Origin: a virus | Reading direction: 5' to 3' (one strand) | Virus record (IMG/VR): IMGVR_UViG_3300043411_001639 | Span: 32,001 to 96,000 of that record | DNA length: 64,000 bases | Shown here: in pieces, positions 1-64,000 of the stretch | Layout: each line of letters begins with the position of its first letter | Position numbering within the stretch: the first letter of the stretch is position 1 | The notes under the pieces: generated by a model | Seen by the model: the letters and a program-made list of their open reading frames with translations, nothing else | What the model was told of the DNA's origin: nothing | Database searches by the model: none | Position numbers and translations under genes: made by a program

Positions 1-180
1 TCCAGAACTTATGAACTTCATGAATGATCTGTTCCAAACCAACTACTACAAGAAAATGTTCAATGACCCTTCTGTATAAAAACAAACCAGTAGAGATTCT
101 ATCTCCAAGACCAATGGGTAGTTTCTATGATTACAACGTCCGTATCATTAAAACTGGTACAGTTGTTGCAGTGAGAAAAC

Positions 181-507
181 ATGAGTTACTCCAAAAAGAC
201 TAGTAAGTTCAACAAGAAACTAGCTGGAAAAACAGTCAGGGTTTAAGAAAAAGAATCTGGACAACTATTCCTGATTAAAATCATCAGTGTAAAACGTGGT
301 TGTAGTCCAGGTAATATTATCTGGCCTGAATTTGCACAAGTGTTTACAGTTAAAAGAGATGGTAAGATGGCTAAACAGCCATACAACCAAATCAGAACAG
401 TAGTTAAACAGAATTGGTATGTAAACTATACTGATGAAAACAATGAAATCTGCGAACAGTTCCTAGAAGAATCTACTCTAAAGAAATTCATCAAACAAAA
501 ACCATGA
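181..507 (+). pseudogene. Small hypothetical ORF interrupted by one in-frame TAA (244-246)
   Basis: ATG at 181; frame stays open after the TAA until TGA 505-507, which overlaps the next ATG. Confidence 0.5.
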
Positions 508-664
508 ACCACACACTAGAACATTATCTAGCACTATCTGAACAAGAACTTGAAACTCTCAGAGGTTTGTTTAAACGTCTACCTGCTTTCAGTGAAAGTA
601 ATCCCTGTACAAAACTGGAAGAAGAATTATTAACTCTGATCTTTGAACACAGAACAAACGAACA

Positions 665-1147
665 ATGACTAATAAAAAACGCTGGAATCCTGGCAACATG
701 TTTGGTGATATGGACTCTGATCTAACCAAACAACCACACTATAACCTTGCTGTTGATATTGGACAGTTTGTTGTTGAACTAAGTTCTAAACTAAAAAAAC
801 TGGATATTTGGGAAAAACACCTAAAGTTTCTTGAAGAAACAAAATCAGTAGACAACTGGAGTTTTGCTTATGCAGAGGCAGTGTTGAGAAGCCGACAAAA
901 TTCATTGAAAACAATTCAGTTTTATACTGATATGCCTATTCTTCTTGAATTTGCACCTAACCTGTTTGTGAAGTATGGTGTTGAAATTCTGTCTGTTCAC
1001 AAACATCCCAATGCTCCAATTGATTATCTATCAGATGGAACGTGTACAGGAAACACTAAACCTGAAAACTATAAACTAGCCCGTAAACATGAAGTTGAAA
1101 CCAGAAACTGGTGGAAATGTAATAACAAGAAAGAAATGTTAAACTAA
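665..1147 (+). CDS. hypothetical protein
   Basis: 160-aa ORF, co-oriented with early region. Confidence 0.75.
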   Translation: MTNKKRWNPGNMFGDMDSDLTKQPHYNLAVDIGQFVVELSSKLKKLDIWEKHLKFLEETKSVDNWSFAYAEAVLRSRQNSLKTIQFYTDMPILLEFAPNLFVKYGVEILSVHKHPNAPIDYLSDGTCTGNTKPENYKLARKHEVETRNWWKCNNKKEMLN

Positions 1148-1304
1148 AATGCATCCTAGAATTAAATTTTTAATGATTTTACTAACTGCATTATTTATAG
1201 CAGTCCCCTTTACTGTTATGTATTATAACCGTCATAACTCTGTTAAAAACAACACAGTTGCAACCCACTACTGTCCGTGCTAATGTCGGACCATAGATCA
1301 ACAA

Positions 1305-1514
1305 ATGAGAAACCCAACAAATGAAAAATTCCAGATAGGACAAAAGTATTCATTTCAAGACTGTCCCACAATTGTTTATCAAATTCTTAAAGTTGAAGAA
1401 AATGATAAAATCATTAAAATGATGAGAATTACTAACGGCGGCGGCATTTTTGCTGATCATCCTTGGTATGTTCCGTTTTCTGATATGGATCTTTTTGTTA
1501 GGGTGGATCAATGA
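1305..1514 (+). CDS. hypothetical protein
   Basis: first ORF after promoter 1258. Confidence 0.7.
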   Translation: MRNPTNEKFQIGQKYSFQDCPTIVYQILKVEENDKIIKMMRITNGGGIFADHPWYVPFSDMDLFVRVDQ

Positions 1515-1939
1515 CTCCTATCATCGTTGATAGTTTTGGTATGTTCCTTTCTGCCATTCAACGGGGAGAATCCTTTGTTGATTCTCCTGAAACTTTCTAC
1601 TGGTTCGGGTGCCCCCTGAACGATTTTGCTGTTGAAAAAACCTGCAAAAACAGAAACATAACCCCAGAAACCTTCAACAAAGTAATGGATATTCTCCTTC
1701 CTGCTTTTCAGGATGGACGTGTTTGGTTCAGTGAATACACTGATGAAAGTAAGTTCCAACTTCAACGGGAATATTTCCAAGATTTCCTTGACACGGTCTC
1801 ATCTCGTACTGGAAACTCTCGGATTGTTTTTGAGCGTTTTGCCAACAAATATTGGGAAGCACACCTCATTGTTCCTGTAATGTGTGAACTTCTAAAAGAA
1901 AACGGTTGGCAGGTTTCCTATCCATTCAGGAGATACTAA
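1511..1939 (+). CDS. hypothetical protein
   Basis: ATGA overlap with upstream ORF. Confidence 0.75.
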   Translation: MTPIIVDSFGMFLSAIQRGESFVDSPETFYWFGCPLNDFAVEKTCKNRNITPETFNKVMDILLPAFQDGRVWFSEYTDESKFQLQREYFQDFLDTVSSRTGNSRIVFERFANKYWEAHLIVPVMCELLKENGWQVSYPFRRY

Positions 1940-1943
1940 ACCA

Positions 1944-2642
1944 ATGAGTGATTATTATCAAGGTGAACACGGCAAACAACGTTGGTTAAGCAAAAGTATT
2001 GAACAACGTGCCCGATTTTTAACTGCTCTTTATCATAAACCTGATAGTTGGGTTCATAAAGCCACTGGTCAAATTTTCTTTGTAGAAAAAATAGAACTAC
2101 ACTATGTCTCTCTGTCTAATGAAAGAAAAGGGGTTGTTTGTGATACCTGGAAAACCAGTGGTCATAGTTTTGAAGAGTTTACCGATCAACCTGAATGGTA
2201 TCTTTCAGATGTTTGCTTGGTTCCAGTGGATGATGAAACCATTCAGTATTCACTCCAATATGAAGTGATGGAAAAAAGATTTAGAACTGAAAAAAACACT
2301 GAATATTTCTTCAAGGGTGAACAAGGTAAGAAACGTTGGTTAACTCATAGTCCACAACAACGAAGTTTGATTATACAAATTTTCAACCGTTCAGAAACGG
2401 TTAAATACCGCACTAAAACAGGTGAAATCCTTGACCTTGAATCTGTTGAACTAAACTATCTGTCTCTAACAGAAATAGGACATGATAATCCCTATTGGAT
2501 CAGTAAAGAACTGTTTAAATACATGCCTGATAATACTGAGACTGAATGGTACCTGCACGACATCTATCTAATTCCAGTTGGATCAAATAAAATCAAACAT
2601 TCAATTCACTTTGGAGAAGTAACGGAGATGTTTAATCAATGA
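1944..2642 (+). CDS. hypothetical protein with internal tandem domain duplication
   Basis: YYQGEHGKQRWL..EWYLSDV repeated as YFFKGEQGKKRWL..EWYLHDI. Confidence 0.8.
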   Translation: MSDYYQGEHGKQRWLSKSIEQRARFLTALYHKPDSWVHKATGQIFFVEKIELHYVSLSNERKGVVCDTWKTSGHSFEEFTDQPEWYLSDVCLVPVDDETIQYSLQYEVMEKRFRTEKNTEYFFKGEQGKKRWLTHSPQQRSLIIQIFNRSETVKYRTKTGEILDLESVELNYLSLTEIGHDNPYWISKELFKYMPDNTETEWYLHDIYLIPVGSNKIKHSIHFGEVTEMFNQ

Positions 2643-2977
2643 CAGACATTCAACTTTCCAGTGGTAAACGTGGTGATAAACACATCAAAAACAGAGGTAA
2701 AGCTCAGATTGAATACATGACCTGGGCTCTTGAACAAAAACCTGGAATTCAATATGAGGGTTGTGATGGGAAAGTCCACACTCTCAAACAAGTTCTAGTT
2801 AGCTACGGGGTGTTTGATAAAAAAGCTAAGAATTCAGGAGATTGGGATACTTCTGATACTAAACCAACAGATCCAACTGTTAGCTGGTTTATCTATGACA
2901 TTACTTTTGTATCAACAGATGGCATCAGTTGTTTTAGTTCTGGAGGTTGTTTTCAGCCACTAGGAACAGATTGGTAA
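2639..2977 (+). CDS. hypothetical protein, possible third diverged copy of the 1944 domain
   Basis: ATGA overlap; WFIYDITFV resembles WYLHDIYLI. Confidence 0.7.
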   Translation: MTDIQLSSGKRGDKHIKNRGKAQIEYMTWALEQKPGIQYEGCDGKVHTLKQVLVSYGVFDKKAKNSGDWDTSDTKPTDPTVSWFIYDITFVSTDGISCFSSGGCFQPLGTDW

Positions 2978-3182
2978 AATCATGCCTGACAGAGAAGATT
3001 TCATTGTTAGTTTCTTAAATCTATGTACCTTCCTCGGTTATTTCTTTGTCATGGTAGGACATGGAGTTCTTTGGTGTATTTTAACTGGTAACAACTATGT
3101 TGGAACATCAATAGGTGTGGTTTATTTCTTCTGGTTTGGATATCAACTTTTAAAAGATTAACACAAAACGACGAGTAAAACA

Positions 3183-3515
3183 ATGACAACTAAAATCTAT
3201 TCCCCAGAAGATTTCAAACGTGATAACCACGAAGCAAAAGTAAAAGCTGAAGGTGCAAAACTAAAAGCTCAAAAAGAATTCCAGGCTAAAGTTGAAAAAC
3301 TTGTTGAAGAGTTTAATGTTCAGGCAAAAGATATTGCAGAAGATCCATTTCATGTTCAGCATAAAACCTTTCCTGTTATAACTGATACAAAAGAACTAGC
3401 TGTTGAACTAGCATCACGTCTTAGTTCTGTTGGATGGAAAACAACAAAGCCAGTTTTGTTTGATGATCTAGCAATGAGTCACTGTAAACATCAGTTCTGG
3501 GTATCAAAACCCTAA
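3183..3515 (+). CDS. hypothetical protein
   Basis: 110-aa ORF with GAG upstream. Confidence 0.75.
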   Translation: MTTKIYSPEDFKRDNHEAKVKAEGAKLKAQKEFQAKVEKLVEEFNVQAKDIAEDPFHVQHKTFPVITDTKELAVELASRLSSVGWKTTKPVLFDDLAMSHCKHQFWVSKP

Positions 3516-3676
3516 AACCAGTTGCATCTCGCTCCGTAACCTGGTAGTGTCGGGTTGTCAGTCGGGCACCACAACCAACAGAACCAGGAGTACCATTTAG
3601 TTATGGCCCTGGTTGTTCTGTGGTAATCTACAAACAAAAAATCTCCAACTTCATCATCAAAAAGGACTGAAACACC

Positions 3677-3973
3677 ATGACAATCGGCATTCCTCAGATC
3701 GGTGACAGTGTTCCTTGGAATGAGATTCCTGAGTTCTACAACGATTCTTATCATCGTGAATTTCCTCCTCCTGATGGGATTGTTACTGATGTGTTTCTTG
3801 ATAGCAACTACTGCATTGTTCAGTGTGATGGTTATTTTATCCATTTTGATCTTGATGGTAGTTCCTGGGATTCAACTGGACAGTGGAAGCGTGATTTTCA
3901 GTGGGGTTATCAGCGTGAACAGGTAAATCAAGAACAGGATGAAGTTCTTGATGGTTTTGCTGAGATGGGTTGA
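3677..3973 (+). CDS. hypothetical acidic protein
   Basis: AAGGA RBS; downstream of promoter 3522. Confidence 0.75.
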   Translation: MTIGIPQIGDSVPWNEIPEFYNDSYHREFPPPDGIVTDVFLDSNYCIVQCDGYFIHFDLDGSSWDSTGQWKRDFQWGYQREQVNQEQDEVLDGFAEMG

Positions 3974-4014
3974 TTTTCAAGTTGTTTTGTTTGTACATTT
4001 GCAGTAAAAAAACC

Positions 4015-4209
4015 ATGAGTGAACCTAAATATAAAATCGGTGACAACGTAGTTCATCAAACCAAGATTTCTCTTGGTCCAATAGGAGATCCTTTTTCTGG
4101 TAAAGTAACAGGTGTAAACTTCTATTCTGGCTGTTGGAGGTATACAATTCTAGCAGCTAACAACAAAAGCCTTGTAGGCGCTGAAGAATTCTATATCACT
4201 AAACAATAG
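4015..4209 (+). CDS. hypothetical protein (SH3-like KYKIGDxV)
   Basis: ATG 4015 inside ORF 3970-4209. Confidence 0.65.
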   Translation: MSEPKYKIGDNVVHQTKISLGPIGDPFSGKVTGVNFYSGCWRYTILAANNKSLVGAEEFYITKQ

Positions 4210-4216
4210 GACAATC

Positions 4217-4669
4217 ATGGAACGTCTAACCAAGACAGGTTTTCCAGTTTCAACTAGTACATTCTGTTTCTGTCAGATCTGTGGTAAAGGAGCTATCACA
4301 GATATCTGCCACTATACAATGTGGCAAGAGATGGATGATAAAGATGTTCCTGAACCTGGAAACTTCATAGTTGTTTGTAAAGATCCAGCATGTAACAAAG
4401 TAGTTGATGATCATCCAAGAGGTTATCAAGAAGTCCCTTGGAGCTTGGGTGGTCCTGGTGCCTTCATGCTGACTTGTGGTGATTGTGAATACCGCCAAGG
4501 TTTTTCCTGTACAAATCCAGGGCTGACTGCTAACGGTGGTTCAGGACTTGAAGTTGGTTTTAGAAACATGTTCGTGGATAACATGATTTATTGTTTCAAT
4601 GATGGTAGAGGTTGTAGAAAACCATTTGGGGACCGACCAGTTATTAGTTGTGTAGGAAACCCAAAATGA
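4217..4669 (+). CDS. Cys-rich putative metal-binding protein
   Basis: CQIC, CKDPAC and CGDC motifs; AGGA RBS. Confidence 0.75.
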   Translation: MERLTKTGFPVSTSTFCFCQICGKGAITDICHYTMWQEMDDKDVPEPGNFIVVCKDPACNKVVDDHPRGYQEVPWSLGGPGAFMLTCGDCEYRQGFSCTNPGLTANGGSGLEVGFRNMFVDNMIYCFNDGRGCRKPFGDRPVISCVGNPK

Positions 4670-4798
4670 TGATAGCAAATGTTAGTAGCATTGAGTTGTT
4701 TACTAGAATTCTAGATGGTGGTTTTACAATCAAATGTAATTGTGGTCATATTCACAGGGTCGTTGAACCTTTTCCGAAAACCAGAAAGCATAACAACC

Positions 4799-5011
4799 AT
4801 GTTTAAAGTTGAAGTAGGTTTAGTTGGTATTGTTTACTCAGGGCCTTCTAACACTGAAGCTGAAACAACCTATGAAGAATACTGTGAACAGTCTCATAGT
4901 CTGGTTGGTAATGCTGCAAACCAACCTGTAACCATGTGGTTTATGAACGAAGTAGTTCACTCATATCAACCTGACTCAGATGATTTTGGAATTAGTGATT
5001 GCAATGACTAG
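4799..5011 (+). CDS. hypothetical protein
   Basis: ATG 4799 inside ORF 4715-5011. Confidence 0.65.
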   Translation: MFKVEVGLVGIVYSGPSNTEAETTYEEYCEQSHSLVGNAANQPVTMWFMNEVVHSYQPDSDDFGISDCND

Positions 5012-5204
5012 AAACTATGCAGTAGTTTTGAAATTCTTTGATGGTTATATCCAGGTAATAGTTCGGGCCAAAAGTTTAGTAGAAGCAGAAACCAAAGTAT
5101 TAGCAATCAAGCCTGGAAAACTACTCAAACTCTGGTTTGAACAAAACCCACCTAGTGTTGTAATGATTAGTACAGCAGATGAGGAACCTGTAACAAAACT
5201 ATGA
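5004..5204 (+). CDS. hypothetical protein
   Basis: overlaps upstream stop region. Confidence 0.6.
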   Translation: MTRNYAVVLKFFDGYIQVIVRAKSLVEAETKVLAIKPGKLLKLWFEQNPPSVVMISTADEEPVTKL

Positions 5205-5533
5205 AAATCAATGCTAACACCAACTGTTTTGATGAACTAGAAGAAGCTATTACTCATCAATATGTTCTTCGTACTTCTGGATATGACTACAGTGAACGTG
5301 TAGTTCCAGAAAGAACAGATCTAGGAAATAGATTGGTTGATGCTGGAGTTTGGGATGGTGATAAACGAGATGATGAACGTTCAAAACTAGAGCTTGAAAG
5401 ACAGAGTGAGCCTTATGAAGAACAATCTAACCATGAAGTTAAAGTTCTAACAACTTTCAATGTTTCAGGGCATCTTTATGCTAATATCTCAATCCCTGAG
5501 ATTCCAGGTTCAGATTATTGGATTAGTATCTAA
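5201..5533 (+). CDS. hypothetical protein
   Basis: ATGA overlap. Confidence 0.7.
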   Translation: MKINANTNCFDELEEAITHQYVLRTSGYDYSERVVPERTDLGNRLVDAGVWDGDKRDDERSKLELERQSEPYEEQSNHEVKVLTTFNVSGHLYANISIPEIPGSDYWISI

Positions 5534-5593
5534 CCAAAGTTGTTTCAGACAAACTCTGTTGCATCTCCCCTCTCAACCTGCTAAGGTACATCT

Positions 5594-5779
5594 ATGAGTG
5601 CGAGATACTACTGTCCTCAAGCGTGTGATTCCCGTAAAGGGTGGGTTGATCTTCCCTCTTTGGCTTCAACCAAAGAAAAAGAAGCAGAAAAGAACGTCAT
5701 GGAATGGCGGGAACAATCCCCCTCAAACAACACCCTCCAAACCCGTGTTATTCGTAAACCTCATGGATGGGAGCCCTGA
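5594..5779 (+). CDS. hypothetical protein, likely leaderless
   Basis: ATG 6 nt after -10 box 5582-5587. Confidence 0.75.
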   Translation: MSARYYCPQACDSRKGWVDLPSLASTKEKEAEKNVMEWREQSPSNNTLQTRVIRKPHGWEP

Positions 5780-5784
5780 ACATC

Positions 5785-6108
5785 ATGGAATTCAACAAAT
5801 CAAGCCTGATTCATCGTCTCAAGCATATTCTCCAGATGAAGGGACAGATCGGACATGATCTGAAAGCTGGAGATGTTCACTACGAATCCATGTACGAGAT
5901 CTTCGTAAAAGAAGGTGGAAGGGAATACAGGTTCATCGGAACTCTGGGTTTTGGAGGTAAGATCTATTACTCCATTTCCAAGGGATTTTGGGTGGATTGT
6001 TATCCCGAAGATCTGACAGATGAACGGGCAGAGACAATCAAAGAGATCAACAGGTCACTGGACATTCTCGCGAACAAATCCGACAAGTTCGGTTTCCTTC
6101 AACACTGA
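5785..6108 (+). CDS. hypothetical protein
   Basis: ATG 5785 with GGAG upstream. Confidence 0.75.
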   Translation: MEFNKSSLIHRLKHILQMKGQIGHDLKAGDVHYESMYEIFVKEGGREYRFIGTLGFGGKIYYSISKGFWVDCYPEDLTDERAETIKEINRSLDILANKSDKFGFLQH

Positions 6109-6122
6109 AAGCAATCATTACC

Positions 6123-6392
6123 ATGCAAAACTCTGAAGAACTCATCAAATATACCTTGGGTCTGATGAATCAGAACATCAAGGTAGTAAACGAAAACAAG
6201 ATTGCTGCCTATGAGCACATGGAAATGATGGAAGAAAAGTTTTCTTTCGTATTGTCTGAGGGTTATTCTGATGAAGAAACTGCCAGAGCTGAAAATGATA
6301 GGATTGAAGCACTTAAATCCTATAAAGATCTCTGTGATGAAGAAACTGCCTGTCTAACAGATCGTAATGCTTTTCTAAAAGAAACAGCATAA
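6123..6392 (+). CDS. hypothetical helical protein
   Basis: ORF track. Confidence 0.7.
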   Translation: MQNSEELIKYTLGLMNQNIKVVNENKIAAYEHMEMMEEKFSFVLSEGYSDEETARAENDRIEALKSYKDLCDEETACLTDRNAFLKETA

Positions 6393-6393
6393 C

Positions 6394-6750
6394 ATGCCTA
6401 TCAAAAAAGAAACATATCTCTGTTGTTCCTGTATGACTGAATATCCAACAGAACAAGAAGCTAGTAAGTGTGAAACACAACTGCCAGGAACACGTAGAGC
6501 TACGAGAATCTACAATCCTGATGAAATTTTAACAGTTAAATCATGGACACCTTGTGAAACCTTTGAACTGGTTACTGTTAAAGTAATCCGAACAGAAATT
6601 GGTCCTGCAAGCAGTGGCACTAGAGGTTTGCATGAAAACTACGTCATAGTTGATAAATGGATTGATATCCTAGATTACTATGACCACGCTAGAGACTGTT
6701 GGGAAACTGAACATACAACTAGAATTCCAGCTTCAAAAATTGATGATTGA
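6394..6750 (+). CDS. hypothetical protein with N-terminal zinc-finger-like motif
   Basis: YLCCSC..YPTEQEA..CE. Confidence 0.7.
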   Translation: MPIKKETYLCCSCMTEYPTEQEASKCETQLPGTRRATRIYNPDEILTVKSWTPCETFELVTVKVIRTEIGPASSGTRGLHENYVIVDKWIDILDYYDHARDCWETEHTTRIPASKIDD

Positions 6751-6758
6751 ATAATCAT

Positions 6759-7067
6759 ATGAGTTATCAACGTTTGATTTCTACAATTTCAGATCTATCA
6801 GTTCCACTTAAACCAGCACCATTCACACAACGGGTTGTTGCTTGGTTCTTTTCAACCTATGCTAACAAATGGAAATGGCATAGACAGAAACAAGGTGGAA
6901 GATGGGCAAGAATCTTTAAGAGAGAATTTTTAAATAAACCCTATCAACTAAAAGGCTGGGAACAGGTTCCCAAATGCATATTTCTGTTATATCCAGAAGG
7001 AACATTTAGTTATATAACTGGGGAATGCACTAAAGAACAATGTAACTGTGAAGTTTATGGTTCTTGA
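6759..7067 (+). CDS. hypothetical protein
   Basis: ATG 6759 inside ORF 6747-7067. Confidence 0.6.
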   Translation: MSYQRLISTISDLSVPLKPAPFTQRVVAWFFSTYANKWKWHRQKQGGRWARIFKREFLNKPYQLKGWEQVPKCIFLLYPEGTFSYITGECTKEQCNCEVYGS

Positions 7068-7705
7068 TGATCTGGTGTATGATCCCAAACACTGTCTTTG
7101 AATTTAATGTTCTTGTTATACCAGATATTCATCTCTCCAAGATCTTCTTGGAATCCCTCAAAAGTTAAATAATCTAAAGCAGTCTGAGTGTCAATTTGTT
7201 TGACTACTTTGACTGTTTCTGGATCTAACAATGGTTCACCGTCTGAACCAACATCATACGTAATAAAAACAAACTCACCATCTGAGTTTTCTTGTAAACT
7301 CTCCACAGGCAGTAGTTCTCCCGTGACTATATATACCTCATCGTTAGCTATGGGTTTGATAAAAAGCTCCCAAAGCATGTGCTGAAAGTATTCCCTGCTC
7401 CCACCTGTTGAATATCTAGCACGGCTATGGTTAGGTGCTTGTATCTCATAATACTTCCCATATTTCTTAACAAAATAAACAGATAGACCGTTTTCTTTTG
7501 TTTTACCCCACATCATATCATTTCTAAATTCCGAGTCTAACCCTACCCTGCTCCTAGTAGTCTCATCGTATCTCCCAAATCTAATAAATAAGTGTGCTTT
7601 ATTATCAAGCATCTCAGAGTTCCTGACTCTAGGGAGTGACTTGATGTAGTTGGAGTATTCCTCATGATCTTGTTCAAACAACCAGTTAGCTAATACCAAA
7701 CTCAT
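7055..7705 (-). CDS. hypothetical protein with capsid-targeting-like N-terminus; possible ADP-ribosyltransferase-like fold
   Basis: only substantial reverse-strand gene in the early region; begins MSLVLANWLFE; motifs IRFG, GLSVY, GSDGEPLL. Confidence 0.7.
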   Translation of the reverse strand: MSLVLANWLFEQDHEEYSNYIKSLPRVRNSEMLDNKAHLFIRFGRYDETTRSRVGLDSEFRNDMMWGKTKENGLSVYFVKKYGKYYEIQAPNHSRARYSTGGSREYFQHMLWELFIKPIANDEVYIVTGELLPVESLQENSDGEFVFITYDVGSDGEPLLDPETVKVVKQIDTQTALDYLTFEGFQEDLGEMNIWYNKNIKFKDSVWDHTPDHQEP

Positions 7706-7759
7706 ATCTTGTTAATTACTTCCTTGTTCTAAGTAGTTCCAGCAACTTACTAGTTAGTC

Positions 7760-7794
7760 AGTGTAATCCTATTCAAGTAGGAGAGGAGGAGGGG
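7760..7794 (+). repeat. about 35-bp dispersed repeat, copy 1 (copy 2 at 38568-38602)
   Basis: AGTGTAATCCTATTCAAGTAGGAGAGGAGGAGGGG vs AGTGTAATCCTATTCATATAGGGAGAGGAAGAGGG. Confidence 0.75.
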
Positions 7795-7905
7795 TAGGTT
7801 CTTATCAACGAATAAATAACTGGATCATACTCAACTTGTTCAGACAAACTAGTTGCATCCTGCCCTGTAACCTGCTAGAGTCATGGGTAGAGAAGGAACA
7901 GAACA

Positions 7906-8124
7906 ATGCAGCACGTACTTTTTTCATTCAGTGAAAAAACTGACAATGAAACCCATTTCATCCATGAATGGGAGAACTGGAATGGAACTGTTCCTGTGAT
8001 CGGAGACATTGTTGTTGTGAAGGTAAATAAATATTATAGACGAGGTGAGCCATTTCAAGAAACTTACTTGGTGGTTGGGAGAACCATTCTCTCTGAAACC
8101 ATTACTGTGTGCTACGTAGAATAA
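7906..8124 (+). CDS. hypothetical protein, paralogue family PxVGDxV (1 of 3)
   Basis: own promoter 7853 and AAGGA RBS. Confidence 0.8.
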   Translation: MQHVLFSFSEKTDNETHFIHEWENWNGTVPVIGDIVVVKVNKYYRRGEPFQETYLVVGRTILSETITVCYVE

Positions 8125-8234
8125 AAGGAGTTAATTCAGCTTGTTTCAGACAAGTCTGATTTATTTCAGACAAACTCTGTTGCAACACCCGCTGGAACCT
8201 GCTAGAGTCATGTGTAGAGAAGGAGAACTGAGAA

Positions 8235-8462
8235 ATGAAGACCGATCTGCTTTTCTGGTTCAAAGACTCAATCAGTAACACAACCCACTCTATTACAGAA
8301 TGGGAAGATCCTCAGTTTATTCCTAACGTCGGGGATACTGTTGTTCTTGAAGTATTTGAACTTAATTCTTCTATCTGGAAGCCTTCTTTTCGCCGTACAT
8401 ATGTTGTTACTGGTAGACTCATCAATTCAAATGGTTGTGGCGTTGAAATCTTCGTAGAGTGA
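8235..8462 (+). CDS. hypothetical protein, paralogue family PxVGDxV (2 of 3)
   Basis: own promoter 8180 and AAGGAG RBS. Confidence 0.8.
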   Translation: MKTDLLFWFKDSISNTTHSITEWEDPQFIPNVGDTVVLEVFELNSSIWKPSFRRTYVVTGRLINSNGCGVEIFVE

Positions 8463-8707
8463 TAAAGAAAGAACAAGTTCCCATGAACGTCATGTTTGGT
8501 TTCAGTGATCCTCACAAACAAGAAAACTATTCAATCAAAGACTGGAAAGGATACAACAGTCCTTTTCTTCCTGGTGTTGGAGACCGTGTTTGGATTGCAG
8601 TCTATAAAGGGGAAGAAGTGAGCGACAAAAGAAAATACTGCAAAGTAGTTGAACGTTCTTTCTATCCAGACGGTGATGTTTTTATGGAAGTTCTCTGGGG
8701 AGACTGA
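8459..8707 (+). CDS. hypothetical protein, paralogue family PxVGDxV (3 of 3)
   Basis: PGVGDRVWI..YCKVVER. Confidence 0.75.
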   Translation: MIKKEQVPMNVMFGFSDPHKQENYSIKDWKGYNSPFLPGVGDRVWIAVYKGEEVSDKRKYCKVVERSFYPDGDVFMEVLWGD

Positions 8708-8730
8708 CAACAACAAAGGAAACAATCTCA

Positions 8731-9090
8731 ATGAGCTACATTCTCTGGATTGATGATCTTCGTGATCCCAACAACCATCACTACGCAAGAAAAGTCAATA
8801 TGTATGCTCATAGGAAAAATCTTCCTGTGGTTTGGGTGAAAACCTCTCAGGAAGCAATCCAGTATGTTCAGAACAACGGTCTTCCTTTTCTTATGTCACT
8901 TGACCATGATCTGGGAATTCTGCTCAATGGTGTGGAGGATACCACCATGTATTTTCTCAAGTGGCTTGCTTATGAATATACGAATCTTACATCTGATAAT
9001 TTTCCTATCTGGATGATCCATTCAGATAATGGTCCTGGTAGACTTAACATGGATAGTTTTCTTGCATCACTGAAGAAGTCAATGGAATAG
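8731..9090 (+). CDS. cyclic-phosphate-processing receiver-like (cREC) domain protein
   Basis: LWIDDLRDP, SLDHDLG and IHSDNxxGRxNM motifs. Confidence 0.75.
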   Translation: MSYILWIDDLRDPNNHHYARKVNMYAHRKNLPVVWVKTSQEAIQYVQNNGLPFLMSLDHDLGILLNGVEDTTMYFLKWLAYEYTNLTSDNFPIWMIHSDNGPGRLNMDSFLASLKKSME

Positions 9091-9092
9091 AA

Positions 9093-9278
9093 ATGACAAC
9101 CATAAAAACAATCGTTGTTATGATCGTAGATGACAAAGAAGTAGCCTCATGCTGGCATCTAAACAAAACCTCTGAAGGAAAATATGAAATCCTTGGAGGA
9201 AAAGGAGAACTTGAGAATTACCTAATTGAATCTCTCAACAATCCAGACTATCAACTTCCTTCTTTTGAGGATAAGTGA
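9093..9278 (+). CDS. hypothetical protein
   Basis: ORF track. Confidence 0.6.
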   Translation: MTTIKTIVVMIVDDKEVASCWHLNKTSEGKYEILGGKGELENYLIESLNNPDYQLPSFEDK

Positions 9279-9416
9279 CCATCAGGTTTTCTTAGTCCTA
9301 AACCATCTTCGTTACTAGGAACACCTAGAACAAGAAACCTTTATATTCAATGTTCTAGTCCAATGGACAAGCAGAATTCAACTACAACGGTTTGATAAAA
9401 ACTAAAGTTAAAACTC

Positions 9417-9674
9417 ATGAAACTCAAATATTTTACTAGCTTTGGTGATATTAAACATCTGTTTGAATATAACTTCAACACTGTTGCAACAATCTGGTAT
9501 TCTGATTCTCAAACAAAGGTAAATGTTCTAGTAAAAAAACTAGGTGATAGGTTTGATGAGATAATTTATGATAAACAGTGGATGAATAATCTAGCAAACA
9601 TGTTAGTAGTTGAACATGTTGAGGTTAGTGATCAACCAAATTATTTATTGTTTAAATTTGATAAACTGGAGTAA
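9417..9674 (+). CDS. hypothetical protein
   Basis: ORF track. Confidence 0.6.
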   Translation: MKLKYFTSFGDIKHLFEYNFNTVATIWYSDSQTKVNVLVKKLGDRFDEIIYDKQWMNNLANMLVVEHVEVSDQPNYLLFKFDKLE

Positions 9675-9678
9675 TAAA

Positions 9679-9903
9679 ATGGAAATGTTTCCTTTTGATG
9701 ATACTCTCTGGCTTCCAGTAGTTTCAAAAATCTCTGATGTTGGGATTTTAAAACCACCAAAGTTTGATGAAGAAAACAATATGTGGGTGTGTACATTTAC
9801 ACATAATGAAACAAAAGAAACCAAGAAAACTTGGGGCGATGATGCTCCAACTTGTATAATCAGATTGTTTAAATTTCTATTCCCAGGCATTAAACCCTGG
9901 TAA
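9679..9903 (+). CDS. hypothetical protein
   Basis: GGAG RBS before ATG 9679. Confidence 0.7.
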   Translation: MEMFPFDDTLWLPVVSKISDVGILKPPKFDEENNMWVCTFTHNETKETKKTWGDDAPTCIIRLFKFLFPGIKPW

Positions 9904-9959
9904 AACAGTTGCAACCTGCTCTGGTACCTGCTAGAGTTGGAACTAGGGAGTACATCACC

Positions 9960-10304
9960 ATGTCTGTTCATCCTAAACACGCTTTGGAACGTGCTTCTGA
10001 AAGATATGGAATAGTTCTCAACAACCAGGATATTATCAACATGGAAAGGTTGATCATGGAGGGGAAAGACAAACCTTACTGGTTTATTCGGGATGGAATC
10101 AAAACCAGATTTCTTCCTCCTATTCATGATTTTCTCCGACGTGGTGATAAAAGTACCAACCAGCGGATTGCTGGTGAAGTGTATTACCGTGGTAAGTGGT
10201 TTATCTATATCTTTCGTACTTCTGTGAATGAGATTGTTACTCTAATGCATCCTAAAACCAAGTTCAACTCTGAGGGTTGTACTATCACCAAAAACCTGCA
10301 CTAA
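9960..10304 (+). CDS. hypothetical protein (HAxERxxER motif)
   Basis: promoter 9909, GGGAG RBS, ATG 9960. Confidence 0.75.
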   Translation: MSVHPKHALERASERYGIVLNNQDIINMERLIMEGKDKPYWFIRDGIKTRFLPPIHDFLRRGDKSTNQRIAGEVYYRGKWFIYIFRTSVNEIVTLMHPKTKFNSEGCTITKNLH

Positions 10305-10392
10305 CATAAAAAAGAACACACAAATAATTGCTTAGTATAGTGTTTCAAGGTTTTTGTAAACAGGTTACTACTCACATCAAGATTGGAAACTA

Positions 10393-10605
10393 TTGATCAT
10401 GTTTATGGCAGGGGTGAGAAATGCAGGAAAACTTCAATCAACTTCAATCAGAGTGTTTGATGTAGTTGAGCAAGCTATTGAATATGGCAAAGATAAACCC
10501 TCATTCATGTATCAAGGGTTTATCTGGGAATTGTTTACAAACAGAAAACCCAAACTAATCTATTCCTTCTACAAAAAGAAATTCATGAAAAAGAATCATG
10601 TATAA
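10393..10605 (+). CDS. hypothetical protein
   Basis: ORF track; start uncertain. Confidence 0.55.
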   Translation: MIMFMAGVRNAGKLQSTSIRVFDVVEQAIEYGKDKPSFMYQGFIWELFTNRKPKLIYSFYKKKFMKKNHV

Positions 10606-10789
10606 AATTATCAGGTTTTATTCAAATCCTTCAATCCCTAATAGAACAGTTCAAACTGGCCTAACTCTAGAACAAGCACAACGCCATTGTTCCGATCCCA
10701 ATTCCAGTTATAAAACCTGTACTACTAAAACAGGAAGAGCAAGAACAAAAGCTAATGGACCTTGGTTTGATGGATATACAAGACAATGA
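10598..10789 (+). CDS. conserved small phage protein (YKIIRFY..GLTLEQAQxHC..WFDGY)
   Basis: motif typical of phage early proteins. Confidence 0.7.
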   Translation: MYKIIRFYSNPSIPNRTVQTGLTLEQAQRHCSDPNSSYKTCTTKTGRARTKANGPWFDGYTRQ

Positions 10790-11031
10790 CATATTGTTAT
10801 GAATTTGAAAATCAATGTGATGGAGTTGAAAACATCTGGATAACCACTGAGAGCTTCTGGAATACTCACGGATATTTCTCCGATCAGGAAAGAGGTAAGG
10901 AATTTCCTCTGGCAATACAACACCTCCTAGTGAATATTAGTGAGGCATGTTTTGAACTACGAAAACCGTATACCAAACAAGAGTTTATTAACCTAGCCAA
11001 CCTCTTAGGATGGAAACATGTTGGTGTTTGA
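10786..11031 (+). CDS. hypothetical protein
   Basis: ATGA overlap. Confidence 0.65.
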   Translation: MTYCYEFENQCDGVENIWITTESFWNTHGYFSDQERGKEFPLAIQHLLVNISEACFELRKPYTKQEFINLANLLGWKHVGV

Positions 11032-11269
11032 ACTAGAACTATTCCAGCATGTAAACAACCAACAGAAGTTCTCCGTTGAACTATGGGGAGATGATGTTCT
11101 TGATAAAGCTAAGTTTTGGTATGATACCATGAAACTAAATGGTCCTGTATATGTTACAGTTAAATCAGACTGTAACTGTATAACCAAAACACCTATTCAA
11201 CTAAAAATACTTCCAGGTAATGTTTGGTGTACTAGACGTCAGTTGCATACCTGGACTGTATCAGTCTAA
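11018..11269 (+). CDS. hypothetical protein
   Basis: ORF track. Confidence 0.6.
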   Translation: MLVFELELFQHVNNQQKFSVELWGDDVLDKAKFWYDTMKLNGPVYVTVKSDCNCITKTPIQLKILPGNVWCTRRQLHTWTVSV

Positions 11270-11383
11270 TCAACTTTGTTTCAGACAACCCAACGATTAG
11301 CTGAACTAATCTCGTTGCAACCCTCTGTGAGTCGTGGTAGTGTCAGGTTGTCAGTCGGGCAGAGCAACAGAGGAACTAATTCA

Positions 11384-11800
11384 ATGATCACTCCTGCACA
11401 GCAAAAGCGTATTGATGAGAAGCTCGCGCGTCAGGAACGAATCCGTAAGGAAGAGGAGAATCAGAGAATCGCAAAAGAAAAGCGGATGTCTGAAGAAACT
11501 CAACGTCTTCAGGCAATCGTAAGGTTTACCGAAAAATGCAATGGTATGGGAGATTTCAAGTTCTCCCATCACAGCATTCAGCGCGTGATGGAATTTAATG
11601 ATTTTGGGAATGGTTACGGAGAGTTTTATTTTTCATGCGATGATAAACCTGTTGTTGGGTTTTCTGATATCAAGCGTATTTCTGAGTTCCTTGGAACTGA
11701 AAACATCAGCATCAAGACCAACTGCGTACTGATTTCTCTGGATGATGACGATTCTTATAAGAAGGTATATACCCTTTGTGTTGAAGTGGGCTGGATCTAA
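11384..11800 (+). CDS. hypothetical protein, coiled-coil plus FxC..ISxxLGT family
   Basis: promoter 11315, GAGGA RBS, ATG 11384. Confidence 0.8.
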   Translation: MITPAQQKRIDEKLARQERIRKEEENQRIAKEKRMSEETQRLQAIVRFTEKCNGMGDFKFSHHSIQRVMEFNDFGNGYGEFYFSCDDKPVVGFSDIKRISEFLGTENISIKTNCVLISLDDDDSYKKVYTLCVEVGWI

Positions 11801-11892
11801 CAAACCAGTTGCAACGTGTCGGAGAGTCTGCTAGAGTCAGGGTGTAGCAGGGCAGTGAGAGATAAGACACCAACCAACAAGAGGAAAACATC

Positions 11893-12051
11893 ATGGAAAC
11901 CACCACCATCCGTTTCAAGTTCAAGCACCAGAACAACGTTCGTATCGTGGAAACCTCTTCTGTCAATGGTTTCAAGGGGTGTCTGGAACTCGCAATTGGT
12001 GAACTCGGCTGGAGCAATCCTTCAATCGTGTGGTTCGTGGAGAAGAACTAA
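11893..12051 (+). CDS. small hypothetical protein (52 aa, METTTIRFKFKH..)
   Basis: promoter 11809, GAGGA RBS; translated by hand. Confidence 0.7.
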   Translation: METTTIRFKFKHQNNVRIVETSSVNGFKGCLELAIGELGWSNPSIVWFVEKN

Positions 12052-12126
12052 AACCAGAGTTGCAACCCTTCGGCGAGTGTGCTAGAGTCTGAGTGTAGCA
12101 AGGCAACCAACCTGGAGACAAGAATC

Positions 12127-12324
12127 ATGCAGGTAAACATCAAGCACGGTTACTGGACTTATCAGGGTTCTGTCAGTGATATTGGTGAAGTAACCAACGT
12201 CAAGGTGTTCAACGGTCGTGAACCTTATGTTTCTTCTGAAGAGGAGCTCACCGAAATTCAGGATCTTCTCTTCTCTGCTTCTAAGGGATCACGGTTTGCG
12301 GGAATGACCGTAACCCTGACCTAG
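12127..12324 (+). CDS. hypothetical protein
   Basis: promoter 12060, GGAG RBS. Confidence 0.7.
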   Translation: MQVNIKHGYWTYQGSVSDIGEVTNVKVFNGREPYVSSEEELTEIQDLLFSASKGSRFAGMTVTLT

Positions 12325-12405
12325 AGAGGAAACAACACCATGAAGATGGCAACTGGTCCTCCCTGAACTAACAAGAACTCAAGGCTGATAGATATATAAA
12401 CACAA

Positions 12406-12490
12406 GCTGGGATGGTGGAACGGTAGACACCGGGGCCTTAAAAGCCCTTGCTCTGAAAAGAGCGTGCGAGTTCAAGTCTCGCTCTCAGCA
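12406..12490 (+). tRNA. tRNA-Leu(TAA)
   Basis: GCTGGGA/TCTCAGC acceptor; GGGGC-CTTAAAA-GCCCT anticodon arm; long variable arm; TTCAAGT T-loop. Confidence 0.92.
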
Positions 12491-12526
12491 CTATATTCAA
12501 AACCCGAACGAACAAGGAGAAAAACA

Positions 12527-12712
12527 ATGAGTCATCCGCGCGAAAACGTCATGGTCGTCACAGTTCTGGTTTTCTGCAATCCCGCAGACAAGTCTCAAAC
12601 CTCCGAACACGCGGTTTACGGGGATAGAGCCTACGAACGGGTAAAGAAGGAAATGGCAGATCTGGGTTGGGAAATCAAGGAAGAATTCGGTCGCGCAGTA
12701 GAATTCCGGTAA
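12527..12712 (+). CDS. hypothetical protein
   Basis: AAGGAG RBS, ATG 12527. Confidence 0.7.
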   Translation: MSHPRENVMVVTVLVFCNPADKSQTSEHAVYGDRAYERVKKEMADLGWEIKEEFGRAVEFR

Positions 12713-12726
12713 TAGTTTGATCATAT

Positions 12727-12798
12727 GCAGGGAACCCTCTGGTTGGGGGAGCGACTCTTATAAAGTCGTCATGGTGGGTTCAATTCCCACTCCCTGTA
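12727..12798 (+). tRNA. tRNA-Ile(TAT)
   Basis: GCAGGGA/TCCCTGT acceptor; CGACT-CTTATAA-AGTCG anticodon arm; GTGGG-TTCAATT-CCCAC T-arm; D-arm atypical. Confidence 0.8.
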
Positions 12799-12805
12799 CT
12801 AATAA

Positions 12806-12840
12806 ACCCTAAGTCGGTGGTTCAAATCCACCCTGGCGGA
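12806..12840 (+). pseudogene. orphan tRNA 3' half (T-arm plus acceptor strand)
   Basis: GGTGG-TTCAAAT-CCACC-CTGGCGGA with no matching 5' half upstream. Confidence 0.6.
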
Positions 12841-12914
12841 CTAAACAAAAGAATAGAGTTGCAACCTGTCTCGTGACCTGCTAGAGTCTGAGTGTAGCAA
12901 GGGAGACAGACAAG

Positions 12915-13103
12915 ATGACAAAAGAAAAGGAACTGGAAGTAGAGTGTACTTCATGTGGGTGTGAGCTTCTCATCACTCCAAGTCTTCAACCTGGAACTAC
13001 AAAGAAGGGACACTGTTGGTTTTTTGGTGAATATGACCCTGTTCTGATTCCTCTCGGTTCATATCTCTGTGACTTCTGCGAAGATCACTTTCATAGAGAT
13101 TAG
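12915..13103 (+). CDS. small zinc-finger protein
   Basis: CTSC..CDFC; promoter 12859, GGGAG RBS. Confidence 0.75.
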   Translation: MTKEKELEVECTSCGCELLITPSLQPGTTKKGHCWFFGEYDPVLIPLGSYLCDFCEDHFHRD

Positions 13104-13109
13104 ATAGAC

Positions 13110-13314
13110 TTGTGACAGTGCGGACCCAATGATCTTGGATAAGACGCTCCTTAACCGGAAGTTTCTTTAGGTGATCTAGCATCATCCCTCAACTAAGTCA
13201 AACTAGCTGCGACTGAGGTTGAGTGTTAAGAAACATGTCACAAAACCTCAATGGCGAGAGGGATACTTAAAAGTTGTGTGGTTTTAGCCCATCTAACCCA
13301 CCAACTGCCATTGA
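13110..13314 (+). ncRNA. candidate structured ncRNA of unknown family
   Basis: nested helices TTGTGACA/TGTCACAA, GTTTCTT/AAGAAAC, CTCAAC/GTTGAG, AGTC/GACT; second domain TCAATGGC/GCCATTGA; lies directly before tRNA-Arg. Confidence 0.5.
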
Positions 13315-13319
13315 ACAAT

Positions 13320-13393
13320 GCTCCCGTAGCCTAGTGGATTCAGGCGCCTGTCTTCTAAACAGGTCTACGTAGGTTCAATTCCTACCGGGAGTG
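13320..13393 (+). tRNA. tRNA-Arg(TCT)
   Basis: GCTCCCG/CGGGAGT acceptor; CCTGT-CTTCTAA-ACAGG anticodon arm. Confidence 0.92.
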
Positions 13394-13431
13394 CTAACTG
13401 CTAATCCTCATAAACAACAGGAGTCTGTTCA

Positions 13432-13893
13432 ATGAATTACGCCCACGCTGTTCTGTCAATGGATCAATTCATGGCAACTGAGAACTTCCTTTCTCTCCCT
13501 GCTGAGAAGCGGATGAAGATTCTCCAGAAGCGTAATGTCTATCAGGTAAAGGCTGAAAAGGTTGCTTTCCTTCATGCTCAGGAAAAGGCACGATATGAAG
13601 CAAACAAGATCAGAGCTCTGAACATCGTAAACATCCTCAAGATGAGGGAAGGTCTTCAGGATAAACTTCGGGCTACACTTAACAAGTGTGTTCGGGTAAA
13701 CTTCTGGAACTCACCCGAAGACGCAGAACAGAACGGTCATTCTGGGGTTGTTGAGATTGACGCTCCAATGTTGTTTAAGAGTGATTTCACTACCCTGAAT
13801 GATGTCTTTGAAGATTATGATTTTGTTACTGCGGGGAATGATAGTTTTGTTGTTGAGTTCAAGAACAGTCAGATCTTTGATTGGGAGCTGTGA
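13432..13893 (+). CDS. hypothetical protein sharing its N-terminus with 15214 and 15942
   Basis: AGGAG RBS; FMATENFLSLP resembles FSETAEYLTLP. Confidence 0.8.
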   Translation: MNYAHAVLSMDQFMATENFLSLPAEKRMKILQKRNVYQVKAEKVAFLHAQEKARYEANKIRALNIVNILKMREGLQDKLRATLNKCVRVNFWNSPEDAEQNGHSGVVEIDAPMLFKSDFTTLNDVFEDYDFVTAGNDSFVVEFKNSQIFDWEL

Positions 13894-13896
13894 AAC

Positions 13897-14103
13897 ATGA
13901 AACCCACTACCTGTTATCCCGACTATGGTTGTTTCTGCACTGGATTGTGTGATTCAGCAGAAACCCTAACTCCTGATTGCCTTGACTGTCAAGGAGAAAA
14001 GAAAATCAACAATACTTGGTGTCGTAGTTGTGATGCAGCAGGTTATTATTGGATAGAACAATGGTTCCCCTGTGGAACAAACAACAAACAGTGCAATGAT
14101 TAA
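13897..14103 (+). CDS. Cys-rich protein (DnaJ-like CxxCxG)
   Basis: CLDCQG..CRSCDAAG. Confidence 0.65.
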   Translation: MKPTTCYPDYGCFCTGLCDSAETLTPDCLDCQGEKKINNTWCRSCDAAGYYWIEQWFPCGTNNKQCND

Positions 14104-14296
14104 TAATAACAAGATTAGCTACTTTAAACAACTTGACGCATTCAGTCCGTTTACTAGTGAAGACAATGTTCCATTACTTTCTCTAGAAGAAAGAATTTTT
14201 CTTGATAAAAAACACTATCAAGTGGTTGATATCAATGAGTATGATGATTGTGTGATCTATACTGTAAAGCTCATTAAATGTACTGGAAAACCATGA
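14096..14296 (+). CDS. hypothetical protein
   Basis: ORF track; ATG 14096. Confidence 0.6.
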   Translation: MINNNKISYFKQLDAFSPFTSEDNVPLLSLEERIFLDKKHYQVVDINEYDDCVIYTVKLIKCTGKP

Positions 14297-14544
14297 CCAA
14301 ACAAGAATATATCTATGTGCTCGTAGTGTTGTTTCTAACACTGGTTACTTGTGTAACAGTTAGTATTACTGGAGTTGATGGTCTTCCAGTTCAAGTTCTA
14401 ACTGTTCTTGTTTTTATAGCTCTGTTCAATGGTCAATACCTGATTAGTTTGGTTTTGAAGTATCTAAAACTATGGAAACATACGACCCAAGAGAACGTGC
14501 TAGAGAAAAACAAAGATCAAGAGATCAAGACGCTGAAGATCTAA
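14293..14544 (+). CDS. small membrane protein (2 TM)
   Basis: two hydrophobic stretches; ATGA overlap. Confidence 0.6.
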   Translation: MTKQEYIYVLVVLFLTLVTCVTVSITGVDGLPVQVLTVLVFIALFNGQYLISLVLKYLKLWKHTTQENVLEKNKDQEIKTLKI

Positions 14545-14660
14545 GAACTGGAAAGAAAACTAGAGAACAGCTAACCAAAGAAAACTCACCGTTCTCAGGT
14601 TTAGTTCTAAAGGTTGATTTCACTAAAACAGGACTACCAGGATATAGGAAAACAAAATGA
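14472..14660 (+). CDS. hypothetical charged protein
   Basis: REKQRSRDQD..LRTGKKTREQL..EN; overlaps previous ORF. Confidence 0.6.
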   Translation: METYDPRERAREKQRSRDQDAEDLRTGKKTREQLTKENSPFSGLVLKVDFTKTGLPGYRKTK

Positions 14661-14908
14661 TCAAAGATCTTCTCCCAGGTTATTCATTTCCAAGAATGTC
14701 TTGTTACAAGTTTGTTGAGGAAAACGCAAAACAAGGTTCAATCATTTTCACCTGTTTTAATGAAACAGGTAGAGTTGAGATTAGTTTATCAGACCTAAAA
14801 CGTCTAGCGGAACATATCAACGCTGAACATCTTGCTGTTTCAAGAATTCACCTTGAAGACAACTACCATGGTGAATGGCAGATTGTAGTTAAATACCGTC
14901 TTTACTAA
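14657..14908 (+). CDS. hypothetical protein (C-terminal domain of the 11384 family)
   Basis: IFTCF..ISLSDLKRLAE. Confidence 0.65.
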   Translation: MIKDLLPGYSFPRMSCYKFVEENAKQGSIIFTCFNETGRVEISLSDLKRLAEHINAEHLAVSRIHLEDNYHGEWQIVVKYRLY

Positions 14909-14974
14909 CAAACCTGTTGCAACCTACTCCGCAACCTGTTAGTGTCGGGTTGTCAGTCAACCAGGAGTTATTCA

Positions 14975-15211
14975 ATGACAAACAGAAACTCTGATAAGTC
15001 CTCTGAAACCGCAAGTCTGATCAAAAACATTCTTCAGGCGTTTAAAGATCAGGGTCTTGACGAGGGTACTTTGGGGAATTTTGAGGTGTTTCTGGAGTAT
15101 TCAAATCTGGAAGATCCCAGCATTCCTCCCACTGGTCTTTCTATGACCATGATGGGAAAGTATATTCAGGGAAGTCTGTTTGCTCTCAATCTCGTTCAAA
15201 ACTGGTGGTAA
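14975..15211 (+). CDS. hypothetical protein
   Basis: promoter 14917, AGGAG RBS. Confidence 0.75.
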   Translation: MTNRNSDKSSETASLIKNILQAFKDQGLDEGTLGNFEVFLEYSNLEDPSIPPTGLSMTMMGKYIQGSLFALNLVQNWW

Positions 15212-15213
15212 TC

Positions 15214-15705
15214 ATGGCTCAATCTCTGAAAGAACTTCTGGCATTCTCTGAAACTGCGGAGTACCTCACCCTTCCCAACAAGAACCAAGGTGCTATTCTT
15301 TCAAAGATCACACGTCTTCAAACACAAGAAGCTCATAATCTGCGTGAACAAGAAAAAGAGAAGGCAAGGATTCTTCGCCAAAAAGCAGAAGATGATGTTT
15401 TTAATGCTCTGAGAACCAAGAGCATTCAAGAAATCTCTTCTGTGATGAAAGGATTTATTCCGATCTATTCCTTCCATAATCCCGTTCCGTTTACTGTTAA
15501 TTTTCTTAGAGGTAACAACGGAAACGTTACATTTAACTGTGATAGCGAGCCTCATTTCTCATACAAAGATCTTCGGGAACTTTCAAAGAGACTCGGGACT
15601 GATACCATTACCTTCTCTAGTAAAAAACACACCACCAGATATGATCTGGACTATGACAACAACTGGACGTTTACTATCTGTTTCCCTTGGAACAAGGGAG
15701 TGTAA
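15214..15705 (+). CDS. hypothetical protein, 11384 family
   Basis: VTFNCDSEP..LSKRLGT. Confidence 0.8.
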   Translation: MAQSLKELLAFSETAEYLTLPNKNQGAILSKITRLQTQEAHNLREQEKEKARILRQKAEDDVFNALRTKSIQEISSVMKGFIPIYSFHNPVPFTVNFLRGNNGNVTFNCDSEPHFSYKDLRELSKRLGTDTITFSSKKHTTRYDLDYDNNWTFTICFPWNKGV

Positions 15706-15716
15706 AATAACTAAAC

Positions 15717-15929
15717 ATGGCTAAAATAGTACAAGAAGAAAGAAACCCTGTTATCCGTTGTTGTCAAGCTGTTGGACATAGAGTTAGAGGTTGTTTCTGT
15801 TTGTTTGAAGTTGAACCAGGAGATATTAAAACATCAACTGATAGTGATGGAGACACAACCCATTATTGTTATTGTCCAAACTGCAAAACAACTCTGTATC
15901 CAGCTTGGCAACTTCCAAACATCGGTTAA
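15717..15929 (+). CDS. zinc-ribbon protein
   Basis: CC..GC..CPNC. Confidence 0.7.
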   Translation: MAKIVQEERNPVIRCCQAVGHRVRGCFCLFEVEPGDIKTSTDSDGDTTHYCYCPNCKTTLYPAWQLPNIG

Positions 15930-15941
15930 ACCAAAGAAACA

Positions 15942-16514
15942 ATGATCATGGCTAACGAAGCTTTTCTGATCAAAAGAATCTCAGAACTTGAAGAGTTTAC
16001 ACAGACTACTAAGTTTAAGGATAATCCTCAAGAGTTCAAAGATAAAATCTTTGGTGCTCTAGAAACAATGAAACAGAAACTGATTAAAGAAAAAGCTCTA
16101 GCTCCCGTACGTGCTCTCCGCCGTGCTGAACAGGAGAGGATTGATAAAATCCGTTCTGAACAGTTAGAAAAACAAGACAAAGAGCGTCAACAGCTTGAAC
16201 TGTCATACAAAGCTAATTTGATCAATGTAAAAAAAGACGTTGAACGTCGTATGGAAGGATTCACATTCCAAGGGATGGAATCCATGAAAATCGTACCAGA
16301 AAGCTACACAACACAGTATGTCGGGAATATTGTGTTTAACTGTTATTCTGAACCTGATTTTAACTTTGAAGTTCTTAGTGAGATTTCTAAGAGACTTGAA
16401 ACCCGCAAACTGAACATCAACAACTCTTTTGTTTCAAACCCTGGTTGTGATAGTTGCCATCATGGACGTGAATGGGAATTCTCTGTTTCATTTAGCTGTG
16501 AACATCAACTATGA
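15942..16514 (+). CDS. hypothetical protein, 11384 family
   Basis: IVFNCYSEP..ISKRLET..GCDSC. Confidence 0.8.
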   Translation: MIMANEAFLIKRISELEEFTQTTKFKDNPQEFKDKIFGALETMKQKLIKEKALAPVRALRRAEQERIDKIRSEQLEKQDKERQQLELSYKANLINVKKDVERRMEGFTFQGMESMKIVPESYTTQYVGNIVFNCYSEPDFNFEVLSEISKRLETRKLNINNSFVSNPGCDSCHHGREWEFSVSFSCEHQL

Positions 16515-16744
16515 AACTAACTCTAAAAGAAATAACAGATCAGTGTTATGTTGAAACTACTAGGATTTTTAGAGTTCAGTGGTTAAAAGATTCAGCTCTT
16601 GATCTTAAAGAAGTTGTTGATTTTGCTAAGAATATAGCAATTCCAAAACAGTTTAAACTAGAAAACTGGACTGATTGTACATTTGTTCGTGGGGCCGATT
16701 CTCAAGATATTGAAGTGTTTTATATAACTTATACTTTTAAATGA
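16511..16744 (+). CDS. hypothetical protein
   Basis: ATGA overlap. Confidence 0.65.
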   Translation: MKLTLKEITDQCYVETTRIFRVQWLKDSALDLKEVVDFAKNIAIPKQFKLENWTDCTFVRGADSQDIEVFYITYTFK

Positions 16745-16807
16745 ACAACTCAGTTGTTTCAGACAATTTCTGTTGCAACCACTGCCCGAACCTGCTAAGG
16801 TAGGACT

Positions 16808-17029
16808 ATGAAGCTGACCAAGACTGAATCGGCAATCATCATGGCACTGAAAGGTATGCTAGAACCTTTCGTGGGAAAGTCAGGTGTGCTTTACTATCTC
16901 CGACAGATCGTTTGTTGTGTGGAAAACAACGATCGTCATGGGATGAAGTGCAGTGTTGGATACTTGTCCAACATAGACGATGAACGTAAAAATCCCGCAA
17001 ACAACTGGAAGGAAGACTATGAAGCCTGA
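16808..17029 (+). CDS. hypothetical protein, likely leaderless; paralogue of 17019
   Basis: ATG 6 nt after -10 box; LTKTESAII resembles LSNTEKMVL. Confidence 0.75.
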   Translation: MKLTKTESAIIMALKGMLEPFVGKSGVLYYLRQIVCCVENNDRHGMKCSVGYLSNIDDERKNPANNWKEDYEA

Positions 17030-17261
17030 TCCAAACAAATATCTCGGTCCTGTTGTTGACTTTCAGGTCAACACCAAAAAACAACTTTCCAACACTGAAA
17101 AGATGGTTCTCAGTGCTGCTATTGGGGCATTGACAGGTGCTCGTTACTATGCGGGTGAATCCCGTGTTCTTTCTTTCACTCAAGAGCTTCTCTGTAACAT
17201 TCGTGACTCCGATGTTGAAGGTGCAAAGCATCACTTCAACAAACTGATTTCTCTTCTCTAG
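17019..17261 (+). CDS. hypothetical protein
   Basis: GAAGGA RBS. Confidence 0.7.
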   Translation: MKPDPNKYLGPVVDFQVNTKKQLSNTEKMVLSAAIGALTGARYYAGESRVLSFTQELLCNIRDSDVEGAKHHFNKLISLL

Positions 17262-17274
17262 AAGGAATCAAGCC

Positions 17275-17511
17275 ATGATCGTAGAACACGGCAAAGAAAA
17301 CGGTTATCCTCAGATCACTGTTTTCAAGTATGATGTGGACGGGAACAAAGTTCCTGTTCTTACGGTCTATGAATTCGGAAACGGGATGAGGTTCAATCAT
17401 TCTGGAGGAACTGGTAACAACTTCTATCATCCTCGTTCTGTTTGGCCCTGTGATTGGGCGCATCTTTTCCGTTGCCGCTATCCCGGTTGTGAAGTTGAAA
17501 CAAAGGAATAA
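17275..17511 (+). CDS. hypothetical protein
   Basis: AAGGA RBS. Confidence 0.7.
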   Translation: MIVEHGKENGYPQITVFKYDVDGNKVPVLTVYEFGNGMRFNHSGGTGNNFYHPRSVWPCDWAHLFRCRYPGCEVETKE

Positions 17512-17514
17512 ATA

Positions 17515-17808
17515 ATGCTCGTACCTACTCCTGAAATGCTTAAACAAGCTCTGGAAATCATCAACAAGTTTTCGCCAATTCCAGAGGGCGATGTTGTTAA
17601 CAACCTTCCTGAAGGAAAGATTAACTTCAGCAACGGTGGTCGTTTGCTTTATAGTAACGCTCACGGTTTCAGGTTTGATTTTGTTCCTTTTGATCTGGTA
17701 GAAGGCAAAGGTTTCGTTCGTTATTTTCCAGATGAACAAACTAACTTCTACTGTGATGTTGTTTATATGATCAACAACAGGTTTCTCAACAAACAACTCT
17801 CCTGGTAA
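17515..17808 (+). CDS. hypothetical protein
   Basis: AAGGA RBS. Confidence 0.7.
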   Translation: MLVPTPEMLKQALEIINKFSPIPEGDVVNNLPEGKINFSNGGRLLYSNAHGFRFDFVPFDLVEGKGFVRYFPDEQTNFYCDVVYMINNRFLNKQLSW

Positions 17809-17815
17809 TAAAACA

Positions 17816-18007
17816 ATGACTGAACCTAAAACTCTTCAAGAAGTTGAACAAGAACTAGCAGAGATCTATGAAAGAACGTTCGGGATTTACAGGGATCTGA
17901 TGAAACACTCAGAAACTAAACTCCCTGACGCTAAACCTTTCATCGCAATGCGTCAAGCTATCTCTGCAATTCAAATGGAAACAATCAGACTCAGGAACGG
18001 GAAGTAG
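17816..18007 (+). CDS. hypothetical protein
   Basis: ORF track. Confidence 0.65.
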   Translation: MTEPKTLQEVEQELAEIYERTFGIYRDLMKHSETKLPDAKPFIAMRQAISAIQMETIRLRNGK

Positions 18008-18012
18008 AAACA

Positions 18013-18279
18013 ATGGTGGTTAACCGCACACAAGAACTTACTGATTACTTGGATCAACACGTAGTTGAGATGGTTTATCCGCCTGGATTCAAGTCAAGAG
18101 GTAGGATCTTCATTATGGCTTATAATGAGTGTTTCCCTGATGTTTCAAGATCTTGGCTAGAAACTTATATCAGGGCCACTTATCTTCCTGAGAAATATGG
18201 AATCAACGAAGAGAAAGTTGATACAATCTATGGATCTATGACAGCAACAGAAGTTGTAACTTGGTTCAAAGTTTACTGA
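18013..18279 (+). CDS. hypothetical protein
   Basis: ORF track. Confidence 0.65.
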   Translation: MVVNRTQELTDYLDQHVVEMVYPPGFKSRGRIFIMAYNECFPDVSRSWLETYIRATYLPEKYGINEEKVDTIYGSMTATEVVTWFKVY

Positions 18280-18302
18280 AAACACAAGAAAGATAAAACA
18301 TC

Positions 18303-18680
18303 ATGTACGGGATTAAGAACAACAACGGTAAAACCATTCGTGGTATGTGGACAAATCTTTTGGATGCACGCGCCAGGGCTTGTCAACTTAGCCATTTAGA
18401 CAACTATATCTGGAAAGTAGTTAGTGGGGATCAAGTTCTGTGTTTGTTCCAGAATGGAAAAGAGATTATCCAAGATCTGTCTAAAGAAGAACGTGAACTA
18501 GCAACTGCTATTCATGGAAAACTCTGCCGCTACAACCATGAAGATCAGTGTGATTGGTTTTATGGTGATAGATGGGATCAAGAGTTTACTGCAAAACATG
18601 AGTATCTAAAGAAAGCTCGTGCTATGCTTGATAACGGTATTGAGCTTAATCAAGCAATGAAAGTTATCACCAACCTGTAA
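18303..18680 (+). CDS. hypothetical protein; N-terminus paralogous to 18914
   Basis: GKTIRGMWTNLLDARARA resembles GETLKGRWKYLLKAKERA. Confidence 0.75.
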   Translation: MYGIKNNNGKTIRGMWTNLLDARARACQLSHLDNYIWKVVSGDQVLCLFQNGKEIIQDLSKEERELATAIHGKLCRYNHEDQCDWFYGDRWDQEFTAKHEYLKKARAMLDNGIELNQAMKVITNL

Positions 18681-18687
18681 CAACATC

Positions 18688-18909
18688 ATGACAACTATAT
18701 CTCAGTTAAATCAAATCAGAAAACAACTTGACATTACTTGGGGAGATATCTCAAACAGTTTTAGGATATTAACCAACAGAACAGACCTGAATGAAATCTT
18801 TGTTGAGAATGTTTGTAGAAGGGTTGAAGATCCAATGAACTTTGAAGTAACTTGGAAACAATTCCTTAAAACAATGATCCATGCCTCTGAAAACAACTGG
18901 AGAAAATAA
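18688..18909 (+). CDS. hypothetical protein
   Basis: ORF track. Confidence 0.6.
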   Translation: MTTISQLNQIRKQLDITWGDISNSFRILTNRTDLNEIFVENVCRRVEDPMNFEVTWKQFLKTMIHASENNWRK

Positions 18910-18913
18910 AACA

Positions 18914-19084
18914 ATGTTCAAGATTGTAAACAGTGAAGGCGAAACCCTCAAAGGTCGTTGGAAATACTTGCTCAAAGCAAAAGAAAGAGCACTAAAAGAA
19001 AGTAACGAACACGGTTTTATTGTATTCGCAGTGATGGAACATGACACGGTAATTTATCGTTTTTGTTGCGGCAAACGAATCTAA
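18914..19084 (+). CDS. hypothetical protein
   Basis: GGAG RBS; paralogue of the 18303 N-terminus. Confidence 0.7.
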   Translation: MFKIVNSEGETLKGRWKYLLKAKERALKESNEHGFIVFAVMEHDTVIYRFCCGKRI

Positions 19085-19115
19085 TAGTTCCAGTTTTCTT
19101 AACTTAGTCTCATAT

Positions 19116-19189
19116 CTCGTCATCTCCTAACTGGATAAGGAAGCAGTCTTCTAAACTGCGATATGGGGGTTCAAATCCCTCTGACGAGG
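19116..19189 (+). tRNA. tRNA-Arg(TCT), second divergent copy
   Basis: CTCGTCA/TGACGAG acceptor; GCAGT-CTTCTAA-ACTGC anticodon arm; GGGGG-TTCAAAT-CCCTC T-arm. Confidence 0.85.
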
Positions 19190-19209
19190 CTCAAGGAACA
19201 AATAATAAA

Positions 19210-19545
19210 ATGAGTAAACCATTGGTCTTTGTTGAATACTACATGGAGTTTGGTGATGGTGATGCTACAACAACAGGCTTTGTTGTTCTTCTAAAAACTA
19301 CCTGGGAGGAACAGAAACAGAAGTTCAACCAATATCTTGAAGACAAAGGTATTGAGTCTGTAACTGTTGAACATGATAACATGGAAGAAGAAGTAAACCT
19401 TGAGATGTATGAAGAGAAACCTTGTTCTCAAAAAGAACTTGAGACTCTAACCAAGTTCTTTGGTGACTGTCCTGAATATCGTAAACAAGAAGGTTATCTC
19501 TATTATCATGGACAGTTTCAACCACTAGAAGAACTGATGTCCTAA
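19210..19545 (+). CDS. hypothetical acidic protein
   Basis: AAGGA upstream. Confidence 0.7.
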   Translation: MSKPLVFVEYYMEFGDGDATTTGFVVLLKTTWEEQKQKFNQYLEDKGIESVTVEHDNMEEEVNLEMYEEKPCSQKELETLTKFFGDCPEYRKQEGYLYYHGQFQPLEELMS

Positions 19546-19755
19546 TGACAAAACAAGAAATTGAACAACAACTCAATAGAATCTATGAAGAAACAAAGAA
19601 TCTTAACTGGAGCTTAAAAGCATTAAACATAGATTCCAGCGAAGAACTTCACAAGATAAGAAACAATATTACTATCATTAAGTTCCAACTTGGAAAACAC
19701 AACTAATCCTGGTTATTAAACTACCGGAACAAACTCCACCTACTCTATCCAGCTA

Positions 19756-19929
19756 AAAGTCATGCCAAATCTACTATAGACTAGGGAGGGTTAAAGTCAT
19801 GCCAAACTACCCATATCCCCTACCCAAAAGTCATGCCAAACCAGAGTTGTTAGAAACCACCAGAAGTCATACCACGCACACCCGCACGAGACACAACAAC
19901 TGTTTTAGATAAACTCATGACATGCCAAA
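19756..19929 (+). repeat. iteron-like direct repeats AAAGTCATGCCAAA
   Basis: exact copies at 19756, 19793, 19827; degenerate at 19863 and 19919; period 34-37 bp. Confidence 0.85.
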
Positions 19930-20070
19930 CAAACCTTACCAGCGCCTCTACACTGCCCGCGGATATTCAAACCAACCATTTCCATCAACTGAATATAAAT
20001 CCAGCAAACCAGTTGCAACCACTGCCCGAACCTGCTAGAGTAGGATCATCAAACGGGAAAGGAACTGACG

Positions 20071-20322
20071 ATGAGTGTCCTGAGAATCAAAGGTGTCAAG
20101 TTCGTAAACCGTCAACACCTGAAAGATCAGAAACAGATCCTCCTTCCCAATGAATACTATGAGAAACTGATCGGTGTTATCAACACACCAACCAAAGTAA
20201 CTCTGGCTTTCAAGTGTGGAAGACGCTGGAAGATGTACAGAGGATTCATCTACTCACAGACAGAAAGTAACTTCCGTTCAGAGTCTCAAACTCGCTGGTC
20301 TTGGCTCACTGTTGAAAAGTAA
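20071..20322 (+). CDS. hypothetical protein
   Basis: promoter 20013, AAGGA RBS. Confidence 0.75.
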   Translation: MSVLRIKGVKFVNRQHLKDQKQILLPNEYYEKLIGVINTPTKVTLAFKCGRRWKMYRGFIYSQTESNFRSESQTRWSWLTVEK

Positions 20323-20358
20323 CATCAACTGACTCTCTCATAAAAGAAAAACAAAACA

Positions 20359-20550
20359 ATGCATAACAAACTTGACCCCCGTGATCCCCGTTTCATTGAG
20401 TTTTACCTTTCTGGAGGAGATGTTCCGAAAGAGGTAAACGACAAAAACCCCAGTACTTCTCTTAGTTCAGAGGAGTCTGAGGTGCTTCTTAACCAGGGTT
20501 TCTATAAGCCTGTTGCTACAAAAGAAGGCGTTGGATTCAAGAACAACTGA
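20359..20550 (+). CDS. hypothetical protein
   Basis: ORF track. Confidence 0.6.
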   Translation: MHNKLDPRDPRFIEFYLSGGDVPKEVNDKNPSTSLSSEESEVLLNQGFYKPVATKEGVGFKNN

Positions 20551-20564
20551 TTGACACTCATAGT

Positions 20565-20677
20565 CTGAACAGTTAGGTGAACCCTTCAACAACCCAACGG
20601 AGCGTTTTCCTAACTGTTCAGGCAATGAACTACTGTCCGCGCTTCATTCATAGAGCGCCCGTCGTTGATTGCCTGAA
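20565..20677. other. overlapping, partly exclusive inverted repeats in a non-coding gap
   Basis: CTGAACAGTTAGG (20565)/CCTAACTGTTCAG (20609); TTCAGGCAAT (20617)/ATTGCCTGAA (20668). Confidence 0.75.
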
Positions 20678-20906
20678 ACCCTCTCAAACCGGAATAACCT
20701 GGAATCTTTGGAAAACCCTAGAGGCAAAACAGTTGACACTAGCAGCTCTCACAGAGGGTTGCAACAGAGAAGTTTCATCTAGCAACCTCCGTGCCAAAAC
20801 TGAGATTAGCTGAACTAATCTAGCTGTTGCAACCTCTCTTGGAACCTGCTAGTGTCGGGTTGTCAGGTGAGGGATAGCAGGGCAGAACGAACGAAGGAAA
20901 AAAACC

Positions 20907-21050
20907 ATGATGGAACTCTCGCTCAACTTCTCCGTTTCTCTGGAAACCATCACGGGCTTCACGCCGGTTTTCGTGAGCATCATGGCCGCGTGTTTCGTCA
21001 TGGGAGCGTCTCTCCGGTTCCTGGTGTGCAAGGTCCGCGCCAACTTCTAG
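20907..21050 (+). CDS. small membrane protein (47 aa)
   Basis: promoter 20827, GAAGGA RBS, GC-rich third codon positions, one hydrophobic helix; translated by hand. Confidence 0.7.
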   Translation: MMELSLNFSVSLETITGFTPVFVSIMAACFVMGASLRFLVCKVRANF

Positions 21051-21110
21051 AAGTTAGCTGAACTAACTTCGGGTGTTGCAACCTCTGAGAGAACCTGCTA
21101 GGGTAAGAGC

Positions 21111-21221
21111 ATGAAAAAGGCGAACAAGGGCAAGCGGTGGAACAAGCGGGAAAAACGCCGCAACGAATCGCTGGACGGTCGCAAGCAACGGCGCAAGTTT
21201 CTCGCGAGTCTCACTGACTGA
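21111..21221 (+). CDS. 36-aa highly basic leaderless peptide (MKKANKGKRWNKREKRR..)
   Basis: ATG 6 nt after -10 box 21099-21104; translated by hand. Confidence 0.65.
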   Translation: MKKANKGKRWNKREKRRNESLDGRKQRRKFLASLTD

Positions 21222-21309
21222 CTGGCATAGAGGTTGCAACGGAAAACCAACTGTTGCAACCTCCCCGAAAGGGTGCTAAGGTAGAAGAGTAGGTAACAGA
21301 AGGAAGAAA

Positions 21310-21392
21310 GCTCTAGTGGCGGAATGGTAGACGCGGGGGTTTCAAAAACCTCTTCCCGCAAGGGAGTGAGAGTTCAAGTCTCTCTTGGAGCA
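21310..21392 (+). tRNA. tRNA-Leu(CAA)
   Basis: GCTCTAG/TTGGAGC acceptor; GGGGT-TTCAAAA-ACCTC anticodon arm; long variable arm. Confidence 0.92.
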
Positions 21393-21435
21393 CAAAAGCC
21401 ACAAACGGCGCGGCAGTGTCGTTGGCTTGTCTCTT

Positions 21436-21508
21436 GCAACGGTAGCTCAACTGGCAGAGCATTCGGCTTTTAACCGAAGGGTTGAGGGTTCAAGTCCCTC
21501 CCGTCGCA
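21436..21508 (+). tRNA. tRNA-Lys(TTT)
   Basis: GCAACGG/CCGTCGC acceptor (one mismatch); TTCGG-CTTTTAA-CCGAA anticodon arm. Confidence 0.92.
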
Positions 21509-21610
21509 CCGTGGTCGGCACCAGTCTTGCAAACAAAAAAAGGCTGTTGCAACCAACCCCGCAACCTGCTAGTCTAAGAATGTAGCAGGAAACAACCAAC
21601 GGAGTCAAGA

Positions 21611-22003
21611 ATGGCAAAGCGCACGACGGAAGAAACCATCGCTCACACCGTCAAGGTCAAGGGTATCGTCGCCGACCGCTCCGGCATCAACAACACGCGT
21701 GGCGCGCGTGCGATCATCGCGTCGGAAGTCTTCGGCGTCTCGCAGACACTCCGCAACCACGGCGCCGCCGCCGTCTTCGCGCTCCGCAACGGGGATAACG
21801 TCGTGGTGCTGTCCCGCGTCGCCCGCAAGGGCCGCCCGCGCTGGAGGCAAGTCGGGCACGGATCTTCCACGGTCATCACGTTCGCCCGCGTGCTCTCCGG
21901 TGGCAAGGTTTCCAAGGTCGTCAAGGCGTCCACGCTTGCGGAGCTCTGCAACAAGGGTGCCCGCTACATCGGGACGCGCGCCAACCTCTACGGCAACGGC
22001 TAG
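21611..22003 (+). CDS. basic hypothetical protein with high-GC codon usage
   Basis: promoter 21547, GGAG RBS, strong G/C bias at third positions in this frame. Confidence 0.85.
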   Translation: MAKRTTEETIAHTVKVKGIVADRSGINNTRGARAIIASEVFGVSQTLRNHGAAAVFALRNGDNVVVLSRVARKGRPRWRQVGHGSSTVITFARVLSGGKVSKVVKASTLAELCNKGARYIGTRANLYGNG

Positions 22004-22314
22004 AACCCGCTGGCACGAAGGTTGCAAGGGCAAGGCAAAGAAAACCCGCTGTTGCAACCTGTTTCGGAACCTGCTAGAGTCTGAATGTAAGGTGAGAGGT
22101 AGGGAAGACAGAGAACCGGAAGGAAAAAGAATCCGGTTGCAACCCTCCCCGAAACCTGCTAGAGTCAGAGAGTGAGAAAAGGAACGGGGCCAGAAACTAG
22201 ACGAAACAATCTGGTTGCAACCCTCCGAAGAGTCTGGTAAGGTAAGAGTCAGAAAGGGAGTCAGGGTGGCAATGTCGCCTAGCCCACTCCCAAACCAGGA
22301 AAGAAAAAAGAATA

Positions 22315-23034
22315 ATGAACTCCATCAACGCCACCTCGCCCGTCGTTTCCTCGGATTCCATCGTCGCCGACCCCAACGCCTCGCAGGAGAACACCATGCA
22401 CACCCCCGACAACTCCGCCGACGCTTCGCCCCTGTCCATGCGCCCCGCGGATCGCGCCGCCCGCGGCGAGTCCCTCACGCCCGACGAGGAGGGCGCGCTC
22501 GCGGCCAGCGACGCGGCGGAGTTCCTCGCCTACCTCCGCGCACAGCGCGCGTACCTCGCCTCCGCGCTCGCGGCGGCGAAGGCCCCCAAGGTTCCGGGGA
22601 AGCGCGGGCCGCAGGGTCCCCAGCGCGGGAAGGTGGTCACGCTGGCCGACGGCCGGATGATGATCGTCGGCGCGGGTCTCGGCAAGCGGGCCGCGTTCAA
22701 TTCCGCGAAGGGTGCGCTCGGGGCGCGCGCGGAGCTCCTCCCCGGCGACGCGCTGAACATCGCCCTCGTGACGTTCGGGGCGGACGGGAGCGGCGTCCTC
22801 TACACCGTCAACGGTGTCGCGGGCGAGACGCCCCGCGGGAAGGGTTCGCCCGGTGTGTCGCTCTCTTGCACGCGGGCGGACAACGGCGAAGAGGTCGTGT
22901 TGTTTCCGACGATGGATTCCATCGTGGACGCGGTGTGCATCACGGGTTCCGCGGCGCTCCTCGCGGTGCTTCCGGTGCTTCAAGCGCAGAAGGTGCGCGC
23001 CGCGCGCGCAGCGAAGACGCCCGCCACGGTCTGA
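22315..23034 (+). CDS. Ala/Gly-rich hypothetical protein with high-GC codon usage, under three tandem promoters
   Basis: promoters 22052, 22137, 22215; AGGA upstream; third-position G/C bias picks this frame. Confidence 0.85.
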   Translation: MNSINATSPVVSSDSIVADPNASQENTMHTPDNSADASPLSMRPADRAARGESLTPDEEGALAASDAAEFLAYLRAQRAYLASALAAAKAPKVPGKRGPQGPQRGKVVTLADGRMMIVGAGLGKRAAFNSAKGALGARAELLPGDALNIALVTFGADGSGVLYTVNGVAGETPRGKGSPGVSLSCTRADNGEEVVLFPTMDSIVDAVCITGSAALLAVLPVLQAQKVRAARAAKTPATV

Positions 23035-23062
23035 CGCCTCACCCGCCAGAATCCCACCTAAA

Positions 23063-23111
23063 GAAACCCCCCGCGACGACCCTAGAGAATAGGGAACCGT
23101 CCGGGGGTTTC
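23063..23111 (+). terminator. GC-rich stem-loop after the last early gene
   Basis: GAAACCCCC..CCCTA-GAGAA-TAGGG..GGGGGTTTC, followed by CCCGTTTT. Confidence 0.5.
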
Positions 23112-23225
23112 CCCGTTTTACAACTTTGACCCCCTCTAGCCCCTGTACCCCCCCACCTCTACCTACCCGGACCCAGGAGGTGGTTGGCATGGAGGGTGCA
23201 TGACCCACGAGATTCTAAACCAGAT

Positions 23226-23966
23226 AAAATTTTTCTGGGAATTTTTCTATTTATGGGGACCTTTATGTTATATTTTTCTAAATGGTTGTTTGAAAACGAC
23301 AATATAATTGATGATTTAAATACAGTGTTTTCAATTCAAGAAACTATAAAAACTGTTGAACAACATGGTTTAGAGCAGCTTGGTTTAGGAAACAACGAAG
23401 GAACAACAAGAATTGTTTTTAAACATCCAAATAACAAACAAGTGATTAAAATACCAAGACAAACAACATATCTCAAATATAATTTTAATGAGATTAAATC
23501 ATTTGCTTGTCTTGGAAAAGAATATGCTGCTGAGATAACAGAGTTTCATCCTAAAGGTTATTGGTTGATAATGGAACTTGTTAAACCATTTAAAGATCAT
23601 CAAGAGTTTAATCAGAAACTCCAACAAGTTTTAAACTTACCAGATACTATCAATGACGAACGTTTTTTATATAAAGCAGTGGTTCAGTTTAAAGAACAAG
23701 AAAGATTAAAACTTTCAACTAAACTATGTCATTCAAGTGAATGGTTTAGAAAACTTACAACCAAACTTTCCAGTTGTGAAGTAGGAGGACAAGATTTAAA
23801 CTGGTTTAACTTTGGATTAAGAGAATCAACAGGTGAATTGGTTATGTTAGACTATGCTGATTTATTAACAAATCCGGCTGTTCAACAACCTTGTTCCATT
23901 TAAAACTAAAAAAGGTTCATAAAATAGGGCGGGTAATGCCTCTGAAAATTTTTCTGGGAATTTTTC
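23226..23966 (+). repeat. 22-bp exact repeat AAAATTTTTCTGGGAATTTTTC (23226-23247, 23945-23966)
   Basis: identical copies, each immediately before a TATTTA late-promoter-like motif. Confidence 0.85.
23265..23903 (+). CDS. protein kinase-like protein 1 with capsid-targeting-like N-terminus
   Basis: EGTTRIVF, VIKIP, NxNE, LIMELV, DLNWFNFG, LDYA; start MLYFSKWLFE. Confidence 0.8.
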   Translation: MLYFSKWLFENDNIIDDLNTVFSIQETIKTVEQHGLEQLGLGNNEGTTRIVFKHPNNKQVIKIPRQTTYLKYNFNEIKSFACLGKEYAAEITEFHPKGYWLIMELVKPFKDHQEFNQKLQQVLNLPDTINDERFLYKAVVQFKEQERLKLSTKLCHSSEWFRKLTTKLSSCEVGGQDLNWFNFGLRESTGELVMLDYADLLTNPAVQQPCSI

Positions 23967-23984
23967 ATATTTACCTCTAGTCTG

Positions 23985-24491
23985 ATGATAACATTACAAG
24001 AGTTTATATTTCTTCAAGAGGGAGACTTAAAACTAGTATCTCTTCATGGATGTGGGGAAGATAGTTTTGATATTGAACTTGATAATGATGAGGTTATAGA
24101 TTGCAATGATATAGCATCTAGTGTTGAGGAATTGTTTTACGATTCAAAGATTAGAATCATGAGGAATGAGAATCCTTATAATGCTATAATTGATTCTGGT
24201 ACTGGAAGGGTGATAGGGGCTAGTGTTATATCTTATGAACTACCAGAGGATTATGATGAATTTGAGCATGGTAATGGGGTTGTAACATTTAGTGTTGTGG
24301 TTGATCCAGAGTTTAGGGGACAGAGATTAGCTGAGAAGTTAATAAGGGATATAGTGAATAATCATAGGAGACAAGTTATCAAGGCTCAGGTTATTAATCC
24401 TATTATGGAGAAGATACTTATTAACTTAGGATTTGTTAAGGTTAGTGAATCAGGTTCTAGAGAAGGATTGGTTTATCAGTTAAAGAGATGA
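23985..24491 (+). CDS. GNAT acetyltransferase with capsid-targeting-like N-terminus
   Basis: VVVDPEFRGQRLA acetyl-CoA motif A; NPxxxxxLxNLGF; begins MITLQEFIFLQE. Confidence 0.85.
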   Translation: MITLQEFIFLQEGDLKLVSLHGCGEDSFDIELDNDEVIDCNDIASSVEELFYDSKIRIMRNENPYNAIIDSGTGRVIGASVISYELPEDYDEFEHGNGVVTFSVVVDPEFRGQRLAEKLIRDIVNNHRRQVIKAQVINPIMEKILINLGFVKVSESGSREGLVYQLKR

Positions 24492-25204
24492 ATAGTTTAT
24501 TTATGTTTGATCGGTTTTTGTTTGAGACTACTATTAATATCAATCCAGATAAAGTTATTTATGATCTTAAACAGGCAACAAGTTTTGGTGAGATTCAAGA
24601 GATAGGATATAAACTTAAACAGATAGGTGATGGTACTACTAGGAACGTGTATGACTTAGGAAGGAACCTTGTTCTCAAACTAGCAAAGTATCCTAATAAT
24701 AGTATCAGTAATTTAAAAGAGGTAGATTCATATCAGTGTTTAGGAAAAGAATACGCAGCACAGATAGTTGATTTTGATACAGAGAACTATTACTGGTTGG
24801 TTATGGAGAGGGTTAAAACTATAACAGCTAGAGAATTTCAGTCAAAGTTAACAGAGCTTATAGGATTTCCATTAACTCCAGAAGATATAGCATCTAGGTT
24901 TAAGACTGTTATTAGTAAAGAAGTTTATGTGGTGGGCGGTTATTATTATCTTCCACAGGTGTTACAACCTGGAAGATATCATTCCGGTACAGAGAGAGGA
25001 AGAGGATTAAGACAGTTACATGGTTTGTTATGCGGTCATAGTTCTTGGTTTAAGGAATTCAATAATAGATTAGTTAAGTGCAGAATTATGGCTGGTGATC
25101 TTGGATTTGGTAACTTTGGATTAAGACTGTCAACGGATGAGTTGGTGTTACTTGATTATGGGTTTGAGATGATTGAAGGGGATCAGATTGAATGTCATTC
25201 TTGA
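24488..25204 (+). CDS. protein kinase-like protein 2
   Basis: IGDGTTRNVY, VLKLA, NLKE, LVMERV, DLGFGNFG, LLDYG. Confidence 0.85.
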   Translation: MNSLFMFDRFLFETTININPDKVIYDLKQATSFGEIQEIGYKLKQIGDGTTRNVYDLGRNLVLKLAKYPNNSISNLKEVDSYQCLGKEYAAQIVDFDTENYYWLVMERVKTITAREFQSKLTELIGFPLTPEDIASRFKTVISKEVYVVGGYYYLPQVLQPGRYHSGTERGRGLRQLHGLLCGHSSWFKEFNNRLVKCRIMAGDLGFGNFGLRLSTDELVLLDYGFEMIEGDQIECHS

Positions 25205-25869
25205 TGAAGATATTGTTTTTTGAGGATAGGAACAGTGATGTTTTTGATGGTATTACTGAGTTTAGTTCTATTAAGAAGACATTGTTAGTTAACAAGTTTA
25301 AGTTGATAGGTCATGGTACTACTAGGGATGTTTATTCTGTTCCAGGTGATGATAGTATTGTTTTAAAGGTTCCAAGGTATCCAGATGCATTTGAGGTTAA
25401 CTTCAGTGAGTTTAAGAATTTTGGTTGTTTGGGGGAGGAGTATGCAGCTCGTGTAATAGATTGTGATACAGTTAACGGTTTATGGTTATTGATGGAGCGT
25501 GTTATAACATTTAATCATTCTGATAAATTTGATATTGAGGTTAGTAAAAGGTTAGGGTTTGAGTTTAGTAAAGGTGGAATGATTAAGAAGTTTGGATTAT
25601 CTCCTGATAGTATTGCGAGGTTTCCTTTATTATCTTCGGCATTTGCTCCTGGTGATTATGACAAGGGTATTAATTTAAAGGAATTACTTTGTAAGAACAG
25701 TAAATGGTTTAGGGAATTGAACAACAGGTTAATTGATTGTGATGTTTACGCGGAGGATCTTGATTTTAAAAACTTTGGATTAAGAAGAGATACTGGAGAG
25801 TTAATATTACTTGATTATGGATTTAGTGCTAGTAAAGATAGTACATTAGGGGTACAGTCAAAATGCTGA
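25192..25869 (+). CDS. protein kinase-like protein 3
   Basis: IGHGTTRDVY, VLKVP, NFSE, LLMERV, DLDFKNFG, LLDYG. Confidence 0.85.
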   Translation: MSFLMKILFFEDRNSDVFDGITEFSSIKKTLLVNKFKLIGHGTTRDVYSVPGDDSIVLKVPRYPDAFEVNFSEFKNFGCLGEEYAARVIDCDTVNGLWLLMERVITFNHSDKFDIEVSKRLGFEFSKGGMIKKFGLSPDSIARFPLLSSAFAPGDYDKGINLKELLCKNSKWFRELNNRLIDCDVYAEDLDFKNFGLRRDTGELILLDYGFSASKDSTLGVQSKC

Positions 25870-25943
25870 TGAATCTGAATGAGTTTATATTTTTAAAGGA
25901 ACTAAAGAGTTACTTGGTTAGACCTAAAAACTATCAGTATTAA
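25869..25943 (+). pseudogene. 24-aa remnant consisting mostly of a capsid-targeting-like tag (MNLNEFIFLKE..)
   Basis: TGATG coupling to kinase 3; near-identical to the GNAT N-terminus. Confidence 0.55.
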
Positions 25944-26362
25944 GAGTTGATGAATTGATTTAATTTATTATTAAACTCAGTATCTTCTGGAAGTTTTGTT
26001 ACTATGATTTCTGTTGGATTGGGTTTGAATCTCTTCTCACCTTTGTTTACTAGTTGGTTATAAGCTAGGAACTCAGTGCTGCTTAGAGCTGTTAAAATAG
26101 TTTCCAGTGCTGTTTTAAGATAGACTAGTACCTTTGGATTTTTATAATCTAGCAAAGAAAGATCTAGTGTTAGAGCGGACATTAATCTAAAGTTAAAGTT
26201 GATAGGATTGATATTTTCTTCTATTAGTATCAGGTTTTGACTGTTTAAATCTTTGATGTTGTTAGGGAAGTTCCTGTTTAAGAAACCTACCAAACCAAGA
26301 ACTAGGAATAGTCTTAGTTTTAGTGACAGCACTGACAGTTTGTTTTTTATTGAAGTTATCAT
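25940..26362 (-). CDS. hypothetical protein with N-terminal hydrophobic segment
   Basis: 140-aa ORF. Confidence 0.65.
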   Translation of the reverse strand: MITSIKNKLSVLSLKLRLFLVLGLVGFLNRNFPNNIKDLNSQNLILIEENINPINFNFRLMSALTLDLSLLDYKNPKVLVYLKTALETILTALSSTEFLAYNQLVNKGEKRFKPNPTEIIVTKLPEDTEFNNKLNQFINS

Positions 26363-26373
26363 ATCTATAGTAT

Positions 26374-27183
26374 ATGAGTATTATAGCTGGTAACACAAAA
26401 CATGAAATTCCTGGTCTGAAAACAATCTGTTGGGAAGACAGTGCTACAGATCAGATTAAATATATCACAGATAAATCTGATAGAAAACAATGGATCAGAG
26501 GTATTGTATGTCATACTAACAAAGGGAAGACAGGAGTTGTTTTACCTGGAGTTGGTAGTGATAGCGGTCAAGCTGTTAAACTTGCTAGATATCAGACAAA
26601 CACAGACAGACAAGTAAGCTGGGATTTTACAGAAGAACAGGATGGTGTTTGGTATATTCAGAACGATGTATTAAAACACTATAGTTGGCAAGCTGGAATG
26701 GTTAACGGGGTTACTTGTGGATTTGAGATGGTACAAGGAGAAGATGGATCTGTCTACGAGATACAGATAAAGAATGCTGTATTGTTTATAGATTTTCTTA
26801 CTGCACGTCTTGGGATACAGAGACAGATACCATGGGACAAGAAAAAGGATAAACCTGCTAGTAAACCTATAAAGAGAATCAGTGAAGACAACGGAGTTGA
26901 TGTTGTGGGTATTTATGGACATAGAAACCAAACAGACAACAGAGGTTTTGGTGATCCAGGTGATCATATATTTTATGCTCTAAGAGATGCAGGTTATGAA
27001 CTGTTTGACTATGACAACCAAGAAGATCTTAATACCTGGAAAACAAGACAGACAGAGGTTCTTAGTTTAACTTCTGGAGTTGATGGTGTTTGCGGTCCTA
27101 AGACTGTTGAACTGTTAAAACAACATGGTTATAAACACGGTATGTGGGTTTCAAGACCTATGGATAGTTTGATACAGTTATAA
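26374..27183 (+). CDS. N-acetylmuramoyl-L-alanine amidase (amidase_2) with peptidoglycan-binding tail
   Basis: IVCHT, WQAG..N, GFE, YGHR..DPG; DGVCGPKT. Confidence 0.85.
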   Translation: MSIIAGNTKHEIPGLKTICWEDSATDQIKYITDKSDRKQWIRGIVCHTNKGKTGVVLPGVGSDSGQAVKLARYQTNTDRQVSWDFTEEQDGVWYIQNDVLKHYSWQAGMVNGVTCGFEMVQGEDGSVYEIQIKNAVLFIDFLTARLGIQRQIPWDKKKDKPASKPIKRISEDNGVDVVGIYGHRNQTDNRGFGDPGDHIFYALRDAGYELFDYDNQEDLNTWKTRQTEVLSLTSGVDGVCGPKTVELLKQHGYKHGMWVSRPMDSLIQL

Positions 27184-27204
27184 CAACTAGGGTAAACTAT
27201 AATC

Positions 27205-27456
27205 ATGATACCCAACACTAAGATAAGAAGAGAGTTCCAGAGAGTTAGTACAGATCCTCTGTTGTTCCAAGAAGTTATAAACCACCTGATAGTTTGGAAG
27301 GATTTAGCTACTGGTTTAACAGAAGAAAAACTTGATAAATCTATTAGGAGAAAAATCTACAAACCAGGATCTGATATTGAGAGAACGATGAATGGTGAAG
27401 AATACTGGACAGATCCAGTTACAGGAATTGAGCATAGATTGGTAGCGGTGAATTAA
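27205..27456 (+). CDS. hypothetical protein
   Basis: ORF track. Confidence 0.65.
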   Translation: MIPNTKIRREFQRVSTDPLLFQEVINHLIVWKDLATGLTEEKLDKSIRRKIYKPGSDIERTMNGEEYWTDPVTGIEHRLVAVN

Positions 27457-27458
27457 TA

Positions 27459-28229
27459 ATGATGACTCAAGATGAACAAAAACTATTATCAACCTATGCA
27501 GTGCCTAGTTGGTTAGATCCTCTAACAGAGATCAAACAACCTGATCAACCTGAATGGTTTAGTGAGTTAACCAAGGAAAGAAAGGCAGTTGAGTTTATTC
27601 ATTTGTCTTTGTTTTGTTTATATCCATTAGTTAGCCACAATATTGAAAGAGCATTCCAGGTTTGTTCTAATTCAATCTCTGAAACTGGATGGGGTAAAAC
27701 CTGGAGAGGTTGGAATTTTGGTGGTTGGAAAGTAAGACAATCTTGGGTTGAACAACACAGACAAGATCATCAGGGTAAAAACCCTAGTTGGTTTAGAGCT
27801 TTAGGACACGTTAAAAGTGGTGATGCTCCTGTTGTGTTTTATAGAGGGTTTAACTCTCCAGAAGAGTTCTATCAAGAGTGGGTTGACAAATTTATTCCAA
27901 GAATATCTCCTATAGATCATAGATACCATAAAACAGGTAAACAGTTCTGGTCTACAGAAGATGAACAATGGTTTCTTGAGTTATGTTTAGCTGGATATAA
28001 AGGTGAAGTAACTCAGGCAAAACCTGAAAAATCTTATGGTGATTTTAAACAAATAGTTAAAAGAGCAAAAACTCTGTTTGTACAAGATGTTTTAAACTTA
28101 GAAACTGATGGCAGTTGGGGTAAGATATCCAAACAAACAAGCAAAGAAGCTAATCTTGTTGATTTATTGCAAGGACACTGGTTGAGTGTTAATGAATTTA
28201 AACTGTTAGTTGATGAACTGAACAGCTAG
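27459..28229 (+). CDS. GH73/FlgJ-like glucosaminidase with peptidoglycan-binding tail
   Basis: ETGWG..NFGGWK..YRGFNSPEE..AGY; DGSWG. Confidence 0.7.
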   Translation: MMTQDEQKLLSTYAVPSWLDPLTEIKQPDQPEWFSELTKERKAVEFIHLSLFCLYPLVSHNIERAFQVCSNSISETGWGKTWRGWNFGGWKVRQSWVEQHRQDHQGKNPSWFRALGHVKSGDAPVVFYRGFNSPEEFYQEWVDKFIPRISPIDHRYHKTGKQFWSTEDEQWFLELCLAGYKGEVTQAKPEKSYGDFKQIVKRAKTLFVQDVLNLETDGSWGKISKQTSKEANLVDLLQGHWLSVNEFKLLVDELNS

Positions 28230-28510
28230 GCTAGGAGAATTTTTTTCTTAGGAATGTTTTGTTCTGATATTTGAACAGGTACTTTTGATCTATGTTTACC
28301 CACTACAGCAACTAAATCTCTCATGAATTCATTGTTCTCTAGTTCTAGAGACAAGCAATAAATCAAATAAACCATCTGTCTTTGTGACACACCAAAGTTT
28401 TTAATTTCTTTTATTATTTCCCTAACAACTTGTCTTTTCTCTGCTGATAGTTCCATTTCAATGTTAGGTTTTATGATATTGTTATCATCTTCGTTGTTGT
28501 TATCAATCAT
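28226..28510 (-). CDS. conserved hypothetical phage protein
   Basis: REIIKEIKNFGVSQRQ..LSLELEN. Confidence 0.75.
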   Translation of the reverse strand: MIDNNNEDDNNIIKPNIEMELSAEKRQVVREIIKEIKNFGVSQRQMVYLIYCLSLELENNEFMRDLVAVVGKHRSKVPVQISEQNIPKKKILLA

Positions 28511-28512
28511 TA

Positions 28513-28959
28513 TCAGTCTTCCTCTATGGTTGTTGTTCTAACTTGGAACAACTCTTTTCCAGCTATTAACAAGTATTTTACTAGTGTTTTCCCATCAAAC
28601 TGTTCTTTCTTAAGAACTATTAATTTGCCCCATAGTTCATGTTCAAAGATATATTTTGCTTCTTGCCATTCTACCAATGAAACTTTGTTGTTTTCTAGAA
28701 GCTTTCTTACTTGTTCTGGAAGTTCTAGTTTCATCTCTTCAATATTTGGGAGCATAGGAAAATCTTGTGTATCTTTTCCTATTTTTACAGATTGAAATAT
28801 TTCTATTATTTTATGAATGTTGCCACAGTTAGGACATTGAACATAGGAAGGAACCACTTCTCCCTTATTATCTATTAGAGATAATACTATAAATTTAAAC
28901 AGGTCTTGGTGTTGAGGGAGTATACAAACACACCCAACAGAATGTTTGATGAAATCCAT
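28513..28959 (-). CDS. zinc-ribbon hypothetical protein
   Basis: CVC..CPNCG..H. Confidence 0.75.
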   Translation of the reverse strand: MDFIKHSVGCVCILPQHQDLFKFIVLSLIDNKGEVVPSYVQCPNCGNIHKIIEIFQSVKIGKDTQDFPMLPNIEEMKLELPEQVRKLLENNKVSLVEWQEAKYIFEHELWGKLIVLKKEQFDGKTLVKYLLIAGKELFQVRTTTIEED

Positions 28960-28964
28960 AACAA

Positions 28965-29279
28965 TTATTTGGTGGGTTTGGTAGTTTTAGCAGAAGGTAG
29001 TTCTTCTTGTAGTTCTTTAACGAAAGAAACAATAGTTTTGTCAATGTTTTTTTGGAAAGCATCTAGATTGTTAACTAACATAGTTTTATTTGAAGTTTTT
29101 ACCATTTCAAGAACATCAGAAATCAAGTTTCTTTGAGCTGGATCTGTATATTTTCTCTCTGTGATGGTTTTAATGTTTACAAAATCAAACGTACCTTCTG
29201 TTATTTGGTTTGTTAGTTTAAAGATCTCTGCTTCAATTTTTGATTTTAGTTGTTGTTTTTGTTGTTCTAGGGTTGACAT
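28965..29279 (-). CDS. hypothetical protein
   Basis: part of the reverse-strand operon. Confidence 0.7.
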   Translation of the reverse strand: MSTLEQQKQQLKSKIEAEIFKLTNQITEGTFDFVNIKTITERKYTDPAQRNLISDVLEMVKTSNKTMLVNNLDAFQKNIDKTIVSFVKELQEELPSAKTTKPTK

Positions 29280-29287
29280 AGTTTATA

Positions 29288-29812
29288 TTATCTTGTGTGT
29301 TTGTCAGCAATTGTAAAGGCTGCAATGCTATCAGGCTTTAATTTACAGTCAAAACCTGAACTTACAACATAGGATTTTAGGTTGTCTGAAAATCCAGAAG
29401 TAAATTGTTTTGCTTCTTTTGGTGAAGCATCAATATGAATCTCTGATTTAAGTCCTATTTGGTCTTGTATTTGAGTTGCTAGATCAATACTGATAGTAGC
29501 TTCTTCAAACATTCTTGCTTGTTGATTACCTCTATATTGTTCCCTTGGTTTCCAGTTGACAGAGTAGAAATAGTTTCCTCCTTTACCTACCGTATACAAA
29601 CAAACAACAGAAATAAACCTGAACCTTAATCCCATGATGTTACTATCTGTACCAACATAAAGTTTTAAGTCTTCTTCATGTTTTAGTTTTGTTTGAGTTT
29701 TCAACCATTCAAACAGTTGAGTTTTGGTTATAGTTTCACTATCAGGATTTAACCAGATACTCAAACTTTCTATTGGAGGCTCTATGATTACTGGTTTTTT
29801 AGTGTTCTTCAT
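29288..29812 (-). CDS. RNase H-like YkuK family protein
   Basis: YVGTDS, RMFEEA, EIHID, LKPDSxAAxxIAD. Confidence 0.85.
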   Translation of the reverse strand: MKNTKKPVIIEPPIESLSIWLNPDSETITKTQLFEWLKTQTKLKHEEDLKLYVGTDSNIMGLRFRFISVVCLYTVGKGGNYFYSVNWKPREQYRGNQQARMFEEATISIDLATQIQDQIGLKSEIHIDASPKEAKQFTSGFSDNLKSYVVSSGFDCKLKPDSIAAFTIADKHTR

Positions 29813-30476
29813 TGGTTTTACTGCTATCTGTTTTTAAATTTACGTAGGTATTTGGATTTTGTCTTGTTCTAACTAAAAAATTACTTTTGATATATTGACA
29901 GTAATAATCTTTGCACATGTTTGGACGTTGTGAATAAATTGTACATACTCCTGATTTAACATTCAAGAATTTACAAACAAACCTCTGTCCATATACTTGT
30001 ATACGTAACATTGGATAAGATTTTTCATTTCTAAACACTGGATGATCATTGAACCATGTTTCACCTAGTAACTTACCTTCTTCATAATCTATTACTATAT
30101 CTTCTCTTGACAAGAACATTTTCTTGGTTGTTTTAAACCATTGTCTTATGTCTTCAATCCATTGTTCGTCTACTTTACCTAAAACGTGTTCAAGATCATT
30201 TGGATCTAGCATACAACAAGCACATTTTAATCCTTCATAACCACAACAGTTTTCTAAACATGTTTTCTTTGCTACCTCATCAGTAAATCTTTGTTTGTGA
30301 GGATTGTTTTCCCATTGAGTTGCATCATTAATATAAAGAACAGGTAGGTGATATTTGTTTAATACTTTTTGTGGTTGTTCAACTTCATTAACAACTTCTA
30401 CAGGTTGTGATTCAGGAATTTTCCTAATTATCCTGTCTGTTGAGATTAACAATTTTCTTTTTTGAACATCAGGCAT
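29799..30476 (-). CDS. YkgJ-family Cys-cluster (Fe/Zn) protein
   Basis: CACC..CKFL..CTIYSQRPNMCKDYYC. Confidence 0.8.
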   Translation of the reverse strand: MPDVQKRKLLISTDRIIRKIPESQPVEVVNEVEQPQKVLNKYHLPVLYINDATQWENNPHKQRFTDEVAKKTCLENCCGYEGLKCACCMLDPNDLEHVLGKVDEQWIEDIRQWFKTTKKMFLSREDIVIDYEEGKLLGETWFNDHPVFRNEKSYPMLRIQVYGQRFVCKFLNVKSGVCTIYSQRPNMCKDYYCQYIKSNFLVRTRQNPNTYVNLKTDSSKTNEEH

Positions 30477-30498
30477 TTCTCACCACGATACTTATAGC

Positions 30499-31854
30499 AT
30501 GAATAACATGCAACTACAAGAAGAGATAAATTTAAACAGACTAAAACAAGAAACAGAGTTCAACAAAGTTTTCATAGAAAACAACTTGTTCTTTCTTGAT
30601 AATATTGAGGAACTCCAACAGAGTTTAACAGAACAGATAGAAACTGCTGAACAAGCTCTTGAATTTTATAATCTTCCAAAGATAAAAAATCATACTCAGA
30701 AACTTTGGGAACAACTAGCTGAATCTATTGCTCAAGGAGAACAAGAAAAAACCATAGGTTCTATCTGTGAGATATTTAATACTTATGCTTGTATAGCAGA
30801 TGAATTAGATGAAGAAAGAAAACTAGTTCTTGAAAGTAAAAACAACTGGTTTAAATTCAGCCTAAAACCTGAACTAGTACAAGAGTTAACTTCTACACTA
30901 GATTCCAGCCAGAAGCAACAACTGTCAGAACAACTAGAATCAGTTAAGCATCCAGTTTTAATGGAACAACTAGAGTTCTTACAAGAAAAAGTAACCACTG
31001 AAAACATTCAAGAACTACAACAAGCTGTTGCAGCATTAACCAAACTTGTTAAGAGTTTTCCTAAACTTGGTGAAATTAACAAACTTGTTCAGAAAACAAA
31101 TGTTGAGGTTGTTAACATGATCAGAAATAAAGGGTTTTTAAGCTCATTTAATCTTTCTGCTACAAGACTTGCTGGGAAAATAACATTTGTTTATGATGGT
31201 TTATATGAATTTTTTGTTCAAGATTTACCTTTAATACTAAATCTTCCTGATATGGAAGCAACAAAATTAAATCCAGATCAAGATTTATTAACATCTCTAG
31301 GCCAGAATTCAAAAAAAGTTGAAGAGATGATAAAAGGAAGAATTGAACCAACAACCCTATCAAAACTTCTACAATTTGTTGGTTCAGGTGGGACTAAACC
31401 TTCAATTGGATCAATGATTAATTTAAATCAATTTGCTAGAGAGATGCTAGAACTCACATACACTGAGATAGAGAGTTTAACAAAATATGGTCAAGCATTA
31501 CCAAAACCCCTAGCTGCTCCTAAACCAGAACAACCAAAGCCTGGAGAAACTCAACAACCTAGTGGTCAAGAACAACCCCTACCAACTATTCCTCCAGAAT
31601 GGAGTAATCAACCCACAACACCTGATAAACTTGAGACCATTAAAAAAGCTACCAAAGAAGATTCTGGACAGATGATCATTAATTTTAGAGATAATAAGGG
31701 TCAACCTCTTCCAGATAATGAAATGGTTAAATTATTAAAACTTCCCAAAGAACAACTGGTACAAATTCTTGATAAACTAGCAGAGAAGAACAATACACCA
31801 ACCCCCCCATCTTCACCACCTACCCCTAATGCTCCTGGTTCAACAGGAAACTAA
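30499..31854 (+). CDS. probable virion core/scaffold-like protein with Pro-rich C-terminus
   Basis: helical E/Q/L-rich sequence with many LxE sites; ATACTTA motif upstream. Confidence 0.55.
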   Translation: MNNMQLQEEINLNRLKQETEFNKVFIENNLFFLDNIEELQQSLTEQIETAEQALEFYNLPKIKNHTQKLWEQLAESIAQGEQEKTIGSICEIFNTYACIADELDEERKLVLESKNNWFKFSLKPELVQELTSTLDSSQKQQLSEQLESVKHPVLMEQLEFLQEKVTTENIQELQQAVAALTKLVKSFPKLGEINKLVQKTNVEVVNMIRNKGFLSSFNLSATRLAGKITFVYDGLYEFFVQDLPLILNLPDMEATKLNPDQDLLTSLGQNSKKVEEMIKGRIEPTTLSKLLQFVGSGGTKPSIGSMINLNQFAREMLELTYTEIESLTKYGQALPKPLAAPKPEQPKPGETQQPSGQEQPLPTIPPEWSNQPTTPDKLETIKKATKEDSGQMIINFRDNKGQPLPDNEMVKLLKLPKEQLVQILDKLAEKNNTPTPPSSPPTPNAPGSTGN

Positions 31855-33125
31855 ATATTTTCTAAAACTATAGCTCCACCAGTCTGATCAATCAACAATT
31901 TTTTAAGTTTCTCTCCAAACAACCAACCCAACTTTAAACTAACAACGGGAACTATCTTCTTGATAGATTTCAAGTATCCTGGTTTCACAACTCCATAGTG
32001 GTTCATTAAGACTGTTTTAACTTTTCTTAGAACTGTTTCTGTAATTGACTGATATTGTTTCAGTGTTAGAGTATCAGTTTCAGGGAACTTGAGAACTACA
32101 GTTTTTGACAACAAAGTTTTTACCCTTTTATCTAATAAATTCTTTATATCAGCAAGTTGATGGTTATCACGTTTTTGTATTAGTTCATTAACTGTTTGAA
32201 TAACATTATGTTCGGTTTTTTGATTAGTTATACAAACTTGTTTTGTTAATTTGTTAATCATGATACCATCAATCACTGGAAGTTCGGAATAGTCAGTCCA
32301 GATGATTTGTTGACCTTTTAAACTTGAGACAACATCCCCTCCACAAACTGCTGCCACATCATTTAAAACATTTAATCCCTCAAGGGAAGGTTCTAATTTT
32401 AATGGATAGATAAAAAATCTTTCTTGTTTGTTGTTAGCAAGAATAGTAGCTAAAACTTCTTCACTAAAACCTTGAGCAAATATAACCAGAGGTTGTTTCG
32501 TTTGAGAACATTTAGTAAATATATTCTCTAGTTCACTAACTCTTTCAATGCTCCCATCTACAAGAAGAACTTTTAGTGGTTCTTTAGATTCCCAACCATC
32601 AAAAAAAGGAAGTGGTTTCAAACTATCAAACCAGTAACCATTTTTAAGTTCAATAAAAAACTTGTTGGTTTTTGTTGTTTCAGGACTTATAACTATCTGA
32701 TATTCTAATCCAGCTAAAGTTATTACCTGCTCTAAAACTTTAACAAGTTTTTTGTGTTCTTGACATTCTTGTTTGATAATGGTTTTAATGGTTTTATTAG
32801 TTACAGGTTCAATCCAACGTTCAAGTTCTTTAGATACCTGTTCATAAGTTTTATTAGAAATAAATCCTAACAAGGTATAAAAACAACCTTCAGCTACTAA
32901 ATTTTCAGCTTTTAAAAGTTCGTTGATTAGAACAGAATTTAAAACCAATTCTGTTCTTGTGGTTGGTTTTAGAAGTTTTAATATTGTTTGATAATTGTTT
33001 GTGGATAATATTCCAGAGTTTTCAGAAAGTAGGGTTGAACGAGTAATTATTGTTTCTTTTAAAATGGATAGATTTAACAAGAAATAATTTTGAATATCAT
33101 CATTGTCTACGAACATAGTTTTCAT
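31851..33125 (-). CDS. divergent GroEL/Cpn60-like chaperonin
   Basis: PLVIFAQGFSEEVLATILAN and LNDVAAVCGGDVVS apical motifs; no GDGTTT. Confidence 0.75.
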   Translation of the reverse strand: MKTMFVDNDDIQNYFLLNLSILKETIITRSTLLSENSGILSTNNYQTILKLLKPTTRTELVLNSVLINELLKAENLVAEGCFYTLLGFISNKTYEQVSKELERWIEPVTNKTIKTIIKQECQEHKKLVKVLEQVITLAGLEYQIVISPETTKTNKFFIELKNGYWFDSLKPLPFFDGWESKEPLKVLLVDGSIERVSELENIFTKCSQTKQPLVIFAQGFSEEVLATILANNKQERFFIYPLKLEPSLEGLNVLNDVAAVCGGDVVSSLKGQQIIWTDYSELPVIDGIMINKLTKQVCITNQKTEHNVIQTVNELIQKRDNHQLADIKNLLDKRVKTLLSKTVVLKFPETDTLTLKQYQSITETVLRKVKTVLMNHYGVVKPGYLKSIKKIVPVVSLKLGWLFGEKLKKLLIDQTGGAIVLENI

Positions 33126-33151
33126 ATTTTATACTTAGATTTATATTCTAT

Positions 33152-33730
33152 ATGGCAGAAACAGATTTGACAATCAAAGTTTTCTCTGAACTACAAGAGA
33201 TAAAATCAGCTATTAAAAAAGGTCCTGATGGAATGGAAAAATTTGCTGTCAATGTAGAGCATCTAACTAAAAAAGTTGATGAAGGAGTTGCTGTAACAAA
33301 AGGGTTAGAATCAAAACTTTATGAACCAACAACAGGTATTTATGCTCGTTTACAATCTCTTGAGATTGAACAAAAAAACCATGTTATAGATGATGCTGCT
33401 GATCACCAAAAACACTATGATTTTCTAAAAGAAAACAATGAAAGATCAAAAAGAGAGTCGGCGGAGTTTGAAAAAGATCTTATAACTCTTAAAACAGATA
33501 TAAATAAAATACAAAACTCTGTTAATAAAATTGAAGAGAACAACACCGAAGATACTAAAAAAATTATAGTAAAAATTAAAGAAATCGGTGGAGGCGAGGG
33601 CTTAGTTGAACTGGAAACTATTATCAAATTCAAAAAAAATTTTGACAAACTGTTTTGGTTGCTTTTAACCGGGGTTATAACCACTCTAGGAAAATTCATT
33701 TTTGATCTCATCAATTCACATAATCGTTAG
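33152..33730 (+). CDS. coiled-coil protein with C-terminal transmembrane helix
   Basis: LFWLLLTGVITTLGKFIF. Confidence 0.7.
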   Translation: MAETDLTIKVFSELQEIKSAIKKGPDGMEKFAVNVEHLTKKVDEGVAVTKGLESKLYEPTTGIYARLQSLEIEQKNHVIDDAADHQKHYDFLKENNERSKRESAEFEKDLITLKTDINKIQNSVNKIEENNTEDTKKIIVKIKEIGGGEGLVELETIIKFKKNFDKLFWLLLTGVITTLGKFIFDLINSHNR

Positions 33731-33782
33731 ACATTTGTATCCAAACAGTATATAAATTAATACTAAAGGACACAAAAACACT

Positions 33783-34034
33783 ATGGAACCAAGATCAACA
33801 CAAGAACTTTACGAAGAACTAAAAGCAGCTTTTGCATCACTAGAAAAAGATGTTAAGAAAAACTCTGAAAAACATAACTGCTCCGCAGGAGTTAGAGTTA
33901 GGCTAGGACTTCTTCAACTAGAAAAAGCTTCAAAAGAATTACGTAGAGCCGCTTTAGCTGCTGACAAAGCAACAAAAGTTACCAGAACAGAAAAGAGAGC
34001 TGCAAAACCAGTACCTGCTCCTCCAGTAGTTTGA
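33783..34034 (+). CDS. histone H1-like Hc1 family nucleoid protein
   Basis: NCSAGVRVRLGLLQLEKASKELR matches the Hc1 core; basic tail. Confidence 0.75.
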   Translation: MEPRSTQELYEELKAAFASLEKDVKKNSEKHNCSAGVRVRLGLLQLEKASKELRRAALAADKATKVTRTEKRAAKPVPAPPVV

Positions 34035-34069
34035 TAGTTCACCTTCTAATTAAAAAGGTATGAAGATAT

Positions 34070-34107
34070 AAAAGGCAAGAGAATAAAAACTCTTGCCTTT
34101 TCTTTTT
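34070..34107 (+). terminator. intrinsic terminator
   Basis: AAAAGGCAAGAG/CTCTTGCCTTTT stem followed by a T tract. Confidence 0.8.
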
Positions 34108-34133
34108 CAGAAAGAAATAGAGACCAAATAACA

Positions 34134-35501
34134 ATGCAAAAGAAGATGTATGTACTTGACACAAATGTTTTATTATCTGATGGAAACGCTATCACAAGTT
34201 TTCAAGAGAATGATATAGTAATTCCATTTATAGTAGTTGAAGAACTTGATAAACACAAATCAAGACAAGATGAAGCGGGAAAAGAAGCAAGAGAAACAGT
34301 AAGAAAACTAGATGGACTGATGAAAAAACATCCAGATAAAGATCCAAAAAATGGTATCCCAATCAATGATCTTGGAGCCAAACTTTATATCTTGTCTTTA
34401 AAAAATCTTTCTGTTGTTGAAGAAAATCTTTATTTTAAATCTGATGTTGATGTGTTAAAAAACAATGCTGATAATATCATCCTAGAATTTTGTATAGCAT
34501 TACAAAAGCAGTTTAATTCTGTTCTTTGTGTACTAGTCAGTCAAGATGTATTATTAAACATCAAAGCCAAACAGCTTGGAATAGCCTCAGAATCCTTCAA
34601 AAAAATAAAAGCTACAGATACTGCTGATCATATATTCTCGGGCTGTCTAAGCCTTGCAAATGAATATTTTGACATAGATAAAATATACAGCAACCCAATG
34701 TGTGTTCTTGACTATGTTGGAGATAACAAACTATATTCAAATCAATTTATAGTTGTTAAAAACTCTTTAACACATCAAAGTGCTATGTTAAGATGTGGTT
34801 TGAAACCTTATGAAAACATCAGACTAGCTGGTGATAATTTATCAGCAGGTAAACTAAAAGCAAGAAACAAAGAACAAAACTTTGCTCTTGAATTACTAAT
34901 GGATGACAGTGTTAAGTTAGTAACTCTAATTGGAACTGCTGGAACAGGTAAAACATTATGTGCTATTGCTGCTGGATATGAACAAGTGTTGGGAGGTTCA
35001 AGAGCCTTTAAATCTTTACTTGTTTCAAGACCAGTTCATCCAATGGGGAGAGATATTGGTTTCCTTCCAGGAATGATTTCAGAAAAAATGGAACCTTGGA
35101 TAGCCCCTATTAAAGATAACCTAAGATTTTTGATAGGAGATGGTACCAAATCAAAATCTACAGAAGAAACCCTGAACCATTTGATGGAAAAAGGACTGAT
35201 TGAAGTTGAAGTTATTGCTTACATCAGAGGAAGATCTATTCCAAAAGCTTTCATGATCATTGATGAAGCACAAAACTTGTCAGGTCATGAACTTAAAACT
35301 ATTATCACAAGATGTGGTGAAGGTACTAAAATAGTTTTAACAGGTGATATTGAACAAATTGACAACCTGTCCGTTGACGCTACTACAAATGCTCTTACTA
35401 TTGCTGTTGAGAAATTCAAAGATTCACCTCTAGCTGGTCACGTTACTTTAGTTAAAGGTGAAAGAAGCCAACTAGCTACTGAAGCTGCTAAAATACTCTG
35501 A
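34134..35501 (+). CDS. phoH: PIN-PhoH (PhoH2/YlaK-type) ATPase
   Basis: VLDTNVLL PIN domain; GTAGTGKT, DIGFLPG, IRGRS, IIDEAQN, GDIEQID. Confidence 0.95.
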   Translation: MQKKMYVLDTNVLLSDGNAITSFQENDIVIPFIVVEELDKHKSRQDEAGKEARETVRKLDGLMKKHPDKDPKNGIPINDLGAKLYILSLKNLSVVEENLYFKSDVDVLKNNADNIILEFCIALQKQFNSVLCVLVSQDVLLNIKAKQLGIASESFKKIKATDTADHIFSGCLSLANEYFDIDKIYSNPMCVLDYVGDNKLYSNQFIVVKNSLTHQSAMLRCGLKPYENIRLAGDNLSAGKLKARNKEQNFALELLMDDSVKLVTLIGTAGTGKTLCAIAAGYEQVLGGSRAFKSLLVSRPVHPMGRDIGFLPGMISEKMEPWIAPIKDNLRFLIGDGTKSKSTEETLNHLMEKGLIEVEVIAYIRGRSIPKAFMIIDEAQNLSGHELKTIITRCGEGTKIVLTGDIEQIDNLSVDATTNALTIAVEKFKDSPLAGHVTLVKGERSQLATEAAKIL

Positions 35502-35520
35502 CATGTTTTCTACTTAAGAT

Positions 35521-36198
35521 GTGTCACAACTAACCTCTCTTAATAAATCCCACTATAGAAAAACGTATTCAAAACTAGGACATCATAAACCTGTCATTTT
35601 AAATCTTGACAGACAGTATGATATTAATCACATGGTATTTGATAGAAACCATCTATCTTTACCTTGTGCGCCTAATCTTGGAGTAACTTCCAGTATTTAT
35701 TATGCTGAGTATGAAGAAGGTTATGTTTATTTTAATAATGAAACGGAAGTTCAGACTTTTTTCACAACAACTTTCACTGATGAACCTTTTACAATAATTG
35801 AAATACTTCCAGCTTCAGGATTAGAAAACATTAATTTTTCTATCTACCAAACAACACCTGTAAAATTTGTCATAAACACTTCTGCTAATTTTACAGGTTG
35901 GTTTAAGTATTATTCTGTTCATTCTGCGCTAGGATATCCAACAACAGTTTTATCAGGTGCTATTCCTAAAGAATGTACTGCTGGTTCATTAACTATAGTT
36001 AGTGCTGATACCGTTTCACAATCCTTAATTCCTTCATGCTCAGTTGTTCCAACCACCAGTAGCTTCTGTCTATATGAGACTGTATTAGATTTAGGTAGCA
36101 GCTTTTTCTCTGGTAGTATAAATTCTTCTGGTAGTTTCTTGACCGGGAGTTTTTCAGCCAATTATACAAACAAGATCAACTATATTAATTTGGTTTAA
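35521..36198 (+). CDS. Ser/Thr-rich structural protein
   Basis: SGS/TGS-rich; CTACTTA motif upstream. Confidence 0.65.
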   Translation: MSQLTSLNKSHYRKTYSKLGHHKPVILNLDRQYDINHMVFDRNHLSLPCAPNLGVTSSIYYAEYEEGYVYFNNETEVQTFFTTTFTDEPFTIIEILPASGLENINFSIYQTTPVKFVINTSANFTGWFKYYSVHSALGYPTTVLSGAIPKECTAGSLTIVSADTVSQSLIPSCSVVPTTSSFCLYETVLDLGSSFFSGSINSSGSFLTGSFSANYTNKINYINLV

Positions 36199-36220
36199 CT
36201 CATAGTTATTTTAGGATAAT

Positions 36221-37324
36221 ATGGCATACGATTTTAGAGCTAATCAAATCAGAACCGAAAAACTTATTGTTTCTTCAGCCTTGGGACAACATAGGATACT
36301 TATATATCCTGTTGATGTTGCAACGGATTTGCAAGGAACAGTAGGTTTTAACACATCAGCAATTGGAACTGATATATTGTTTTTTGTCTCAGGTGCCAAG
36401 GGAGGAAGAGGAGGAGCAACAGCAAATGTAGGATTGTTTGGAGGTGATCTTGTTGTATCAGGCAACTTGATATTATTATCTGGATTGTCGGGTTCTTTGC
36501 AGAGACTTAGTTCCGGGATTCCTTATTTGCTAGCAGGACCAAATATCAATGTAGTTACAAACTCACTAGGACAGATAGAAATTAGTAGTTCGGCGGGTGC
36601 TTCTGATCCTAGCCCTTGGAAAGAATCAAATGGAATCAACATTCAAACAACTTCTTCAGTTGCCATAACAGGCAATCCTCTGTTTTTTGCTCCAGATGTT
36701 GGTTCTGATGTTTATTTTTATGTCTCAGGAAGTTCTACGAAAAAAGCTGTTTTTGGTGGAGATGTTGTTCTGTCGGGTTCTTTTCTTGTTGGAAACAACA
36801 ATTCTATTAACAAAATAAACGGGCAACTGTCTGGTTCAATCAGAAATACAGTTGATGGACTTGCATTTTTAACTGGTTCTGGTGCTACAATAAACATCAA
36901 CTATAACACAGTAGGACAATATGAAATTTCATGTTCTACACCTTTGTTTTATTCCCAAAGTCTTATTAAACGAATAGAGTTGTCTGGTTATCAAACAACT
37001 AGTTCTAGTATATCAACTAGAATTGGAGGCACATATTTTAGAGTTCAAGACTATACAAATCCAGGTTTTATAAGTTCTAGTATTTTTGAATCAGTTGGTT
37101 TTGTTACCGCAGGAACAGGATCTATAAGTTTATACAACATTACTGATTCTATTATTGTTTCTTCTTTGAATTTTTCTGAGACCTCTGACACTTATAAATC
37201 ACAAGCATTTGTTTTGAATTCAACTGCTTCTGTTATTTTAGAAGTAAGATGCAATTATGTTTCTGGTTCTAGTTTTGACTATGCTGGTTTTATGGGGACT
37301 AAAATATGCATTAATTACTCATAG
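36221..37324 (+). CDS. tail-fibre-like structural protein
   Basis: duplicated FxVSG..FGGDxVxSG unit; SGS-rich. Confidence 0.7.
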   Translation: MAYDFRANQIRTEKLIVSSALGQHRILIYPVDVATDLQGTVGFNTSAIGTDILFFVSGAKGGRGGATANVGLFGGDLVVSGNLILLSGLSGSLQRLSSGIPYLLAGPNINVVTNSLGQIEISSSAGASDPSPWKESNGINIQTTSSVAITGNPLFFAPDVGSDVYFYVSGSSTKKAVFGGDVVLSGSFLVGNNNSINKINGQLSGSIRNTVDGLAFLTGSGATININYNTVGQYEISCSTPLFYSQSLIKRIELSGYQTTSSSISTRIGGTYFRVQDYTNPGFISSSIFESVGFVTAGTGSISLYNITDSIIVSSLNFSETSDTYKSQAFVLNSTASVILEVRCNYVSGSSFDYAGFMGTKICINYS

Positions 37325-37338
37325 AACTAATTAGTTCT

Positions 37339-38280
37339 ATGACTGTTATAATTTCTGCCTCATTAATAACAACGGGAGATGAAGCTGTTTTTAGTTTAAA
37401 ATCACTATTAAAAGATGCTAGCTGGATTGTTTCTGGTAGTTCTGATAGTGTGACTTATAATGGTACTGGAGATCTACTCAGCGCAAGTGCAAACCTTTCA
37501 AATCCTGAAGCATGGTTTAGAATCATTGCCTCAGATAACAGTAGACAGTGGACATTCCAAAGGGGTTCAAGTGCACAAAACTGGACTATAAAAAGAAGTA
37601 AGACAGGTTTTACAGGCTCCTCTGATGCCACAAAACCTCCTTTTGATTCCGAGGCTCATACTTTAATCAGTGCATCAACTGTGTTTCCTGCTTCTGTTGA
37701 CAATTGGTTGGTTTCAGCAGTTAGTGGTTCTTCAGTAGGAGAATTCTCAGATCTTTCTTGGTTTGCTTTTAGTGTTGTAAACGGTGGTGGAAATATAAAA
37801 ACATTTTTATTTGACGAGGCTTTACTCTCAGGTTCTTATGTCGCAGAAGACCAAGATCCTTATATTTGGGGATTTTACTATGATGGAACAGGATTCAACA
37901 CTGTGAATTTTAGCATCTCAAGATTTAATGCAAGGAGTTGGAAAAGATTTAGACATAATCTTTCAACTCCTTCTTTTGAAGATGTTACTTTTTTTACCTA
38001 TACTTCTTCAGGTTTAACAATTACTCCTCCTGGTGATTGGAACTCAAATCTTGGATTAAATCCTTACAGTTCAACAGAAATACCTTTATTTATTCCGGTA
38101 GCTGTCCCAAATGATGGAAGTGTAACAAACAGAGGTTGGGTAGGATATCCTACTAACCTAAAATGGTCCTCTGTTTTAACAAGAGCAAACGGACAAACTC
38201 TCAACTGTAGTAACACCAATTATTATATTTATTGTGGAGGTATCTGGGTAATGTGGAACTCCACTGCTCCAGCTATTTGA
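37339..38280 (+). CDS. structural protein (Ser/Trp/Gly-rich)
   Basis: composition and context. Confidence 0.65.
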   Translation: MTVIISASLITTGDEAVFSLKSLLKDASWIVSGSSDSVTYNGTGDLLSASANLSNPEAWFRIIASDNSRQWTFQRGSSAQNWTIKRSKTGFTGSSDATKPPFDSEAHTLISASTVFPASVDNWLVSAVSGSSVGEFSDLSWFAFSVVNGGGNIKTFLFDEALLSGSYVAEDQDPYIWGFYYDGTGFNTVNFSISRFNARSWKRFRHNLSTPSFEDVTFFTYTSSGLTITPPGDWNSNLGLNPYSSTEIPLFIPVAVPNDGSVTNRGWVGYPTNLKWSSVLTRANGQTLNCSNTNYYIYCGGIWVMWNSTAPAI

Positions 38281-38286
38281 TAAAAA

Positions 38287-38514
38287 ATGTCTAATTACTC
38301 TGGCAACATACTGACAAACAATTTAGAATCACCTTCTGGTAGAATAGTTTATTCTAGATCTCGTGGATCAAAAATAAACTTATCTAATTCATCAGGTACA
38401 GATGAAAACATCATAAGATTCTTTTATAGAACTTCTGGTGGAATGTTTTTAAATACTGTGACTTATTCAGAAATTCCTCATGATGCAGTGTTACTAAAGA
38501 CATTATATGAGTAA
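38287..38514 (+). CDS. hypothetical protein
   Basis: ORF track. Confidence 0.6.
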   Translation: MSNYSGNILTNNLESPSGRIVYSRSRGSKINLSNSSGTDENIIRFFYRTSGGMFLNTVTYSEIPHDAVLLKTLYE

Positions 38515-38567
38515 CTGTTTAATAACAAGTTATGTAGGAATCTCATTTACACCTTATACAATAGGTT

Positions 38568-38602
38568 AGTGTAATCCTATTCATATAGGGAGAGGAAGAG
38601 GG
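38568..38602 (+). repeat. about 35-bp dispersed repeat, copy 2, abutting the prim-pol start codon
   Basis: matches 7760-7794; contains a CCTAT-TCAT-ATAGG hairpin. Confidence 0.75.
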
Positions 38603-38603
38603 C

Positions 38604-40793
38604 ATGTTCTTAGAGATCTTAAAGAAGCATATTACTGATCATGGATTATACTGTTTGCCATTGGAAGGTACATTAGAAGGTGCTTGTAGTTGTGGGTCTA
38701 AAACCTGTACAAGCAGAGGAAAGCATCCTACAAAGCGTTTTTTCTGGAGTTATTCATCAAGAAATGAAAAACAGAAAGTAACTGGATGGTTTGATAACTG
38801 TCCTAATCCACACAATATTGGGGTTTTAACAGGAAGGAAATCAAAGATCAATGGAAAATATCTAGTTGTAATTGACATTGATTATGCATGTCCAGAATTA
38901 GTAGAAAAACTACCGCCAACATTTTCTTATAAAACAGGGAAACCAGACGGTATACATCTTTGGTTCTGGAGTGATAAAAGAATTAGCAACTCAGTAGGAC
39001 TGTTAGCACCAAAAGTTGATATCAGAGGTGAAAATGGCTATGTTGTTGTTCCTCCAAGTAGGCATCAAACAGGAAACATCTACACAGTTTTAAATGACTT
39101 AGAAATAGCAGACTTGCCTGTTTGGGTATCTGAAATACTTGAAACTAATAGAAAATCTATCAAACGTGATTCCAAAGAACAGAAAACTGTTAAATCAAAG
39201 GCTAATAAATCAAAACTACCATATGAAAACTGGACAGTTCTTGATGTTGATCAGATTGAAGAAAAACTAGAACTAGGAGAATTAATCCCAGTTGGGCAAA
39301 GAAACAACATTGTTTTTAAGTTGTTGACTGCTAAAAAAATATCAGGTGTAGAAGACGAACAACTTATAGAATATGCAATAGGAATAGCTTCAAGAGTTGA
39401 AGATCCAGAATCATATTCAGAACAAGAACTTCATGCGTCCATAAGATCTGTTGGTAAAATAACGACATACAAAAAAGACATTACTAAATTCAATGAAAAC
39501 TATGTTAAGTTTATTAAAAATACTTTTTATACTCAGAAACAACTTGATGTAGAGTTATACACAAAAACTCTAGATGATTCAGACAATGAATTTTTTGGTC
39601 TACTAACCCCAGAACAAGATAAGAAGAAGTTTGTTCTGTTAAAAGATTTGATGGAACTAAGATTAAACTGGTTGAAACAAGTTAAAGGATTAGAGCATGT
39701 TTCAAAATATGGAACAAATAGTTTCGCAGAAAAACTAATATTACTTGAGTTTAACAAACACAGAACAAGTAAGAACTGTTTTTGGAATGTAAATTTTGAG
39801 AAAGTAACTGAACAATTAAACCACATCATGCAAACAACATCTCAAACCACTAACAATATGTTCAAAGGAACTCCAGTAGAAGTTTATGTTCTCCCTTCTG
39901 TGACAACTATTTTTGTTACAGATTTCTTTAAAGAAGAAGTATCAGGAGGAGCGGAATTAACAACACAAGCTATTATAGATGTTTGTCCAACGGAACAAAA
40001 AAACTCTATAGCTAAAATTCATTCAGTTTCACTAACACCAAAAATGTTAACTAACTTATCAAAAAGACTGATAAAACCAACTTTGGTTTTCTGCAACTTT
40101 AGTCAAGTAGATGGGGATGTACTAAAGCATCTTGCTGAAACAAAGTGTTTAAACTATGTTGTAGTTGAATATGATTTAAAATACTGCGCCTATAGATCAG
40201 AACAACTTCATTTTCTTCAAACAAACGGAGCAGGTTGTGACTGCAAAGAAACTCAACACGGTAAAACAATGGCTAAGTTTTATTCTTCAGCTTCACATGT
40301 TTTTTGGATGGCTGAGAAACAGATAGAACTGTATGAAACTAAACTAGGGATAAAATTAAAAAACAAATCAACAGTTCTTAGTAGTTGTTTTACTGATGAA
40401 CAACTAGATCTGTTACTAACCCTTGGTAAAACCTATCTTAAAGAAAACAAACTAGCAGTCCTTGGTTCTGGAAGTTGGATCAAGGGAATAAAAGAGTCTG
40501 AAGCATGGTGTAAGGTACACAACAAATCCTATGCAACAATCCCGGCACTTGATTATTTTAGTTTTATTAAAAAACTTGCAGGGTTTAAAGGATTGGTATT
40601 CAAACCTCTTGACTATGACACTTGTCCAAGGCTAGTAATTGAAGCAAAGATCTTAGGTCTTGACTTATATCTTAACAACAATGTACTCCATAAAAATGAA
40701 AGTTGGTTTCAAAAGACACCTGAAGAGATAGTATTATATCTAAAAAACAATAAAATTATGTTTTGGAATTACTTGTTGGACAAACAGTGCTAA
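38604..40793 (+). CDS. bifunctional DNA primase/polymerase (Prim-Pol) fused to a GT-B (GT4-like) glycosyltransferase
   Basis: CSCG..C..GKHP, NIGVLTG, VIDID, GIHLWF, DIRGENGYVVVPPSRH, GQRNN; C-terminal DFF..GGAELT and DTCPRLVIEA. Confidence 0.8.
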   Translation: MFLEILKKHITDHGLYCLPLEGTLEGACSCGSKTCTSRGKHPTKRFFWSYSSRNEKQKVTGWFDNCPNPHNIGVLTGRKSKINGKYLVVIDIDYACPELVEKLPPTFSYKTGKPDGIHLWFWSDKRISNSVGLLAPKVDIRGENGYVVVPPSRHQTGNIYTVLNDLEIADLPVWVSEILETNRKSIKRDSKEQKTVKSKANKSKLPYENWTVLDVDQIEEKLELGELIPVGQRNNIVFKLLTAKKISGVEDEQLIEYAIGIASRVEDPESYSEQELHASIRSVGKITTYKKDITKFNENYVKFIKNTFYTQKQLDVELYTKTLDDSDNEFFGLLTPEQDKKKFVLLKDLMELRLNWLKQVKGLEHVSKYGTNSFAEKLILLEFNKHRTSKNCFWNVNFEKVTEQLNHIMQTTSQTTNNMFKGTPVEVYVLPSVTTIFVTDFFKEEVSGGAELTTQAIIDVCPTEQKNSIAKIHSVSLTPKMLTNLSKRLIKPTLVFCNFSQVDGDVLKHLAETKCLNYVVVEYDLKYCAYRSEQLHFLQTNGAGCDCKETQHGKTMAKFYSSASHVFWMAEKQIELYETKLGIKLKNKSTVLSSCFTDEQLDLLLTLGKTYLKENKLAVLGSGSWIKGIKESEAWCKVHNKSYATIPALDYFSFIKKLAGFKGLVFKPLDYDTCPRLVIEAKILGLDLYLNNNVLHKNESWFQKTPEEIVLYLKNNKIMFWNYLLDKQC

Positions 40794-40803
40794 ACTCACT
40801 GGT

Positions 40804-41667
40804 ATGAGTGAAATTGTAATCGTAGATACTAAAGTTCATCTACCTGTTCTTAGTTCAATTCCAGAAGAAGAAATGAAAAAACATGTTAGTTATTCAGAAC
40901 TGGCTGTTTGGGCAGGTTGTAACTTCAGACACAAGTTGAAATATGTTGACAAAATATCTCTTGATAAACCATCAGAACATACTTTGTTTGGACATGCAGG
41001 ACATGATATATTACAAGAGTATTTAAAAACTAGAGAGATTAAAGATCTAGATAAAGCAGTTGAAGCATTAACATTAAAATTTGCTGAAAACAACATAGTT
41101 GTAAAACAATCGGAATTCCAAGATACTCTTAAGCCTATCATGGAAGAAATACCTTCCTTCTTGGAAGAACATTTTAAAGACTGGACATTTGTTAGTTCAG
41201 AAGAACAGTTGTTTGAAACTATCAGTGGTACTACAAATGAAAGATCATTTAAAGGATTCGTTGACGGAATCATTCGTGTACCAAAATCATCTAGATTAAA
41301 AACAGGTAAATCAGATGAGTATGAGTATCATATTATTGACTGGAAATTTTGTGGATGGGGTTGGGATTTTAAAAAGAAAACAGATCCAATAAAAATCATG
41401 CAGTTGAGTTTATATAAACATTTTGTTGCACAAAAAATGAACATTGATCCAAAAGAAATAAGATGTGGTTTTGTTTTGCTAAAAAGACTACCAAAAAAAG
41501 GTGGTTCAAGATGTGAACTAGTTCCAATTAGTGTTGGTCCCAAAACAACCGAGTTTGCTTTAACTACACTTAAAACGATGTTGTTTTATGGTAAAAAAGG
41601 ACTATATCCAAAGAACAAAAACAACTGTTTGTATTGTGAATATAAAAACACTACTCACTGTCCTTGA
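40804..41667 (+). CDS. PD-(D/E)XK Cas4/RecB-like exonuclease
   Basis: SYS..C, FGHAGH, GFVDG, IIDWK, QLSLY, CLYCEY..CP. Confidence 0.88.
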   Translation: MSEIVIVDTKVHLPVLSSIPEEEMKKHVSYSELAVWAGCNFRHKLKYVDKISLDKPSEHTLFGHAGHDILQEYLKTREIKDLDKAVEALTLKFAENNIVVKQSEFQDTLKPIMEEIPSFLEEHFKDWTFVSSEEQLFETISGTTNERSFKGFVDGIIRVPKSSRLKTGKSDEYEYHIIDWKFCGWGWDFKKKTDPIKIMQLSLYKHFVAQKMNIDPKEIRCGFVLLKRLPKKGGSRCELVPISVGPKTTEFALTTLKTMLFYGKKGLYPKNKNNCLYCEYKNTTHCP

Positions 41668-41679
41668 AAGAAAACTACT

Positions 41680-42696
41680 ATGTTGATATCTTCTTATACT
41701 ACTTCAAGAAATGCAATAGAACTAAACTATCCTATCAGAGAATCTGTTAAATCATTATTAGGATTTTCCGACGAGGTAATAGTGTTTGATACTTCAGGAA
41801 CAACTCATACAGTTGATGAATTAACCAAATGTTTTAAACTAGAACCCAAAGTTAAAATCGTACATGAACCTTGGGATTGGACAGTTAAAAATTTTGGTGT
41901 TTTAGACGGTCAATCAAAAGCACAAGCTAGAAATTTGTGTAAAGGTCATATTCTATGGCAGAATGATAGTGATGAAATTGTTCATGAACAACATCAAAGT
42001 TTTATCAGACCTTTAATTGAAAGTTATAAAAACTGGGATAGCTATAGTTTGATAGGATTACCTGTTGTTGAGTTTTGGGGTTCTAGTGGGAAAGCTAGAA
42101 TTGATATAAATCCTTGGAAATGGAGAATTTCAATAAATGACAAAAAAATTACTCACGGTATTCCCGGTAGATATAGATTTTATGACAAAGATGGCTTGTT
42201 ATTTGCCAAACCCGGAACAGATGGTTGTGATTATATATACTCTGACTCACTAGTTCCTGTTCCTTGTGACTTGTCTGTTATGCATTATACAGATAGAGTG
42301 TTTGGTTTACAACAAGCTGCTATAACAAATGAAAAAGCTGCACACTTGTATGAAGGTTGGTTTAATATTATGTTGGCTGATACTCCAGGTGTGTTCCATT
42401 ATAGTTGGTGGAATATTGAAAGAAAAATAAAACACTATAGAGAGTTTTGGACTAAGTTCTGGCCGTCACTTTATAATGAATCAGTTGACGAAAGACAAAA
42501 TCCATTTTTCCCTGGAATGTTGTGGTCAGAAGTTTCTGATCAACAAATAAAACAAAAAGCACAAGAGTTAGAACAAGGTACAGGTGGTTGGATATTTCAT
42601 AAACCTTGGGATGGTACCAAACATTGTTCTATTAAACAAGTTAATATGGAACATCCAAAGTTTATCAAAGACTGGATAAGAACTATCAATGCTTAA
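41680..42696 (+). CDS. GT2-like glycosyltransferase
   Basis: DEVIVFD, ARNLC, DSDE, FHYSW. Confidence 0.8.
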   Translation: MLISSYTTSRNAIELNYPIRESVKSLLGFSDEVIVFDTSGTTHTVDELTKCFKLEPKVKIVHEPWDWTVKNFGVLDGQSKAQARNLCKGHILWQNDSDEIVHEQHQSFIRPLIESYKNWDSYSLIGLPVVEFWGSSGKARIDINPWKWRISINDKKITHGIPGRYRFYDKDGLLFAKPGTDGCDYIYSDSLVPVPCDLSVMHYTDRVFGLQQAAITNEKAAHLYEGWFNIMLADTPGVFHYSWWNIERKIKHYREFWTKFWPSLYNESVDERQNPFFPGMLWSEVSDQQIKQKAQELEQGTGGWIFHKPWDGTKHCSIKQVNMEHPKFIKDWIRTINA

Positions 42697-43585
42697 TACT
42701 ATCATATTCTCAAAAGATAGAGCTTGTCAACTTGAAGCTTTGTTAAGAACTTGGACAAATAATGTAACAGGAGTAGGAAATCTTGGTAAAACTCACATTA
42801 TCTGGAAAGCTTCAACTCCTGATTTTGAATTGGGATATCAAAAACTAATAGATTTATATCCTTGTTCAAAGCAGTTTAATTTTCTTAAAGAAGAATCATT
42901 TTCAGAACAAGTTTGTGAGTTGTTAGAAACATGTAACACAGCAACAGATCTTGTTATGTTTCTTGTTGATGATATCATGTTTAAAGAACCTTGGTGGCTA
43001 GACAAAGAACTAGAAGATCTATTAGTGATGAGTAAAGAAATATTTTGTTTATCACTCAGACTATCAGAACATATCAATTACTGTTATCCTACTTCATCAA
43101 TAGTTACCAAACCCTCCAGTTATACAGTATTGATAAATGGTTATTCTTGTGGTAATTTAGCTGAATTTGAATGGAAACATGGAGAAGGTGATTGGGGCTA
43201 TCCAATGTCACTAGATGGTCATGTGTTCAGAGCTAGTTTCATTAGACCAATAGTTTTTAAACTAAGAAAGTATTTTAACAATCCAAACTCACTTGAAAGT
43301 GTTCTATCAGAAACCTGTAACAGAGGAGTCTTTGATTATCTTCCTAAAATGTTATGTTATCATTTCAACAGTAAAATCATAAATATCCCAGCTAATAGAG
43401 TTCAAACCACTTGTCTTAACAAACACAATGACAACCTAACTCCAGAAGAACTTAACAAGTTGTTTGTAGAACTAAATCAAGTTGTTGATACTGACAAATT
43501 TTTTAAAATTAAAAACAACAGTCCTCACATGAACCTACCACTGGTATTACATGATGATCCCAGATCGGATATTATGTACCAATGA
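42689..43585 (+). CDS. GT-A-fold glycosyltransferase-like protein
   Basis: IIFSKDRACQL, MFLVDD, GYPMSLDGHVF. Confidence 0.7.
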   Translation: MLNTIIFSKDRACQLEALLRTWTNNVTGVGNLGKTHIIWKASTPDFELGYQKLIDLYPCSKQFNFLKEESFSEQVCELLETCNTATDLVMFLVDDIMFKEPWWLDKELEDLLVMSKEIFCLSLRLSEHINYCYPTSSIVTKPSSYTVLINGYSCGNLAEFEWKHGEGDWGYPMSLDGHVFRASFIRPIVFKLRKYFNNPNSLESVLSETCNRGVFDYLPKMLCYHFNSKIINIPANRVQTTCLNKHNDNLTPEELNKLFVELNQVVDTDKFFKIKNNSPHMNLPLVLHDDPRSDIMYQ

Positions 43586-44568
43586 ATGTTTTAGTGGTAG
43601 GAGGTGCAGGGTTTATAGGTTCTCACTTGGTTGAAGAGTTGTTGGAAACCCATTCAAACAGAGATCAACATCATGTATCAATAGTTGATGATCTTTCAAC
43701 AGGTTCTTTAAAGAATATTGAACATTTAAATTATTTTTCAAAATATAATATTGATCATAATAAAAACTATTCAAACTGTACTTTGCATAAAGAAAAAATC
43801 AATGATTATATTAAAGATCGTCCTAATGCTAAGTTTGACTATGTGTTTAGTCTGGCAGCCCAAACCAGTGTACCAGAAACAGTAGAAGATCCTGTAGGTT
43901 CAAACCATAAGAACGTTACAGAAACACTTGAGTTTGTTGATTGGGTTTTTACTAAATGTAAACCGAAGAAGTTTATCTGGTTTAGTTCAAGTGCTGTGTA
44001 TGGTAACAACATGTCTGTTAAAGAAAATCAACCATTCAAAAACAGCACTGTTAGTCCATATGCAATACAGAAAAAACTAATAGAGGATTACATAGAGTTT
44101 TATAGTAATAAACACAGAATACAATCCTTAGTTTTTAGACCTTTTAACGTGTTTGGAACAAGACAAAATCCTGATGGAAAATATCCAAACTTAATCTCTA
44201 GTTGGGGTAAAGCACTAGCAACTAATCAACCATTAATCATTTATGGGTCTGGAGAACAAAAAAGAGATTTTGTTTCTGTCAAACAACTAGTAAAAAAGGT
44301 TTTATCAGATGTTTCAGTCACTGATTATCCAACTTTTATTGTCAAAGATATTGGAACAGGATTTAATTTTAGTGTAAATGAGATTTTATCTTTAGTAAGA
44401 AGTGAAATTGATTCTTGCCTTTTAGTAAAGTTTTTTCCTGAAAGACTTGGAGAAGTTAAAGAAACTTTGTCTGCAACAAAACTAGATCATTCTTCAAACA
44501 AACTTAAAATATGTAAAGAGATAGTTGATACTCTAGAATGGTATATGGTAAACTATGCAGTTTCATGA
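43582..44568 (+). CDS. NAD-dependent nucleotide-sugar epimerase/dehydratase
   Basis: GGAGFIGSHL, SSSAVYG, YAIQK, RPFNVFG, RDF. Confidence 0.92.
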   Translation: MNVLVVGGAGFIGSHLVEELLETHSNRDQHHVSIVDDLSTGSLKNIEHLNYFSKYNIDHNKNYSNCTLHKEKINDYIKDRPNAKFDYVFSLAAQTSVPETVEDPVGSNHKNVTETLEFVDWVFTKCKPKKFIWFSSSAVYGNNMSVKENQPFKNSTVSPYAIQKKLIEDYIEFYSNKHRIQSLVFRPFNVFGTRQNPDGKYPNLISSWGKALATNQPLIIYGSGEQKRDFVSVKQLVKKVLSDVSVTDYPTFIVKDIGTGFNFSVNEILSLVRSEIDSCLLVKFFPERLGEVKETLSATKLDHSSNKLKICKEIVDTLEWYMVNYAVS

Positions 44569-45307
44569 AAAATTAGGGGTTTTAATTCCCGTACATAACG
44601 CAGAAGAAACAATAGTAAGAAGTCTTCGCTCCGTAGTTGATGCTTGTAAATTATCAAAGGTTGAAACCAAGATAGTAGTTGTTTTAAACGGCTGTACAGA
44701 TAACACTCTTATAGAGGTAATGAATTTTAGTGAATCTCAAACAAAAGATTCAAACATTGTTATTGAAGAAACATTTTCTGAAAAAGGTCTTGTTCCTGCT
44801 TTAAACAAGGGATTACAATCTCTAATTAACAAGGGTTGTTCATTAATAGCAAGACAAGACGCAGATGATAGTTGGCATAAAAACAAAATAGTTAAACAAC
44901 TAGCTTATCTTCAAGAACATAAAACTGTAGATATTTTAGGTACACAGATCAACTTAGTAACACCTGGAACATGGGAAACATTGGAAAGAACTCATAACCC
45001 AACAACTCATGTAAACATAAAAGAATGGTTACTAAGAGGACATAATCCTATAGCTCATCCTTCTGTTGTGTTTAGAACATCAATTTTGAATAAACTTGGT
45101 GGTTATCAAGACTTGTTTCCAATGGCAGAAGATCTATGGTTATGGAGCAGTGCTGTTATAGCAGGATATAATCTTGCTAATCTTCCAGATGTTCTTGTTG
45201 ATTATACCAGTGTTCACAATCCAAACTATAATCCAAAGTCACCAAAGGTATTGGCAAATTGTTTGGGGAATATATTAGGAGCTCATTTGAATGAATCACA
45301 ACAATAA
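44555..45307 (+). CDS. GT2 glycosyltransferase
   Basis: LIPVHNAE, IARQDADD, HPSV, AEDLWLW. Confidence 0.92.
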   Translation: MQFHEKLGVLIPVHNAEETIVRSLRSVVDACKLSKVETKIVVVLNGCTDNTLIEVMNFSESQTKDSNIVIEETFSEKGLVPALNKGLQSLINKGCSLIARQDADDSWHKNKIVKQLAYLQEHKTVDILGTQINLVTPGTWETLERTHNPTTHVNIKEWLLRGHNPIAHPSVVFRTSILNKLGGYQDLFPMAEDLWLWSSAVIAGYNLANLPDVLVDYTSVHNPNYNPKSPKVLANCLGNILGAHLNESQQ

Positions 45308-46040
45308 ACGAATTGCCTTGATGTTGATTGCTACGAACAAATATACCGACTTTGTTAAACCATTACTAAAATCAGTTGATAAATGGTTTTTAACAGATCA
45401 TAAAGTTGATGTGTATTTGTTTACAAACTTAGTTGATGAAAAAAGAGTGATTGACCTATTAGAAGAATATAGACCTATCAACAGAGTATCATTAGCGGTT
45501 AGAGAAATAGAGCATCAACCTTGGCCTATGATGACTTTATTGAGATACAACATGTTTAAGTCAATAGAACAAGAACTAGAAGGAAACTATGACTATATTT
45601 TCTACTCAGACGTAGATATGTTATTTGTTGATAAAGTTGGTGATGAGGTACTAGGTACAGGATTAACTGCTACTGTTCATCCTGGGTTTTACAACAAACC
45701 AAGAGAACAGTTTACCTATGAAACTAATCCTCTCAGTTACGCCTATATCCAACCAGACCAAGGAAGATTTTATTTTGCTGGAGGGTTTCAAGGTGGAACT
45801 ACTGAGTCATTTTTAACAGCTATCAGAGAATGTTCTAGTGGTGTTACTGCTGATCTTTCAAATAGAATCATAGCTGTTTGGCAAGATGAGTCACACTGGA
45901 ACAGATACCTTAGTGACTATAAAGGAAAATTAACTAAGTTGTCTCCTAGCTACTGTTTTCCTGAATCTTGGAATCATCTACCATTCCAAAGAAAACTGCT
46001 AGCACTAGACAAAGACCATAAAGAATTTAGGAAAGAATAA
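45291..46040 (+). CDS. GT6 (ABO-like) glycosyltransferase
   Basis: IATNKY, WP..TLLRY, DVDM, HPGFY, YFAGGFQGG, AVWQDESHWN, LSPSY. Confidence 0.92.
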   Translation: MNHNNKRIALMLIATNKYTDFVKPLLKSVDKWFLTDHKVDVYLFTNLVDEKRVIDLLEEYRPINRVSLAVREIEHQPWPMMTLLRYNMFKSIEQELEGNYDYIFYSDVDMLFVDKVGDEVLGTGLTATVHPGFYNKPREQFTYETNPLSYAYIQPDQGRFYFAGGFQGGTTESFLTAIRECSSGVTADLSNRIIAVWQDESHWNRYLSDYKGKLTKLSPSYCFPESWNHLPFQRKLLALDKDHKEFRKE

Positions 46041-46044
46041 TACA

Positions 46045-46668
46045 ATGGGATTTTACGATCAAACAGTTGAGTTAAAACAACTTAACACAGACAGAGTTGA
46101 ATGGTTTATAAGTTTGTGTAAAGATAAAAAAGTATTACATGTGGGCTGTGTAGATTGGCCTGTGTTTAATCCTGAGAGTAATTTACACATGACTCTTAGT
46201 AAACACACAAAGGAACTTGTAGGAGTTGATACAAACGTAGAAGGATTACAAGATTTACATGCATTTTGTGGTGGGAGATATCTAACAGAGTTAACGACTC
46301 TAGGTAAAGAGCAATTTGATGTTGTTCTAGTTCCAGAAACCATAGAACATGTTTTGAATGCTGGAGATTTCATGAAACAACTTATGTTGTTCTGTAAGTT
46401 TAAAACACTTGTCATCACAGCACCAAATGCTATGATGACTGAACCTTCTAAAGTATGGAACGATAGCAAGTATGACAAACTAGCTTCGGGTAAATGTCTG
46501 TTTACTGAGGTTGTACATCCAGATCATAAGTGTTGGTATAGTCCTTATACACTAATGAATCTCGTAAAAACTTGTTGTGGTGAACACTGGGAAATAGAAG
46601 AAGTAGGAACTCTCTGTAATACTTCAATGGTTTATGTAAAGGTAAAACAACGTGATGAAGAGTGGTAA
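46045..46668 (+). CDS. class I SAM-dependent methyltransferase
   Basis: VLHVGC, FDVVL..ETIEHV, ITAPN. Confidence 0.85.
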   Translation: MGFYDQTVELKQLNTDRVEWFISLCKDKKVLHVGCVDWPVFNPESNLHMTLSKHTKELVGVDTNVEGLQDLHAFCGGRYLTELTTLGKEQFDVVLVPETIEHVLNAGDFMKQLMLFCKFKTLVITAPNAMMTEPSKVWNDSKYDKLASGKCLFTEVVHPDHKCWYSPYTLMNLVKTCCGEHWEIEEVGTLCNTSMVYVKVKQRDEEW

Positions 46669-47545
46669 CAGACCAATAAAAATACTTGTTCTTGGATCAA
46701 CGGGTATGGCAGGACATACTGTGTTCAAATATCTTAGTGAAAATCCATTGTTTGAAGTCTATGGTTATAAAAGATTTAATATTGCGGGTTATGTTGCTAT
46801 GGGTGATGGTATTCAAAAAACAATAGAAAATGTTACCTTCAATTTATACCAAATAGAACCTGATTATGTTATCAACTGTATAGGACTTATTAAACAACGT
46901 GAAGGAACTAAGCTAGTAGATCATTTAGAAACTAATGGTATGTTTCCTGTTTGGTTATCATCAACATTCCCAAGAGTCAAGATCATACACTTAAGTTCTG
47001 ATTGTGTGTTCTCAGGAACCTTACCAGTTGGTTCAGCCTATAAGACACATGATTTTACTGATGCTTGTGACAACTATGGAATATCAAAAGCAATGGGTGA
47101 GAACTGTTGGAAACTAGGAGCTATGGTTCTTAGAACTTCAATCATAGGAATTGAGGAACAGAACAACAAAGGATTGGTTGAGTGGGTATTGAGAGAAAAT
47201 AAAGAAGTTCTTGATGGGTATACCAATCATTTATGGAATGGAGTATTAACAACTGAGTTAGCAAGAAAAATAGAACAGATTATAACTGAGGATAGGTTTG
47301 TTCCAGAACTATATCAACTAGGTTCACCAGAACTTGTATCAAAATATCGGTTAGTTGAAATGATAACAGCAATGTTATCTGATTTTGAAAAAACACAGTT
47401 CAAAAAAACCGTTAAACCAGTTTCAAAGCATTTTCCTATAAACAGAGTTCTGAAATCTGATTTCTCTGATGTAAAACCATTGTTTGAACAGTTTCTAGAT
47501 CACAAAAACTTCATGTTAAAACACAATATGGACAAGAGACCATGA
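46652..47545 (+). CDS. RmlD-like nucleotide-sugar 4-reductase
   Basis: LGSTGMAG, VINCIG, SSDCVFSG, YGISK, LRTSIIG. Confidence 0.88.
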   Translation: MMKSGNRPIKILVLGSTGMAGHTVFKYLSENPLFEVYGYKRFNIAGYVAMGDGIQKTIENVTFNLYQIEPDYVINCIGLIKQREGTKLVDHLETNGMFPVWLSSTFPRVKIIHLSSDCVFSGTLPVGSAYKTHDFTDACDNYGISKAMGENCWKLGAMVLRTSIIGIEEQNNKGLVEWVLRENKEVLDGYTNHLWNGVLTTELARKIEQIITEDRFVPELYQLGSPELVSKYRLVEMITAMLSDFEKTQFKKTVKPVSKHFPINRVLKSDFSDVKPLFEQFLDHKNFMLKHNMDKRP

Positions 47546-48384
47546 CAATAAAACTATATAGTATTTGTTTTAACAGACCTGATTTAATGCAGATGCAGGT
47601 TGAATCATTCAAGTTCTTTCTTAAGGACAAGCACGAAATAATATTTGTTAACAATGCACCAACAGACAACGTAGCTACTGAGATAAAAAAAGTAGCTGAC
47701 AGTCTGGAGTGCAGATCAATCAGAGTTCAGACAAATTTAGGTAACAATTGGCTTCCAGGTAAAAATCATGCTGATGCCATGAATCTAGTATTGAGAACAG
47801 AGTTTACCAAAGACCAAGGTACTGACTTAGTAGGATTCATGGATAATGATTTCTTTATGGTACTTCCTTTCTCTATTGAAGAACATATGAAAAATGGAGT
47901 AACAATGTCAGGTGTAAAACAAAGAAGAGAGAACTTCTACTATCTTACACCAAATTTATTATTCATGAATAAATCATTGTTACCTAATATTCAAAACATA
48001 GATCTTGAAGGAGTTCATATCAATGGAGTAGCTCTTGATACAGGTGGTGGACTGTATAACTACTTTGAAAAATATCCTCAAGTTAAAGCTGGAGTAAAAG
48101 GAATAGCACATACATGGGTTATGACTTCTGACAGACACAACACTCATAACATTCCAGATGAATTAATAGCAGAGTATAAAGATGACTATGTGTTAGAACT
48201 ATATCAAAACTCTTTCTTGCATTACTGTAGATCATCAAACTGGGATCAACAGAGTTATGATTTTCATAAAGAAAAGACAGGGTTTGTAAGGAAATTTGTG
48301 TATGGTTCAATGAGTGGTTTAATCCACCCAAAGAAACTAGATTTCCAGATTGTTGATTCAATATTTGGATGGGATGGACTATGA
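47542..48384 (+). CDS. GT-A-like glycosyltransferase
   Basis: FMDNDFF (DxD), LDTGGG, FLHY..SSNW. Confidence 0.65.
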   Translation: MTIKLYSICFNRPDLMQMQVESFKFFLKDKHEIIFVNNAPTDNVATEIKKVADSLECRSIRVQTNLGNNWLPGKNHADAMNLVLRTEFTKDQGTDLVGFMDNDFFMVLPFSIEEHMKNGVTMSGVKQRRENFYYLTPNLLFMNKSLLPNIQNIDLEGVHINGVALDTGGGLYNYFEKYPQVKAGVKGIAHTWVMTSDRHNTHNIPDELIAEYKDDYVLELYQNSFLHYCRSSNWDQQSYDFHKEKTGFVRKFVYGSMSGLIHPKKLDFQIVDSIFGWDGL

Positions 48385-49418
48385 CATTTATACCAGAACT
48401 AGTAGGTGAAAAAATATTGATTTTTGGAGGAGCAGGTTCACTAGGAACTAAACTCTGTCAGACATTTCTCTCAAAAAGAAAAAATCAAGTTTATTCTTGT
48501 TCAAGAGATGAAGCTAAACAATGGCAACTAAAACAATTGTTCAGTCAACAAGACAGAGAGTTATTAACTACTGGAATCTGTGACATCAGAGATATCAGAC
48601 AGGTTGAGTCAATTATATTTGCTATTAAACCAAGCATTATTATAATAGCTTCCGCTATGAAACAGGTTGACACTTGTGAAGCATTTCCGTATGAATCTGT
48701 TAAAACTAACGTTGATGGAATAAATAATATACTAGAAATAGTAAGGAAATATTCAGACCTAGCAGATCAACAATATACCAAACGACTTACCGTTTGTTTT
48801 ATATCAACAGACAAAGCTTGTAGTCCAGTAAACACCTACGGAATGTGTAAGAGTATTGCTGAAAGACTAGTACAAAACCAAGCTGTTGAAAACAAAAAAG
48901 TGAAGTATCTCACAGTAAGATATGGTAACGTAGTAAACAGTAAAGGAAGTATAGTTCCACTGTTACAAGAACAACTTAAGAATCCTGGTTTTAATCTTAC
49001 TCTAACAGATCCAAGAATGACTAGGTTTATGATGACAATGGAAGAATCTGTTGAGTTAATCATTCAATCAATCTACTCAGGTTCATCAGGTGATATCTGG
49101 ATTCCTAAACTTGACTCAATGTCAATGTCAGATCTATTCCAGTGGTTTAGTAATAAACATACTAGGAAAGTTGAAATAACAGGCATTAGACCCGGCGAGA
49201 AAATTCATGAAGTATTATATAACCAAGATGAGTCAAGATATATTCAAGAGTTTTCTAGAGGCTCCAGGGCACCTTACTACGTCATCAATAAAAATAAACT
49301 GAGTGATACAAAAGGTTTTAAACTCCATGAGTTTTCTTCTGAACACAACGTGATATCACCAGAGGTTCTAGCTAACAGACTTGAAGAGTTTTTTAAATCT
49401 GGAAGTTATCAACGATGA
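48381..49418 (+). CDS. UDP-GlcNAc 4,6-dehydratase (FnlA/PseB/CapD family)
   Basis: GGAGSLG, SRDE, STDKA..PVNTYG..K, RYGNV..SKGS, MTRF, GIRPGEKIHE. Confidence 0.92.
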   Translation: MTFIPELVGEKILIFGGAGSLGTKLCQTFLSKRKNQVYSCSRDEAKQWQLKQLFSQQDRELLTTGICDIRDIRQVESIIFAIKPSIIIIASAMKQVDTCEAFPYESVKTNVDGINNILEIVRKYSDLADQQYTKRLTVCFISTDKACSPVNTYGMCKSIAERLVQNQAVENKKVKYLTVRYGNVVNSKGSIVPLLQEQLKNPGFNLTLTDPRMTRFMMTMEESVELIIQSIYSGSSGDIWIPKLDSMSMSDLFQWFSNKHTRKVEITGIRPGEKIHEVLYNQDESRYIQEFSRGSRAPYYVINKNKLSDTKGFKLHEFSSEHNVISPEVLANRLEEFFKSGSYQR

Positions 49419-49425
49419 GAAAAGT

Positions 49426-50187
49426 TCAATCTCTATCAGCAAACCCACCAGCCCAACCAAGATCAAGTATTTTTGGTCCTTTGGCCCAATGCTCAATTCT
49501 TTGAAGATCTCCCATTCCTAGATCATAGGTTGCTATCAAATCAAGGAACTCAGTTAAAGCTCTGTTCTTAGTATAGGGAGTAACATCAACTTCAGAACAG
49601 TCTTTTTCACTAATTTCATAATGATATTCTTCTTCAGTTTCTTCATATTCTTTCTGAAGTTCTTCTTCTGTTTTCTGTCTACCAAACAAGTTACAGATAA
49701 CTTGTTCAAGACTAGCTTCTCTGTCTCTTCTTGATTCTTCAACTATCTCAAAGAACGTATAAAAATCTATTCCTGTTTCTTGTTCAAATTCTTCCTCTGA
49801 TTCAAGAGGTATTAGTTTTTGAACAACTATCCACAGGTCATCTTCATGTGACACAGGATTGCTAGCAGCAAAATATCTGGTATCTATGTTGTGATATATC
49901 TGAGATTCTTTTTCATTCTGTCTAATTCCAGACCTACTCTTTGCTACTTTTAATACCCAGTATTCATCAATCTCATATACTGTTCTTGAACTACCTTGGT
50001 TGATGTATTTAAATCCATTAGCATCAAGCCATTGAGTTATCTCTTGAACTGTCTTCATCTTACTGATTCCATCAACAACAGTTTTAACTTTTGAATCATT
50101 TTCTTCCATGTAGTCTTCTGGATCATCAAACCAGTTAACAAAAGTTTGATAGTAAGCCTCAAGGAAAATAAACTTGTTGAATTTCAT
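49426..50187 (-). CDS. protein kinase-like protein 4 with capsid-targeting-like N-terminus
   Basis: QGSSRTVY, VLKVA, QNEKE, GDL, ILDLG; begins MKFNKFIFLE. Confidence 0.78.
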   Translation of the reverse strand: MKFNKFIFLEAYYQTFVNWFDDPEDYMEENDSKVKTVVDGISKMKTVQEITQWLDANGFKYINQGSSRTVYEIDEYWVLKVAKSRSGIRQNEKESQIYHNIDTRYFAASNPVSHEDDLWIVVQKLIPLESEEEFEQETGIDFYTFFEIVEESRRDREASLEQVICNLFGRQKTEEELQKEYEETEEEYHYEISEKDCSEVDVTPYTKNRALTEFLDLIATYDLGMGDLQRIEHWAKGPKILDLGWAGGFADRD

Positions 50188-50221
50188 GTTATGTAAATAT
50201 TGTATACACTAAGTTGATAGC

Positions 50222-51151
50222 ATGACAAAACCTAAAGTAATCATATGGGGACACCAGTTATCCGAAGGACACACCCATAGTTTTATACACAATGCTTTTT
50301 ATAGAGCATTTAGCCATCTTGGTTATCAAACTAGTTGGCTTGATAACAACAACTATCAACAGTATAACTTCTCAGACAATGAAAACTATCTGTTCTTAAC
50401 AGAAGGACAGACAGATCAAAACATTCCTATTCTAAAGAATGCTAAGTATGTTTTACACAACTGCAACCTCAACAAGTACCAATCCATATTCCCCAACACC
50501 CTTAATATCCAAGTTTATACAAAACGTGCAAGAGATAATCAAGAACAAAGAAAACTAGTCTATCTTGATAAACCTTGCCACTGGTATCAACCAAATCCTG
50601 TTTTAGATGATCCTCAACATGGGATAGATAATAGAACTTTGTATTTTATTTGGGGAACTAATTTATTACCAAATGAGTTTCCTGAACCTATGTTAGATTT
50701 TACTGGTGTGTCTGATACTGTTTATTGGGTTGGTAGTATCTGTGGTGGTTATCATGGAAATGATGTTGAATTAAATAAATTCATACAAGGTTGTACTGAG
50801 CATAATATTAAATTTCAACACCTTAAGATTCCAGAGGGTAAACCAACTATCAAAGCTATCAGAACTTCTTATGTAGCTCCTGCGTTGCAAGGTAACTGGC
50901 AAGTTGAGAATGAATACATTCCCTGTCGCGTGTTCAAAAACATATCCTATGGTAGAATTCCAGCTACTAACAACCTAGCAGTTGCAAAACTGTTCAGTGA
51001 CCAGATTCCCTATGTTAAAGACTGTGAAAACATCTGTGAAGTAAACTGGAACCAGGAGAGGAAACTAAACAACATCAAAGATCTACAAGAACAAGTAAGA
51101 CAAAACCACACTTATATCAACAGAATTAACTCAATCATGGAAGTGCTATGA
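50222..51151 (+). CDS. GT-B-like (CgeB-type) glycosyltransferase
   Basis: HTHSFIH, YIPCRVFKNISYG, HTYINRI. Confidence 0.7.
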   Translation: MTKPKVIIWGHQLSEGHTHSFIHNAFYRAFSHLGYQTSWLDNNNYQQYNFSDNENYLFLTEGQTDQNIPILKNAKYVLHNCNLNKYQSIFPNTLNIQVYTKRARDNQEQRKLVYLDKPCHWYQPNPVLDDPQHGIDNRTLYFIWGTNLLPNEFPEPMLDFTGVSDTVYWVGSICGGYHGNDVELNKFIQGCTEHNIKFQHLKIPEGKPTIKAIRTSYVAPALQGNWQVENEYIPCRVFKNISYGRIPATNNLAVAKLFSDQIPYVKDCENICEVNWNQERKLNNIKDLQEQVRQNHTYINRINSIMEVL

Positions 51152-51408
51152 ACAGTAATAAAATCATATCCAATAAAAAACTAACCAATAAAATTCTAAA
51201 ACCACTATATCAACCTGGTAAAGGAATTAATTCCGGTTGTTTGATTGACAGTTTTCTTAACATTGAAACAGGTGAAGAATATAAATCAACTAATAACAAC
51301 AGTAAAACAGGTGTAAAATACAAAAAAGTCCCAAAAGAAAATAGTGCTGACTACACCTATGATATTAAAACTAGAACATTTACCTACTGGAAGGAACAAG
51401 AGAAATGA
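51148..51408 (+). CDS. small basic protein, TG(R/K/V)K(F/Y)K family
   Basis: KTGVKYKK..YWKE. Confidence 0.65.
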   Translation: MNSNKIISNKKLTNKILKPLYQPGKGINSGCLIDSFLNIETGEEYKSTNNNSKTGVKYKKVPKENSADYTYDIKTRTFTYWKEQEK

Positions 51409-51719
51409 AACCAAACTACGCAAAAGAAGCAGTAGCATCAACCCCTCAATTTATACTCAGCAAACCTAAACCAATAATAATTGGAAAACACAAATATTCC
51501 GGTGTTTGGTTTGATCACATCACTAAAAAAGAATTTGGTATAAAGATTGGATCAAACGTACAAACAGAGACAGGAAGAAAGTTTAAATGTGTTGAAACTA
51601 GAATGGTTTCACAACATGAACTTGTTGATTGTTCTAAATATAAAAACAAAAAAATCTATGTCAGTTATCCTGACAGTACCGAGAAGTGTAAAGCAGAAAT
51701 CTGGATGTTAGTAGAGTGA
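51405..51719 (+). CDS. small basic protein, TG(R/K/V)K(F/Y)K family
   Basis: ETGRKFK..KYKN..IWMLV. Confidence 0.7.
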   Translation: MKPNYAKEAVASTPQFILSKPKPIIIGKHKYSGVWFDHITKKEFGIKIGSNVQTETGRKFKCVETRMVSQHELVDCSKYKNKKIYVSYPDSTEKCKAEIWMLVE

Positions 51720-51985
51720 CTATGAACCAGGAAACAAAAAAATATCTTGGAGAGAAACTCAGTCAAGCTAAGATAACATGTGATATCGTTACATTAACTA
51801 TTAAAATAAACGGTAAAACAACTATTTTAGATCAAGATGGTACAGCCTATGAAGTGTTCTTCTGTACACACCAAAAATTATCTAATTTTTCTGGGTTGTT
51901 AATAAAACTTGGGATTCTAATTCCTTTTGAATCTAAAACAAAAGGCAAAGGCCACGCAATATTAAGGAAAATTAATGAACAGTAA
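51716..51985 (+). CDS. small basic protein, paralogue of 51975
   Basis: MNQETKKYLGEK resembles MNSKTKEYLIDK. Confidence 0.7.
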   Translation: MTMNQETKKYLGEKLSQAKITCDIVTLTIKINGKTTILDQDGTAYEVFFCTHQKLSNFSGLLIKLGILIPFESKTKGKGHAILRKINEQ

Positions 51986-52244
51986 AACCAAAGAGTATCT
52001 AATAGACAAATTTAAACAAGGTACAGTAACCTGGGATAACGGAATTTTTAAGTTAAATAAAAAAGACAAGGTTGCTGATGAACAAGGAAAACTCTATCAG
52101 ATTATGTGTTCTTACAGATATCAAGAACCTTATAAACAGTTTGGAACAACAATATCAAAGTTTGAAAAACTTGATTACAACCACATAAAATATAGAATAA
52201 ACAAACTTTGTTGCTCAGTGTTTCTAAGAGAAATTAAACCATGA
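51975..52244 (+). CDS. small basic protein
   Basis: paralogue of 51716. Confidence 0.7.
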   Translation: MNSKTKEYLIDKFKQGTVTWDNGIFKLNKKDKVADEQGKLYQIMCSYRYQEPYKQFGTTISKFEKLDYNHIKYRINKLCCSVFLREIKP

Positions 52245-52564
52245 AAACTGCTATCAACTTAGAAAATTACTATCTTACAATAGTAACAAACCTTGAAAAA
52301 CATAACAAAAAGAGAGAACTACAACTAGGAGGATTACCATTCTATAACTGTCTTGATAAACAAGGATATGAATGGGAAGTTGTTATGACCGCAACAGGTG
52401 CTATTACTAGAGTGTTTAAAACAGGTAAGAAGTTTAAGAGACAACAAGTTATAGAAAGATTTAGTTGGAAGAAGATGAAAAATCAATATGTGACAGGTGA
52501 AAACACTGGTGGTGAAACAGGTTTAATTAAAAAATTTATCATATGGAAAGAGGTTAAATCATGA
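52241..52564 (+). CDS. small basic protein, TG(R/K/V)K(F/Y)K family
   Basis: KTGKKFK..IWKEV. Confidence 0.7.
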   Translation: MKTAINLENYYLTIVTNLEKHNKKRELQLGGLPFYNCLDKQGYEWEVVMTATGAITRVFKTGKKFKRQQVIERFSWKKMKNQYVTGENTGGETGLIKKFIIWKEVKS

Positions 52565-53286
52565 AAGAACAGTTTCAACAACTCAAACTAAATCTAGAAC
52601 CATTTGGTTATTTCAAACCAACAGATCCTGTTTTAAATGGATTAAGAAGGGGTAACTGGGGAAGTAGGGAATTTGAATACATGTGGGCATCCAAGATAGT
52701 TTCTGTTAAAGACAAGGATGTTTTAGATCTTGGTACTGGAATGCCTAGTGATCATAACTGGCATCAGTTTGTCAGAGAGTATCTTGAACCAACCTCATAT
52801 GTTGGAATTGATATCAATGAACGTATGAAACAAGAAGAGATCAATGAACCAAGCCATAAGATGTTGTGGATGGACATGACGGATCTTAAGTTTCCAGATC
52901 AAACATTTGATGTTGTTTATTCATTGTCAACCTATGAACATATTCCAGTAGCAGAACAGTTCTTCAAAGCTATGGAAGAAACACACAGGGTTATGAAACC
53001 AGGAGGAATCTTAGTGGTAACTCTTGATGAAATATGGAACACTCTACTAAAACCAGAACAGTGTATTTGTTCAACCTGGAATGATCTTGAAAGAGATTTA
53101 GTAAAGAAAAATTGTGTTGATACTATTAAAGGTGTTAGTTTTGGAATAGAAGACTTTACAGACCTAGTAAAACAATGGTTTAAACCTGTCACAGAACCAC
53201 CTGTTAAACAAAACGCGCAACAAGGACTCTTGTATTCCAGAGAGTATAACAGTGTTGTATCACACGGAGTATATCAAAAAATATGA
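52561..53286 (+). CDS. class I SAM-dependent methyltransferase
   Basis: VLDLGTG, GIDI, FPDQTFDVV, RVMKPGG. Confidence 0.9.
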   Translation: MKEQFQQLKLNLEPFGYFKPTDPVLNGLRRGNWGSREFEYMWASKIVSVKDKDVLDLGTGMPSDHNWHQFVREYLEPTSYVGIDINERMKQEEINEPSHKMLWMDMTDLKFPDQTFDVVYSLSTYEHIPVAEQFFKAMEETHRVMKPGGILVVTLDEIWNTLLKPEQCICSTWNDLERDLVKKNCVDTIKGVSFGIEDFTDLVKQWFKPVTEPPVKQNAQQGLLYSREYNSVVSHGVYQKI

Positions 53287-53606
53287 AAACACAAACTAAT
53301 TTAACTCATTATTATTGTTATGAAAAATTTAATTTCAATTCTAAAAAAGATTGTTTAGTATTAGATCTTAGTGCAATTAAAACAAATCCGAAAATTGGTT
53401 TTATTGTTAGGGAAAAAACAAATAATTTAGGTAAAACTAACAGCTATACTGGAAGGAAATTTAAATTGATTAAAATACAAAAACAACGATTTGAAGTTCA
53501 AGATTTTGTTAAATATAAAAATTGTTATGTTAGATGCTACTGTTGTTATAGCAGCGAAATTGTTCATAGAGAATTATGGGTATTGGTAAATGAAGATAAT
53601 AAATGA
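53283..53606 (+). CDS. small basic protein, TG(R/K/V)K(F/Y)K family
   Basis: YTGRKFK..KYKN..LWVLV. Confidence 0.7.
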   Translation: MKTQTNLTHYYCYEKFNFNSKKDCLVLDLSAIKTNPKIGFIVREKTNNLGKTNSYTGRKFKLIKIQKQRFEVQDFVKYKNCYVRCYCCYSSEIVHRELWVLVNEDNK

Positions 53607-53755
53607 ATTAATTGTTGAAGATACGTTTGAAGAAACATTAAAGTTAATAGTTGAAAACCATTCAAGTAAAGAATTTATTTACTTAACTCTTAATGGTAAA
53701 ACAGTTATAGTAAATGCTCAGTTATTAACTAAGGCAATTGAGAATGCGGTAAATC

Positions 53756-54523
53756 ATGCCTGATGAAAACCTATTAGATTATAGAAACACTGTGTTTAGT
53801 TCAAAACTAGGTGAAGATGGTATCATTGAAAACATATTCTCTAGGTTTGATATTCATCAGTGTCTTACGAGAATGAATGTTTTAGATTCAAAACTTTCTC
53901 CTAGAACTCTTATTGATATAGGAGCACATGATGGAGTATTTATATCAAATGTAAGAAACCTGATTATTAATCATAGCTGGACAGGTATATTAGTTGAAGG
54001 TGATCCAACAAAAGCAGATAAATGTAGACAATCATTTGAAGGTTACCTTGGTGTTGAAACTAGATGTTGTTACGTTGGTTTCAGAGAAAGAGAAAACAAC
54101 TATGAACAACTGTTTGGAAACTATTCACCAGTAAGTTTCTTGTCAATTGATGTTGATGGTATTGACTATGAGATATTTGAATCAATTCCAGACCACCTAA
54201 AACCTTCTGTTGTCTGTGTTGAAGTATCAGCAGGTATAAATCCTTCTGATCACACAAGACTTCCTTATAGTATTTCAAAAGATAATCTTGGACAAGGTTT
54301 AGGAGTTATGACTGACTTAGCTAATGCTAAGGGCTATGAACTTCTTTGTTATACAGGTAATGCCTTTTATGTTCTACGTGAGCACATGCATATGTTTAAC
54401 ATCAGAGACAACTCACCTGAAACCATGTATTCAAACTTCTGGAAGATTCAAACTATGTCAGACAAACAATATCTTATGGGTTGGTGTAAACAAAACGGTT
54501 ATTACAACCCATTAATGATATGA
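53756..54523 (+). CDS. FkbM-like methyltransferase
   Basis: GEDGII, IDIGAHDG..SN, LSIDVDGIDY. Confidence 0.82.
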   Translation: MPDENLLDYRNTVFSSKLGEDGIIENIFSRFDIHQCLTRMNVLDSKLSPRTLIDIGAHDGVFISNVRNLIINHSWTGILVEGDPTKADKCRQSFEGYLGVETRCCYVGFRERENNYEQLFGNYSPVSFLSIDVDGIDYEIFESIPDHLKPSVVCVEVSAGINPSDHTRLPYSISKDNLGQGLGVMTDLANAKGYELLCYTGNAFYVLREHMHMFNIRDNSPETMYSNFWKIQTMSDKQYLMGWCKQNGYYNPLMI

Positions 54524-54526
54524 TAT

Positions 54527-55903
54527 ATGCTCAAGAAGAAAATTTTAATGTTGTGCGATCATCCCTTGCATCCAAGTGGAGTAGGGATTCAATCAAAACT
54601 ATTAATTGACGGTTTAATAGCTACAGGTAAATATAGTTTCAGAGTTCTTGGTGGTGCCATCAAGCATGGAGACTATAACACAATCAAAGTAAATGAAGAC
54701 TTCTATGTAAAACCAGTTGATGGTTTTGGTAACAAACAGATGATTCATCAACTTCTCCTAACAGAACAACCAGATGCTATTCTAATCTTTACAGATCCAA
54801 GACAGTTTGTTTGGTTATGGGAGATGGAAGATGAAATAAAACAAATCTGTCCAATCCTATACTGGCACGTATGGGACAATGATCCATATCCAGCTTTTAA
54901 TACAGTGTGGTATGACAGTACAGAACTAATCAACTGTTTGTCTTATAAAACTTATAGTCTACTAAAACAGAACTACAAAGGCTCTGAAAAAGTAAATTAT
55001 GTTCCACATGCTTTCCCAAAAACTATGTTTTTCCCAATAGCGGAAACAACAGTCAACCAATATAAACGTAATCATTTTCAAGAAAAACATGACTGGTTTA
55101 AAGTTCTATGGGTAGCACGTAATGCTACAAGAAAATGTCCTTCAGATGTTATGTTAGCATGGAAGATATTCCTTGATCAACTTCAACAGCAACACGGTCA
55201 TAAAAATGCTGTGTTAGTTATGCATACAGATCCAACCGATATGGAAGGACCAAATCTGTTTGAAGTATCAGAACTACTAGGCTTAAAAGACAATGTTTGG
55301 TTTAGTCCAGCAAGAGTAGGGCATGAAGAAATGAACATTCTCTACAACATGTGTGATGTTGTAGTATCTTTAGCTAGAGAAGAAGGTTTTGGACTTCCTT
55401 TATTACAGGCTCTACAAGTAGGAAAACTAGTTGTTGCTCTTAAAACTGGAGGAATGACAAGACAAGTAGTAGATCATAGAACAGGGGTTGAATATGGGGT
55501 TGCCCTAGAACCTGTTGAAAGAAACTTGATAGGTAGTCAAGCTGTTCCATATATCTTCAGTGATATTGGATCAAAACAACAAACCGCTGATGGTTTATTA
55601 AAAATCTATAACATGCCAGTTAGTGAGAGACAACAACTAGGACAACTTGCGAGAGAGTATGTTGATGTTGAATTCAACTATGATAACATGATATCAACTT
55701 GGGATAAAACTATAGAATCAACTCTAGACAATTGGGCATATAACAAACCTGTTCAGTGGGAACTACAAGAAATAGGAATAGTAAATCATATTTTAGATGT
55801 ACAACATCAACTTCCACCTCAACAACAAGCTGCTACTTCAACACCTATTACTTCAAACACAGTTCAGAAACTAAAAATTAATCAACCAAGAGGTATCAAA
55901 TGA
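54527..55903 (+). CDS. GT4 glycosyltransferase
   Basis: SGVG, EEGFGLPLLQA. Confidence 0.9.
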   Translation: MLKKKILMLCDHPLHPSGVGIQSKLLIDGLIATGKYSFRVLGGAIKHGDYNTIKVNEDFYVKPVDGFGNKQMIHQLLLTEQPDAILIFTDPRQFVWLWEMEDEIKQICPILYWHVWDNDPYPAFNTVWYDSTELINCLSYKTYSLLKQNYKGSEKVNYVPHAFPKTMFFPIAETTVNQYKRNHFQEKHDWFKVLWVARNATRKCPSDVMLAWKIFLDQLQQQHGHKNAVLVMHTDPTDMEGPNLFEVSELLGLKDNVWFSPARVGHEEMNILYNMCDVVVSLAREEGFGLPLLQALQVGKLVVALKTGGMTRQVVDHRTGVEYGVALEPVERNLIGSQAVPYIFSDIGSKQQTADGLLKIYNMPVSERQQLGQLAREYVDVEFNYDNMISTWDKTIESTLDNWAYNKPVQWELQEIGIVNHILDVQHQLPPQQQAATSTPITSNTVQKLKINQPRGIK

Positions 55904-57120
55904 CAACCAAGAAAACAGTTTTATTAAAAGGTCCATTGTTAACAAAGAGTGGATACGGAGTTCATGCAAGACAGATAGCTAGTTGGTTGCTTGGTCATCA
56001 AGATAGTTTTGATATTACAACTCAGATACTTCCTTGGGGAACAACTCCTTGGATTCTTGATCCCAATGAACAAATAGGACTCACAGGTTTTTGTGTTGGT
56101 CAACTAATTCAAGCAGCAAATAACAAGAAACAGTTCTATGATATTTCAATCCAGATACAACTCCCTAATGAATGGGAACCATTCGCTGCTGGATATAATG
56201 TTGGAGTAACTGCTGGAGTTGAAACAACAACCTGTAACCCTGCCTGGATTACTAAAATTAACCAAATGGATCTTGTTATAGTTCCTTCGGAATTTACCAA
56301 ACAAACATTTCTTGATACAGGGAAAGTAACAACTCCTATCCACGTAATAGGAGAATCCTATCCAGATTGTTTTGACGTTGAATGTTATAAAACAAAACTT
56401 GGATATAAACTAGATGAACTTGAAACAGATTTTAATTTTCTAGCAGTAGGGCTACTAACTGGAAACAATCCTGAAAATGATAGAAAAAACATTCAATATC
56501 TTTTGAAATGGTTCTCAGAAACATTTAAAGGAGTGAGTTCCAAGGTGGGATTAATAGTTAAAACTTCTGCTGGAAGACTAACTCACCTTGATAGAACCAT
56601 GGTACATAATGTCTTGAATAAAACTCTGATTGAAAACAAGCTGGTAGAACCAGGAGTAGTTGGACCTAAGTTTTACTTTCTTCACGGAGATCTAACTGAT
56701 CTAGAGATGAAAGAACTTTATTCTCATTATAAAGTAAAAGCACTTATCAACTGTTCAAAAGGTGAAGGTTTTGGTTTGCCTGTTCTTGAAGCAGCAGCTT
56801 CAAGACTTCCAGTATTAGCAACAAACTGGAGTGGTTATCTTGATTTTCTTAACAAAGGAAAGTTTATTAAGTTTGATTATAAACTTGATGGTATTCATCC
56901 TTCAAGAATTGATGGTGAGATATTTGTTGAAGGAGCTAAGTGGGCCAATCCAATTGATGAAGATGTAAAGAAAAAACTTTTGAAGTTCTATAATCAACCT
57001 GAGATTCCTCAACAATGGGCTAAAGAACTTCAAAAAACTATTCAATCCGAATACTCATCAAAAGCTGTTAGAAAACTCTATGACAATCTTTTATTAGACT
57101 TGTTTAACGGAGTAAATTAA
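55900..57120 (+). CDS. GT4 glycosyltransferase
   Basis: SGYG, GEGFGLPVLEAAA..LPVLATNWSG. Confidence 0.92.
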   Translation: MTTKKTVLLKGPLLTKSGYGVHARQIASWLLGHQDSFDITTQILPWGTTPWILDPNEQIGLTGFCVGQLIQAANNKKQFYDISIQIQLPNEWEPFAAGYNVGVTAGVETTTCNPAWITKINQMDLVIVPSEFTKQTFLDTGKVTTPIHVIGESYPDCFDVECYKTKLGYKLDELETDFNFLAVGLLTGNNPENDRKNIQYLLKWFSETFKGVSSKVGLIVKTSAGRLTHLDRTMVHNVLNKTLIENKLVEPGVVGPKFYFLHGDLTDLEMKELYSHYKVKALINCSKGEGFGLPVLEAAASRLPVLATNWSGYLDFLNKGKFIKFDYKLDGIHPSRIDGEIFVEGAKWANPIDEDVKKKLLKFYNQPEIPQQWAKELQKTIQSEYSSKAVRKLYDNLLLDLFNGVN

Positions 57121-57122
57121 CC

Positions 57123-57449
57123 ATGTTAGGTTGGTCATTGTTTGTAGTTGTTCTTGGTTTGTTGATTGCTTCACTCATCTATCTCTATAGATTTTCTATG
57201 ATTATTCTTGAACAAGAGAGGATCTATGAGAGCGCAATAAAAGCTTTGGATGAACTAGAAAATAAATTCAGTGAGTTTGAATCAATGCCTGTCTATTTTG
57301 ATAATCCTAGTTCAAGAGAGATGTTCCTTGAATTTAAAAACAACATATTATTATCAAGGAATAAAATCTTAGAATTGATAGACCGTCTATTACTTTTCAG
57401 TAAGAAAAAATATATCATAATAGAAGAGACAGAAGAAAACGAAACATGA
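57123..57449 (+). CDS. membrane-anchored hypothetical protein
   Basis: N-terminal transmembrane helix. Confidence 0.7.
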   Translation: MLGWSLFVVVLGLLIASLIYLYRFSMIILEQERIYESAIKALDELENKFSEFESMPVYFDNPSSREMFLEFKNNILLSRNKILELIDRLLLFSKKKYIIIEETEENET

Positions 57450-58243
57450 AAAAAGATTTTGATGAATCAGAAATTAACCCTAACAACATAGAAGAAACTA
57501 TTCTAAGTTTCACAGGCAAAAAAAGAATGGTTCCAAGAAAGAAGATTGTTAGGAGAAATCCATCAGATACTTCCCCTAAGAAAAACTATTTTGATGAAAC
57601 CACACAGGACGCAATTGTAAGATTCCAGAAAGAATCTTCAATCCCTATCAAAAATCTCATCTATGAAAAAGAGATATCTCCAGCTTTTAATACACTTGTT
57701 GAAAATCTGATCAATGTTTACAAGTTTCAAGTAACCCAAGAAGATAAAACAGAACTAAGAAAAGAAGTAGTACATTTTTTATTTACTGTTTTACAAAAAT
57801 TTGATGCTGACAAAGGCTCAAAAGCTTTTTCGTATTTTAACGTTGTTGCTATGAACAAACTTACAATTCTATCAAAACAGAGTTCTAAGAACAATCAAAC
57901 ATTTGTTTCAATTGACAATAGAGAAGCTCTTAATTTGCATGAACAAGAAATGATTGAGATGCCCCCGGAAAACCTGTTTACTCCAGAAGAGTATAGAGAG
58001 AACATCCTGAAAATCTTAACAGAGTTGAAAACCAGAACTAAAAACGCTAATGAAACTGTATGTATTGAAGCTATATTTACTCTGATTGAAAACATTGAAA
58101 AAGTTGAGATTGTAAACAAAAGAGCAGTTCTTGCTTATCTCAGAGACATTACAGGATTTAAACCCAAACAACTTTCAGTCTATATGAGTCAATTAAAAAA
58201 GAACTACAAACTTGTTAGAAAAGAAGGTCTATTTTTTCTATGA
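57446..58243 (+). CDS. phage late RNA polymerase sigma factor (gp55-like)
   Basis: KNYF, KFDADKGSKAFSYF (sigma region 2). Confidence 0.75.
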   Translation: MKKDFDESEINPNNIEETILSFTGKKRMVPRKKIVRRNPSDTSPKKNYFDETTQDAIVRFQKESSIPIKNLIYEKEISPAFNTLVENLINVYKFQVTQEDKTELRKEVVHFLFTVLQKFDADKGSKAFSYFNVVAMNKLTILSKQSSKNNQTFVSIDNREALNLHEQEMIEMPPENLFTPEEYRENILKILTELKTRTKNANETVCIEAIFTLIENIEKVEIVNKRAVLAYLRDITGFKPKQLSVYMSQLKKNYKLVRKEGLFFL

Positions 58244-58695
58244 ACAATCTTGGTGACCTTGAACAACTAGATAAATTCCAACCTTTAACAAAACTAGCTC
58301 TTGAAACAGAAGTTGAAAAACAAACCAGAGAGTTTCAAGAACTTCTAGTTGAACTTTCAAACGTAGATATTAAACTAAAAGTTATCTGGACTCAAATATA
58401 TAACAATGCTCTGTTTGATAGAAAAAATGCTTATTTAGCATTCATAGACCTATATGCTAAGGTTCATGGTATTGAAGAAAAACATGCACTTCACGCTCAG
58501 AACGTTGTTAAATACCTAGAAAGAATGGAAAAATCTAACGAGCAACTAGTCAAGGTAGCAAAACTAATTCAAGAAGCTATTAGAGATAAACCCGAAGAAC
58601 CAGAAGAAAGCGAAAGTGGTTTTAAAGCCAACAAACCTTCTAATAATCCAAGAAATATATTTCAACAACTAAAACAAAAACAAAACAATGAGTAG
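58240..58695 (+). CDS. hypothetical helical protein
   Basis: KYLERMEKSNEQLVK; coupled to the sigma gene. Confidence 0.7.
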   Translation: MNNLGDLEQLDKFQPLTKLALETEVEKQTREFQELLVELSNVDIKLKVIWTQIYNNALFDRKNAYLAFIDLYAKVHGIEEKHALHAQNVVKYLERMEKSNEQLVKVAKLIQEAIRDKPEEPEESESGFKANKPSNNPRNIFQQLKQKQNNE

Positions 58696-60253
58696 TAATG
58701 TTTCAAGAAGAATAATAGGGGGAGTAGGTTCAAACCATGTTGATACTCAACAAGGAATTAGAGATGGTAATGCTCCTAGTTTACACAATGTAGTTGTAGT
58801 AGATGTTATTTGTGATCCAGAAACTTACACAGAAGCAGAAAAAACAGACCTAAAACAAAAACTTAACAATCCAGAGTTTGTTGATCTAATGCCAGAAAAC
58901 AGCATAGTTGGGAGGGTGATCAACGATGGACATGACCTTACAAATTCAAAACCAAGTTTGTTCTATCCTTTTTTTAGTTCTCATTTTGCTTTACCTGTTA
59001 GACCTGGAGAACAAGTATCTGTAATCTATGATGATTTTCAACAACATGGTTTAAATCTTGGTAGATGGCTAACAAGAGTAAGAGAGAATGAGTTTGTTGA
59101 AGATCCAAACTATACTCATGGGGATAGAAAATATGATCCAGAGTTGTTAGCTCCTGGTCAAAGAACTAGTCAACAAGCAGCGGGACCTCCCTCTTCTCCT
59201 AATCCTCCAGGTTTTCCAAACGGAACAGGTGTTCAGGGAGGTTATACTCTTAGTCAAGAAGGAAATCAGAATCCCTATAATAAAATACTGGAGAGTTCTA
59301 GAATAAGAAATCTTGTTACTTTTGAGCCTGTTCCACGTTGGGTTAAAAGACCACAAGAGTTTGTTTTACAAGGCACGAATAACACTCTTCTGGTTTTAGG
59401 AGAAGATCGTACAGGACCAGCTATAAGAGTTTCAGGAAGTGAACAACAAGACAGAAATAGTTTTGCAGGAACTATAGATGTTGTTTGTGGAAGAGGAAGA
59501 AACAACTTGCCTTATTCAGAATCAACAGTTCCTTCTGGTAATGACACTGCCCCTGTTGTAGTAACAAACACTAGAAGAAAACTTGAAACAGACAAAACTC
59601 CTAGAAAGAGAAATAGATCAAGAAATCCCAAAGAAGGCCAACCGGATTTTACTAAAGATGCTGCCCGTATCTATGTTTCTATGAACACACTAGGAGACAG
59701 AAACTTTGGTTTAGTTAGAGATTTCTACCCGACCAACGTTCTAAAACCCGACCAACTTCCAGCTAACAACACTGGTATTGGAAATTCATATGTTATACAA
59801 AAAGCTGATAATATTAGGATAATAGGAAGAAAAGAAACTACTCCCACTATCAACGGTTCAATTTTGATTCTTAAAGAAGGAACTAAAGATGAAGACCTTA
59901 GTTATATTTTTCTTGACAGAACAGGCAAGATTCAATTAGAAGGATCAGAGATATTTCTTGGTCAGAGTACCGAAAAAACAGATCCTTATATTAAATTTTC
60001 TGTCTATAAAGAACATATCAGAGAGTTGAAAACTCAGATTAAAACATTGGCAGATCAAGTGCAAGCTATAACAATCGCTTATAATGCTGCTTTTCAACTT
60101 TCTATTGCTATTCCTTTAATTCCTATAGCTACACTTGTTGCAGTAGGTCCTACTGTTCAAACCCAAACAACAACAGTTGTAACAGCAGTCAAAACAGCGG
60201 TTGATACAATTAATGCTGATGATGCTAAAAGTGAAAAGATTTTTGGAGAATAA
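58688..60253 (+). CDS. baseplate hub/spike protein (gp5-like)
   Basis: PVRPGEQV OB-fold motif, LQGTNN..LG; next to gp25 and gp6 genes. Confidence 0.65.
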   Translation: MSSNVSRRIIGGVGSNHVDTQQGIRDGNAPSLHNVVVVDVICDPETYTEAEKTDLKQKLNNPEFVDLMPENSIVGRVINDGHDLTNSKPSLFYPFFSSHFALPVRPGEQVSVIYDDFQQHGLNLGRWLTRVRENEFVEDPNYTHGDRKYDPELLAPGQRTSQQAAGPPSSPNPPGFPNGTGVQGGYTLSQEGNQNPYNKILESSRIRNLVTFEPVPRWVKRPQEFVLQGTNNTLLVLGEDRTGPAIRVSGSEQQDRNSFAGTIDVVCGRGRNNLPYSESTVPSGNDTAPVVVTNTRRKLETDKTPRKRNRSRNPKEGQPDFTKDAARIYVSMNTLGDRNFGLVRDFYPTNVLKPDQLPANNTGIGNSYVIQKADNIRIIGRKETTPTINGSILILKEGTKDEDLSYIFLDRTGKIQLEGSEIFLGQSTEKTDPYIKFSVYKEHIRELKTQIKTLADQVQAITIAYNAAFQLSIAIPLIPIATLVAVGPTVQTQTTTVVTAVKTAVDTINADDAKSEKIFGE

Positions 60254-60262
60254 TAAATACAA

Positions 60263-60508
60263 ATGCTAGAAGAACAACTTAAAAGAAACATAGAGAGTGC
60301 GTTAGAACTTCAAGGAGCTACAACAGCGGAAGGTGGTCAAACAGCTAAACAACAAATTGTAAATAACCTAGCTAGGGCTATTGAAGTTTATACAAAAGCA
60401 AAACTACAAGAAATGAAAGTTGCTCTTGTAACTCCTGGTGCTTTTCAAGGAGTTGGTACTGGAACTGTTATTATTACAGCAGTTAGTTTGAATACTTATA
60501 ACCCATGA
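60263..60508 (+). CDS. small baseplate-region protein
   Basis: LARAIEVY; context. Confidence 0.6.
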   Translation: MLEEQLKRNIESALELQGATTAEGGQTAKQQIVNNLARAIEVYTKAKLQEMKVALVTPGAFQGVGTGTVIITAVSLNTYNP

Positions 60509-60987
60509 CCACAGAGAGTTTTATATCATTTAAAAACGTAGGATTTCGTCAGTTTGAACAACGTTACCTCTCTCCAGTTTCTCAGAGTGTTACTCCAATA
60601 GGAATTAAAACTCCTGTTTCTTTTGGAAACAGTTCAGAGGGTTTATTTTCTATGAACTATACTCTTGAAGATCAGATAAATGATAACCTAAAATCTCTGA
60701 TTAAAACAAATCATGGTGAACGAGTTGTGTTATACGACTACGGTGCTAACTTACAACCTTTAGCAACTGAATATTCAAACAAAGAAAACTACACAACAGA
60801 TGCTATGGAAAGAATTAATACTTGTGTTACCAAATATATGCCTTTTGTTCAACTTGAAGGATTTAGAGCAGAACCAAGATATAATGACAATCAATATGTT
60901 GGAGTAATTGACAACTACTTAGTTTATTCTGTTTCCAGAGTGAATATTAACTCAAAAACTCTAGTTGTTAGAATTTTTGCTATTTAA
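60505..60987 (+). CDS. baseplate wedge protein (gp25-like)
   Basis: QINDNLKSLIKTNHGER..DYGANL..KYMPFV. Confidence 0.85.
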   Translation: MTTESFISFKNVGFRQFEQRYLSPVSQSVTPIGIKTPVSFGNSSEGLFSMNYTLEDQINDNLKSLIKTNHGERVVLYDYGANLQPLATEYSNKENYTTDAMERINTCVTKYMPFVQLEGFRAEPRYNDNQYVGVIDNYLVYSVSRVNINSKTLVVRIFAI

Positions 60988-61004
60988 AGTTTATACTCAA
61001 AGAT

Positions 61005-61103
61005 ATGGCTAGAAGAAAAAAAAGAAGTCACTACAAAACAGGTGTTCATATCAGTAGCAAGTGTACTTCTGGTAAGATAAAATATAGAAGCGGGTGGGAA
61101 TAA
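61005..61103 (+). pseudogene. orphaned 5' end of the gp4-like gene (32 aa ending YRSGWE*)
   Basis: synonymously diverged copy of 61249-61338. Confidence 0.8.
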
Positions 61104-61276
61104 CGGATCTGGTTGGGAAAATTTTTATAGATCATAATCATTTCAATAATCAACGAAGAGGTTTGTTGTGCAGGCAGTGTAATACTGCACTTGGAATGCT
61201 AAAAGAAAATGTTAACACAATAGAAAAAATGAAAGAATATATTTTAAAATGGCAAAAAGAAGAAAACATTACATAA
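61094..61276 (+). mobile_element. endonuclease VII-type homing endonuclease remnant (C-terminal part)
   Basis: IDHNH..RRGLLCRQCNTALG..YI; no N-terminal CxxC. Confidence 0.75.
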
Positions 61277-61657
61277 CTGGTACTCATGTTTCTAGCAAAT
61301 GTACCTCTGGTAAGATAAAATACCGTAGCGGTTGGGAGAGACAGGTAATTTTTTTTTTTAGATAATAATCCCCTAGTAGCTTCATATGGTTATGAATGTT
61401 TAAAAATTCCTTATGTAGCAAACTATAAAACAGGCAAAATTAGAATCTATTTTCCTGATTTTTTAATCACTTATACTAATGGAGAAAGAAAACTTGTTGA
61501 AGTTAAAAGAATGGACAAGATAGGAACAGCTTCTGTTATCAAGAAAAGTGCTGCCGCTAGAACTTGGTGTGATGGAAATAACGTTGTGTTTGAAATATGG
61601 TCAAATACAATTATAGAAGGAATCAGAAAGATTAATGAATCAAAGGGATTGAAATGA
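61249..61657 (+). CDS. head completion nuclease (T4 gp4/TnsA-like), frameshifted at a T11 run
   Basis: YRSGWE, then with one T fewer in 61349-61359: LDNNP..YE..IPY..YFPDF..LVEVK..AARTWC. Confidence 0.8.
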
Positions 61658-62298
61658 CAACAAGTAAACACCAATGTTTAGGATTAGACATCTCAACTAG
61701 TGTAGTAGGTTTTTGTACTCTTGCAGGAGAAGACATTTGGGAGATAGAAGAAGATGGTGAGTTGATAGTTGAACAAGGAAGATTAGAAACTCTTGACGCT
61801 ATCAAACTTACTGGTACTAAACTAGAAAATCTCTGGCAAAAAGCTGATTATGTTAGTGACTGGTTTTTCAACTGGAGATCAAAAAATCCAGATATAGTCA
61901 TAACGAAGATATTTGTTGAAGAGAACGCTAAGAGATTTGCAGAGGGTTTTACAAGTGCTGATGTTATTTTAACTTTAGCTAAATTTAATGGTATCGTTAG
62001 TTACCTGGCACATAAAACCTTTGATGCAGAAGTTTTTAATATCAACGTAACCAAGGCAAGATCTGCTATTGGTTTTAAAAATAAACTTGATGGTGCAATA
62101 GATCCTTTAACAAAGAAAAAAATGACTGTTAAAGAAAAAGTATTTAATCATGTTATAGCACTTCATCCTGAGTTTCCTTGGAAAAAACATATAGCAAAAT
62201 CAGGTAGTCATAAAGGAAATGAAGTTTTTGATGACTGTTCAAGGGATATGTGTGATGCCTATGTTGTTTGTAAAGGTGGAATGTCTATAATTACATAA
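61654..62298 (+). CDS. RuvC-like Holliday junction resolvase
   Basis: LGLDISTSVVG, IFVEE, LAKFNG, DMCDAY. Confidence 0.82.
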   Translation: MTTSKHQCLGLDISTSVVGFCTLAGEDIWEIEEDGELIVEQGRLETLDAIKLTGTKLENLWQKADYVSDWFFNWRSKNPDIVITKIFVEENAKRFAEGFTSADVILTLAKFNGIVSYLAHKTFDAEVFNINVTKARSAIGFKNKLDGAIDPLTKKKMTVKEKVFNHVIALHPEFPWKKHIAKSGSHKGNEVFDDCSRDMCDAYVVCKGGMSIIT

Positions 62299-62299
62299 C

Positions 62300-64000
62300 A
62301 TGCCTATCAATGATTCTAGAAGACAGCAAATCAGAGAAAGAAAATATCTAAACAAAGATTTTGAAGGATTCTACAACGATCTTCAAGAATATTCAAGAAC
62401 TTATTTTAATCAAGTAAATAAAGATTTGAGTGAAAACAGTGTAGGTGGAATGATGGTAGAGCTAGGAGCTTTCATAGGAGATAACCTTTCTTATTACCTT
62501 GATCATCAGTTTCAGGAACTTGACTATGAGACCATGGTTGAACCAAAGAACATTGAGAGAGAACTAAAAAACTCAGGTGTTAAAATAGTAGGTTCAAGTC
62601 CTTCTGTACTTGACATAACTTTTTATTTTAAAATTCCAAGCCTATCTGGAACAACTCCAACAACTTATGATCCAGCAGGTTTGCCTTGTGTACACATGGG
62701 AACTAAGTTTATTTCAGAATCAGGGGTTAGTTTTGAACTGATAGAAGATTTAGATTTTACAGAACTAGATTTTGCTGGAAACTATAAGTTTGATATTCTG
62801 ATAGGAGAACAAGATCCTTCAACAAACAGACCTCTAAATTGGTTGATTTCAAGAACAGGAATAGCGGTATCAGGCCAGAGAGAAACAGAAAGTTTCTCTC
62901 TTGGTAGTTTTGAAGCTTTTAAACGAATAACTCTTTCTAAAGAAAATATAACAGAGGTTGTTTCGGTGTTTGATTCTGAAGGAAATGAATATTATCAGGT
63001 AGAAAACCTGACACATGCAAGTGTCTTTAAAAAGATAAGAAATATTAAACAAGACCAAGATGTGGTACCACACCATCTTGAAATAATTCCAGCACCTTAT
63101 AGATTCACAGAAGAAACAAGTCTTAATACAAGACTTACAACTTTGGTTTTTGGAGGAGGGAGTGCGGATAGGTATGAAACAGAAGATGATGATATCATTC
63201 CAGATCCAAGTGAATATGCTCTTCCACTTTATGGTAAAAATACTGTTTCAAGATTTAGTATTAATCCTTCAAATCTATTAACAACTACAACTTTAGGGAT
63301 ATTAACTCCTAACACCACATTAACCATTGATTATAGATATGGTGGTGGTTTATCTCATAATATTGAGAAAGAAACTATAAAATCAATTACTGATCTAAGA
63401 ATAACATTTCCAAACAACCCTAGTCCTACTATTTCAGCTCTGGTAGTGCAATCAGCAGATGCTAACAACCTAAAAAGAGCTTCAGGCGGAGAAGATCCTT
63501 TAACTTTAGAAGAACTGAAACAGAAGATTCCTTCTGAAAGAGCAGCACAATCTAGAATAGTAGAACAAAGAGATCTTCTAGCAAGGATCTATAAAATGCC
63601 CACTACTTTTGGGCGTGTATTTTCAGCTAGTGCTTGGCCCAACTTAAATAATCCTCTTGCTACAAGTTTGTTTGTAATTTGTAGAGATAGTAATAAAAAC
63701 TATATTCAAGCGCCAGATACTCTGAAGAAAAATCTTGCTTTATATCTTAATGAATATAGATTAACAAATGATTCAATTGATATTTTAGATGCTCAGGTAA
63801 TAAACTTACAACTAAGATTTATAGTTAATTTAAGTCAAGGGTCAAACAAACAGTTAGTTTTGCAAACTATCATTCAAAAACTAAAGAAATATTTCTCTTC
63901 TGGAAACTTCAAGATTGATTATCCAATCTCTATGGATGATGTAAGAAACCTTATTTATAACACTCAACATGTTGAATCAGTTGAGCAAATCATGTTTACT
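62300..64000 (+). CDS. baseplate wedge protein (gp6-like), 3' truncated by the window
   Basis: begins MPINDSRRQQIRERKYLNKDF..GDNLSYYLDHQF; absent from the ORF track because no stop lies in the window. Confidence 0.85.
   Translation, partial: MPINDSRRQQIRERKYLNKDFEGFYNDLQEYSRTYFNQVNKDLSENSVGGMMVELGAFIGDNLSYYLDHQFQELDYETMVEPKNIERELKNSGVKIVGSSPSVLDITFYFKIPSLSGTTPTTYDPAGLPCVHMGTKFISESGVSFELIEDLDFTELDFAGNYKFDILIGEQDPSTNRPLNWLISRTGIAVSGQRETESFSLGSFEAFKRITLSKENITEVVSVFDSEGNEYYQVENLTHASVFKKIRNIKQDQDVVPHHLEIIPAPYRFTEETSLNTRLTTLVFGGGSADRYETEDDDIIPDPSEYALPLYGKNTVSRFSINPSNLLTTTTLGILTPNTTLTIDYRYGGGLSHNIEKETIKSITDLRITFPNNPSPTISALVVQSADANNLKRASGGEDPLTLEELKQKIPSERAAQSRIVEQRDLLARIYKMPTTFGRVFSASAWPNLNNPLATSLFVICRDSNKNYIQAPDTLKKNLALYLNEYRLTNDSIDILDAQVINLQLRFIVNLSQGSNKQLVLQTIIQKLKKYFSSGNFKIDYPISMDDVRNLIYNTQHVESVEQIMFT

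Follow-up and report, generated by a model that had tools for sequence, protein, structure and literature searches.

A conserved sigma-54-like two-part signal heading a subset of early promoter cassettes in an uncultured T4-like phage

The E. coli glnAp1/glnAp2 pair places one gene under two promoter classes, and a sigma-54 holoenzyme can interfere with an adjacent sigma70 promoter. Silent sigma-54 binding sites with a 17-mer consensus have been identified in E. coli by ChIP-seq (Bonocora et al. 2015, PMC4591121). Among phages, Pseudomonas phage YuA is reported to depend on both sigma70 and sigma54 (PMC10914365), with a sigma54-like promoter supported by promoter trap and cappable-seq (Ceyssens et al. 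2008 in Putzeys et al. 2024, PMC10914365); given this promoter, a preliminary description of the locus studied here, which knew of no described lytic-phage system like it, put the case too strongly. For T4-type phages, PeSL (promoter-early stem-loop) cassettes have been described (Arbiol et al. 2010, PMC2839356; Comeau et al. 2014, PMC4122927); so far as we found, the sigma-54 use considered below has not been described for T4-type phages.

Boxes and promoters of the island

We analyzed sigma-54-like boxes that occur in 5 to 6 copies in an uncultured T4-like giant phage (IMGVR_UViG_3300043411_001639); coordinates refer to the window, i.e., the whole stretch of 64,000 nucleotides analyzed from this record. 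The record (156,732 bp, ~43% of the genome by CheckV) encodes a T4-type terminase N-domain and two sheath-like proteins, and the phage appears to be a T4-like jumbo phage, if only a distant one, its terminase being only ~30% identical to those of T4-likes. The boxes and associated features are as follows.

19756..19929, minus strand: iteron array with three exact TTTGGCATGACTTT copies and degenerate ones
20736..20764, minus strand: early promoter TTGCAA-N17-TAGTGT, aimed into a conserved non-coding region and conserved in relatives
20781..20796, minus strand: box S1, TGGCACGGAGGTTGCT, 16 nt from box end to the -35 of the sole minus-strand early promoter
21027..21042, minus strand: doubtful site S7, TGGCGCGGACCTTGCA, in a 47-aa ORF, with GGCG instead of GGCA
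21223..21238, plus strand: box S2, TGGCATAGAGGTTGCA, 15 nt from box end to the tRNA-Leu promoter
21230..21263, plus strand: 13-bp stem-loop of the S2 spacer and -12 half with the promoter -35 palindrome and CCTC
21254..21282, plus strand: early promoter of tRNA-Leu(CAA) (21310-21393) and tRNA-Lys(UUU) (21436-21510)
21516..21531, plus strand: box S3, CGGCACCAGTCTTGCA, 15 nt from box end to the promoter of the 130-aa gene
21547..21575, plus strand: early promoter of the 130-aa gene (21611-22003; GC3 0.87)
21947..21962, minus strand: site S6, GGGCACCCTTGTTGCA (TTGGCACCCTTGTTGCA in many relatives), within the 3' end of the 130-aa gene
22011..22026, plus strand: box S4, TGGCACGAAGGTTGCA, 8 nt past the stop of the 130-aa gene and 25 nt from the first promoter of the 239-aa gene
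22016..22066, plus strand: stem-loop from S4 (AGGTTGCAA) to the -35 of promoter 22052 (TTGCAACCT)
22052..22243, plus strand: three tandem early promoters (22052, 22137, 22215) of the 239-aa gene
22315-23034, plus strand: 239-aa gene (GC3 0.90)
23063..23118, plus strand: conserved terminator-like hairpin and T-run after the 239-aa gene
23185..23200, plus strand: box S5, TGGCATGGAGGGTGCA, not followed by a sigma70-type promoter

All five sites of the preliminary description (S1 to S5) are present, the weaker one at 21516 included, and the distances between box and sigma70-type -35 are as it gave them (15, 15 and 25 nt at 21223, 21516 and 22011), with 16 nt for the minus-strand box. It had placed the boxes at a GC-rich end and, possibly, on the first-entering DNA. 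Neither location is supported: the island sits at 52.5-55.2 kb of the 156.7-kb contig, i.e., internally, and the terminase is T4-type, which implies headful packaging and thus no fixed first-entering end.

The pattern TGGCAY-N5-KTGCW had 4 matches in the window, as compared to 0.08 expected from shuffles, and the same 4 matches, all between 20781 and 23200, were the only ones in the entire record. In 5000 dinucleotide-preserving shuffles of the island (20500-23260, 59% GC), this pattern occurred with a mean of 0.007 (4 observed) and GGCAY-N5-TTGCW with a mean of 0.017 (5 observed). The four matches to the first pattern are thus confined to a region for which ~0.01 is expected. All TGGCAY in the island have KTGCW exactly 5 nt on (0.03 such pairs expected), and when half-spacings from 0 to 12 were compared over the record, only N5 was enriched (3 matches, versus 0-1 at every other spacing). 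S1 to S6 all read GGCA-Y-N5-(T/G)TGC-W; Y precedes TGG at four of the five sites listed previously, TGGCACG is found in S1 and S4, W follows TTGC in all sites, and four of the six have an RRAGG spacer. The boxes match the sigma-54 consensus at all informative positions and are non-random, as first suggested. Letters beyond the search pattern also fit the 17-mers of the E. coli sigma-54 ChIP-seq (PMC4591121).

No more good sites were found outside the island in the 157-kb record, and an interpretation of the box as a general middle-promoter element was dropped for this reason. This restriction of the signal to one place in the record, like the antisense position of S6 within a coding region, speaks against a sigma-54 reading. 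S7 is probably non-functional, as it has the consensus form in the related contig L011 only; S7 (window 21042) and a site at L011:5983 were judged to be chance or coding by-products.

In the early promoter family, TTGCAA-N17-TAGNGT recurs ~28 times and has TG at the extended -10; box-bearing units are a minority, ~23 other cassettes of the same genome having no box. S5 lies ~65 nt ahead of the ATG (23265) of the first AT-rich kinase-like gene; a small ORF from ATG 23200, behind the GGAGG of S5, was dropped because L011 has ATA at that place. The terminator-like hairpin at 23063..23118 shows paired changes in L011 (CCCCCG...CGGGGG versus CCCCTG...CAGGGG). Island ORFs had no Pfam match, and Rfam returned tRNAs and nothing else over 19-24 kb. 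The structure models of the 130-aa and 239-aa proteins were both poor (pLDDT 67 and 54, respectively); a PDB fold search with them returned no match below E 0.08, neither showed a recognisable DNA-binding fold, and the protein atlas contained no match to these proteins.

Conservation of the signal among relatives

Relatives were drawn from a large protein collection and its contigs, plus one metagenome scan, and orthologues were picked by flanking anchors rather than by the motif. Cultured phages included no close DNA relatives, with distant protein matches only, and an IMG/VR scan seeded with the proteins of both GC-rich genes had no match; six single matches in an IMG/VR scan for the promoter pattern were attributed to chance, as they showed no similarity to the phage. 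The boxes are retained in ~25 related metagenome contigs, and across orthologues GGCA, TTGC and the N5 spacing, which is kept in each, are constant while the spacer and flanks vary. Variable cells numbered 0 of 48 in GGCA and TTGC as compared to 15 of 54 elsewhere (P = 2.5 × 10-5). When positions were divided into those important and unimportant for sigma-54 as defined by Bonocora et al. (PMC4591121), 0 of 30 and 7 of 30 cells, respectively, were variable (P = 0.005). Box changes in diverged relatives are thus limited to positions of little information for sigma-54. Overall, the boxes are one conserved two-part DNA signal, GGCAY-N5-TTGCW, that heads a subset of early promoter cassettes.

S1 is conserved in L011, L013 and L026-29, with C/T at box position 6 as the sole change and variable sequence on both flanks. 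S2 is identical in L025 and has a variant 14 nt from the -35 in L041; in L026-29 its place is taken by another hairpin, and the entire 36-aa-ORF cassette to which S2 belongs is missing from L011-13. GGCAY-N5-TTGCAA is found at S3 in all 22 loci that hold the region (9 haplotypes), with T, C or A as first base, CAGTC, ACCAG, GCCAG or CAACC as spacer and 15 or 25 nt to the -35; neither the four unrelated spacers and three unrelated upstream contexts nor a 10-bp indel downstream alter the 5-nt distance between the halves. S4 reads CTGGCACG[A/G]AGGTTGCAAG in 24 of 24 loci (8 haplotypes) with variable flanks. S5 is kept in 6 haplotypes within a longer conserved block of ~70 nt and is gone in L015, where the entire downstream cassette is replaced. 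S6 falls within five consecutive codons for which 9 haplotypes show no synonymous change; in this gene, where only 27% of codons are invariant, just one run of this kind is longer.

These data bear on the possibility that the boxes have no function, i.e., that a chance sigma-54-like 16-mer beside a promoter was copied along with its cassette, its apparent conservation reflecting the closeness of the relatives. In favor of this, S2 and S4 including flanking sequence show 76% similarity over 29 nt, and protein identity among relatives is 74-96% in the two island genes. However, flanks, spacers and promoter spacers have diverged freely where GGCA and TTGC never have, the S3 variants have diverged too far for recent copies, and the freeze of synonymous sites at S6 argues for constraint; we consider an absence of function very improbable.

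Another explanation is that the box is the left border of mobile promoter cassettes and serves as a target for recombination or homing rather than as a transcription signal. Homology among relatives breaks right at S3, in its three upstream contexts, and at S4; S2 is gained and lost together with the 36-aa-ORF cassette, S5 is lost along with its downstream cassette in L015, and PeSLs are described as exchange points between unrelated sequences (PMC4122927). Conversely, exchange through short homology would keep a continuous stretch and not two blocks around a free spacer, the ~23 boxless cassettes of the same genome shuffle as well, S6 is located within a gene, and no nuclease or recombinase could be linked to the boxes. 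A role as cassette border thus appears unlikely.

Throughout the relatives, the distance between box and promoter falls into two classes, 14-16 or 25-26 nt, which indicates that one helical face is kept. Moreover, the order of the halves is fixed, with GGCA first and TGC second in every case, which points to two distinct reading modules.

Stem-loops joining boxes and -35 elements

The boxes are the upstream arm of PeSL-type stem-loops. At S1, S2 and S4, the "-12" TTGCA pairs with the palindromic promoter -35 GTTGCAAC, and the RRAGG spacer is accounted for by pairing with the CCTCC behind this -35. S1 folds with the -35 region into a hairpin of which it is the 5' arm (-22.2 kcal/mol, z -2.8), and the S2 stem-loop (-26 kcal/mol, z -4.6) was matched by 0 of 200 shuffles. 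The S4 stem-loop has -25.8 kcal/mol (z -1.85) in this phage and -32 kcal/mol (z -4.0) in L041, where the box carries GGAGG and the promoter CCTCC. The hairpin at S3 has a different architecture, with TTGCAA in the loop and compensatory arms that differ by lineage yet pair (CAGTCTT/AAGGCTG versus TACCAG/CUGGUG, the latter with one G-U pair). S5 and S6 keep the signal without a sigma70-type promoter or a pairing partner. Hairpins directly before the -35 are found in other cassettes too.

An iteron array 0.8 kb upstream repeats TTTGGCAYRACTTT, which shares the -24 half of the box but has no -12 half. Relatives retain 3-4 copies at intervals of 26-56 nt, in which Y/R variation affects the same positions as it does in the boxes. 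The occurrence of the -24 half alone in conserved iterons hints at a protein that reads TTGGCAYR by itself.

It is quite possible, if short of an even chance, that the boxes are not sigma-54 sites at all and that, as 5' arms of PeSL-type stem-loops, they represent a hairpin signal or the site of another protein. The "-12" TTGCA(A) would then be a second copy of the palindromic -35 GTTGCAAC, with a purine spacer that pairs with CCTCC, and the TGGCAYR half would be the site of a phage or host protein that also binds the iterons, where the protein would act like a class I regulator on these few early promoters or mark RNA or DNA hairpins for processing or termination. The strong hairpins at S2, at S4 of L041 and at S1 favor this explanation, as do the persistence of pairing while the S3 arms change, the different hairpin of L026 at the exact place of S2, the hairpins right before the -35 of further cassettes and the conserved iterons TTTGGCAYRACTTT that share the -24 half; distances of 14-16 or 25-26 nt would keep one helical face, as upstream activators do. 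On the other hand, the half of the box that pairing accounts for is not the same at all sites, with TTGCAA in the loop at S3, and leaves S5 and S6, which keep the same two-part N5 signal, unexplained. A protein of two identical subunits on a direct repeat would not hold G and T halves apart without exception, the fit of an unrelated site to sigma-54 at every informative position would be a large coincidence, and neither of the two poor island protein models contained a recognised DNA-binding fold.

Candidate reader and comparison with known systems

The most likely reader of the boxes is the host sigma-54 RNA polymerase holoenzyme, to which we assign a probability of about 0.4; its docking is predicted from the sequence. 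The stacking of sigma-54 boxes on sigma70 promoters, as first proposed, stands in part: the fixed register before sigma70-type early promoters is found, no sigma-54 or activator of phage origin was identified, and the hairpins also explain the spacer and "-12" half of three boxes. Two further points temper a sigma-54 reading. The genes concerned already have very strong sigma70-type promoters, which makes a sigma-54 promoter look redundant, and TTGCA is the -35 core of the phage's own promoters, so that half of the resemblance may come for free.

In the 157 kb of the record (~43% of the genome), no match was found for Sigma54_DBD (sigma-54 DNA-binding domain) or for the enhancer-binding ATPase PF00158, and no enhancer was identified. 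The record also yielded no sigma70 region 2 and no T7-type or multisubunit RNA polymerase; MotA and AsiA had no match either, in searches whose control was likewise silent. From its tRNA set and the GC3 contrast, the phage would seem to have a GC-richer host. For its IleRS, bacterial relatives (~40% identical) are scattered over Binatia, Silvanigrellaceae, Patescibacteria and others, with no clear lineage, and psbA is absent from the record. The host may come from Cyanobacteria or Actinobacteria, which are not known to have sigma-54.

If sigma-54 does read the boxes, the holoenzyme would dock, closed and silent, between about -51 and -66, or -61 and -76, relative to the start of the neighboring sigma70-type promoter, and on the same helix face. 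The box could then fire as a second, activator-gated promoter of the same genes, with predicted starts near 20770 (minus strand), 21249, 21542, 22037 and 23210, or the docked holoenzyme could be a clamp that insulates or occludes the adjacent strong promoter. Either function is inferred, as is sigma-54 as the reader; the signal, its enrichment, register and conservation and the hairpins are observed. Put together, this T4-like jumbo phage may recruit host sigma-54 holoenzyme to hairpin-embedded sites that are helically phased with selected early sigma70-type promoters downstream and that also precede the first gene beyond the early region; there, the silent complex or a phage-made activator would gate, insulate or time the cassettes, a proposal that we advance tentatively.

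Were sigma-54 to read these sites, early-gene control in T4-type phages would gain an unlooked-for enhancer-dependent or clamp-like layer. A parallel comes from Desulfovibrio phage 7757, in which N5 accounts for 7 consensus sites and any other spacing for 0-1; five other T4-like phages have 0-1 sites each. The host family of phage 7757 is a heavy user of sigma-54; as only 9 of the 155 ORFs of this phage match (23-34% identity), it was rejected as a close relative. If our reading is true, the present sites would join YuA and the excess in 7757 as signs of a more frequent use of sigma-54 by phages than published work indicates. If the reader is not sigma-54, the boxes would still be a conserved protein or hairpin signal that marks a special subset of PeSL-type cassettes, one that drives two tRNAs, a likely small RNA and extremely GC-rich first genes, and would offer a handle on the ordering of earliest expression in such phages.

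Compared to bacterial sigma-54 sites (PMC4591121), the boxes have GG and GC one helical turn apart, fit YTGGCAYR-N4-TTGCW, show the same substitution information profile and occur in both orientations and also inside genes. They differ in that they form part of hairpins and stand in register with sigma70-type promoters, in the RRAGG spacer of four of six sites, and in that neither an activator nor an enhancer was identified. With YuA, the phage would share the use of host sigma70-type promoters plus a sigma-54-like promoter, whereas YuA is an unrelated siphovirus whose host is known to have sigma-54 and whose promoter is backed by experiment, and the passage on this promoter reports no tandem, phased or hairpin layout (PMC10914365).

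Unlike in glnAp1/glnAp2, the sigma-54-like element of the phage precedes the sigma70-type promoter, at a fixed distance of 15 or 25 nt. PeSL cassettes resemble the present units in that a strong early promoter and its adjoining stem-loop recur between small variable genes and tRNAs, and in the gain, loss and replacement of genes among relatives at these units; cassette boundaries in our relatives likewise fall at promoter units, i.e., at the 36-aa-ORF cassette, tRNA-Lys, the extra units of L026 and the replacement in L015. The available portion of the PeSL account of Comeau et al. (2014, PMC4122927) makes no mention of a sigma-54-consensus signal. In contrast to the PeSL phages, the present phage is only distantly T4-like (~30% terminase identity), and in four of its units the stem-loop overlaps the -35 and has the sigma-54-consensus signal in its 5' arm.

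The GC-rich island and the early promoter family

The record (156,732 bp; completeness approx. 43% by CheckV), of which the window represents bases 32001-96000, has a GC content of approx. 33%; within it, window 20.5-23.2 kb forms a conspicuous 2.7-kb island of 52-59% GC. Given the record's genes for a T4-type large terminase (approx. 30% identity to terminases of T4-like phages) and two sheath-like proteins, as well as for a class I aminoacyl-tRNA synthetase, we provisionally treat the phage as a jumbo-sized, distantly T4-like myovirus. The suggestion in the preliminary description that the island is first-entering DNA found no support, because T4-type terminases package by headful, and the island lies mid-contig.

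Within the island, eight copies of a 45-nt repeat were identified by a repeat search, and a pattern search found approx. 28 copies of GTTGCAAC(C)-N-TG(C/G)TAG(A/T)GT genome-wide. The repeat can be read as TTGCAA and TAGNGT separated by a 17-nt spacer, with TG extending the -10; these are genuine sigma70-type promoters that make up a large family. Nearly all share the plus strand and fall within 7.4-54.2 kb of the record, where they precede small ORFs and tRNA genes. The early region ends distally with the island; beyond window position 23.2 kb there are no more promoters, and GC3 drops from 0.83-0.90 to about 0.2.

Four consecutive early ORFs (20907-23034) show GC3 of 0.73-0.90 as compared to 0.18-0.26 in the following genes, a contrast also kept in relatives; the phage tRNAs read AT-rich codons only (UUA, AUA, AGA, UUG, AAA). 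Subsets of promoters are followed by shared leaders (CAGGTTGTCAG...GGGCAGAG, or CTGAGTGTAGCAAGG; e.g., 11344-11365, 14946-14960 and 20856-20885), and the cassettes thus consist of promoter plus leader rather than promoter alone. The sole minus-strand early promoter faces approx. 190 nt (20545-20735) without a credible ORF, highly conserved in relatives and terminating in an invariant 13-bp hairpin (CCUGAACAGUUAGG...CCUAACUGUUCAG); this region is likely a small RNA, and a search of Rfam gave no match for it. Sixteen independent metagenome contigs of related phages (L030-L040) start within a few bases of one point, 137 nt upstream of the 130-aa island gene, which likely reflects assembler breaks at the promoter repeat.

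Two-part boxes and their conservation

All five sigma-54 (-24/-12)-like boxes reported previously (S1-S5) were present, and a weighted consensus scan of the 157 kb added S6 and the doubtful S7, with no further good site.

Sigma-54-like boxes (window positions) and their conservation in related phages
S1, 20781, minus strand: kept at 7/7 loci
S2, 21223, plus strand: tracks a gene cassette found in some relatives only
S3, 21516, plus strand: kept at 22/22 loci
S4, 22011, plus strand: kept at 24/24 loci; CTGGCACG[A/G]AGGTTGCAAG invariant, flanks variable
S5, 23185, plus strand: kept at all loci long enough to show the region except L015, where the entire downstream cassette is replaced
S6, 21947-21962, minus strand, within the 130-aa gene: kept at 24/24 loci
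S7, 21027-21042, minus strand, within a 47-aa ORF: doubtful

The proposed enrichment was borne out: the window contains 4 matches to TGGCAY-N5-KTGCW as compared to 0.08 expected, and these are the only ones in the whole record (0.007-0.017 matches in shuffles of the island alone). All four island TGGCAY are followed 5 nt later by KTGCW (0.03 such pairs expected), and among half-site spacings of 0-12 nt, N5 alone stands out. The boxes are thus real and not due to chance. Their stacking against promoters also held; boxes end 15, 15, 25 and 16 nt upstream of a -35, on only 4 of the approx. 28 early promoters.

Approx. 25 metagenome contigs were obtained through homologues (74-96% identical) of the two GC-rich genes; in these contigs, orthologous regions were picked by flanking anchors and not by motif. 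At S3, GGCAY and TTGCAA are always separated by exactly 5 nt across four different spacers and three unrelated upstream contexts, and this spacing survives a 10-bp indel that increases the distance to the promoter from 15 to 25 nt. With sites pooled, no cells were variable at GGCA and TTGC as compared to all other positions (0/48 vs 15/54; P = 2.5e-5), nor at positions classed as important, rather than unimportant, by Bonocora (PMC4591121) (0/30 vs 7/30; P = 0.005). S6 lies within a five-codon run free of synonymous change, while invariant codons represent only 27% of the 130-aa gene. That the boxes mark a recombination border is improbable, and hitch-hiking is a very improbable account of them.

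Hairpins, iterons and the reader of the boxes

The -35 core, GTTGCAAC, is palindromic; together with the CCTCC that follows, the -35 is the pairing partner of the box spacer and TTGCA(A) at S2 (-26 kcal/mol, z -4.6, with a stem of 13 bp), at S4 (in the related locus L041: -32 kcal/mol, z -4.0) and at S1 (-22.2 kcal/mol, z -2.8). The S3 hairpin is built otherwise, as the spacer pairs with the bases directly before the -35, TTGCAA lies in the loop, and the arms compensate in two lineages. One relative (L026) carries an unrelated hairpin at the exact place of S2, and short hairpins precede the -35 in other cassettes too. Short hairpins with a common loop (CTGAA; TTCAG on the opposite strand) also occur before several promoters (20804-20822, 21052-21070, 11290-11310; L012:1050-1070) and are inserted or missing between relatives. 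In the stretch 23063-23183 behind the 239-aa gene, a terminator-like hairpin with paired changes in L011 is followed by a C-rich tract with CCCCCTGTA repeats and a hairpin CCACCTC...GAGGTGG abutting S5.

As the boxes form parts of hairpins, another protein or a hairpin signal is a distinct possibility as their reader. A reader other than sigma-54 is also hinted at by a conserved minus-strand iteron array (19756-19929), whose repeat, TTTGGCAYRACTTT, is the -24 half of the box alone. Its units of 14 nt (AAAGTCATGCCAAA), three of them exact copies and the others degenerate, lie in the non-coding gap before the promoter at 20013; the array is unique in the record, is retained with minor variation in L011, L013, L026 and L027, and may be an origin or regulator array. 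However, what pairing accounts for is the spacer together with the -12 half at three sites and with the -24 half at one; S5 and S6 are left wholly unexplained by a hairpin account. Because the sole feature common to all sites is a two-part signal with fixed spacing and halves never swapped, we regard selection as acting on this signal and the hairpin as an additional feature superimposed on it.

The sigma-54 interpretation put forward previously is partly supported: consensus match, enrichment and conservation favor it, while hairpin pairing, the iterons and the lack of a sigma-54 or activator gene weigh against it; no gene for sigma-54, an activator or another transcription factor was found in the approx. 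43% complete record. As the boxes agree with the consensus for sigma-54 wherever a position is informative, sigma-54 holoenzyme would be the most likely single reader, with a probability of roughly 0.4, held there because the -35-like half may be owed to the phage's own -35 core, iterons are present and no activator was found.

Comparison with known phage systems

The earlier statement that no described lytic-phage system resembles this one was too strong; for phage YuA, dependence on both sigma70 and sigma54 has been reported, with a sigma54-like promoter seen again by cappable-seq (PMC10914365). Desulfovibrio phage 7757 (OR395405.1, flagged UNVERIFIED_ORG) carries 7 consensus TGGCAY-N5-TTGCW sites as compared to 0.43 expected, and no more than one at any other spacing between 0 and 12.

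Consensus sites in Desulfovibrio phage 7757
13836, 47553, 53283, 57958, 109486: plus strand
52858, 140165: minus strand

These are mostly within genes, with 109486 in a gap approx. 115 nt upstream of a gene. This phage gave the best terminase E-value, yet shares only 9/155 ORFs with the present phage; five further T4-like phages carry at most one site each.

Promoter-early stem-loops (PeSL) have been described for T4-type phages, and in those descriptions (PMC2839356; PMC4122927) the design of promoter plus hairpin is the same as in the box cassettes here, with gains, losses and swaps of these units among relatives also fitting. The observation of the boxes is confirmed and extended; both PeSL cassettes and phage sites of the sigma-54 type were already known, and the novelty is a signal matching the sigma-54 consensus on PeSL-type cassettes.

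Follow-up and report, generated by a model that had tools for sequence, protein, structure and literature searches.

A GC-rich block of small genes at the promoter-dense edge of the predicted early region of an AT-rich T4-like phage

Genes, promoters and closing elements of the block

The DNA analysed here, a window of 64,000 nucleotides (positions 32,001 to 96,000 of IMG/VR record IMGVR_UViG_3300043411_001639), is part of a 156.7-kb phage contig with 35% GC, from a lineage of uncultured large T4-like phages of freshwater and wastewater. Between 20.85 and 23.2 kb of the window lies an island with 61% GC, which contains seven sigma70-like early promoters, four small genes with GC3 values of 0.75-0.91, two tRNA genes and a closing hairpin that resembles a terminator (Table 1).

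Table 1. Elements of the GC-rich block and of its two borders, in window coordinates.
Feature	Position	Strand	Remarks
Early promoter, minus strand	20736..20764	-	Sole such copy; pattern scan
Sigma54-like box	20782..20796	-	TGGCAC-N5-TTGC; strict pattern scan
Early promoter P1	20827..20855	+	TTGCAA, 17-nt spacer, TG-n-TAGTGT; CTGAA-loop hairpin before it, 20803-20821
47-aa gene	20907..21050	+	Small hydrophobic, probably membrane protein; GC3 0.83
Early promoter P2	21076..21104	+	CTGAA-loop hairpin before it, 21053-21073
36-aa gene	21111..21221	+	Very basic peptide; GC3 0.75
Sigma54-like box	21223..21237	+	Directly past the stop codon of the 36-aa gene
Early promoter P3	21254..21282	+	Ahead of the two tRNA genes
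tRNA-Leu (anticodon CAA)	21310..21393	+	ARAGORN; Rfam 49.2 bits
tRNA-Lys (anticodon UUU)	21436..21510	+	ARAGORN; Rfam 68.2 bits
Early promoter P4	21547..21575	+	-10 element TAGTCT
130-aa gene	21611..22003	+	Basic protein, no known family; GC3 0.87
Sigma54-like box	22011..22025	+	TGGCACGAAGGTTGC, full consensus match; invariant in five lineages
Early promoters P5-P7	22052..22243	+	Tandem; -35 elements at 22052, 22137 and 22215
239-aa gene	22315..23034	+	No known family; GC3 0.91
Long conserved hairpin	23063..23119	+	Invariant core CCCTAGAGAATAGGG, then CCCCGTTTT; read as early-unit terminator
C-rich, G-poor tract	23129..23175	+	Conserved; minus-strand G-runs
Sigma54-like box	23185..23199	+	TGGCAY-N5-GTGC; exactly at the GC/AT junction
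Different upstream motif	23230..23247	+	TTTTTCTGGGAATTTTTC; first copy, opens the AT-rich gene class

The early promoter (TTGCAAC-N17-TGnTAGnGT) is a repeated sigma70-type element with fixed spacing and an extended -10 region, as in the T4-like immediate-early units that the host polymerase transcribes. It has ten strict matches in the window, where 0.00 are expected, and on the whole contig 25 plus-strand copies occupy 2.7-54.2 kb, seven of them within the last 1.4 kb of the early region; the outliers are one copy at 124.4 kb and the one on the minus strand, which is directed outward from the island, where the next 180 bp or so contain no credible ORF. A preliminary description of this DNA had stated that a single promoter family runs through both base compositions, that the genes point at the junction and that the last of them has three promoters. 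All three statements hold: the pattern matches inside and outside the island, every island gene is on the plus strand, and P5-P7 stand in tandem ahead of the 239-aa gene. The genes had also been called monocistronic, which is correct in that each has its own promoter, but the sole convincing terminator is the one after the 239-aa gene.

Sigma54-like boxes occur four times in the block and once elsewhere in the 156.7 kb, and the strict pattern was found three times in the window against 0.08 expected. These boxes have the -24 GG and -12 GC elements with the spacing of TGGCAC-N5-TTGC, and they are invariant in relatives. The one at the junction is kept in all relatives, including the complete 305-kb relative G001, and another relative, G002, has seven such boxes in 9 kb. 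A search of G000-G003 for sigma54 and an AAA+ activator gave no match to PF00158 or PF04552.

The island ORFs can be taken as real genes, because their dN/dS values range from 0.08 to 0.53. The 47-aa protein shows 87-94% identity in relatives, with dN/dS of 0.08-0.22. The ATG of the 36-aa gene lies only 6 nt past the -10 element of its promoter, and thus its mRNA may be leaderless; the cassette formed by this promoter and gene is absent from some relatives, whose contigs skip 21050-21252/21272. The 239-aa protein starts with a variable, disordered stretch, followed by a conserved helix and a basic linker that does not vary, and ends in a beta-rich domain and a helix at the C-terminus. RNA evidence for the block comes solely from a metatranscriptome contig that is identical over 22633-23037. 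Long overlapping ORFs at 22215-23129 (plus strand), 22279-23208 and 21605-22057 (both minus strand) were rejected as genes, because their GC content peaks at the first or second codon position instead of the third.

The 130-aa and 239-aa proteins had been put forward as prime candidates for host takeover, and our searches found no family, fold or partner for either. Pfam and PHROGs scans assigned them to no family, Foldseek gave no match in the PDB below E 0.03, and a wide VIA-align search reached Z values of at most 4.8, its matches being generic small beta-barrels (Tudor, WYL, CarD-like). In the ESM Atlas, the shape search stayed at TM 0.45 or less and the feature search gave nothing usable. 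The AlphaFold2 models are weak (pLDDT 54 and 67, with one good model in five for the 130-aa protein), and a low-confidence model suggests N-terminal helices and a small beta-barrel for the 130-aa protein. Relatedness between the two proteins could not be detected.

At its far end the block is closed by conserved non-coding elements. The long hairpin, which a simple terminator scan did not pick up, keeps its fold in seven lineages, where paired bases have changed in a compensatory manner, and the C-rich tract after it may serve to load Rho or have a structural role. The motif that follows the last box has a second copy at 23949-23966 and related copies at the junction of G001, and a k-mer search for a common late-promoter motif found none. 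Gene content directly past the junction differs among strains. GC skew has no inflection at the junction, and a replication origin or terminus at this place was therefore rejected.

Base composition, codon usage and phage tRNAs

The segment from 20850 to 23200 has 61.3% GC versus 32.8% across the following 2.35 kb, and the 1-kb window 22001-23000 (0.650) exceeds the remaining contig (mean 0.346, SD 0.031) by 9.8 SD. In 150-nt windows, GC increases from 0.31-0.39 at 19.0-19.7 kb to 0.41-0.49 at 19.7-20.9 kb and 0.51-0.56 at 20.9-21.7 kb, with a peak of 0.65-0.72 at 21.6-22.0 kb; it is 0.49-0.54 over the promoter array and 0.75-0.79 at 22.4-22.8 kb, and then drops at the junction from 0.61 (23050-23199) to 0.27 (23200-23349), reaching 27-33% in about 100 bp at 23.2 kb. 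This profile agrees with the gradual rise, peak and collapse near 23.2 kb noticed beforehand by eye, but gene by gene GC3 is nearer to a step than to a ramp, with 0.31-0.51 up to 20.8 kb and then 0.83, 0.75, 0.87 and 0.91. With the island excluded, GC3 also rises more weakly over some 25 kb upstream (Spearman rho 0.50, p 1e-9).

In the island as a whole, about 90% of third codon positions are G or C, and the non-coding pieces within the block have 48-53% GC. The first two codon positions are raised too (GC1 0.70 and GC2 0.55 in the 239-aa gene), which pure codon selection does not require and which counts to that extent against it. The preference for CTC, CGC, GCG and ACG given in the preliminary description is borne out by 25 of 36 Leu, 27 of 37 Arg, 37 of 67 Ala and 18 of 27 Thr codons, respectively, and CTC>>CTG and CGC>>CGG are common to two diverged lineages. 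The CTC preference and the sigma54-like boxes, from which a Polyangia-like myxobacterial host had been suggested, are indeed present, but they are compatible with many groups of GC-rich Gram-negatives.

The phage encodes eight tRNAs, namely, Ile-UAU (two), Leu-UAA, Leu-CAA, Arg-UCU (three) and Lys-UUU, for the codons AUA, UUA, UUG, AGA and AAA. The frequencies of these codons per 1000, in this order, are 0 / 0 / 2.2 / 0 / 4.4 in the island, 2.5 / 3.8 / 6.3 / 15.2 / 50.6 in the early genes at 17-20.5 kb, and 27.5 / 38.5 / 15.4 / 24.3 / 61.5 in the genes past 23.2 kb; combined, they amount to 6.6 per 1000 in the island versus 167 per 1000, or about one sixth, past 23.2 kb. The phage tRNAs read codons that are scarce in early genes and frequent in later ones, and the island needs no phage tRNA while the later genes need them heavily, in line with the earlier proposal that the first proteins use host codons and that tRNAs then unlock the AT-rich genes.

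Outside the island, codon usage varies with the distance of a gene from its nearest upstream early promoter: the farther the gene, the lower its GC3 and the higher its content of AUA, UUA and AGA. Genes less than 150 nt from a promoter have a GC3 of 0.40 and 17 of these codons per 1000, and genes more than 2.5 kb away have 0.275 and 70 per 1000 (Mann-Whitney p 4e-4; Spearman rho -0.37 for GC3 and +0.48 for AUA+UUA+AGA; island excluded throughout).

Conservation of the island in related phages

The island is found at the same place in at least nine independently assembled relatives, and a chimeric assembly is ruled out because these assemblies agree. That the segment is native, as had been proposed, is supported by the shared promoter family and by the synteny and GC profile repeated in these relatives. 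The 47-, 130- and 239-aa genes are syntenic in every related contig long enough to show them, and the P5-P7 array is 89-99% identical across lineages, versus 69-83% at neighbouring fourfold sites.

Orthologues from nine lineages have GC3 values of 0.90-0.94 for the 239-aa gene and 0.84-0.87 for the 130-aa gene, with differences at 17-45% of fourfold sites. C<->G swaps make up 57% of the fourfold differences in the island, versus 2% in the AT-rich neighbours, and a homologue with only 36% identity has a GC3 of 0.93 despite changes at 49% of fourfold sites. In other words, there is no drift toward the phage GC3 of about 0.2: all lineages stay at 0.84-0.94, with up to 49% fourfold change. The high GC3 is maintained, and is neither a relic nor a fading import.

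G001, a distant relative with a complete genome, has a 30-kb block with a GC3 of 0.57-0.65 and few rare codons, which carries tRNA-Ile(UAU) and tRNA-Lys(UUU) and stops at the same junction; searches of G001-G003 did not find the island proteins. When 5.8 billion proteins were searched by word index with the 130-aa and 239-aa proteins, only metagenomic proteins of 74-95% identity came back. A profile of the 239-aa family, run against 1.84 billion representatives, gave one distant homologue (P0021) and a marginal hit (P0022, E 8.5e-4), and a scan of IMG/VR with this family found only the window's own record. When the DNA of the block was compared with 50,697 phage records, the tRNAs alone matched, and they were also all that an Rfam scan of the block found. 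The protein, profile, IMG/VR and ESM Atlas searches yielded no homologue outside the phage lineage, and thus no donor match.

Interpretation of the island and comparison with known systems

We lean towards reading the block as an array of immediate-early cassettes in host-readable codons that ends at a transcription-class boundary. It would be the promoter-dense far end of an early region transcribed by host RNA polymerase, with each cassette made up of a promoter and a small gene, or of a promoter and tRNAs. Selection would hold the coding sequences in G/C-ending codons, for which the tRNAs of a GC-rich host presumably suffice during the first minutes after infection, and the remaining genes, written in A/U-ending codons, would depend on the eight phage tRNAs. 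The edge at 23.2 kb, with its terminator hairpin, C-rich tract and switch of promoter motif, would mark the limit of a transcription class and not necessarily an end of the DNA. That the codons are host-like we infer from the phage's tRNAs, from codon usage in the island itself and from -10 elements that contain G; we likewise presume that the host is GC-rich, that the genes are expressed early and that translation is what selection acts on. The tRNA genes, two of which belong to the island, are served by these early promoters as well, so that the phage tRNAs may arrive with little delay. Since the majority of early genes remain AT-rich, the pressure, should it exist, would be extreme in no more than four genes.

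The preliminary description had instead seen here the end of the genome that enters the cell first, so that the junction at 23.1-23.2 kb would be, or adjoin, a fixed physical end, with the order of entry setting expression and the ramp mirroring that order. Promoter density and GC3 do both increase toward the junction, but this codon gradient can be explained without entry order, because promoter proximity explains it; similarly, several short contigs stop near the junction, but the variation in downstream gene content alone accounts for this. T4-type gp17 proteins come nearest to the large terminase (28-36% identity), which leans to headful packaging; T4-type packaging is headful, with circularly permuted ends. 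The unusual conserved elements of the junction (hairpin, C-run tract and box) would suit a genome end, as would the junction of G001 lying only 3.8 kb from the contig start, a weak coincidence, but the complete G001 assembles as a circle in which the same junction is internal, and its 141-bp 'terminal repeat' is an end overlap that looks like the assembler signature of a circular path. Moreover, the junction is crossed by contigs L001, L002, L003, L012, L013 and L015; when the 156.7-kb contig (43% complete according to CheckV) was aligned to itself with BLAST, no repeat of 100 bp or more appeared, and the GC skew is without inflection. With this terminase, the circular assembly of the relative, the read-through contigs and the lack of an internal repeat copy, the claim that DNA enters from this end finds no support in the assembled contigs, and we regard a physical end at the junction as very improbable.

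The composition of the island differs from that of the remaining genome, as does that of horizontally acquired DNA, and its genes could be morons from a GC-rich host or its GC-rich phages, with a composition renewed by repeated exchange. Early regions of T4-like phages are hot spots of gene turnover, and the arrangement in cassettes, of which the 36-aa one is not always present, suggests that modules are gained and lost. The GC-shifted amino acids (abundant Ala, Gly and Arg; raised GC1 and GC2) also fit an import. However, every match with a contig that we examined sits in this same phage context, three of the four genes are syntenic in all sufficiently long related contigs, GC3 has not drifted to about 0.2 despite saturated synonymous turnover, and the native promoters, which lie in between the genes, are better conserved than these, all of which makes imported genes an unlikely explanation. 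We hold it to be similarly unlikely that high GC is selected at the level of DNA or RNA rather than of decoding, be it by escape from an AT-targeting xenogeneic silencer or nuclease of the host, by stability of the earliest mRNA, or by local GC-biased repair or recombination near a hot spot. The avoided codons are exactly those served by phage tRNAs, in early genes that are AT-rich this avoidance depends on how far away the promoter lies, and the preferences are codon-specific, with CTC and CGC conserved across lineages, all of which counts against such causes, even if they suit the raised GC1 and GC2, the regional and one-sided effect with its very sharp edge, and the G/C-run tracts at the junctions of both this phage and G001. 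The GC3 of 0.83-0.91 is also far above the non-coding GC of the block (0.48-0.53), although these non-coding parts are not a neutral yardstick because they are themselves conserved.

Terminal early modules at the point of DNA entry are the first-step-transfer pre-early region of T5, the host-takeover module of SPO1 and class I of T7; they go with fixed ends or long terminal repeats, and the SPO1 module lies in the terminal redundancy. Our block is like them in its small early genes clustered at the edge of the early region and its many strong host-type promoters, but its phage has a T4-like terminase, showed no repeat, and has a complete relative that assembles as a circle. With the immediate-early units of T4 it shares sigma70-type promoters with an extended -10 element, a single coding strand, many small ORFs of unknown function, and tRNA genes inside the early region. 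Unlike in T4, the -10 element is TAGAGT-like, the -35 element is TTGCAAC, and some promoters have an upstream sigma54-like box; T4 itself is not known to have such a compositional island. AT-rich phages with tRNAs for A/U-ending codons also infect GC-rich hosts, as do cyanomyoviruses of Synechococcus and phiKZ of Pseudomonas aeruginosa, and to our knowledge they contain no discrete conserved block of host-like composition. The tRNAs of AT-rich phages in GC-rich hosts are a topic of at least part of a recent article (Nat Microbiol 2025, PMC11726456). The present phage resembles these phages in that a large GC gap to its host, whose GC content is presumed here, would be bridged by phage tRNAs.

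The nearest precedents for the codon pattern itself concern timing. The codon usage of T4 early versus late genes, together with the T4 tRNAs, was reportedly treated by Cowe & Sharp in 1991. Codon usage by time of expression in phages was studied comparatively by Mioduser et al. 2017 (PMC5683454), and in such systems, as here, early and late genes differ in synonymous codons and phage tRNAs match the codons of the later genes. Here, however, the difference is extreme (GC3 of 0.9 versus 0.2 in the same genome) and restricted to four genes at a single edge of the early region; it tracks promoter distance gene by gene, and its persistence through saturated synonymous change can be demonstrated. 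The leading region of conjugative plasmids is codon-adapted to the host, presumably for fast expression (Shaw et al., bioRxiv 10.1101/2025.04.03.647016), and there too the first-expressed genes of an incoming element are the more host-adapted, if our timing is right; unlike in plasmids, where the adapted region really enters first, the explanatory variable here is promoter proximity.

It is tempting, if rather doubtful for now, to see the two dialects of this genome as a timing device, in which a few immediate-early genes use the G/C-ending codons of the host and everything else uses A/U-ending ones. The latter genes would be translated at full rate only once tRNA-Ile(UAU), Leu(UAA), Arg(UCU) and Lys(UUU) are in place, and selection would have kept the split through complete synonymous turnover, with a weaker version in the 305-kb relative. 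Should the phage go on to deplete the host tRNAs, the GC-rich genes would shut themselves down. Early and late phage genes are known to differ in their codons, as a rule modestly and in a statistical sense, whereas here the difference is stark, discrete and conserved, with a GC3 of 0.9 beside one of 0.2. The island therefore offers a clean natural case in which to ask whether the opening minutes of an infection are limited by translation with the untouched tRNA pool of the host, and what part phage tRNA sets and phage aminoacyl-tRNA synthetases play. In an uncultured family, the island also singles out four lineage-specific proteins predicted to be immediate-early, together with conserved regulatory elements that include the sigma54-like boxes.

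Composition and genes of the island

The source of the window (its bases 32001-96000) is a single IMG/VR virus contig of 156,732 bp, with 35.1% GC, classed as linear and with a CheckV completeness of 43%. Judging from its large terminase, whose closest matches are T4-type gp17 proteins (28-36% identity), and its major capsid protein, closest to those of Flavobacterium phage immuto (43%), an uncultured 484-kb phage and a Microcystis phage, this phage belongs to the T4-like myoviruses as a distant member, and may be of jumbo size. Runs of 17 studies, covering freshwater, wastewater and activated sludge, contain near-identical words.

Between 20850 and 23200 GC is 61.3%; in 150-nt windows it climbs to 0.72 at 21.7 kb and to 0.79 at 22.45-22.6 kb, and the 1-kb window 22001-23000 lies 9.8 SD over the remainder of the contig. 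At the junction, namely the edge of this island, GC falls from 0.61 (23050-23199) to 0.27 (23200-23349). Windowed GC thus confirmed the rise and collapse reported in the preliminary description, but its gradual ramp is a GC3 step near 20.9 kb, which promoter DNA with roughly 50% GC dilutes, as the block's non-coding pieces have only 48-53% GC, together with a gene-to-gene rise in GC1 and GC2.

Frame analysis gave four ORFs in which GC3 exceeds GC1 and GC2, and their dN/dS against orthologues (0.08-0.53) confirms them as real genes. Competing long ORFs, with their GC maximum at codon position 1 or 2, were rejected. The 36-aa gene, whose ATG lies 6 nt past the -10 hexamer (21099-21113), may have a leaderless mRNA. 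Its promoter-plus-gene cassette is missing from the related contigs L001, L012 and L013 and from contigs in runs X2 and X5, with breakpoints adjoining promoter copies, as promoter-to-promoter recombination predicts. Family, homology and structure searches gave no family, confident fold or partner for the 130-aa and 239-aa proteins; for immediate-early phage proteins, host takeover would be a reasonable guess.

Features of the island and of other parts of the contig (window coordinates unless marked)
Feature	Position	Strand	Remarks
47-aa ORF	20907-21050	+	GC3 0.83
36-aa ORF	21111-21221	+	GC3 0.75
130-aa ORF	21611-22003	+	GC3 0.87
239-aa ORF	22315-23034	+	GC3 0.91
tRNA-Leu (CAA), tRNA-Lys (UUU)			between island ORFs
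sigma54-consensus box	20782-20796	-	conserved in relatives
sigma54-consensus box	21223-21237		conserved in relatives
sigma54-consensus box	22011-22025		conserved in relatives
sigma54-consensus box	23185-23199		conserved in relatives
36-aa-gene cassette	21051-21272
CTGAA-loop hairpins	20803-20821; 21053-21073; ~2480-2500 of L013 (related contig)
Sole minus-strand early promoter	20736-20764	-	faces ~180 bp without credible ORF
Long inverted repeat	~20565-20623		within 20551-20764, downstream of minus-strand promoter
Three phrog_4301 paralogues	23247-25869		~220-240 aa; E 1e-11 to 8e-15
451-aa gene	30499-31854
584-aa homing-endonuclease-like ORF	contig 140619-142373 (4619-6373 of L010, a piece of the contig)		HNH and GIY-YIG type PHROG matches; directly 3' of major capsid gene

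Maintenance of high GC3

The only homologues initially found for the proteins of 130 and 239 aa were metagenomic proteins, 74-95% identical. Their contigs (L001-L005 and L011-L014, from at least six samples across JGI, NCBI and Logan) agree in gene order, promoters and GC profile, which excludes a chimeric assembly and upholds the view that the segment is native. Among these lineages 17-45% of fourfold sites of the 239-aa gene differ, with GC3 of 0.90-0.94 in each, and GC3 of the AT-rich neighbour genes stays at 0.19-0.44. Fourfold differences are 57% C<->G and 1% A<->T in the island, and 2% and 37%, respectively, in the neighbours.

One distant homologue of the 239-aa protein (P0021, 36% identical) emerged when 1.84 billion representatives were searched with a profile. 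Its contigs (L015-L017) belong to a lineage in which a conserved 269-aa protein has 76% identity to the one in the window. In these contigs the layout is kept, with GC3 of 0.93, two extra GC-rich genes, tRNA-Lys, boxes, terminator core and a sharp GC fall. In this lineage 49% of fourfold sites differ, which is saturation for a site limited to G or C. A recent import drifting towards phage composition is ruled out, because GC3 of about 0.9 persists through this saturated change; some force keeps it there.

A milder form of this composition is seen in G001, a complete relative of 305 kb. Across a block of 30 kb, GC3 is 0.57-0.65 and rare codons number 9-29 per 1000 (0.36-0.46 and 34-69 outside). 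The block carries tRNA-Ile(UAU) and tRNA-Lys(UUU) and stops at the syntenic junction, where the same box recurs and the downstream motif is of the same type. This block (L021-L023; 3.8-34 kb of the G001 contig) also holds 25 copies of ATTCTCTTGA, which may be G001's own early promoter or regulatory motif.

Promoters, junction and host

The early promoter (TTGCAAC, 17-nt spacer, TGnTAGnGT) has 25 plus-strand copies at contig 2.7-54.2 kb, one at 124.4 kb and one on the minus strand. Seven plus-strand copies fall in the last 1.4 kb, three of them in tandem before the 239-aa gene; this array is 89-99% identical across lineages, versus 69-83% at adjoining fourfold sites. Short CTGAA-loop hairpins lie just 5' of early promoters, and in one lineage the array contains an additional, inserted one. 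The stretch downstream of the minus-strand promoter may encode a small RNA.

A long hairpin 3' of the 239-aa gene has an invariant core, and seven lineages share its fold, with compensatory changes in the pairs. Past it come a conserved C-rich tract, a sigma54-like box and a different AT-rich motif heading the next genes, and because of this succession the junction probably marks a transcription-class boundary. The three promoters before the last gene had been described correctly, but the monocistronic reading of the genes is unproven, since no terminators were found between genes inside the block; nested transcripts all ending at 23.1 kb are equally likely.

That the junction is instead a physical end, the first to enter the host, as previously proposed, we regard as very unlikely; the assembled contigs offered nothing in its favour and several points that oppose it. 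The terminase is closest to T4-type enzymes; the 'direct terminal repeat' of G001 is a 141-bp overlap, so that the assembly of this genome closes into a circle and the junction is internal; six contigs bridge the junction; our contig lacks an internal repeat; and GC skew has no inflection there. Short contigs ending nearby are expected, because downstream gene content varies between strains.

Just past the junction, GC skew is very strongly positive over 24001-28000 (0.20-0.50 in 1-kb windows, far over the rest of the contig), a stretch of kinase-like and GNAT genes. The phrog_4301 paralogues, one with a faint match to YrbL-type kinases, flank a GNAT-like gene and vary in copy number and order among close relatives. 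For the 451-aa gene, the L001-L003 orthologues show changes in 1-2% of amino acids but in only 0-1% of 171 fourfold sites (11-30% in its neighbours), pointing to a recent sweep or transfer or else to unusual silent-site constraint.

Three of the sigma54-like boxes (TGGCAY-N5-KTGC) lie 31-41 nt 5' of a sigma70-like -35 element, and the fourth is at the junction. The distant relative G002 carries seven such boxes within 9 kb (L025, 213-8930), and their spacers vary, like those of real sigma54 promoters. Searches of G000-G003 detected neither a phage sigma54 nor an AAA+ activator. If these boxes are functional, the host would have RpoN, which would exclude Actinobacteria and Cyanobacteria; the tRNA set, island codon usage and G-containing -10 elements point to a GC-rich host. 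These candidate signatures would fit many host groups, not only the Polyangia-like one previously suggested.

Codon usage and time of expression

The contig's eight tRNAs decode AUA (two), UUA, UUG, AGA (three) and AAA. Together these codons amount to 6.6 per 1000 in the island, 78 in the early genes of the 17-20.5 kb stretch and 167 in the genes past 23.2 kb. Among early-region genes outside the island, those that directly follow a promoter show a GC3 of 0.40 and 17 AUA, UUA and AGA codons per 1000, versus 0.29 and 52 for other genes (p 4e-4), and the trend with promoter distance is nearly monotonic. Since promoter density climbs towards the junction, the weak 25-kb GC3 ramp is explained without DNA entry order. 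The preferences CTC>>CTG and CGC>>CGG are common to two diverged lineages.

Translation is the best candidate for the force holding GC3. The general idea of codon adaptation to time of expression is already known in phages (PMC5683454), and plasmid leading regions offer a close parallel (bioRxiv 10.1101/2025.04.03.647016). The island at the end of the early region is real, conserved and maintained by selection, and the best reading of it is codon adaptation to time of expression in an extreme form.

Follow-up and report, generated by a model that had tools for sequence, protein, structure and literature searches.

A putative capsid-targeting leader on kinase-fold proteins and unrelated enzymes of an uncultured T4-type jumbo phage

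Proteins that a phage packages and injects can work ahead of all phage gene expression and are the phage's first move against host defenses. Few of the injected proteins of T4 are understood, among them IPI, which acts against a restriction enzyme, and Alt, which acts on RNA polymerase. T7 gp0.7 is a phage protein kinase whose targets are host proteins early in infection; it is expressed from an early gene once the phage has entered, whereas the proteins discussed here would be packaged. The T4 capsid-targeting propeptide (CTS) has the sequence MKTYQEFIAE (PMC8442874), and T4 propeptides, 7–19 residues long, are cleaved after L/I-X-E (PMC9026906). T4 Alt, an ADP-ribosyltransferase, is carried in the head and passes into the host by ejection; it is non-essential, is present in about 40 copies and has a gp21-processed N-terminal propeptide of 7 residues (PMC9026906). 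In T-even phages, polymorphic internal-protein loci encode diverse proteins with the CTS alone in common (PMC3012670, PMC9026906).

We analyzed a window of 64,000 nucleotides (positions 32,001 to 96,000) from IMG/VR record IMGVR_UViG_3300043411_001639, an uncultured, 43%-complete T4-type jumbo phage with 262 ORFs. Its capsid protein is 43% identical to that of Flavobacterium phage immuto, the nearest cultured capsid, and the lineage is one of uncultured T4-type jumbo phages very distant from the T-evens. Seven ORFs begin with a hydrophobic leader of 10–13 residues with Glu at its end ([FW]LFE or FIFL(x)E), and all seven N-termini listed in a preliminary description of this DNA were present where it had placed them. 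The leader stands on four kinase-fold proteins (K1–K4), a GNAT-type acetyltransferase, a protein of 216 aa read from 7705 (the 7705 protein) and a 24-aa remnant ORF. The last three share nothing but the leader with the kinases; because K1–K3 are paralogs and K4 is their remote relative, the independent cases number about 4–5, not seven. A strict motif ([FWI][IL]F[FL]?.?E) occurred 10 times in the ORFs of the record (approximately 49,700 residues), seven times N-terminally, namely in six tagged genes and the protease itself (the count includes K1, which the ORF caller had extended upstream). The genome-wide scan that had been suggested as a check also found enrichment, with 14 N-terminal against 19 internal occurrences of a looser motif (262 ORFs, binomial P 2e-7), and the motif was likewise enriched at N-termini in G007, a complete relative of 390,884 bp (P 9e-7).

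The leader is like that of T4 internal proteins in its short N-terminal form (10–19 residues in T4, 10–13 here) and hydrophobic-x-Glu end, in preceding mature proteins that are unrelated, and in coming from a genome that also encodes a gp21-family protease. Residues 3–8 of the GNAT leader (MITLQEFIFLQE) read TLQEFI against TYQEFI in MKTYQEFIAE, and MKTLKEF... leaders occur in kinase-family members. Five of the seven leaders (K1, GNAT, K2, the remnant ORF and the 7705 protein) end L-x-E. Unlike the T4 leaders, these have a Phe-rich core ([FW]LFE or FIFLxE), and two of them, those of K3 and K4, end F-x-E, which puts a Phe at P3 of the predicted cut, where T4 has Leu or Ile. The prohead protease (Peptidase_S77; genome positions 135063–135683) matched PF03420 at 76.5 bits (cut-off 27) and phrog_207 at E 5e-47; LLE at its own residues 7–9 resembles the LIE-9 site of T4 gp21 (PMC9026906), and the capsid protein has an L-x-E site near residue 68 (VLQE followed by A). 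A gp21-type protease was encoded in 4/4 large relatives tested, and was not found in L007 or L009–L011, four short fragments (11–17% complete) that are uninformative in this respect. These patterns suggest that the leader is rather likely to be a propeptide for capsid targeting, like those of T4 internal proteins, by which cargo would be loaded, cleaved and ejected with the DNA. An unlikely alternative is that it is a short amphipathic signal for localization to a membrane or compartment, for recognition by a GroEL-like chaperonin or for stability, with the proteins never packaged. The hydrophobicity of the leader is consistent with this, as are the AF2 model of K3, in which residues 2–15 form a helix (pLDDT below 50 for residues 1–5), and a GroEL-like protein encoded at window 31851–33125. 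However, the leader closely resembles a tested T4 CTS and ends in the cleavage motif of the protease, a gp21-type protease is present in all large relatives that have tagged genes, tagged and virion genes have an upstream element in common, and the leader is too short and acidic-ended for a secretion signal.

The conserved upstream element, AAAATTTTTCTGGGAATTTTTC with TATTTA, precedes K1 at 23226..23253 (plus strand), its TATTTA ending 11 nt before the ATG at 23265; a second copy, ending ATATTTAC, precedes the GNAT operon at 23945..23974 (plus strand). These are the two copies in the whole record, and the element before the GNAT of relative L040 is fully conserved although the flanks differ. 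K4 has ATATTTAC at 50194–50199, 7 nt upstream; K2, K3 and the remnant ORF lie downstream of the GNAT in one overlapping operon, and the 7705 gene has TATTTA only at about 105 nt upstream. The preliminary description had placed a TANTTA motif directly upstream of four tagged genes, a number here reduced to three units, K1, GNAT and K4 (TATTTA at 7–12 nt). TATTTA lay ≤40 nt upstream of 3/4 tagged units versus 10/258 other genes (P 4e-4, Fisher test), and the sites outside the tagged units precede portal, terminase, tail-tube and further late genes; in G007 it preceded 6/16 tagged versus 29/524 other genes (P 2e-4), as well as the same late genes. This pattern would be consistent with expression of the tagged genes along with the virion genes. 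As TATTTA lies 6–26 nt from start codons, a −10-type promoter there would leave the mRNAs nearly leaderless, so that its function is uncertain. The early cassette, correctly reported as missing from the tagged genes, is real: GTTGCAAC(C)-N11-12-TGCTAGAGT occurs in about 26 copies, of which the last is at window 22214 and none precedes a tagged gene. Early promoters here are of a sigma-70-like kind. Use of the T4 late promoter TATAAATA was rejected, as none of its 8 copies precedes a virion gene, and a Bacteroidota-type promoter (TTTG...TAnnTTTG), tried because the nearest cultured capsid is that of a Flavobacterium phage, was not enriched.

K1 (23265..23903, plus strand; leader MLYFSKWLFE) matched phrog_4301 at E 4e-13 and the family profile at E 4e-53; its start is likelier at 23265 than at 23253, where the ATG overlaps TATTTA. 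K2 (24488..25204, plus strand; phrog_4301 E 1e-11) and K3 (25192..25869, plus strand) are leader genes as first described, but probably with different starts. For K2, 24488 (MNSLFMFDRFLFE) is likelier than 24503 (MFDRFLFE) given the ATGA overlap with the GNAT stop and the L040 ortholog, which starts in the same manner (MTSLLYQILFE); for K3, 25192 (MSFLMKILFFE) is likelier than 25204 (MKILFFE) given the overlap with the upstream stop and the L040 orthologs, K3 orthologs starting MIKLFRFLFQE, MLNLNRFLFLE and MSLMKLLFLE. With these two starts moved, all leaders have 10–13 residues. K1, K2 and K3 are 33–39% identical to one another, and K4 (49426..50187, minus strand; leader MKFNKFIFLE; phrog_4301 E 1e-13; family profile E 4e-22) is divergent and remotely related to them (E 1e-8, N-lobe), its closest relative being L007:11435-12274 with leader MSFFVDLIFE. 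The kinase residues claimed earlier were found in K1–K3, and K4 retains the Lys, the Glu and both Asp, with DLxxxEHW in place of the family's D[FL]xxxNWG and the catalytic-loop Asn not conserved. K3 has G38 in the Gly-rich loop, beta3 Lys K55, alphaC Glu E69, D185, N190 and the DFG-like D204; in 111 sequences K55, E69 and D204 did not vary and D185 and N190 were almost invariant, all its catalytic residues being invariant or ≥90% conserved, and the family motifs Lys, Glu, DLxxxN and DYG were conserved in 111 relatives. All 50 listed Foldseek matches to the AF2 model of K3 (pLDDT 82) were kinases or aminoglycoside phosphotransferases, as were all 50 listed by VIA-align, with Z up to 7.4 (below 8 being moderate); OspG, NleH2 and PRPK topped the Foldseek ranking and were also among the VIA-align matches. 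The kinase call is sound, and either proteins or small molecules may be the substrates, a choice that the fold alone does not decide. OspG and NleH (Shigella, E. coli) and PRPK/Bud32 have a like kinase core of about 170–220 residues with the Lys, the Glu, the catalytic Asp-Asn and the DFG-like Asp; TM-scores against K3 were 0.36–0.46, Z about 6–7 and identity 15–20%, and a shared fold does not show a shared substrate. Their delivery uses type III secretion, whereas the proteins here would be delivered from a phage head.

The GNAT (23985..24491, plus strand) matched PF00583 marginally (21.1 bits; cut-off 20.7) and a further four GNAT models weakly; a PHROG acetyltransferase matched at E 5e-4, and six weak PDB profile matches (E 0.05–0.8) were all to GNATs. 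Its motif A (Q/R-x-x-G-x-G/A) reads FRGQRLA, with the Arg, Gly and Ala kept and the central Gly replaced by Arg, and this segment is conserved in orthologs. The 23 orthologs, 52–93% identical, retain the leader, which was present in 24/24 aligned sequences in two forms, QEFIFLQE or xLxx[IL]LFE with looser variants. The remnant ORF (25869..25943, plus strand) joins the leader MNLNEFIFLKE to the final 13 residues of a lost cargo. The preliminary description took this lone tag as a sign that cargo is swapped behind the leader, which comparison with L040 and L045 does not support: the leader was fused in frame by a 360-bp internal deletion relative to L040, whose pieces of 60 aa and 98 aa match both ends of a 418-aa HExxH (HELGH) protein of L045 with leader MHLLSLLFLTE, so that the remnant is an internal deletion in a decayed gene. 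The 7705 protein (7055..7705, minus strand; leader MSLVLANWLFE) had no match in Pfam, PHROGs, NCBIfam, the PDB profile search or ESM Atlas, and AF2 gave no usable model of it (pLDDT 40); the ortholog P0184 retains NQFLFE.

The same leader was also found on unrelated proteins in L007, with six tagged genes, and in L012–L015, L046 and G007, where 6/7 kinase paralogs are tagged. L046 and L051 each have about ten tagged genes in series (MKL[SY]xILFE, nine with Lys-Leu and one with Arg-Leu) that include a kinase, a GNAT and a NUDIX hydrolase (E 1e-14), and tagged cargo in relatives also includes an HExxH protein. These clusters resemble the T-even polymorphic loci in their unrelated genes with the same leader, quick turnover and decay, and differ from them in belonging to a very distant lineage and in having recognizable kinase, GNAT and NUDIX cargo. 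The likeness of the leaders could instead reflect a cassette that serves translation initiation or recombination in the DNA or mRNA, with the peptide having no role: K1 and the 7705 gene have the 12-mer TGGTTGTTTGAA in common, genes of the operon overlap and start on a stop, and the near-identical leader arrays of L046 could favor recombination. Orthologs, however, retain the leader while its sequence drifts, and the pattern of two hydrophobic residues, Phe and then Glu is kept as residues and codons vary (QEFIFLQE, SSLLFEE, YPILFEE), which argues for selection on the peptide and makes this explanation very improbable. The phrog_4301 family comprises 757 representative clusters; searches for related loci retrieved 1 with the narrower kinase alignment A2 and 3 with A4, also a narrower one. 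A strict LLFE or MKTLKEF-type leader (e.g. MKTLKEF..WLEEE) was present in 46/108 single-domain kinase-family representatives versus 0.3% of control windows, and 21/108 had no leader. The sole cultured-phage homologs detected by tblastn with K3 and two family members were in Yersinia phages fHe-Yen9-04 and fHe-Yen9-03 (g442/g446) and were leaderless, g442 of fHe-Yen9-04 lying among small genes and tRNAs. A literature search found no virion proteome paper for the g442/g446 protein, a search on packaged phage kinases found nothing relevant among the papers covered, and a nucleotide search with the cassette found no match among cultured phages.

If the leader is a capsid-targeting propeptide, it would dock each protein on the scaffolding core of the assembling prohead, the gp21-type protease would cut after the Glu of (L/F)-x-E, and the mature enzymes would remain in the DNA-filled head and exit with the DNA at infection. 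We infer docking, cleavage, retention, ejection, enzyme activity and targets; the tagged proteins are probably pre-packed in the head and delivered with the DNA, and their delivery ahead of any phage gene expression is inference only. The packaging reading put forward in the preliminary description is partly supported in silico, by the protease, the likeness to the CTS, leader conservation, unrelated cargo and the virion-type upstream element; its reading of the lone tag as a sign of cargo swapping is not supported. It is also conceivable, though not likely, that the leader targets the prohead core and that the proteins work there or fill it, for example by modifying scaffold, internal proteins or protease, rather than being injected effectors. 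This would be consistent with the head and tail module, which holds the protease, a second family of leaders (MKITESSLKAIIKE, MKITIKELKAIIKE) and scaffold-like proteins, with the effect of T4 IPIII on head assembly (PMC9026906) and with the acidity of the mature proteins (pI 4.4–6.1), which fits DNA-bound cargo poorly. Host-directed arms-race genes, however, fit better than assembly functions with the varying cargo sets and with a cassette that is 77.5% identical in nucleotides to that of L040 where the flank is 96.9% identical, and one cargo has decayed without loss of the phage.

Read as packaging, the system is a new form of the T4 internal-protein system. It differs in that T4 cargo is small, basic and DNA-binding, while the cargo here has acidic enzyme folds of 17–29 kDa (predicted mature sizes 23–29 kDa for the kinase-fold proteins, 17.6 kDa for the GNAT and 24 kDa for the 7705 protein). 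As host-modifying head enzymes the tagged proteins would be comparable to Alt, which has no sequence relation to them, is also cut C-terminally and ADP-ribosylates rather than, as presumed here, phosphorylating or acetylating. Should the tag function as it does in T4, T4-type phages far removed from T4 would load whole enzyme sets by the same system. An unnamed family would then have a testable function, and leader and protease together would provide a rule for foretelling which proteins the virions of uncultured phages carry; such leaders could also serve as parts to load foreign proteins into phage heads. A more tentative and rather doubtful extension is that phrog_4301 represents widespread, unrecognized capsid-delivered minimal kinases of T4-type jumbo phages that would phosphorylate host defense or takeover targets before transcription, a phage counterpart of OspG/NleH, with acetyltransferases, NUDIX hydrolases and metalloprotease-like proteins as further tagged cargo. 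Counting against the capsid-targeting explanation are the acidic cargo, the Phe at P3 in K3 and K4, the leaderless g442 and 21/108 representatives, and the position of TATTTA. Kinase-fold proteins are the commonest tagged cargo in this lineage.

Seven open reading frames (ORFs) in the window carry the shared short N-terminus, ending in Glu, that the preliminary description assigned to them: the kinase-fold proteins K1 (23265..23903, plus strand), K2 (24488..25204, plus), K3 (25192..25869, plus) and K4 (49426..50187, minus), the acetyltransferase-like GNAT (23985..24491, plus), a 216-aa protein (7055..7705, minus), and an orphan tag of 24 aa (25869..25943, plus). The GNAT, the 216-aa protein and the 24-aa ORF have nothing except this leader in common with the K proteins. 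For K2 and K3 the leaders hold, but the N-termini first written out (MFDRFLFE and MKILFFE) are probably too short, as both genes more probably begin upstream: the predicted starts are most likely 24488 for K2, with its ATG overlapping the GNAT stop codon, and 25192 for K3. These revised starts agree with the orthologs at the related locus L040, and with them all leaders are 10–13 residues long. The suggested N-terminal motif scan of the record bore out the enrichment, with a strict motif occurring 10 times in approximately 49,700 ORF residues and 7 of the 10 sites being N-terminal (six tagged genes and the prohead protease itself), and a looser motif occurring at 14 N-terminal versus 19 internal sites (P 2e-7). 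A further gene, a candidate for the tagged set, lies at genome 142356-143069 on the minus strand, adjoining a head-tail adaptor-like gene; its 237-aa product begins with MLVVLYNLIFED, and a search for its protein family found none.

The leader resembles the capsid-targeting sequence (CTS) of phage T4, MKTYQEFIAE (PMC8442874), in which residues 4 and 7 serve targeting and residues 8 and 10 processing; the T4 prohead protease gp21 cleaves after L/I-X-E, T4 propeptides are 7–19 residues long, and gp21 itself has LIE near its N-terminus (PMC9026906). The likeness is plainest in the GNAT leader, M-I-TLQEFI-FLQE. Five of the seven leaders end in L-x-E, and those of K3 and K4 end in F-x-E. In T4, replacing the leader Glu by Asp prevents processing while targeting persists. 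The protease of this phage has LLE at residues 7–9, comparable to the LIE of T4 gp21, and a VLQE|A site is present in its capsid protein at about residue 68. Among aligned GNAT sequences the leader was kept in 24/24 while its sequence drifted (QEFIFLQE, SSLLFEE, YPILFEE), with the mature domain 52–93% identical across orthologs; K3 orthologs have RFLFQE, RFLFLE or KLLFLE, and P0184, an ortholog of the 216-aa protein, keeps NQFLFE. Judged from these alignments, selection acts on the leader at the peptide level. In contrast to T4 internal proteins, the mature tagged proteins are acidic (pI 4.4–6.1).

The record is an IMG/VR phage sequence of 156,732 bp with a CheckV completeness of 43%, of which the window, with 35% GC content, covers bases 32001-96000, and the tagged region had no nucleotide-level match among cultured phages. 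A T4-type head module is located in the same record outside the window, comprising a portal gene (phrog_213), a gp21-family prohead protease at genome 135063-135683 (PF03420, 76.5 bits; phrog_207, E 5e-47), a 646-aa gp23-like capsid protein (phrog_138) and two sheath paralogs. Capsid protein identity is 43% to Flavobacterium phage vB_FspM_immuto and 54% to G007, an uncultured but complete relative of 390,884 bp with terminal repeats. A 584-aa homing endonuclease with GIY-YIG and HNH matches (genome 140619-142373) directly follows the major capsid gene, and a GroEL-like chaperonin gene (phrog_5725, E 2e-13) is present at 31851-33125 on the minus strand of the window.

Modularity of the tag is evident in relatives, where the same leader heads unrelated proteins. 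One locus (L007) has six tagged genes, a K4-type kinase among them, and each of four others (L012-L015) has a GNAT with two or three further tagged genes. At L046 and L051 approximately ten consecutive genes each start MKL[SY]xILFE (nine Lys-Leu, one Arg-Leu), and these arrays include a kinase, a GNAT and a NUDIX hydrolase (PF00293, E 1e-14). In G007, [FLIVWM][ILV]FE was N-terminal in 13 of 48 occurrences (P 9e-7) and six of seven kinase paralogs were tagged, and a gp21-type protease was encoded by all four large relatives tested. The preliminary interpretation is supported in part: leader likeness, conservation, the protease gene and modularity favour reading the leader as a capsid-targeting tag joined to enzymes, but the further proposal that the orphan tag is a sign of cargo swapping does not stand. 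At L040 a longer gene follows K3, read as pieces of 60 aa and 98 aa in separate frames, and its ends correspond to the N- and C-termini of a 418-aa HELGH-motif protein at L045 whose leader is MHLLSLLFLTE. In the 24-aa ORF of the window the leader, here MNLNEFIFLKE, runs in frame into the final 13 residues of this cargo, the deletion behind it, at about 25896, being of a further 360 bp relative to L040. Such an internal deletion accounts for the ORF in place of swapping, and the comparison indicates that the orphan tag records decay of a tagged metalloprotease-like cargo. Nucleotide identity with L040 across 23920-27300 steps sharply from 77.5% over GNAT-K2-K3 to 96.9% from the 3′ end of the remnant ORF onward, which fits cargo genes either evolving fast or being exchanged by recombination. 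Just past the remnant is a 140-aa ORF (25940-26362, minus strand), approximately 97% conserved in L040, for which a family search gave no match. GC skew is +0.4 to +0.67 over GNAT-K2-K3 (23900-25900), with coding-strand G far above C, and only about 0–0.15 over neighbouring K1.

Assignment of the cargo as enzymes rests on several lines of evidence. The GNAT is so named because of a marginal PF00583 score (21.1 bits, cut-off 20.7), a PHROG acetyltransferase match, and weak PDB profile matches that were all to GNATs. The 216-aa protein gave no match in Pfam, PHROGs, NCBIfam, PDB-profile or ESM Atlas searches and is left without a family assignment. K1, K2 and K3 are mutually paralogous (33–39% identity), K4 is related to them through the N-lobe only (E about 1e-8), and all four match phrog_4301, a family without assigned function. 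Structural matches of the AF2 model of K3 (pLDDT 82) were exclusively to kinases or aminoglycoside phosphotransferases; the top Foldseek matches were the minimal effector kinases OspG and NleH2, plus PRPK, and VIA-align gave moderate Z scores of up to 7.4. In 111 aligned family members the beta3 Lys (K55), alphaC Glu (E69) and DFG-like Asp (D204) are invariant, and conservation is 90% or more for the Gly-loop glycine and the D185-x4-N190 catalytic loop; K4 and its L007 relative lack the catalytic-loop Asn and have DLxxx[ED]HW instead. Given the kinase fold and conserved catalytic residues, the K proteins are predicted very probably to be active phosphotransferases, of a fold that would fit protein or small-molecule substrates alike.

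When 1.84 billion representative proteins were searched with a profile, 757 clusters of the kinase family were recovered. Hydrophobic-x-Glu was found within 18 residues in 87 of 108 single-domain representatives versus 33% of control windows, and strict leaders in 46 of 108 versus 0.3%, the latter being of two kinds, MxLxx[IL][IL]FE and the strikingly T4-like MKTLKEFxxWLxEE. About a fifth of family members have no leader, as is true of the sole cultured homolog found, g442 of Yersinia phage fHe-Yen9-04. Near their N-termini, long multi-domain relatives of the family (P0010, P0017, P0072, P0147, L009:17468-20020) have in common a motif resembling EEANAVGAGQIVGSQ, which may represent a processing or targeting signal of another kind, used in another phage lineage.

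The mechanism we propose is the known T4 CTS/gp21 system, through which we infer that the tagged proteins would be packaged, cleaved and ejected. Established examples of such cargo are the packaged enzyme Alt and the polymorphic internal proteins that carry a CTS (PMC3012670, PMC9026906). The novelty lies in the lineage (uncultured, very distantly related jumbo phages of T4 type), in a leader rich in Phe, and in the cargo, a large minimal-kinase family alongside GNAT, NUDIX and HExxH proteins; within the literature collection searched, no paper describing packaged phage kinases was found.

A sigma-70-like early promoter cassette, GTTGCAAC(C)-N11-12-(C)TGCTAGAGT, occurs in approximately 26 copies at genome 7.4–54.2 kb; within the window the copies span 1257-22214, all on the plus strand ahead of small genes, and end just before K1; as first noted, none precedes a tagged gene. 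Many small early proteins encoded at genome 2–27 kb, before the window, share an N-terminal motif xLKPGD[IL][IV] and are probably one paralog family. The late-type motif reported ahead of four tagged genes was recovered, as TATTTA 7–12 nt before the ATG, at three units: K1, the GNAT operon and K4. Only approximately 11 TATTTA sites in the whole record are non-coding and located no more than 40 nt ahead of a gene start; seven of them precede virion genes including portal, terminase and tail tube. The motif marks 3 of 4 tagged units versus 10 of 258 genes outside the tagged set (Fisher P 4e-4). In G007 the same association with tagged genes was found (P 2e-4) and the same late genes are preceded by the motif. 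Lying so near start codons, TATTTA may act as a promoter or, alternatively, at the mRNA level. A 22-nt element, AAAATTTTTCTGGGAATTTTTC, is also common to the upstream regions of K1 and the GNAT; it occurs nowhere else in the record, and L040 keeps it in full.

Two proteins encoded outside the window, different in other respects, have a second leader in common, MKITESSLKAIIKE and MKITIKELKAIIKE; the gene of one directly follows the protease gene (genome 135688-136086), and that of the other is flanked by sheath and tube genes (genome 153774-154334). K(T)FI(K/Q)E leaders on some kinase-family members elsewhere resemble this second leader.
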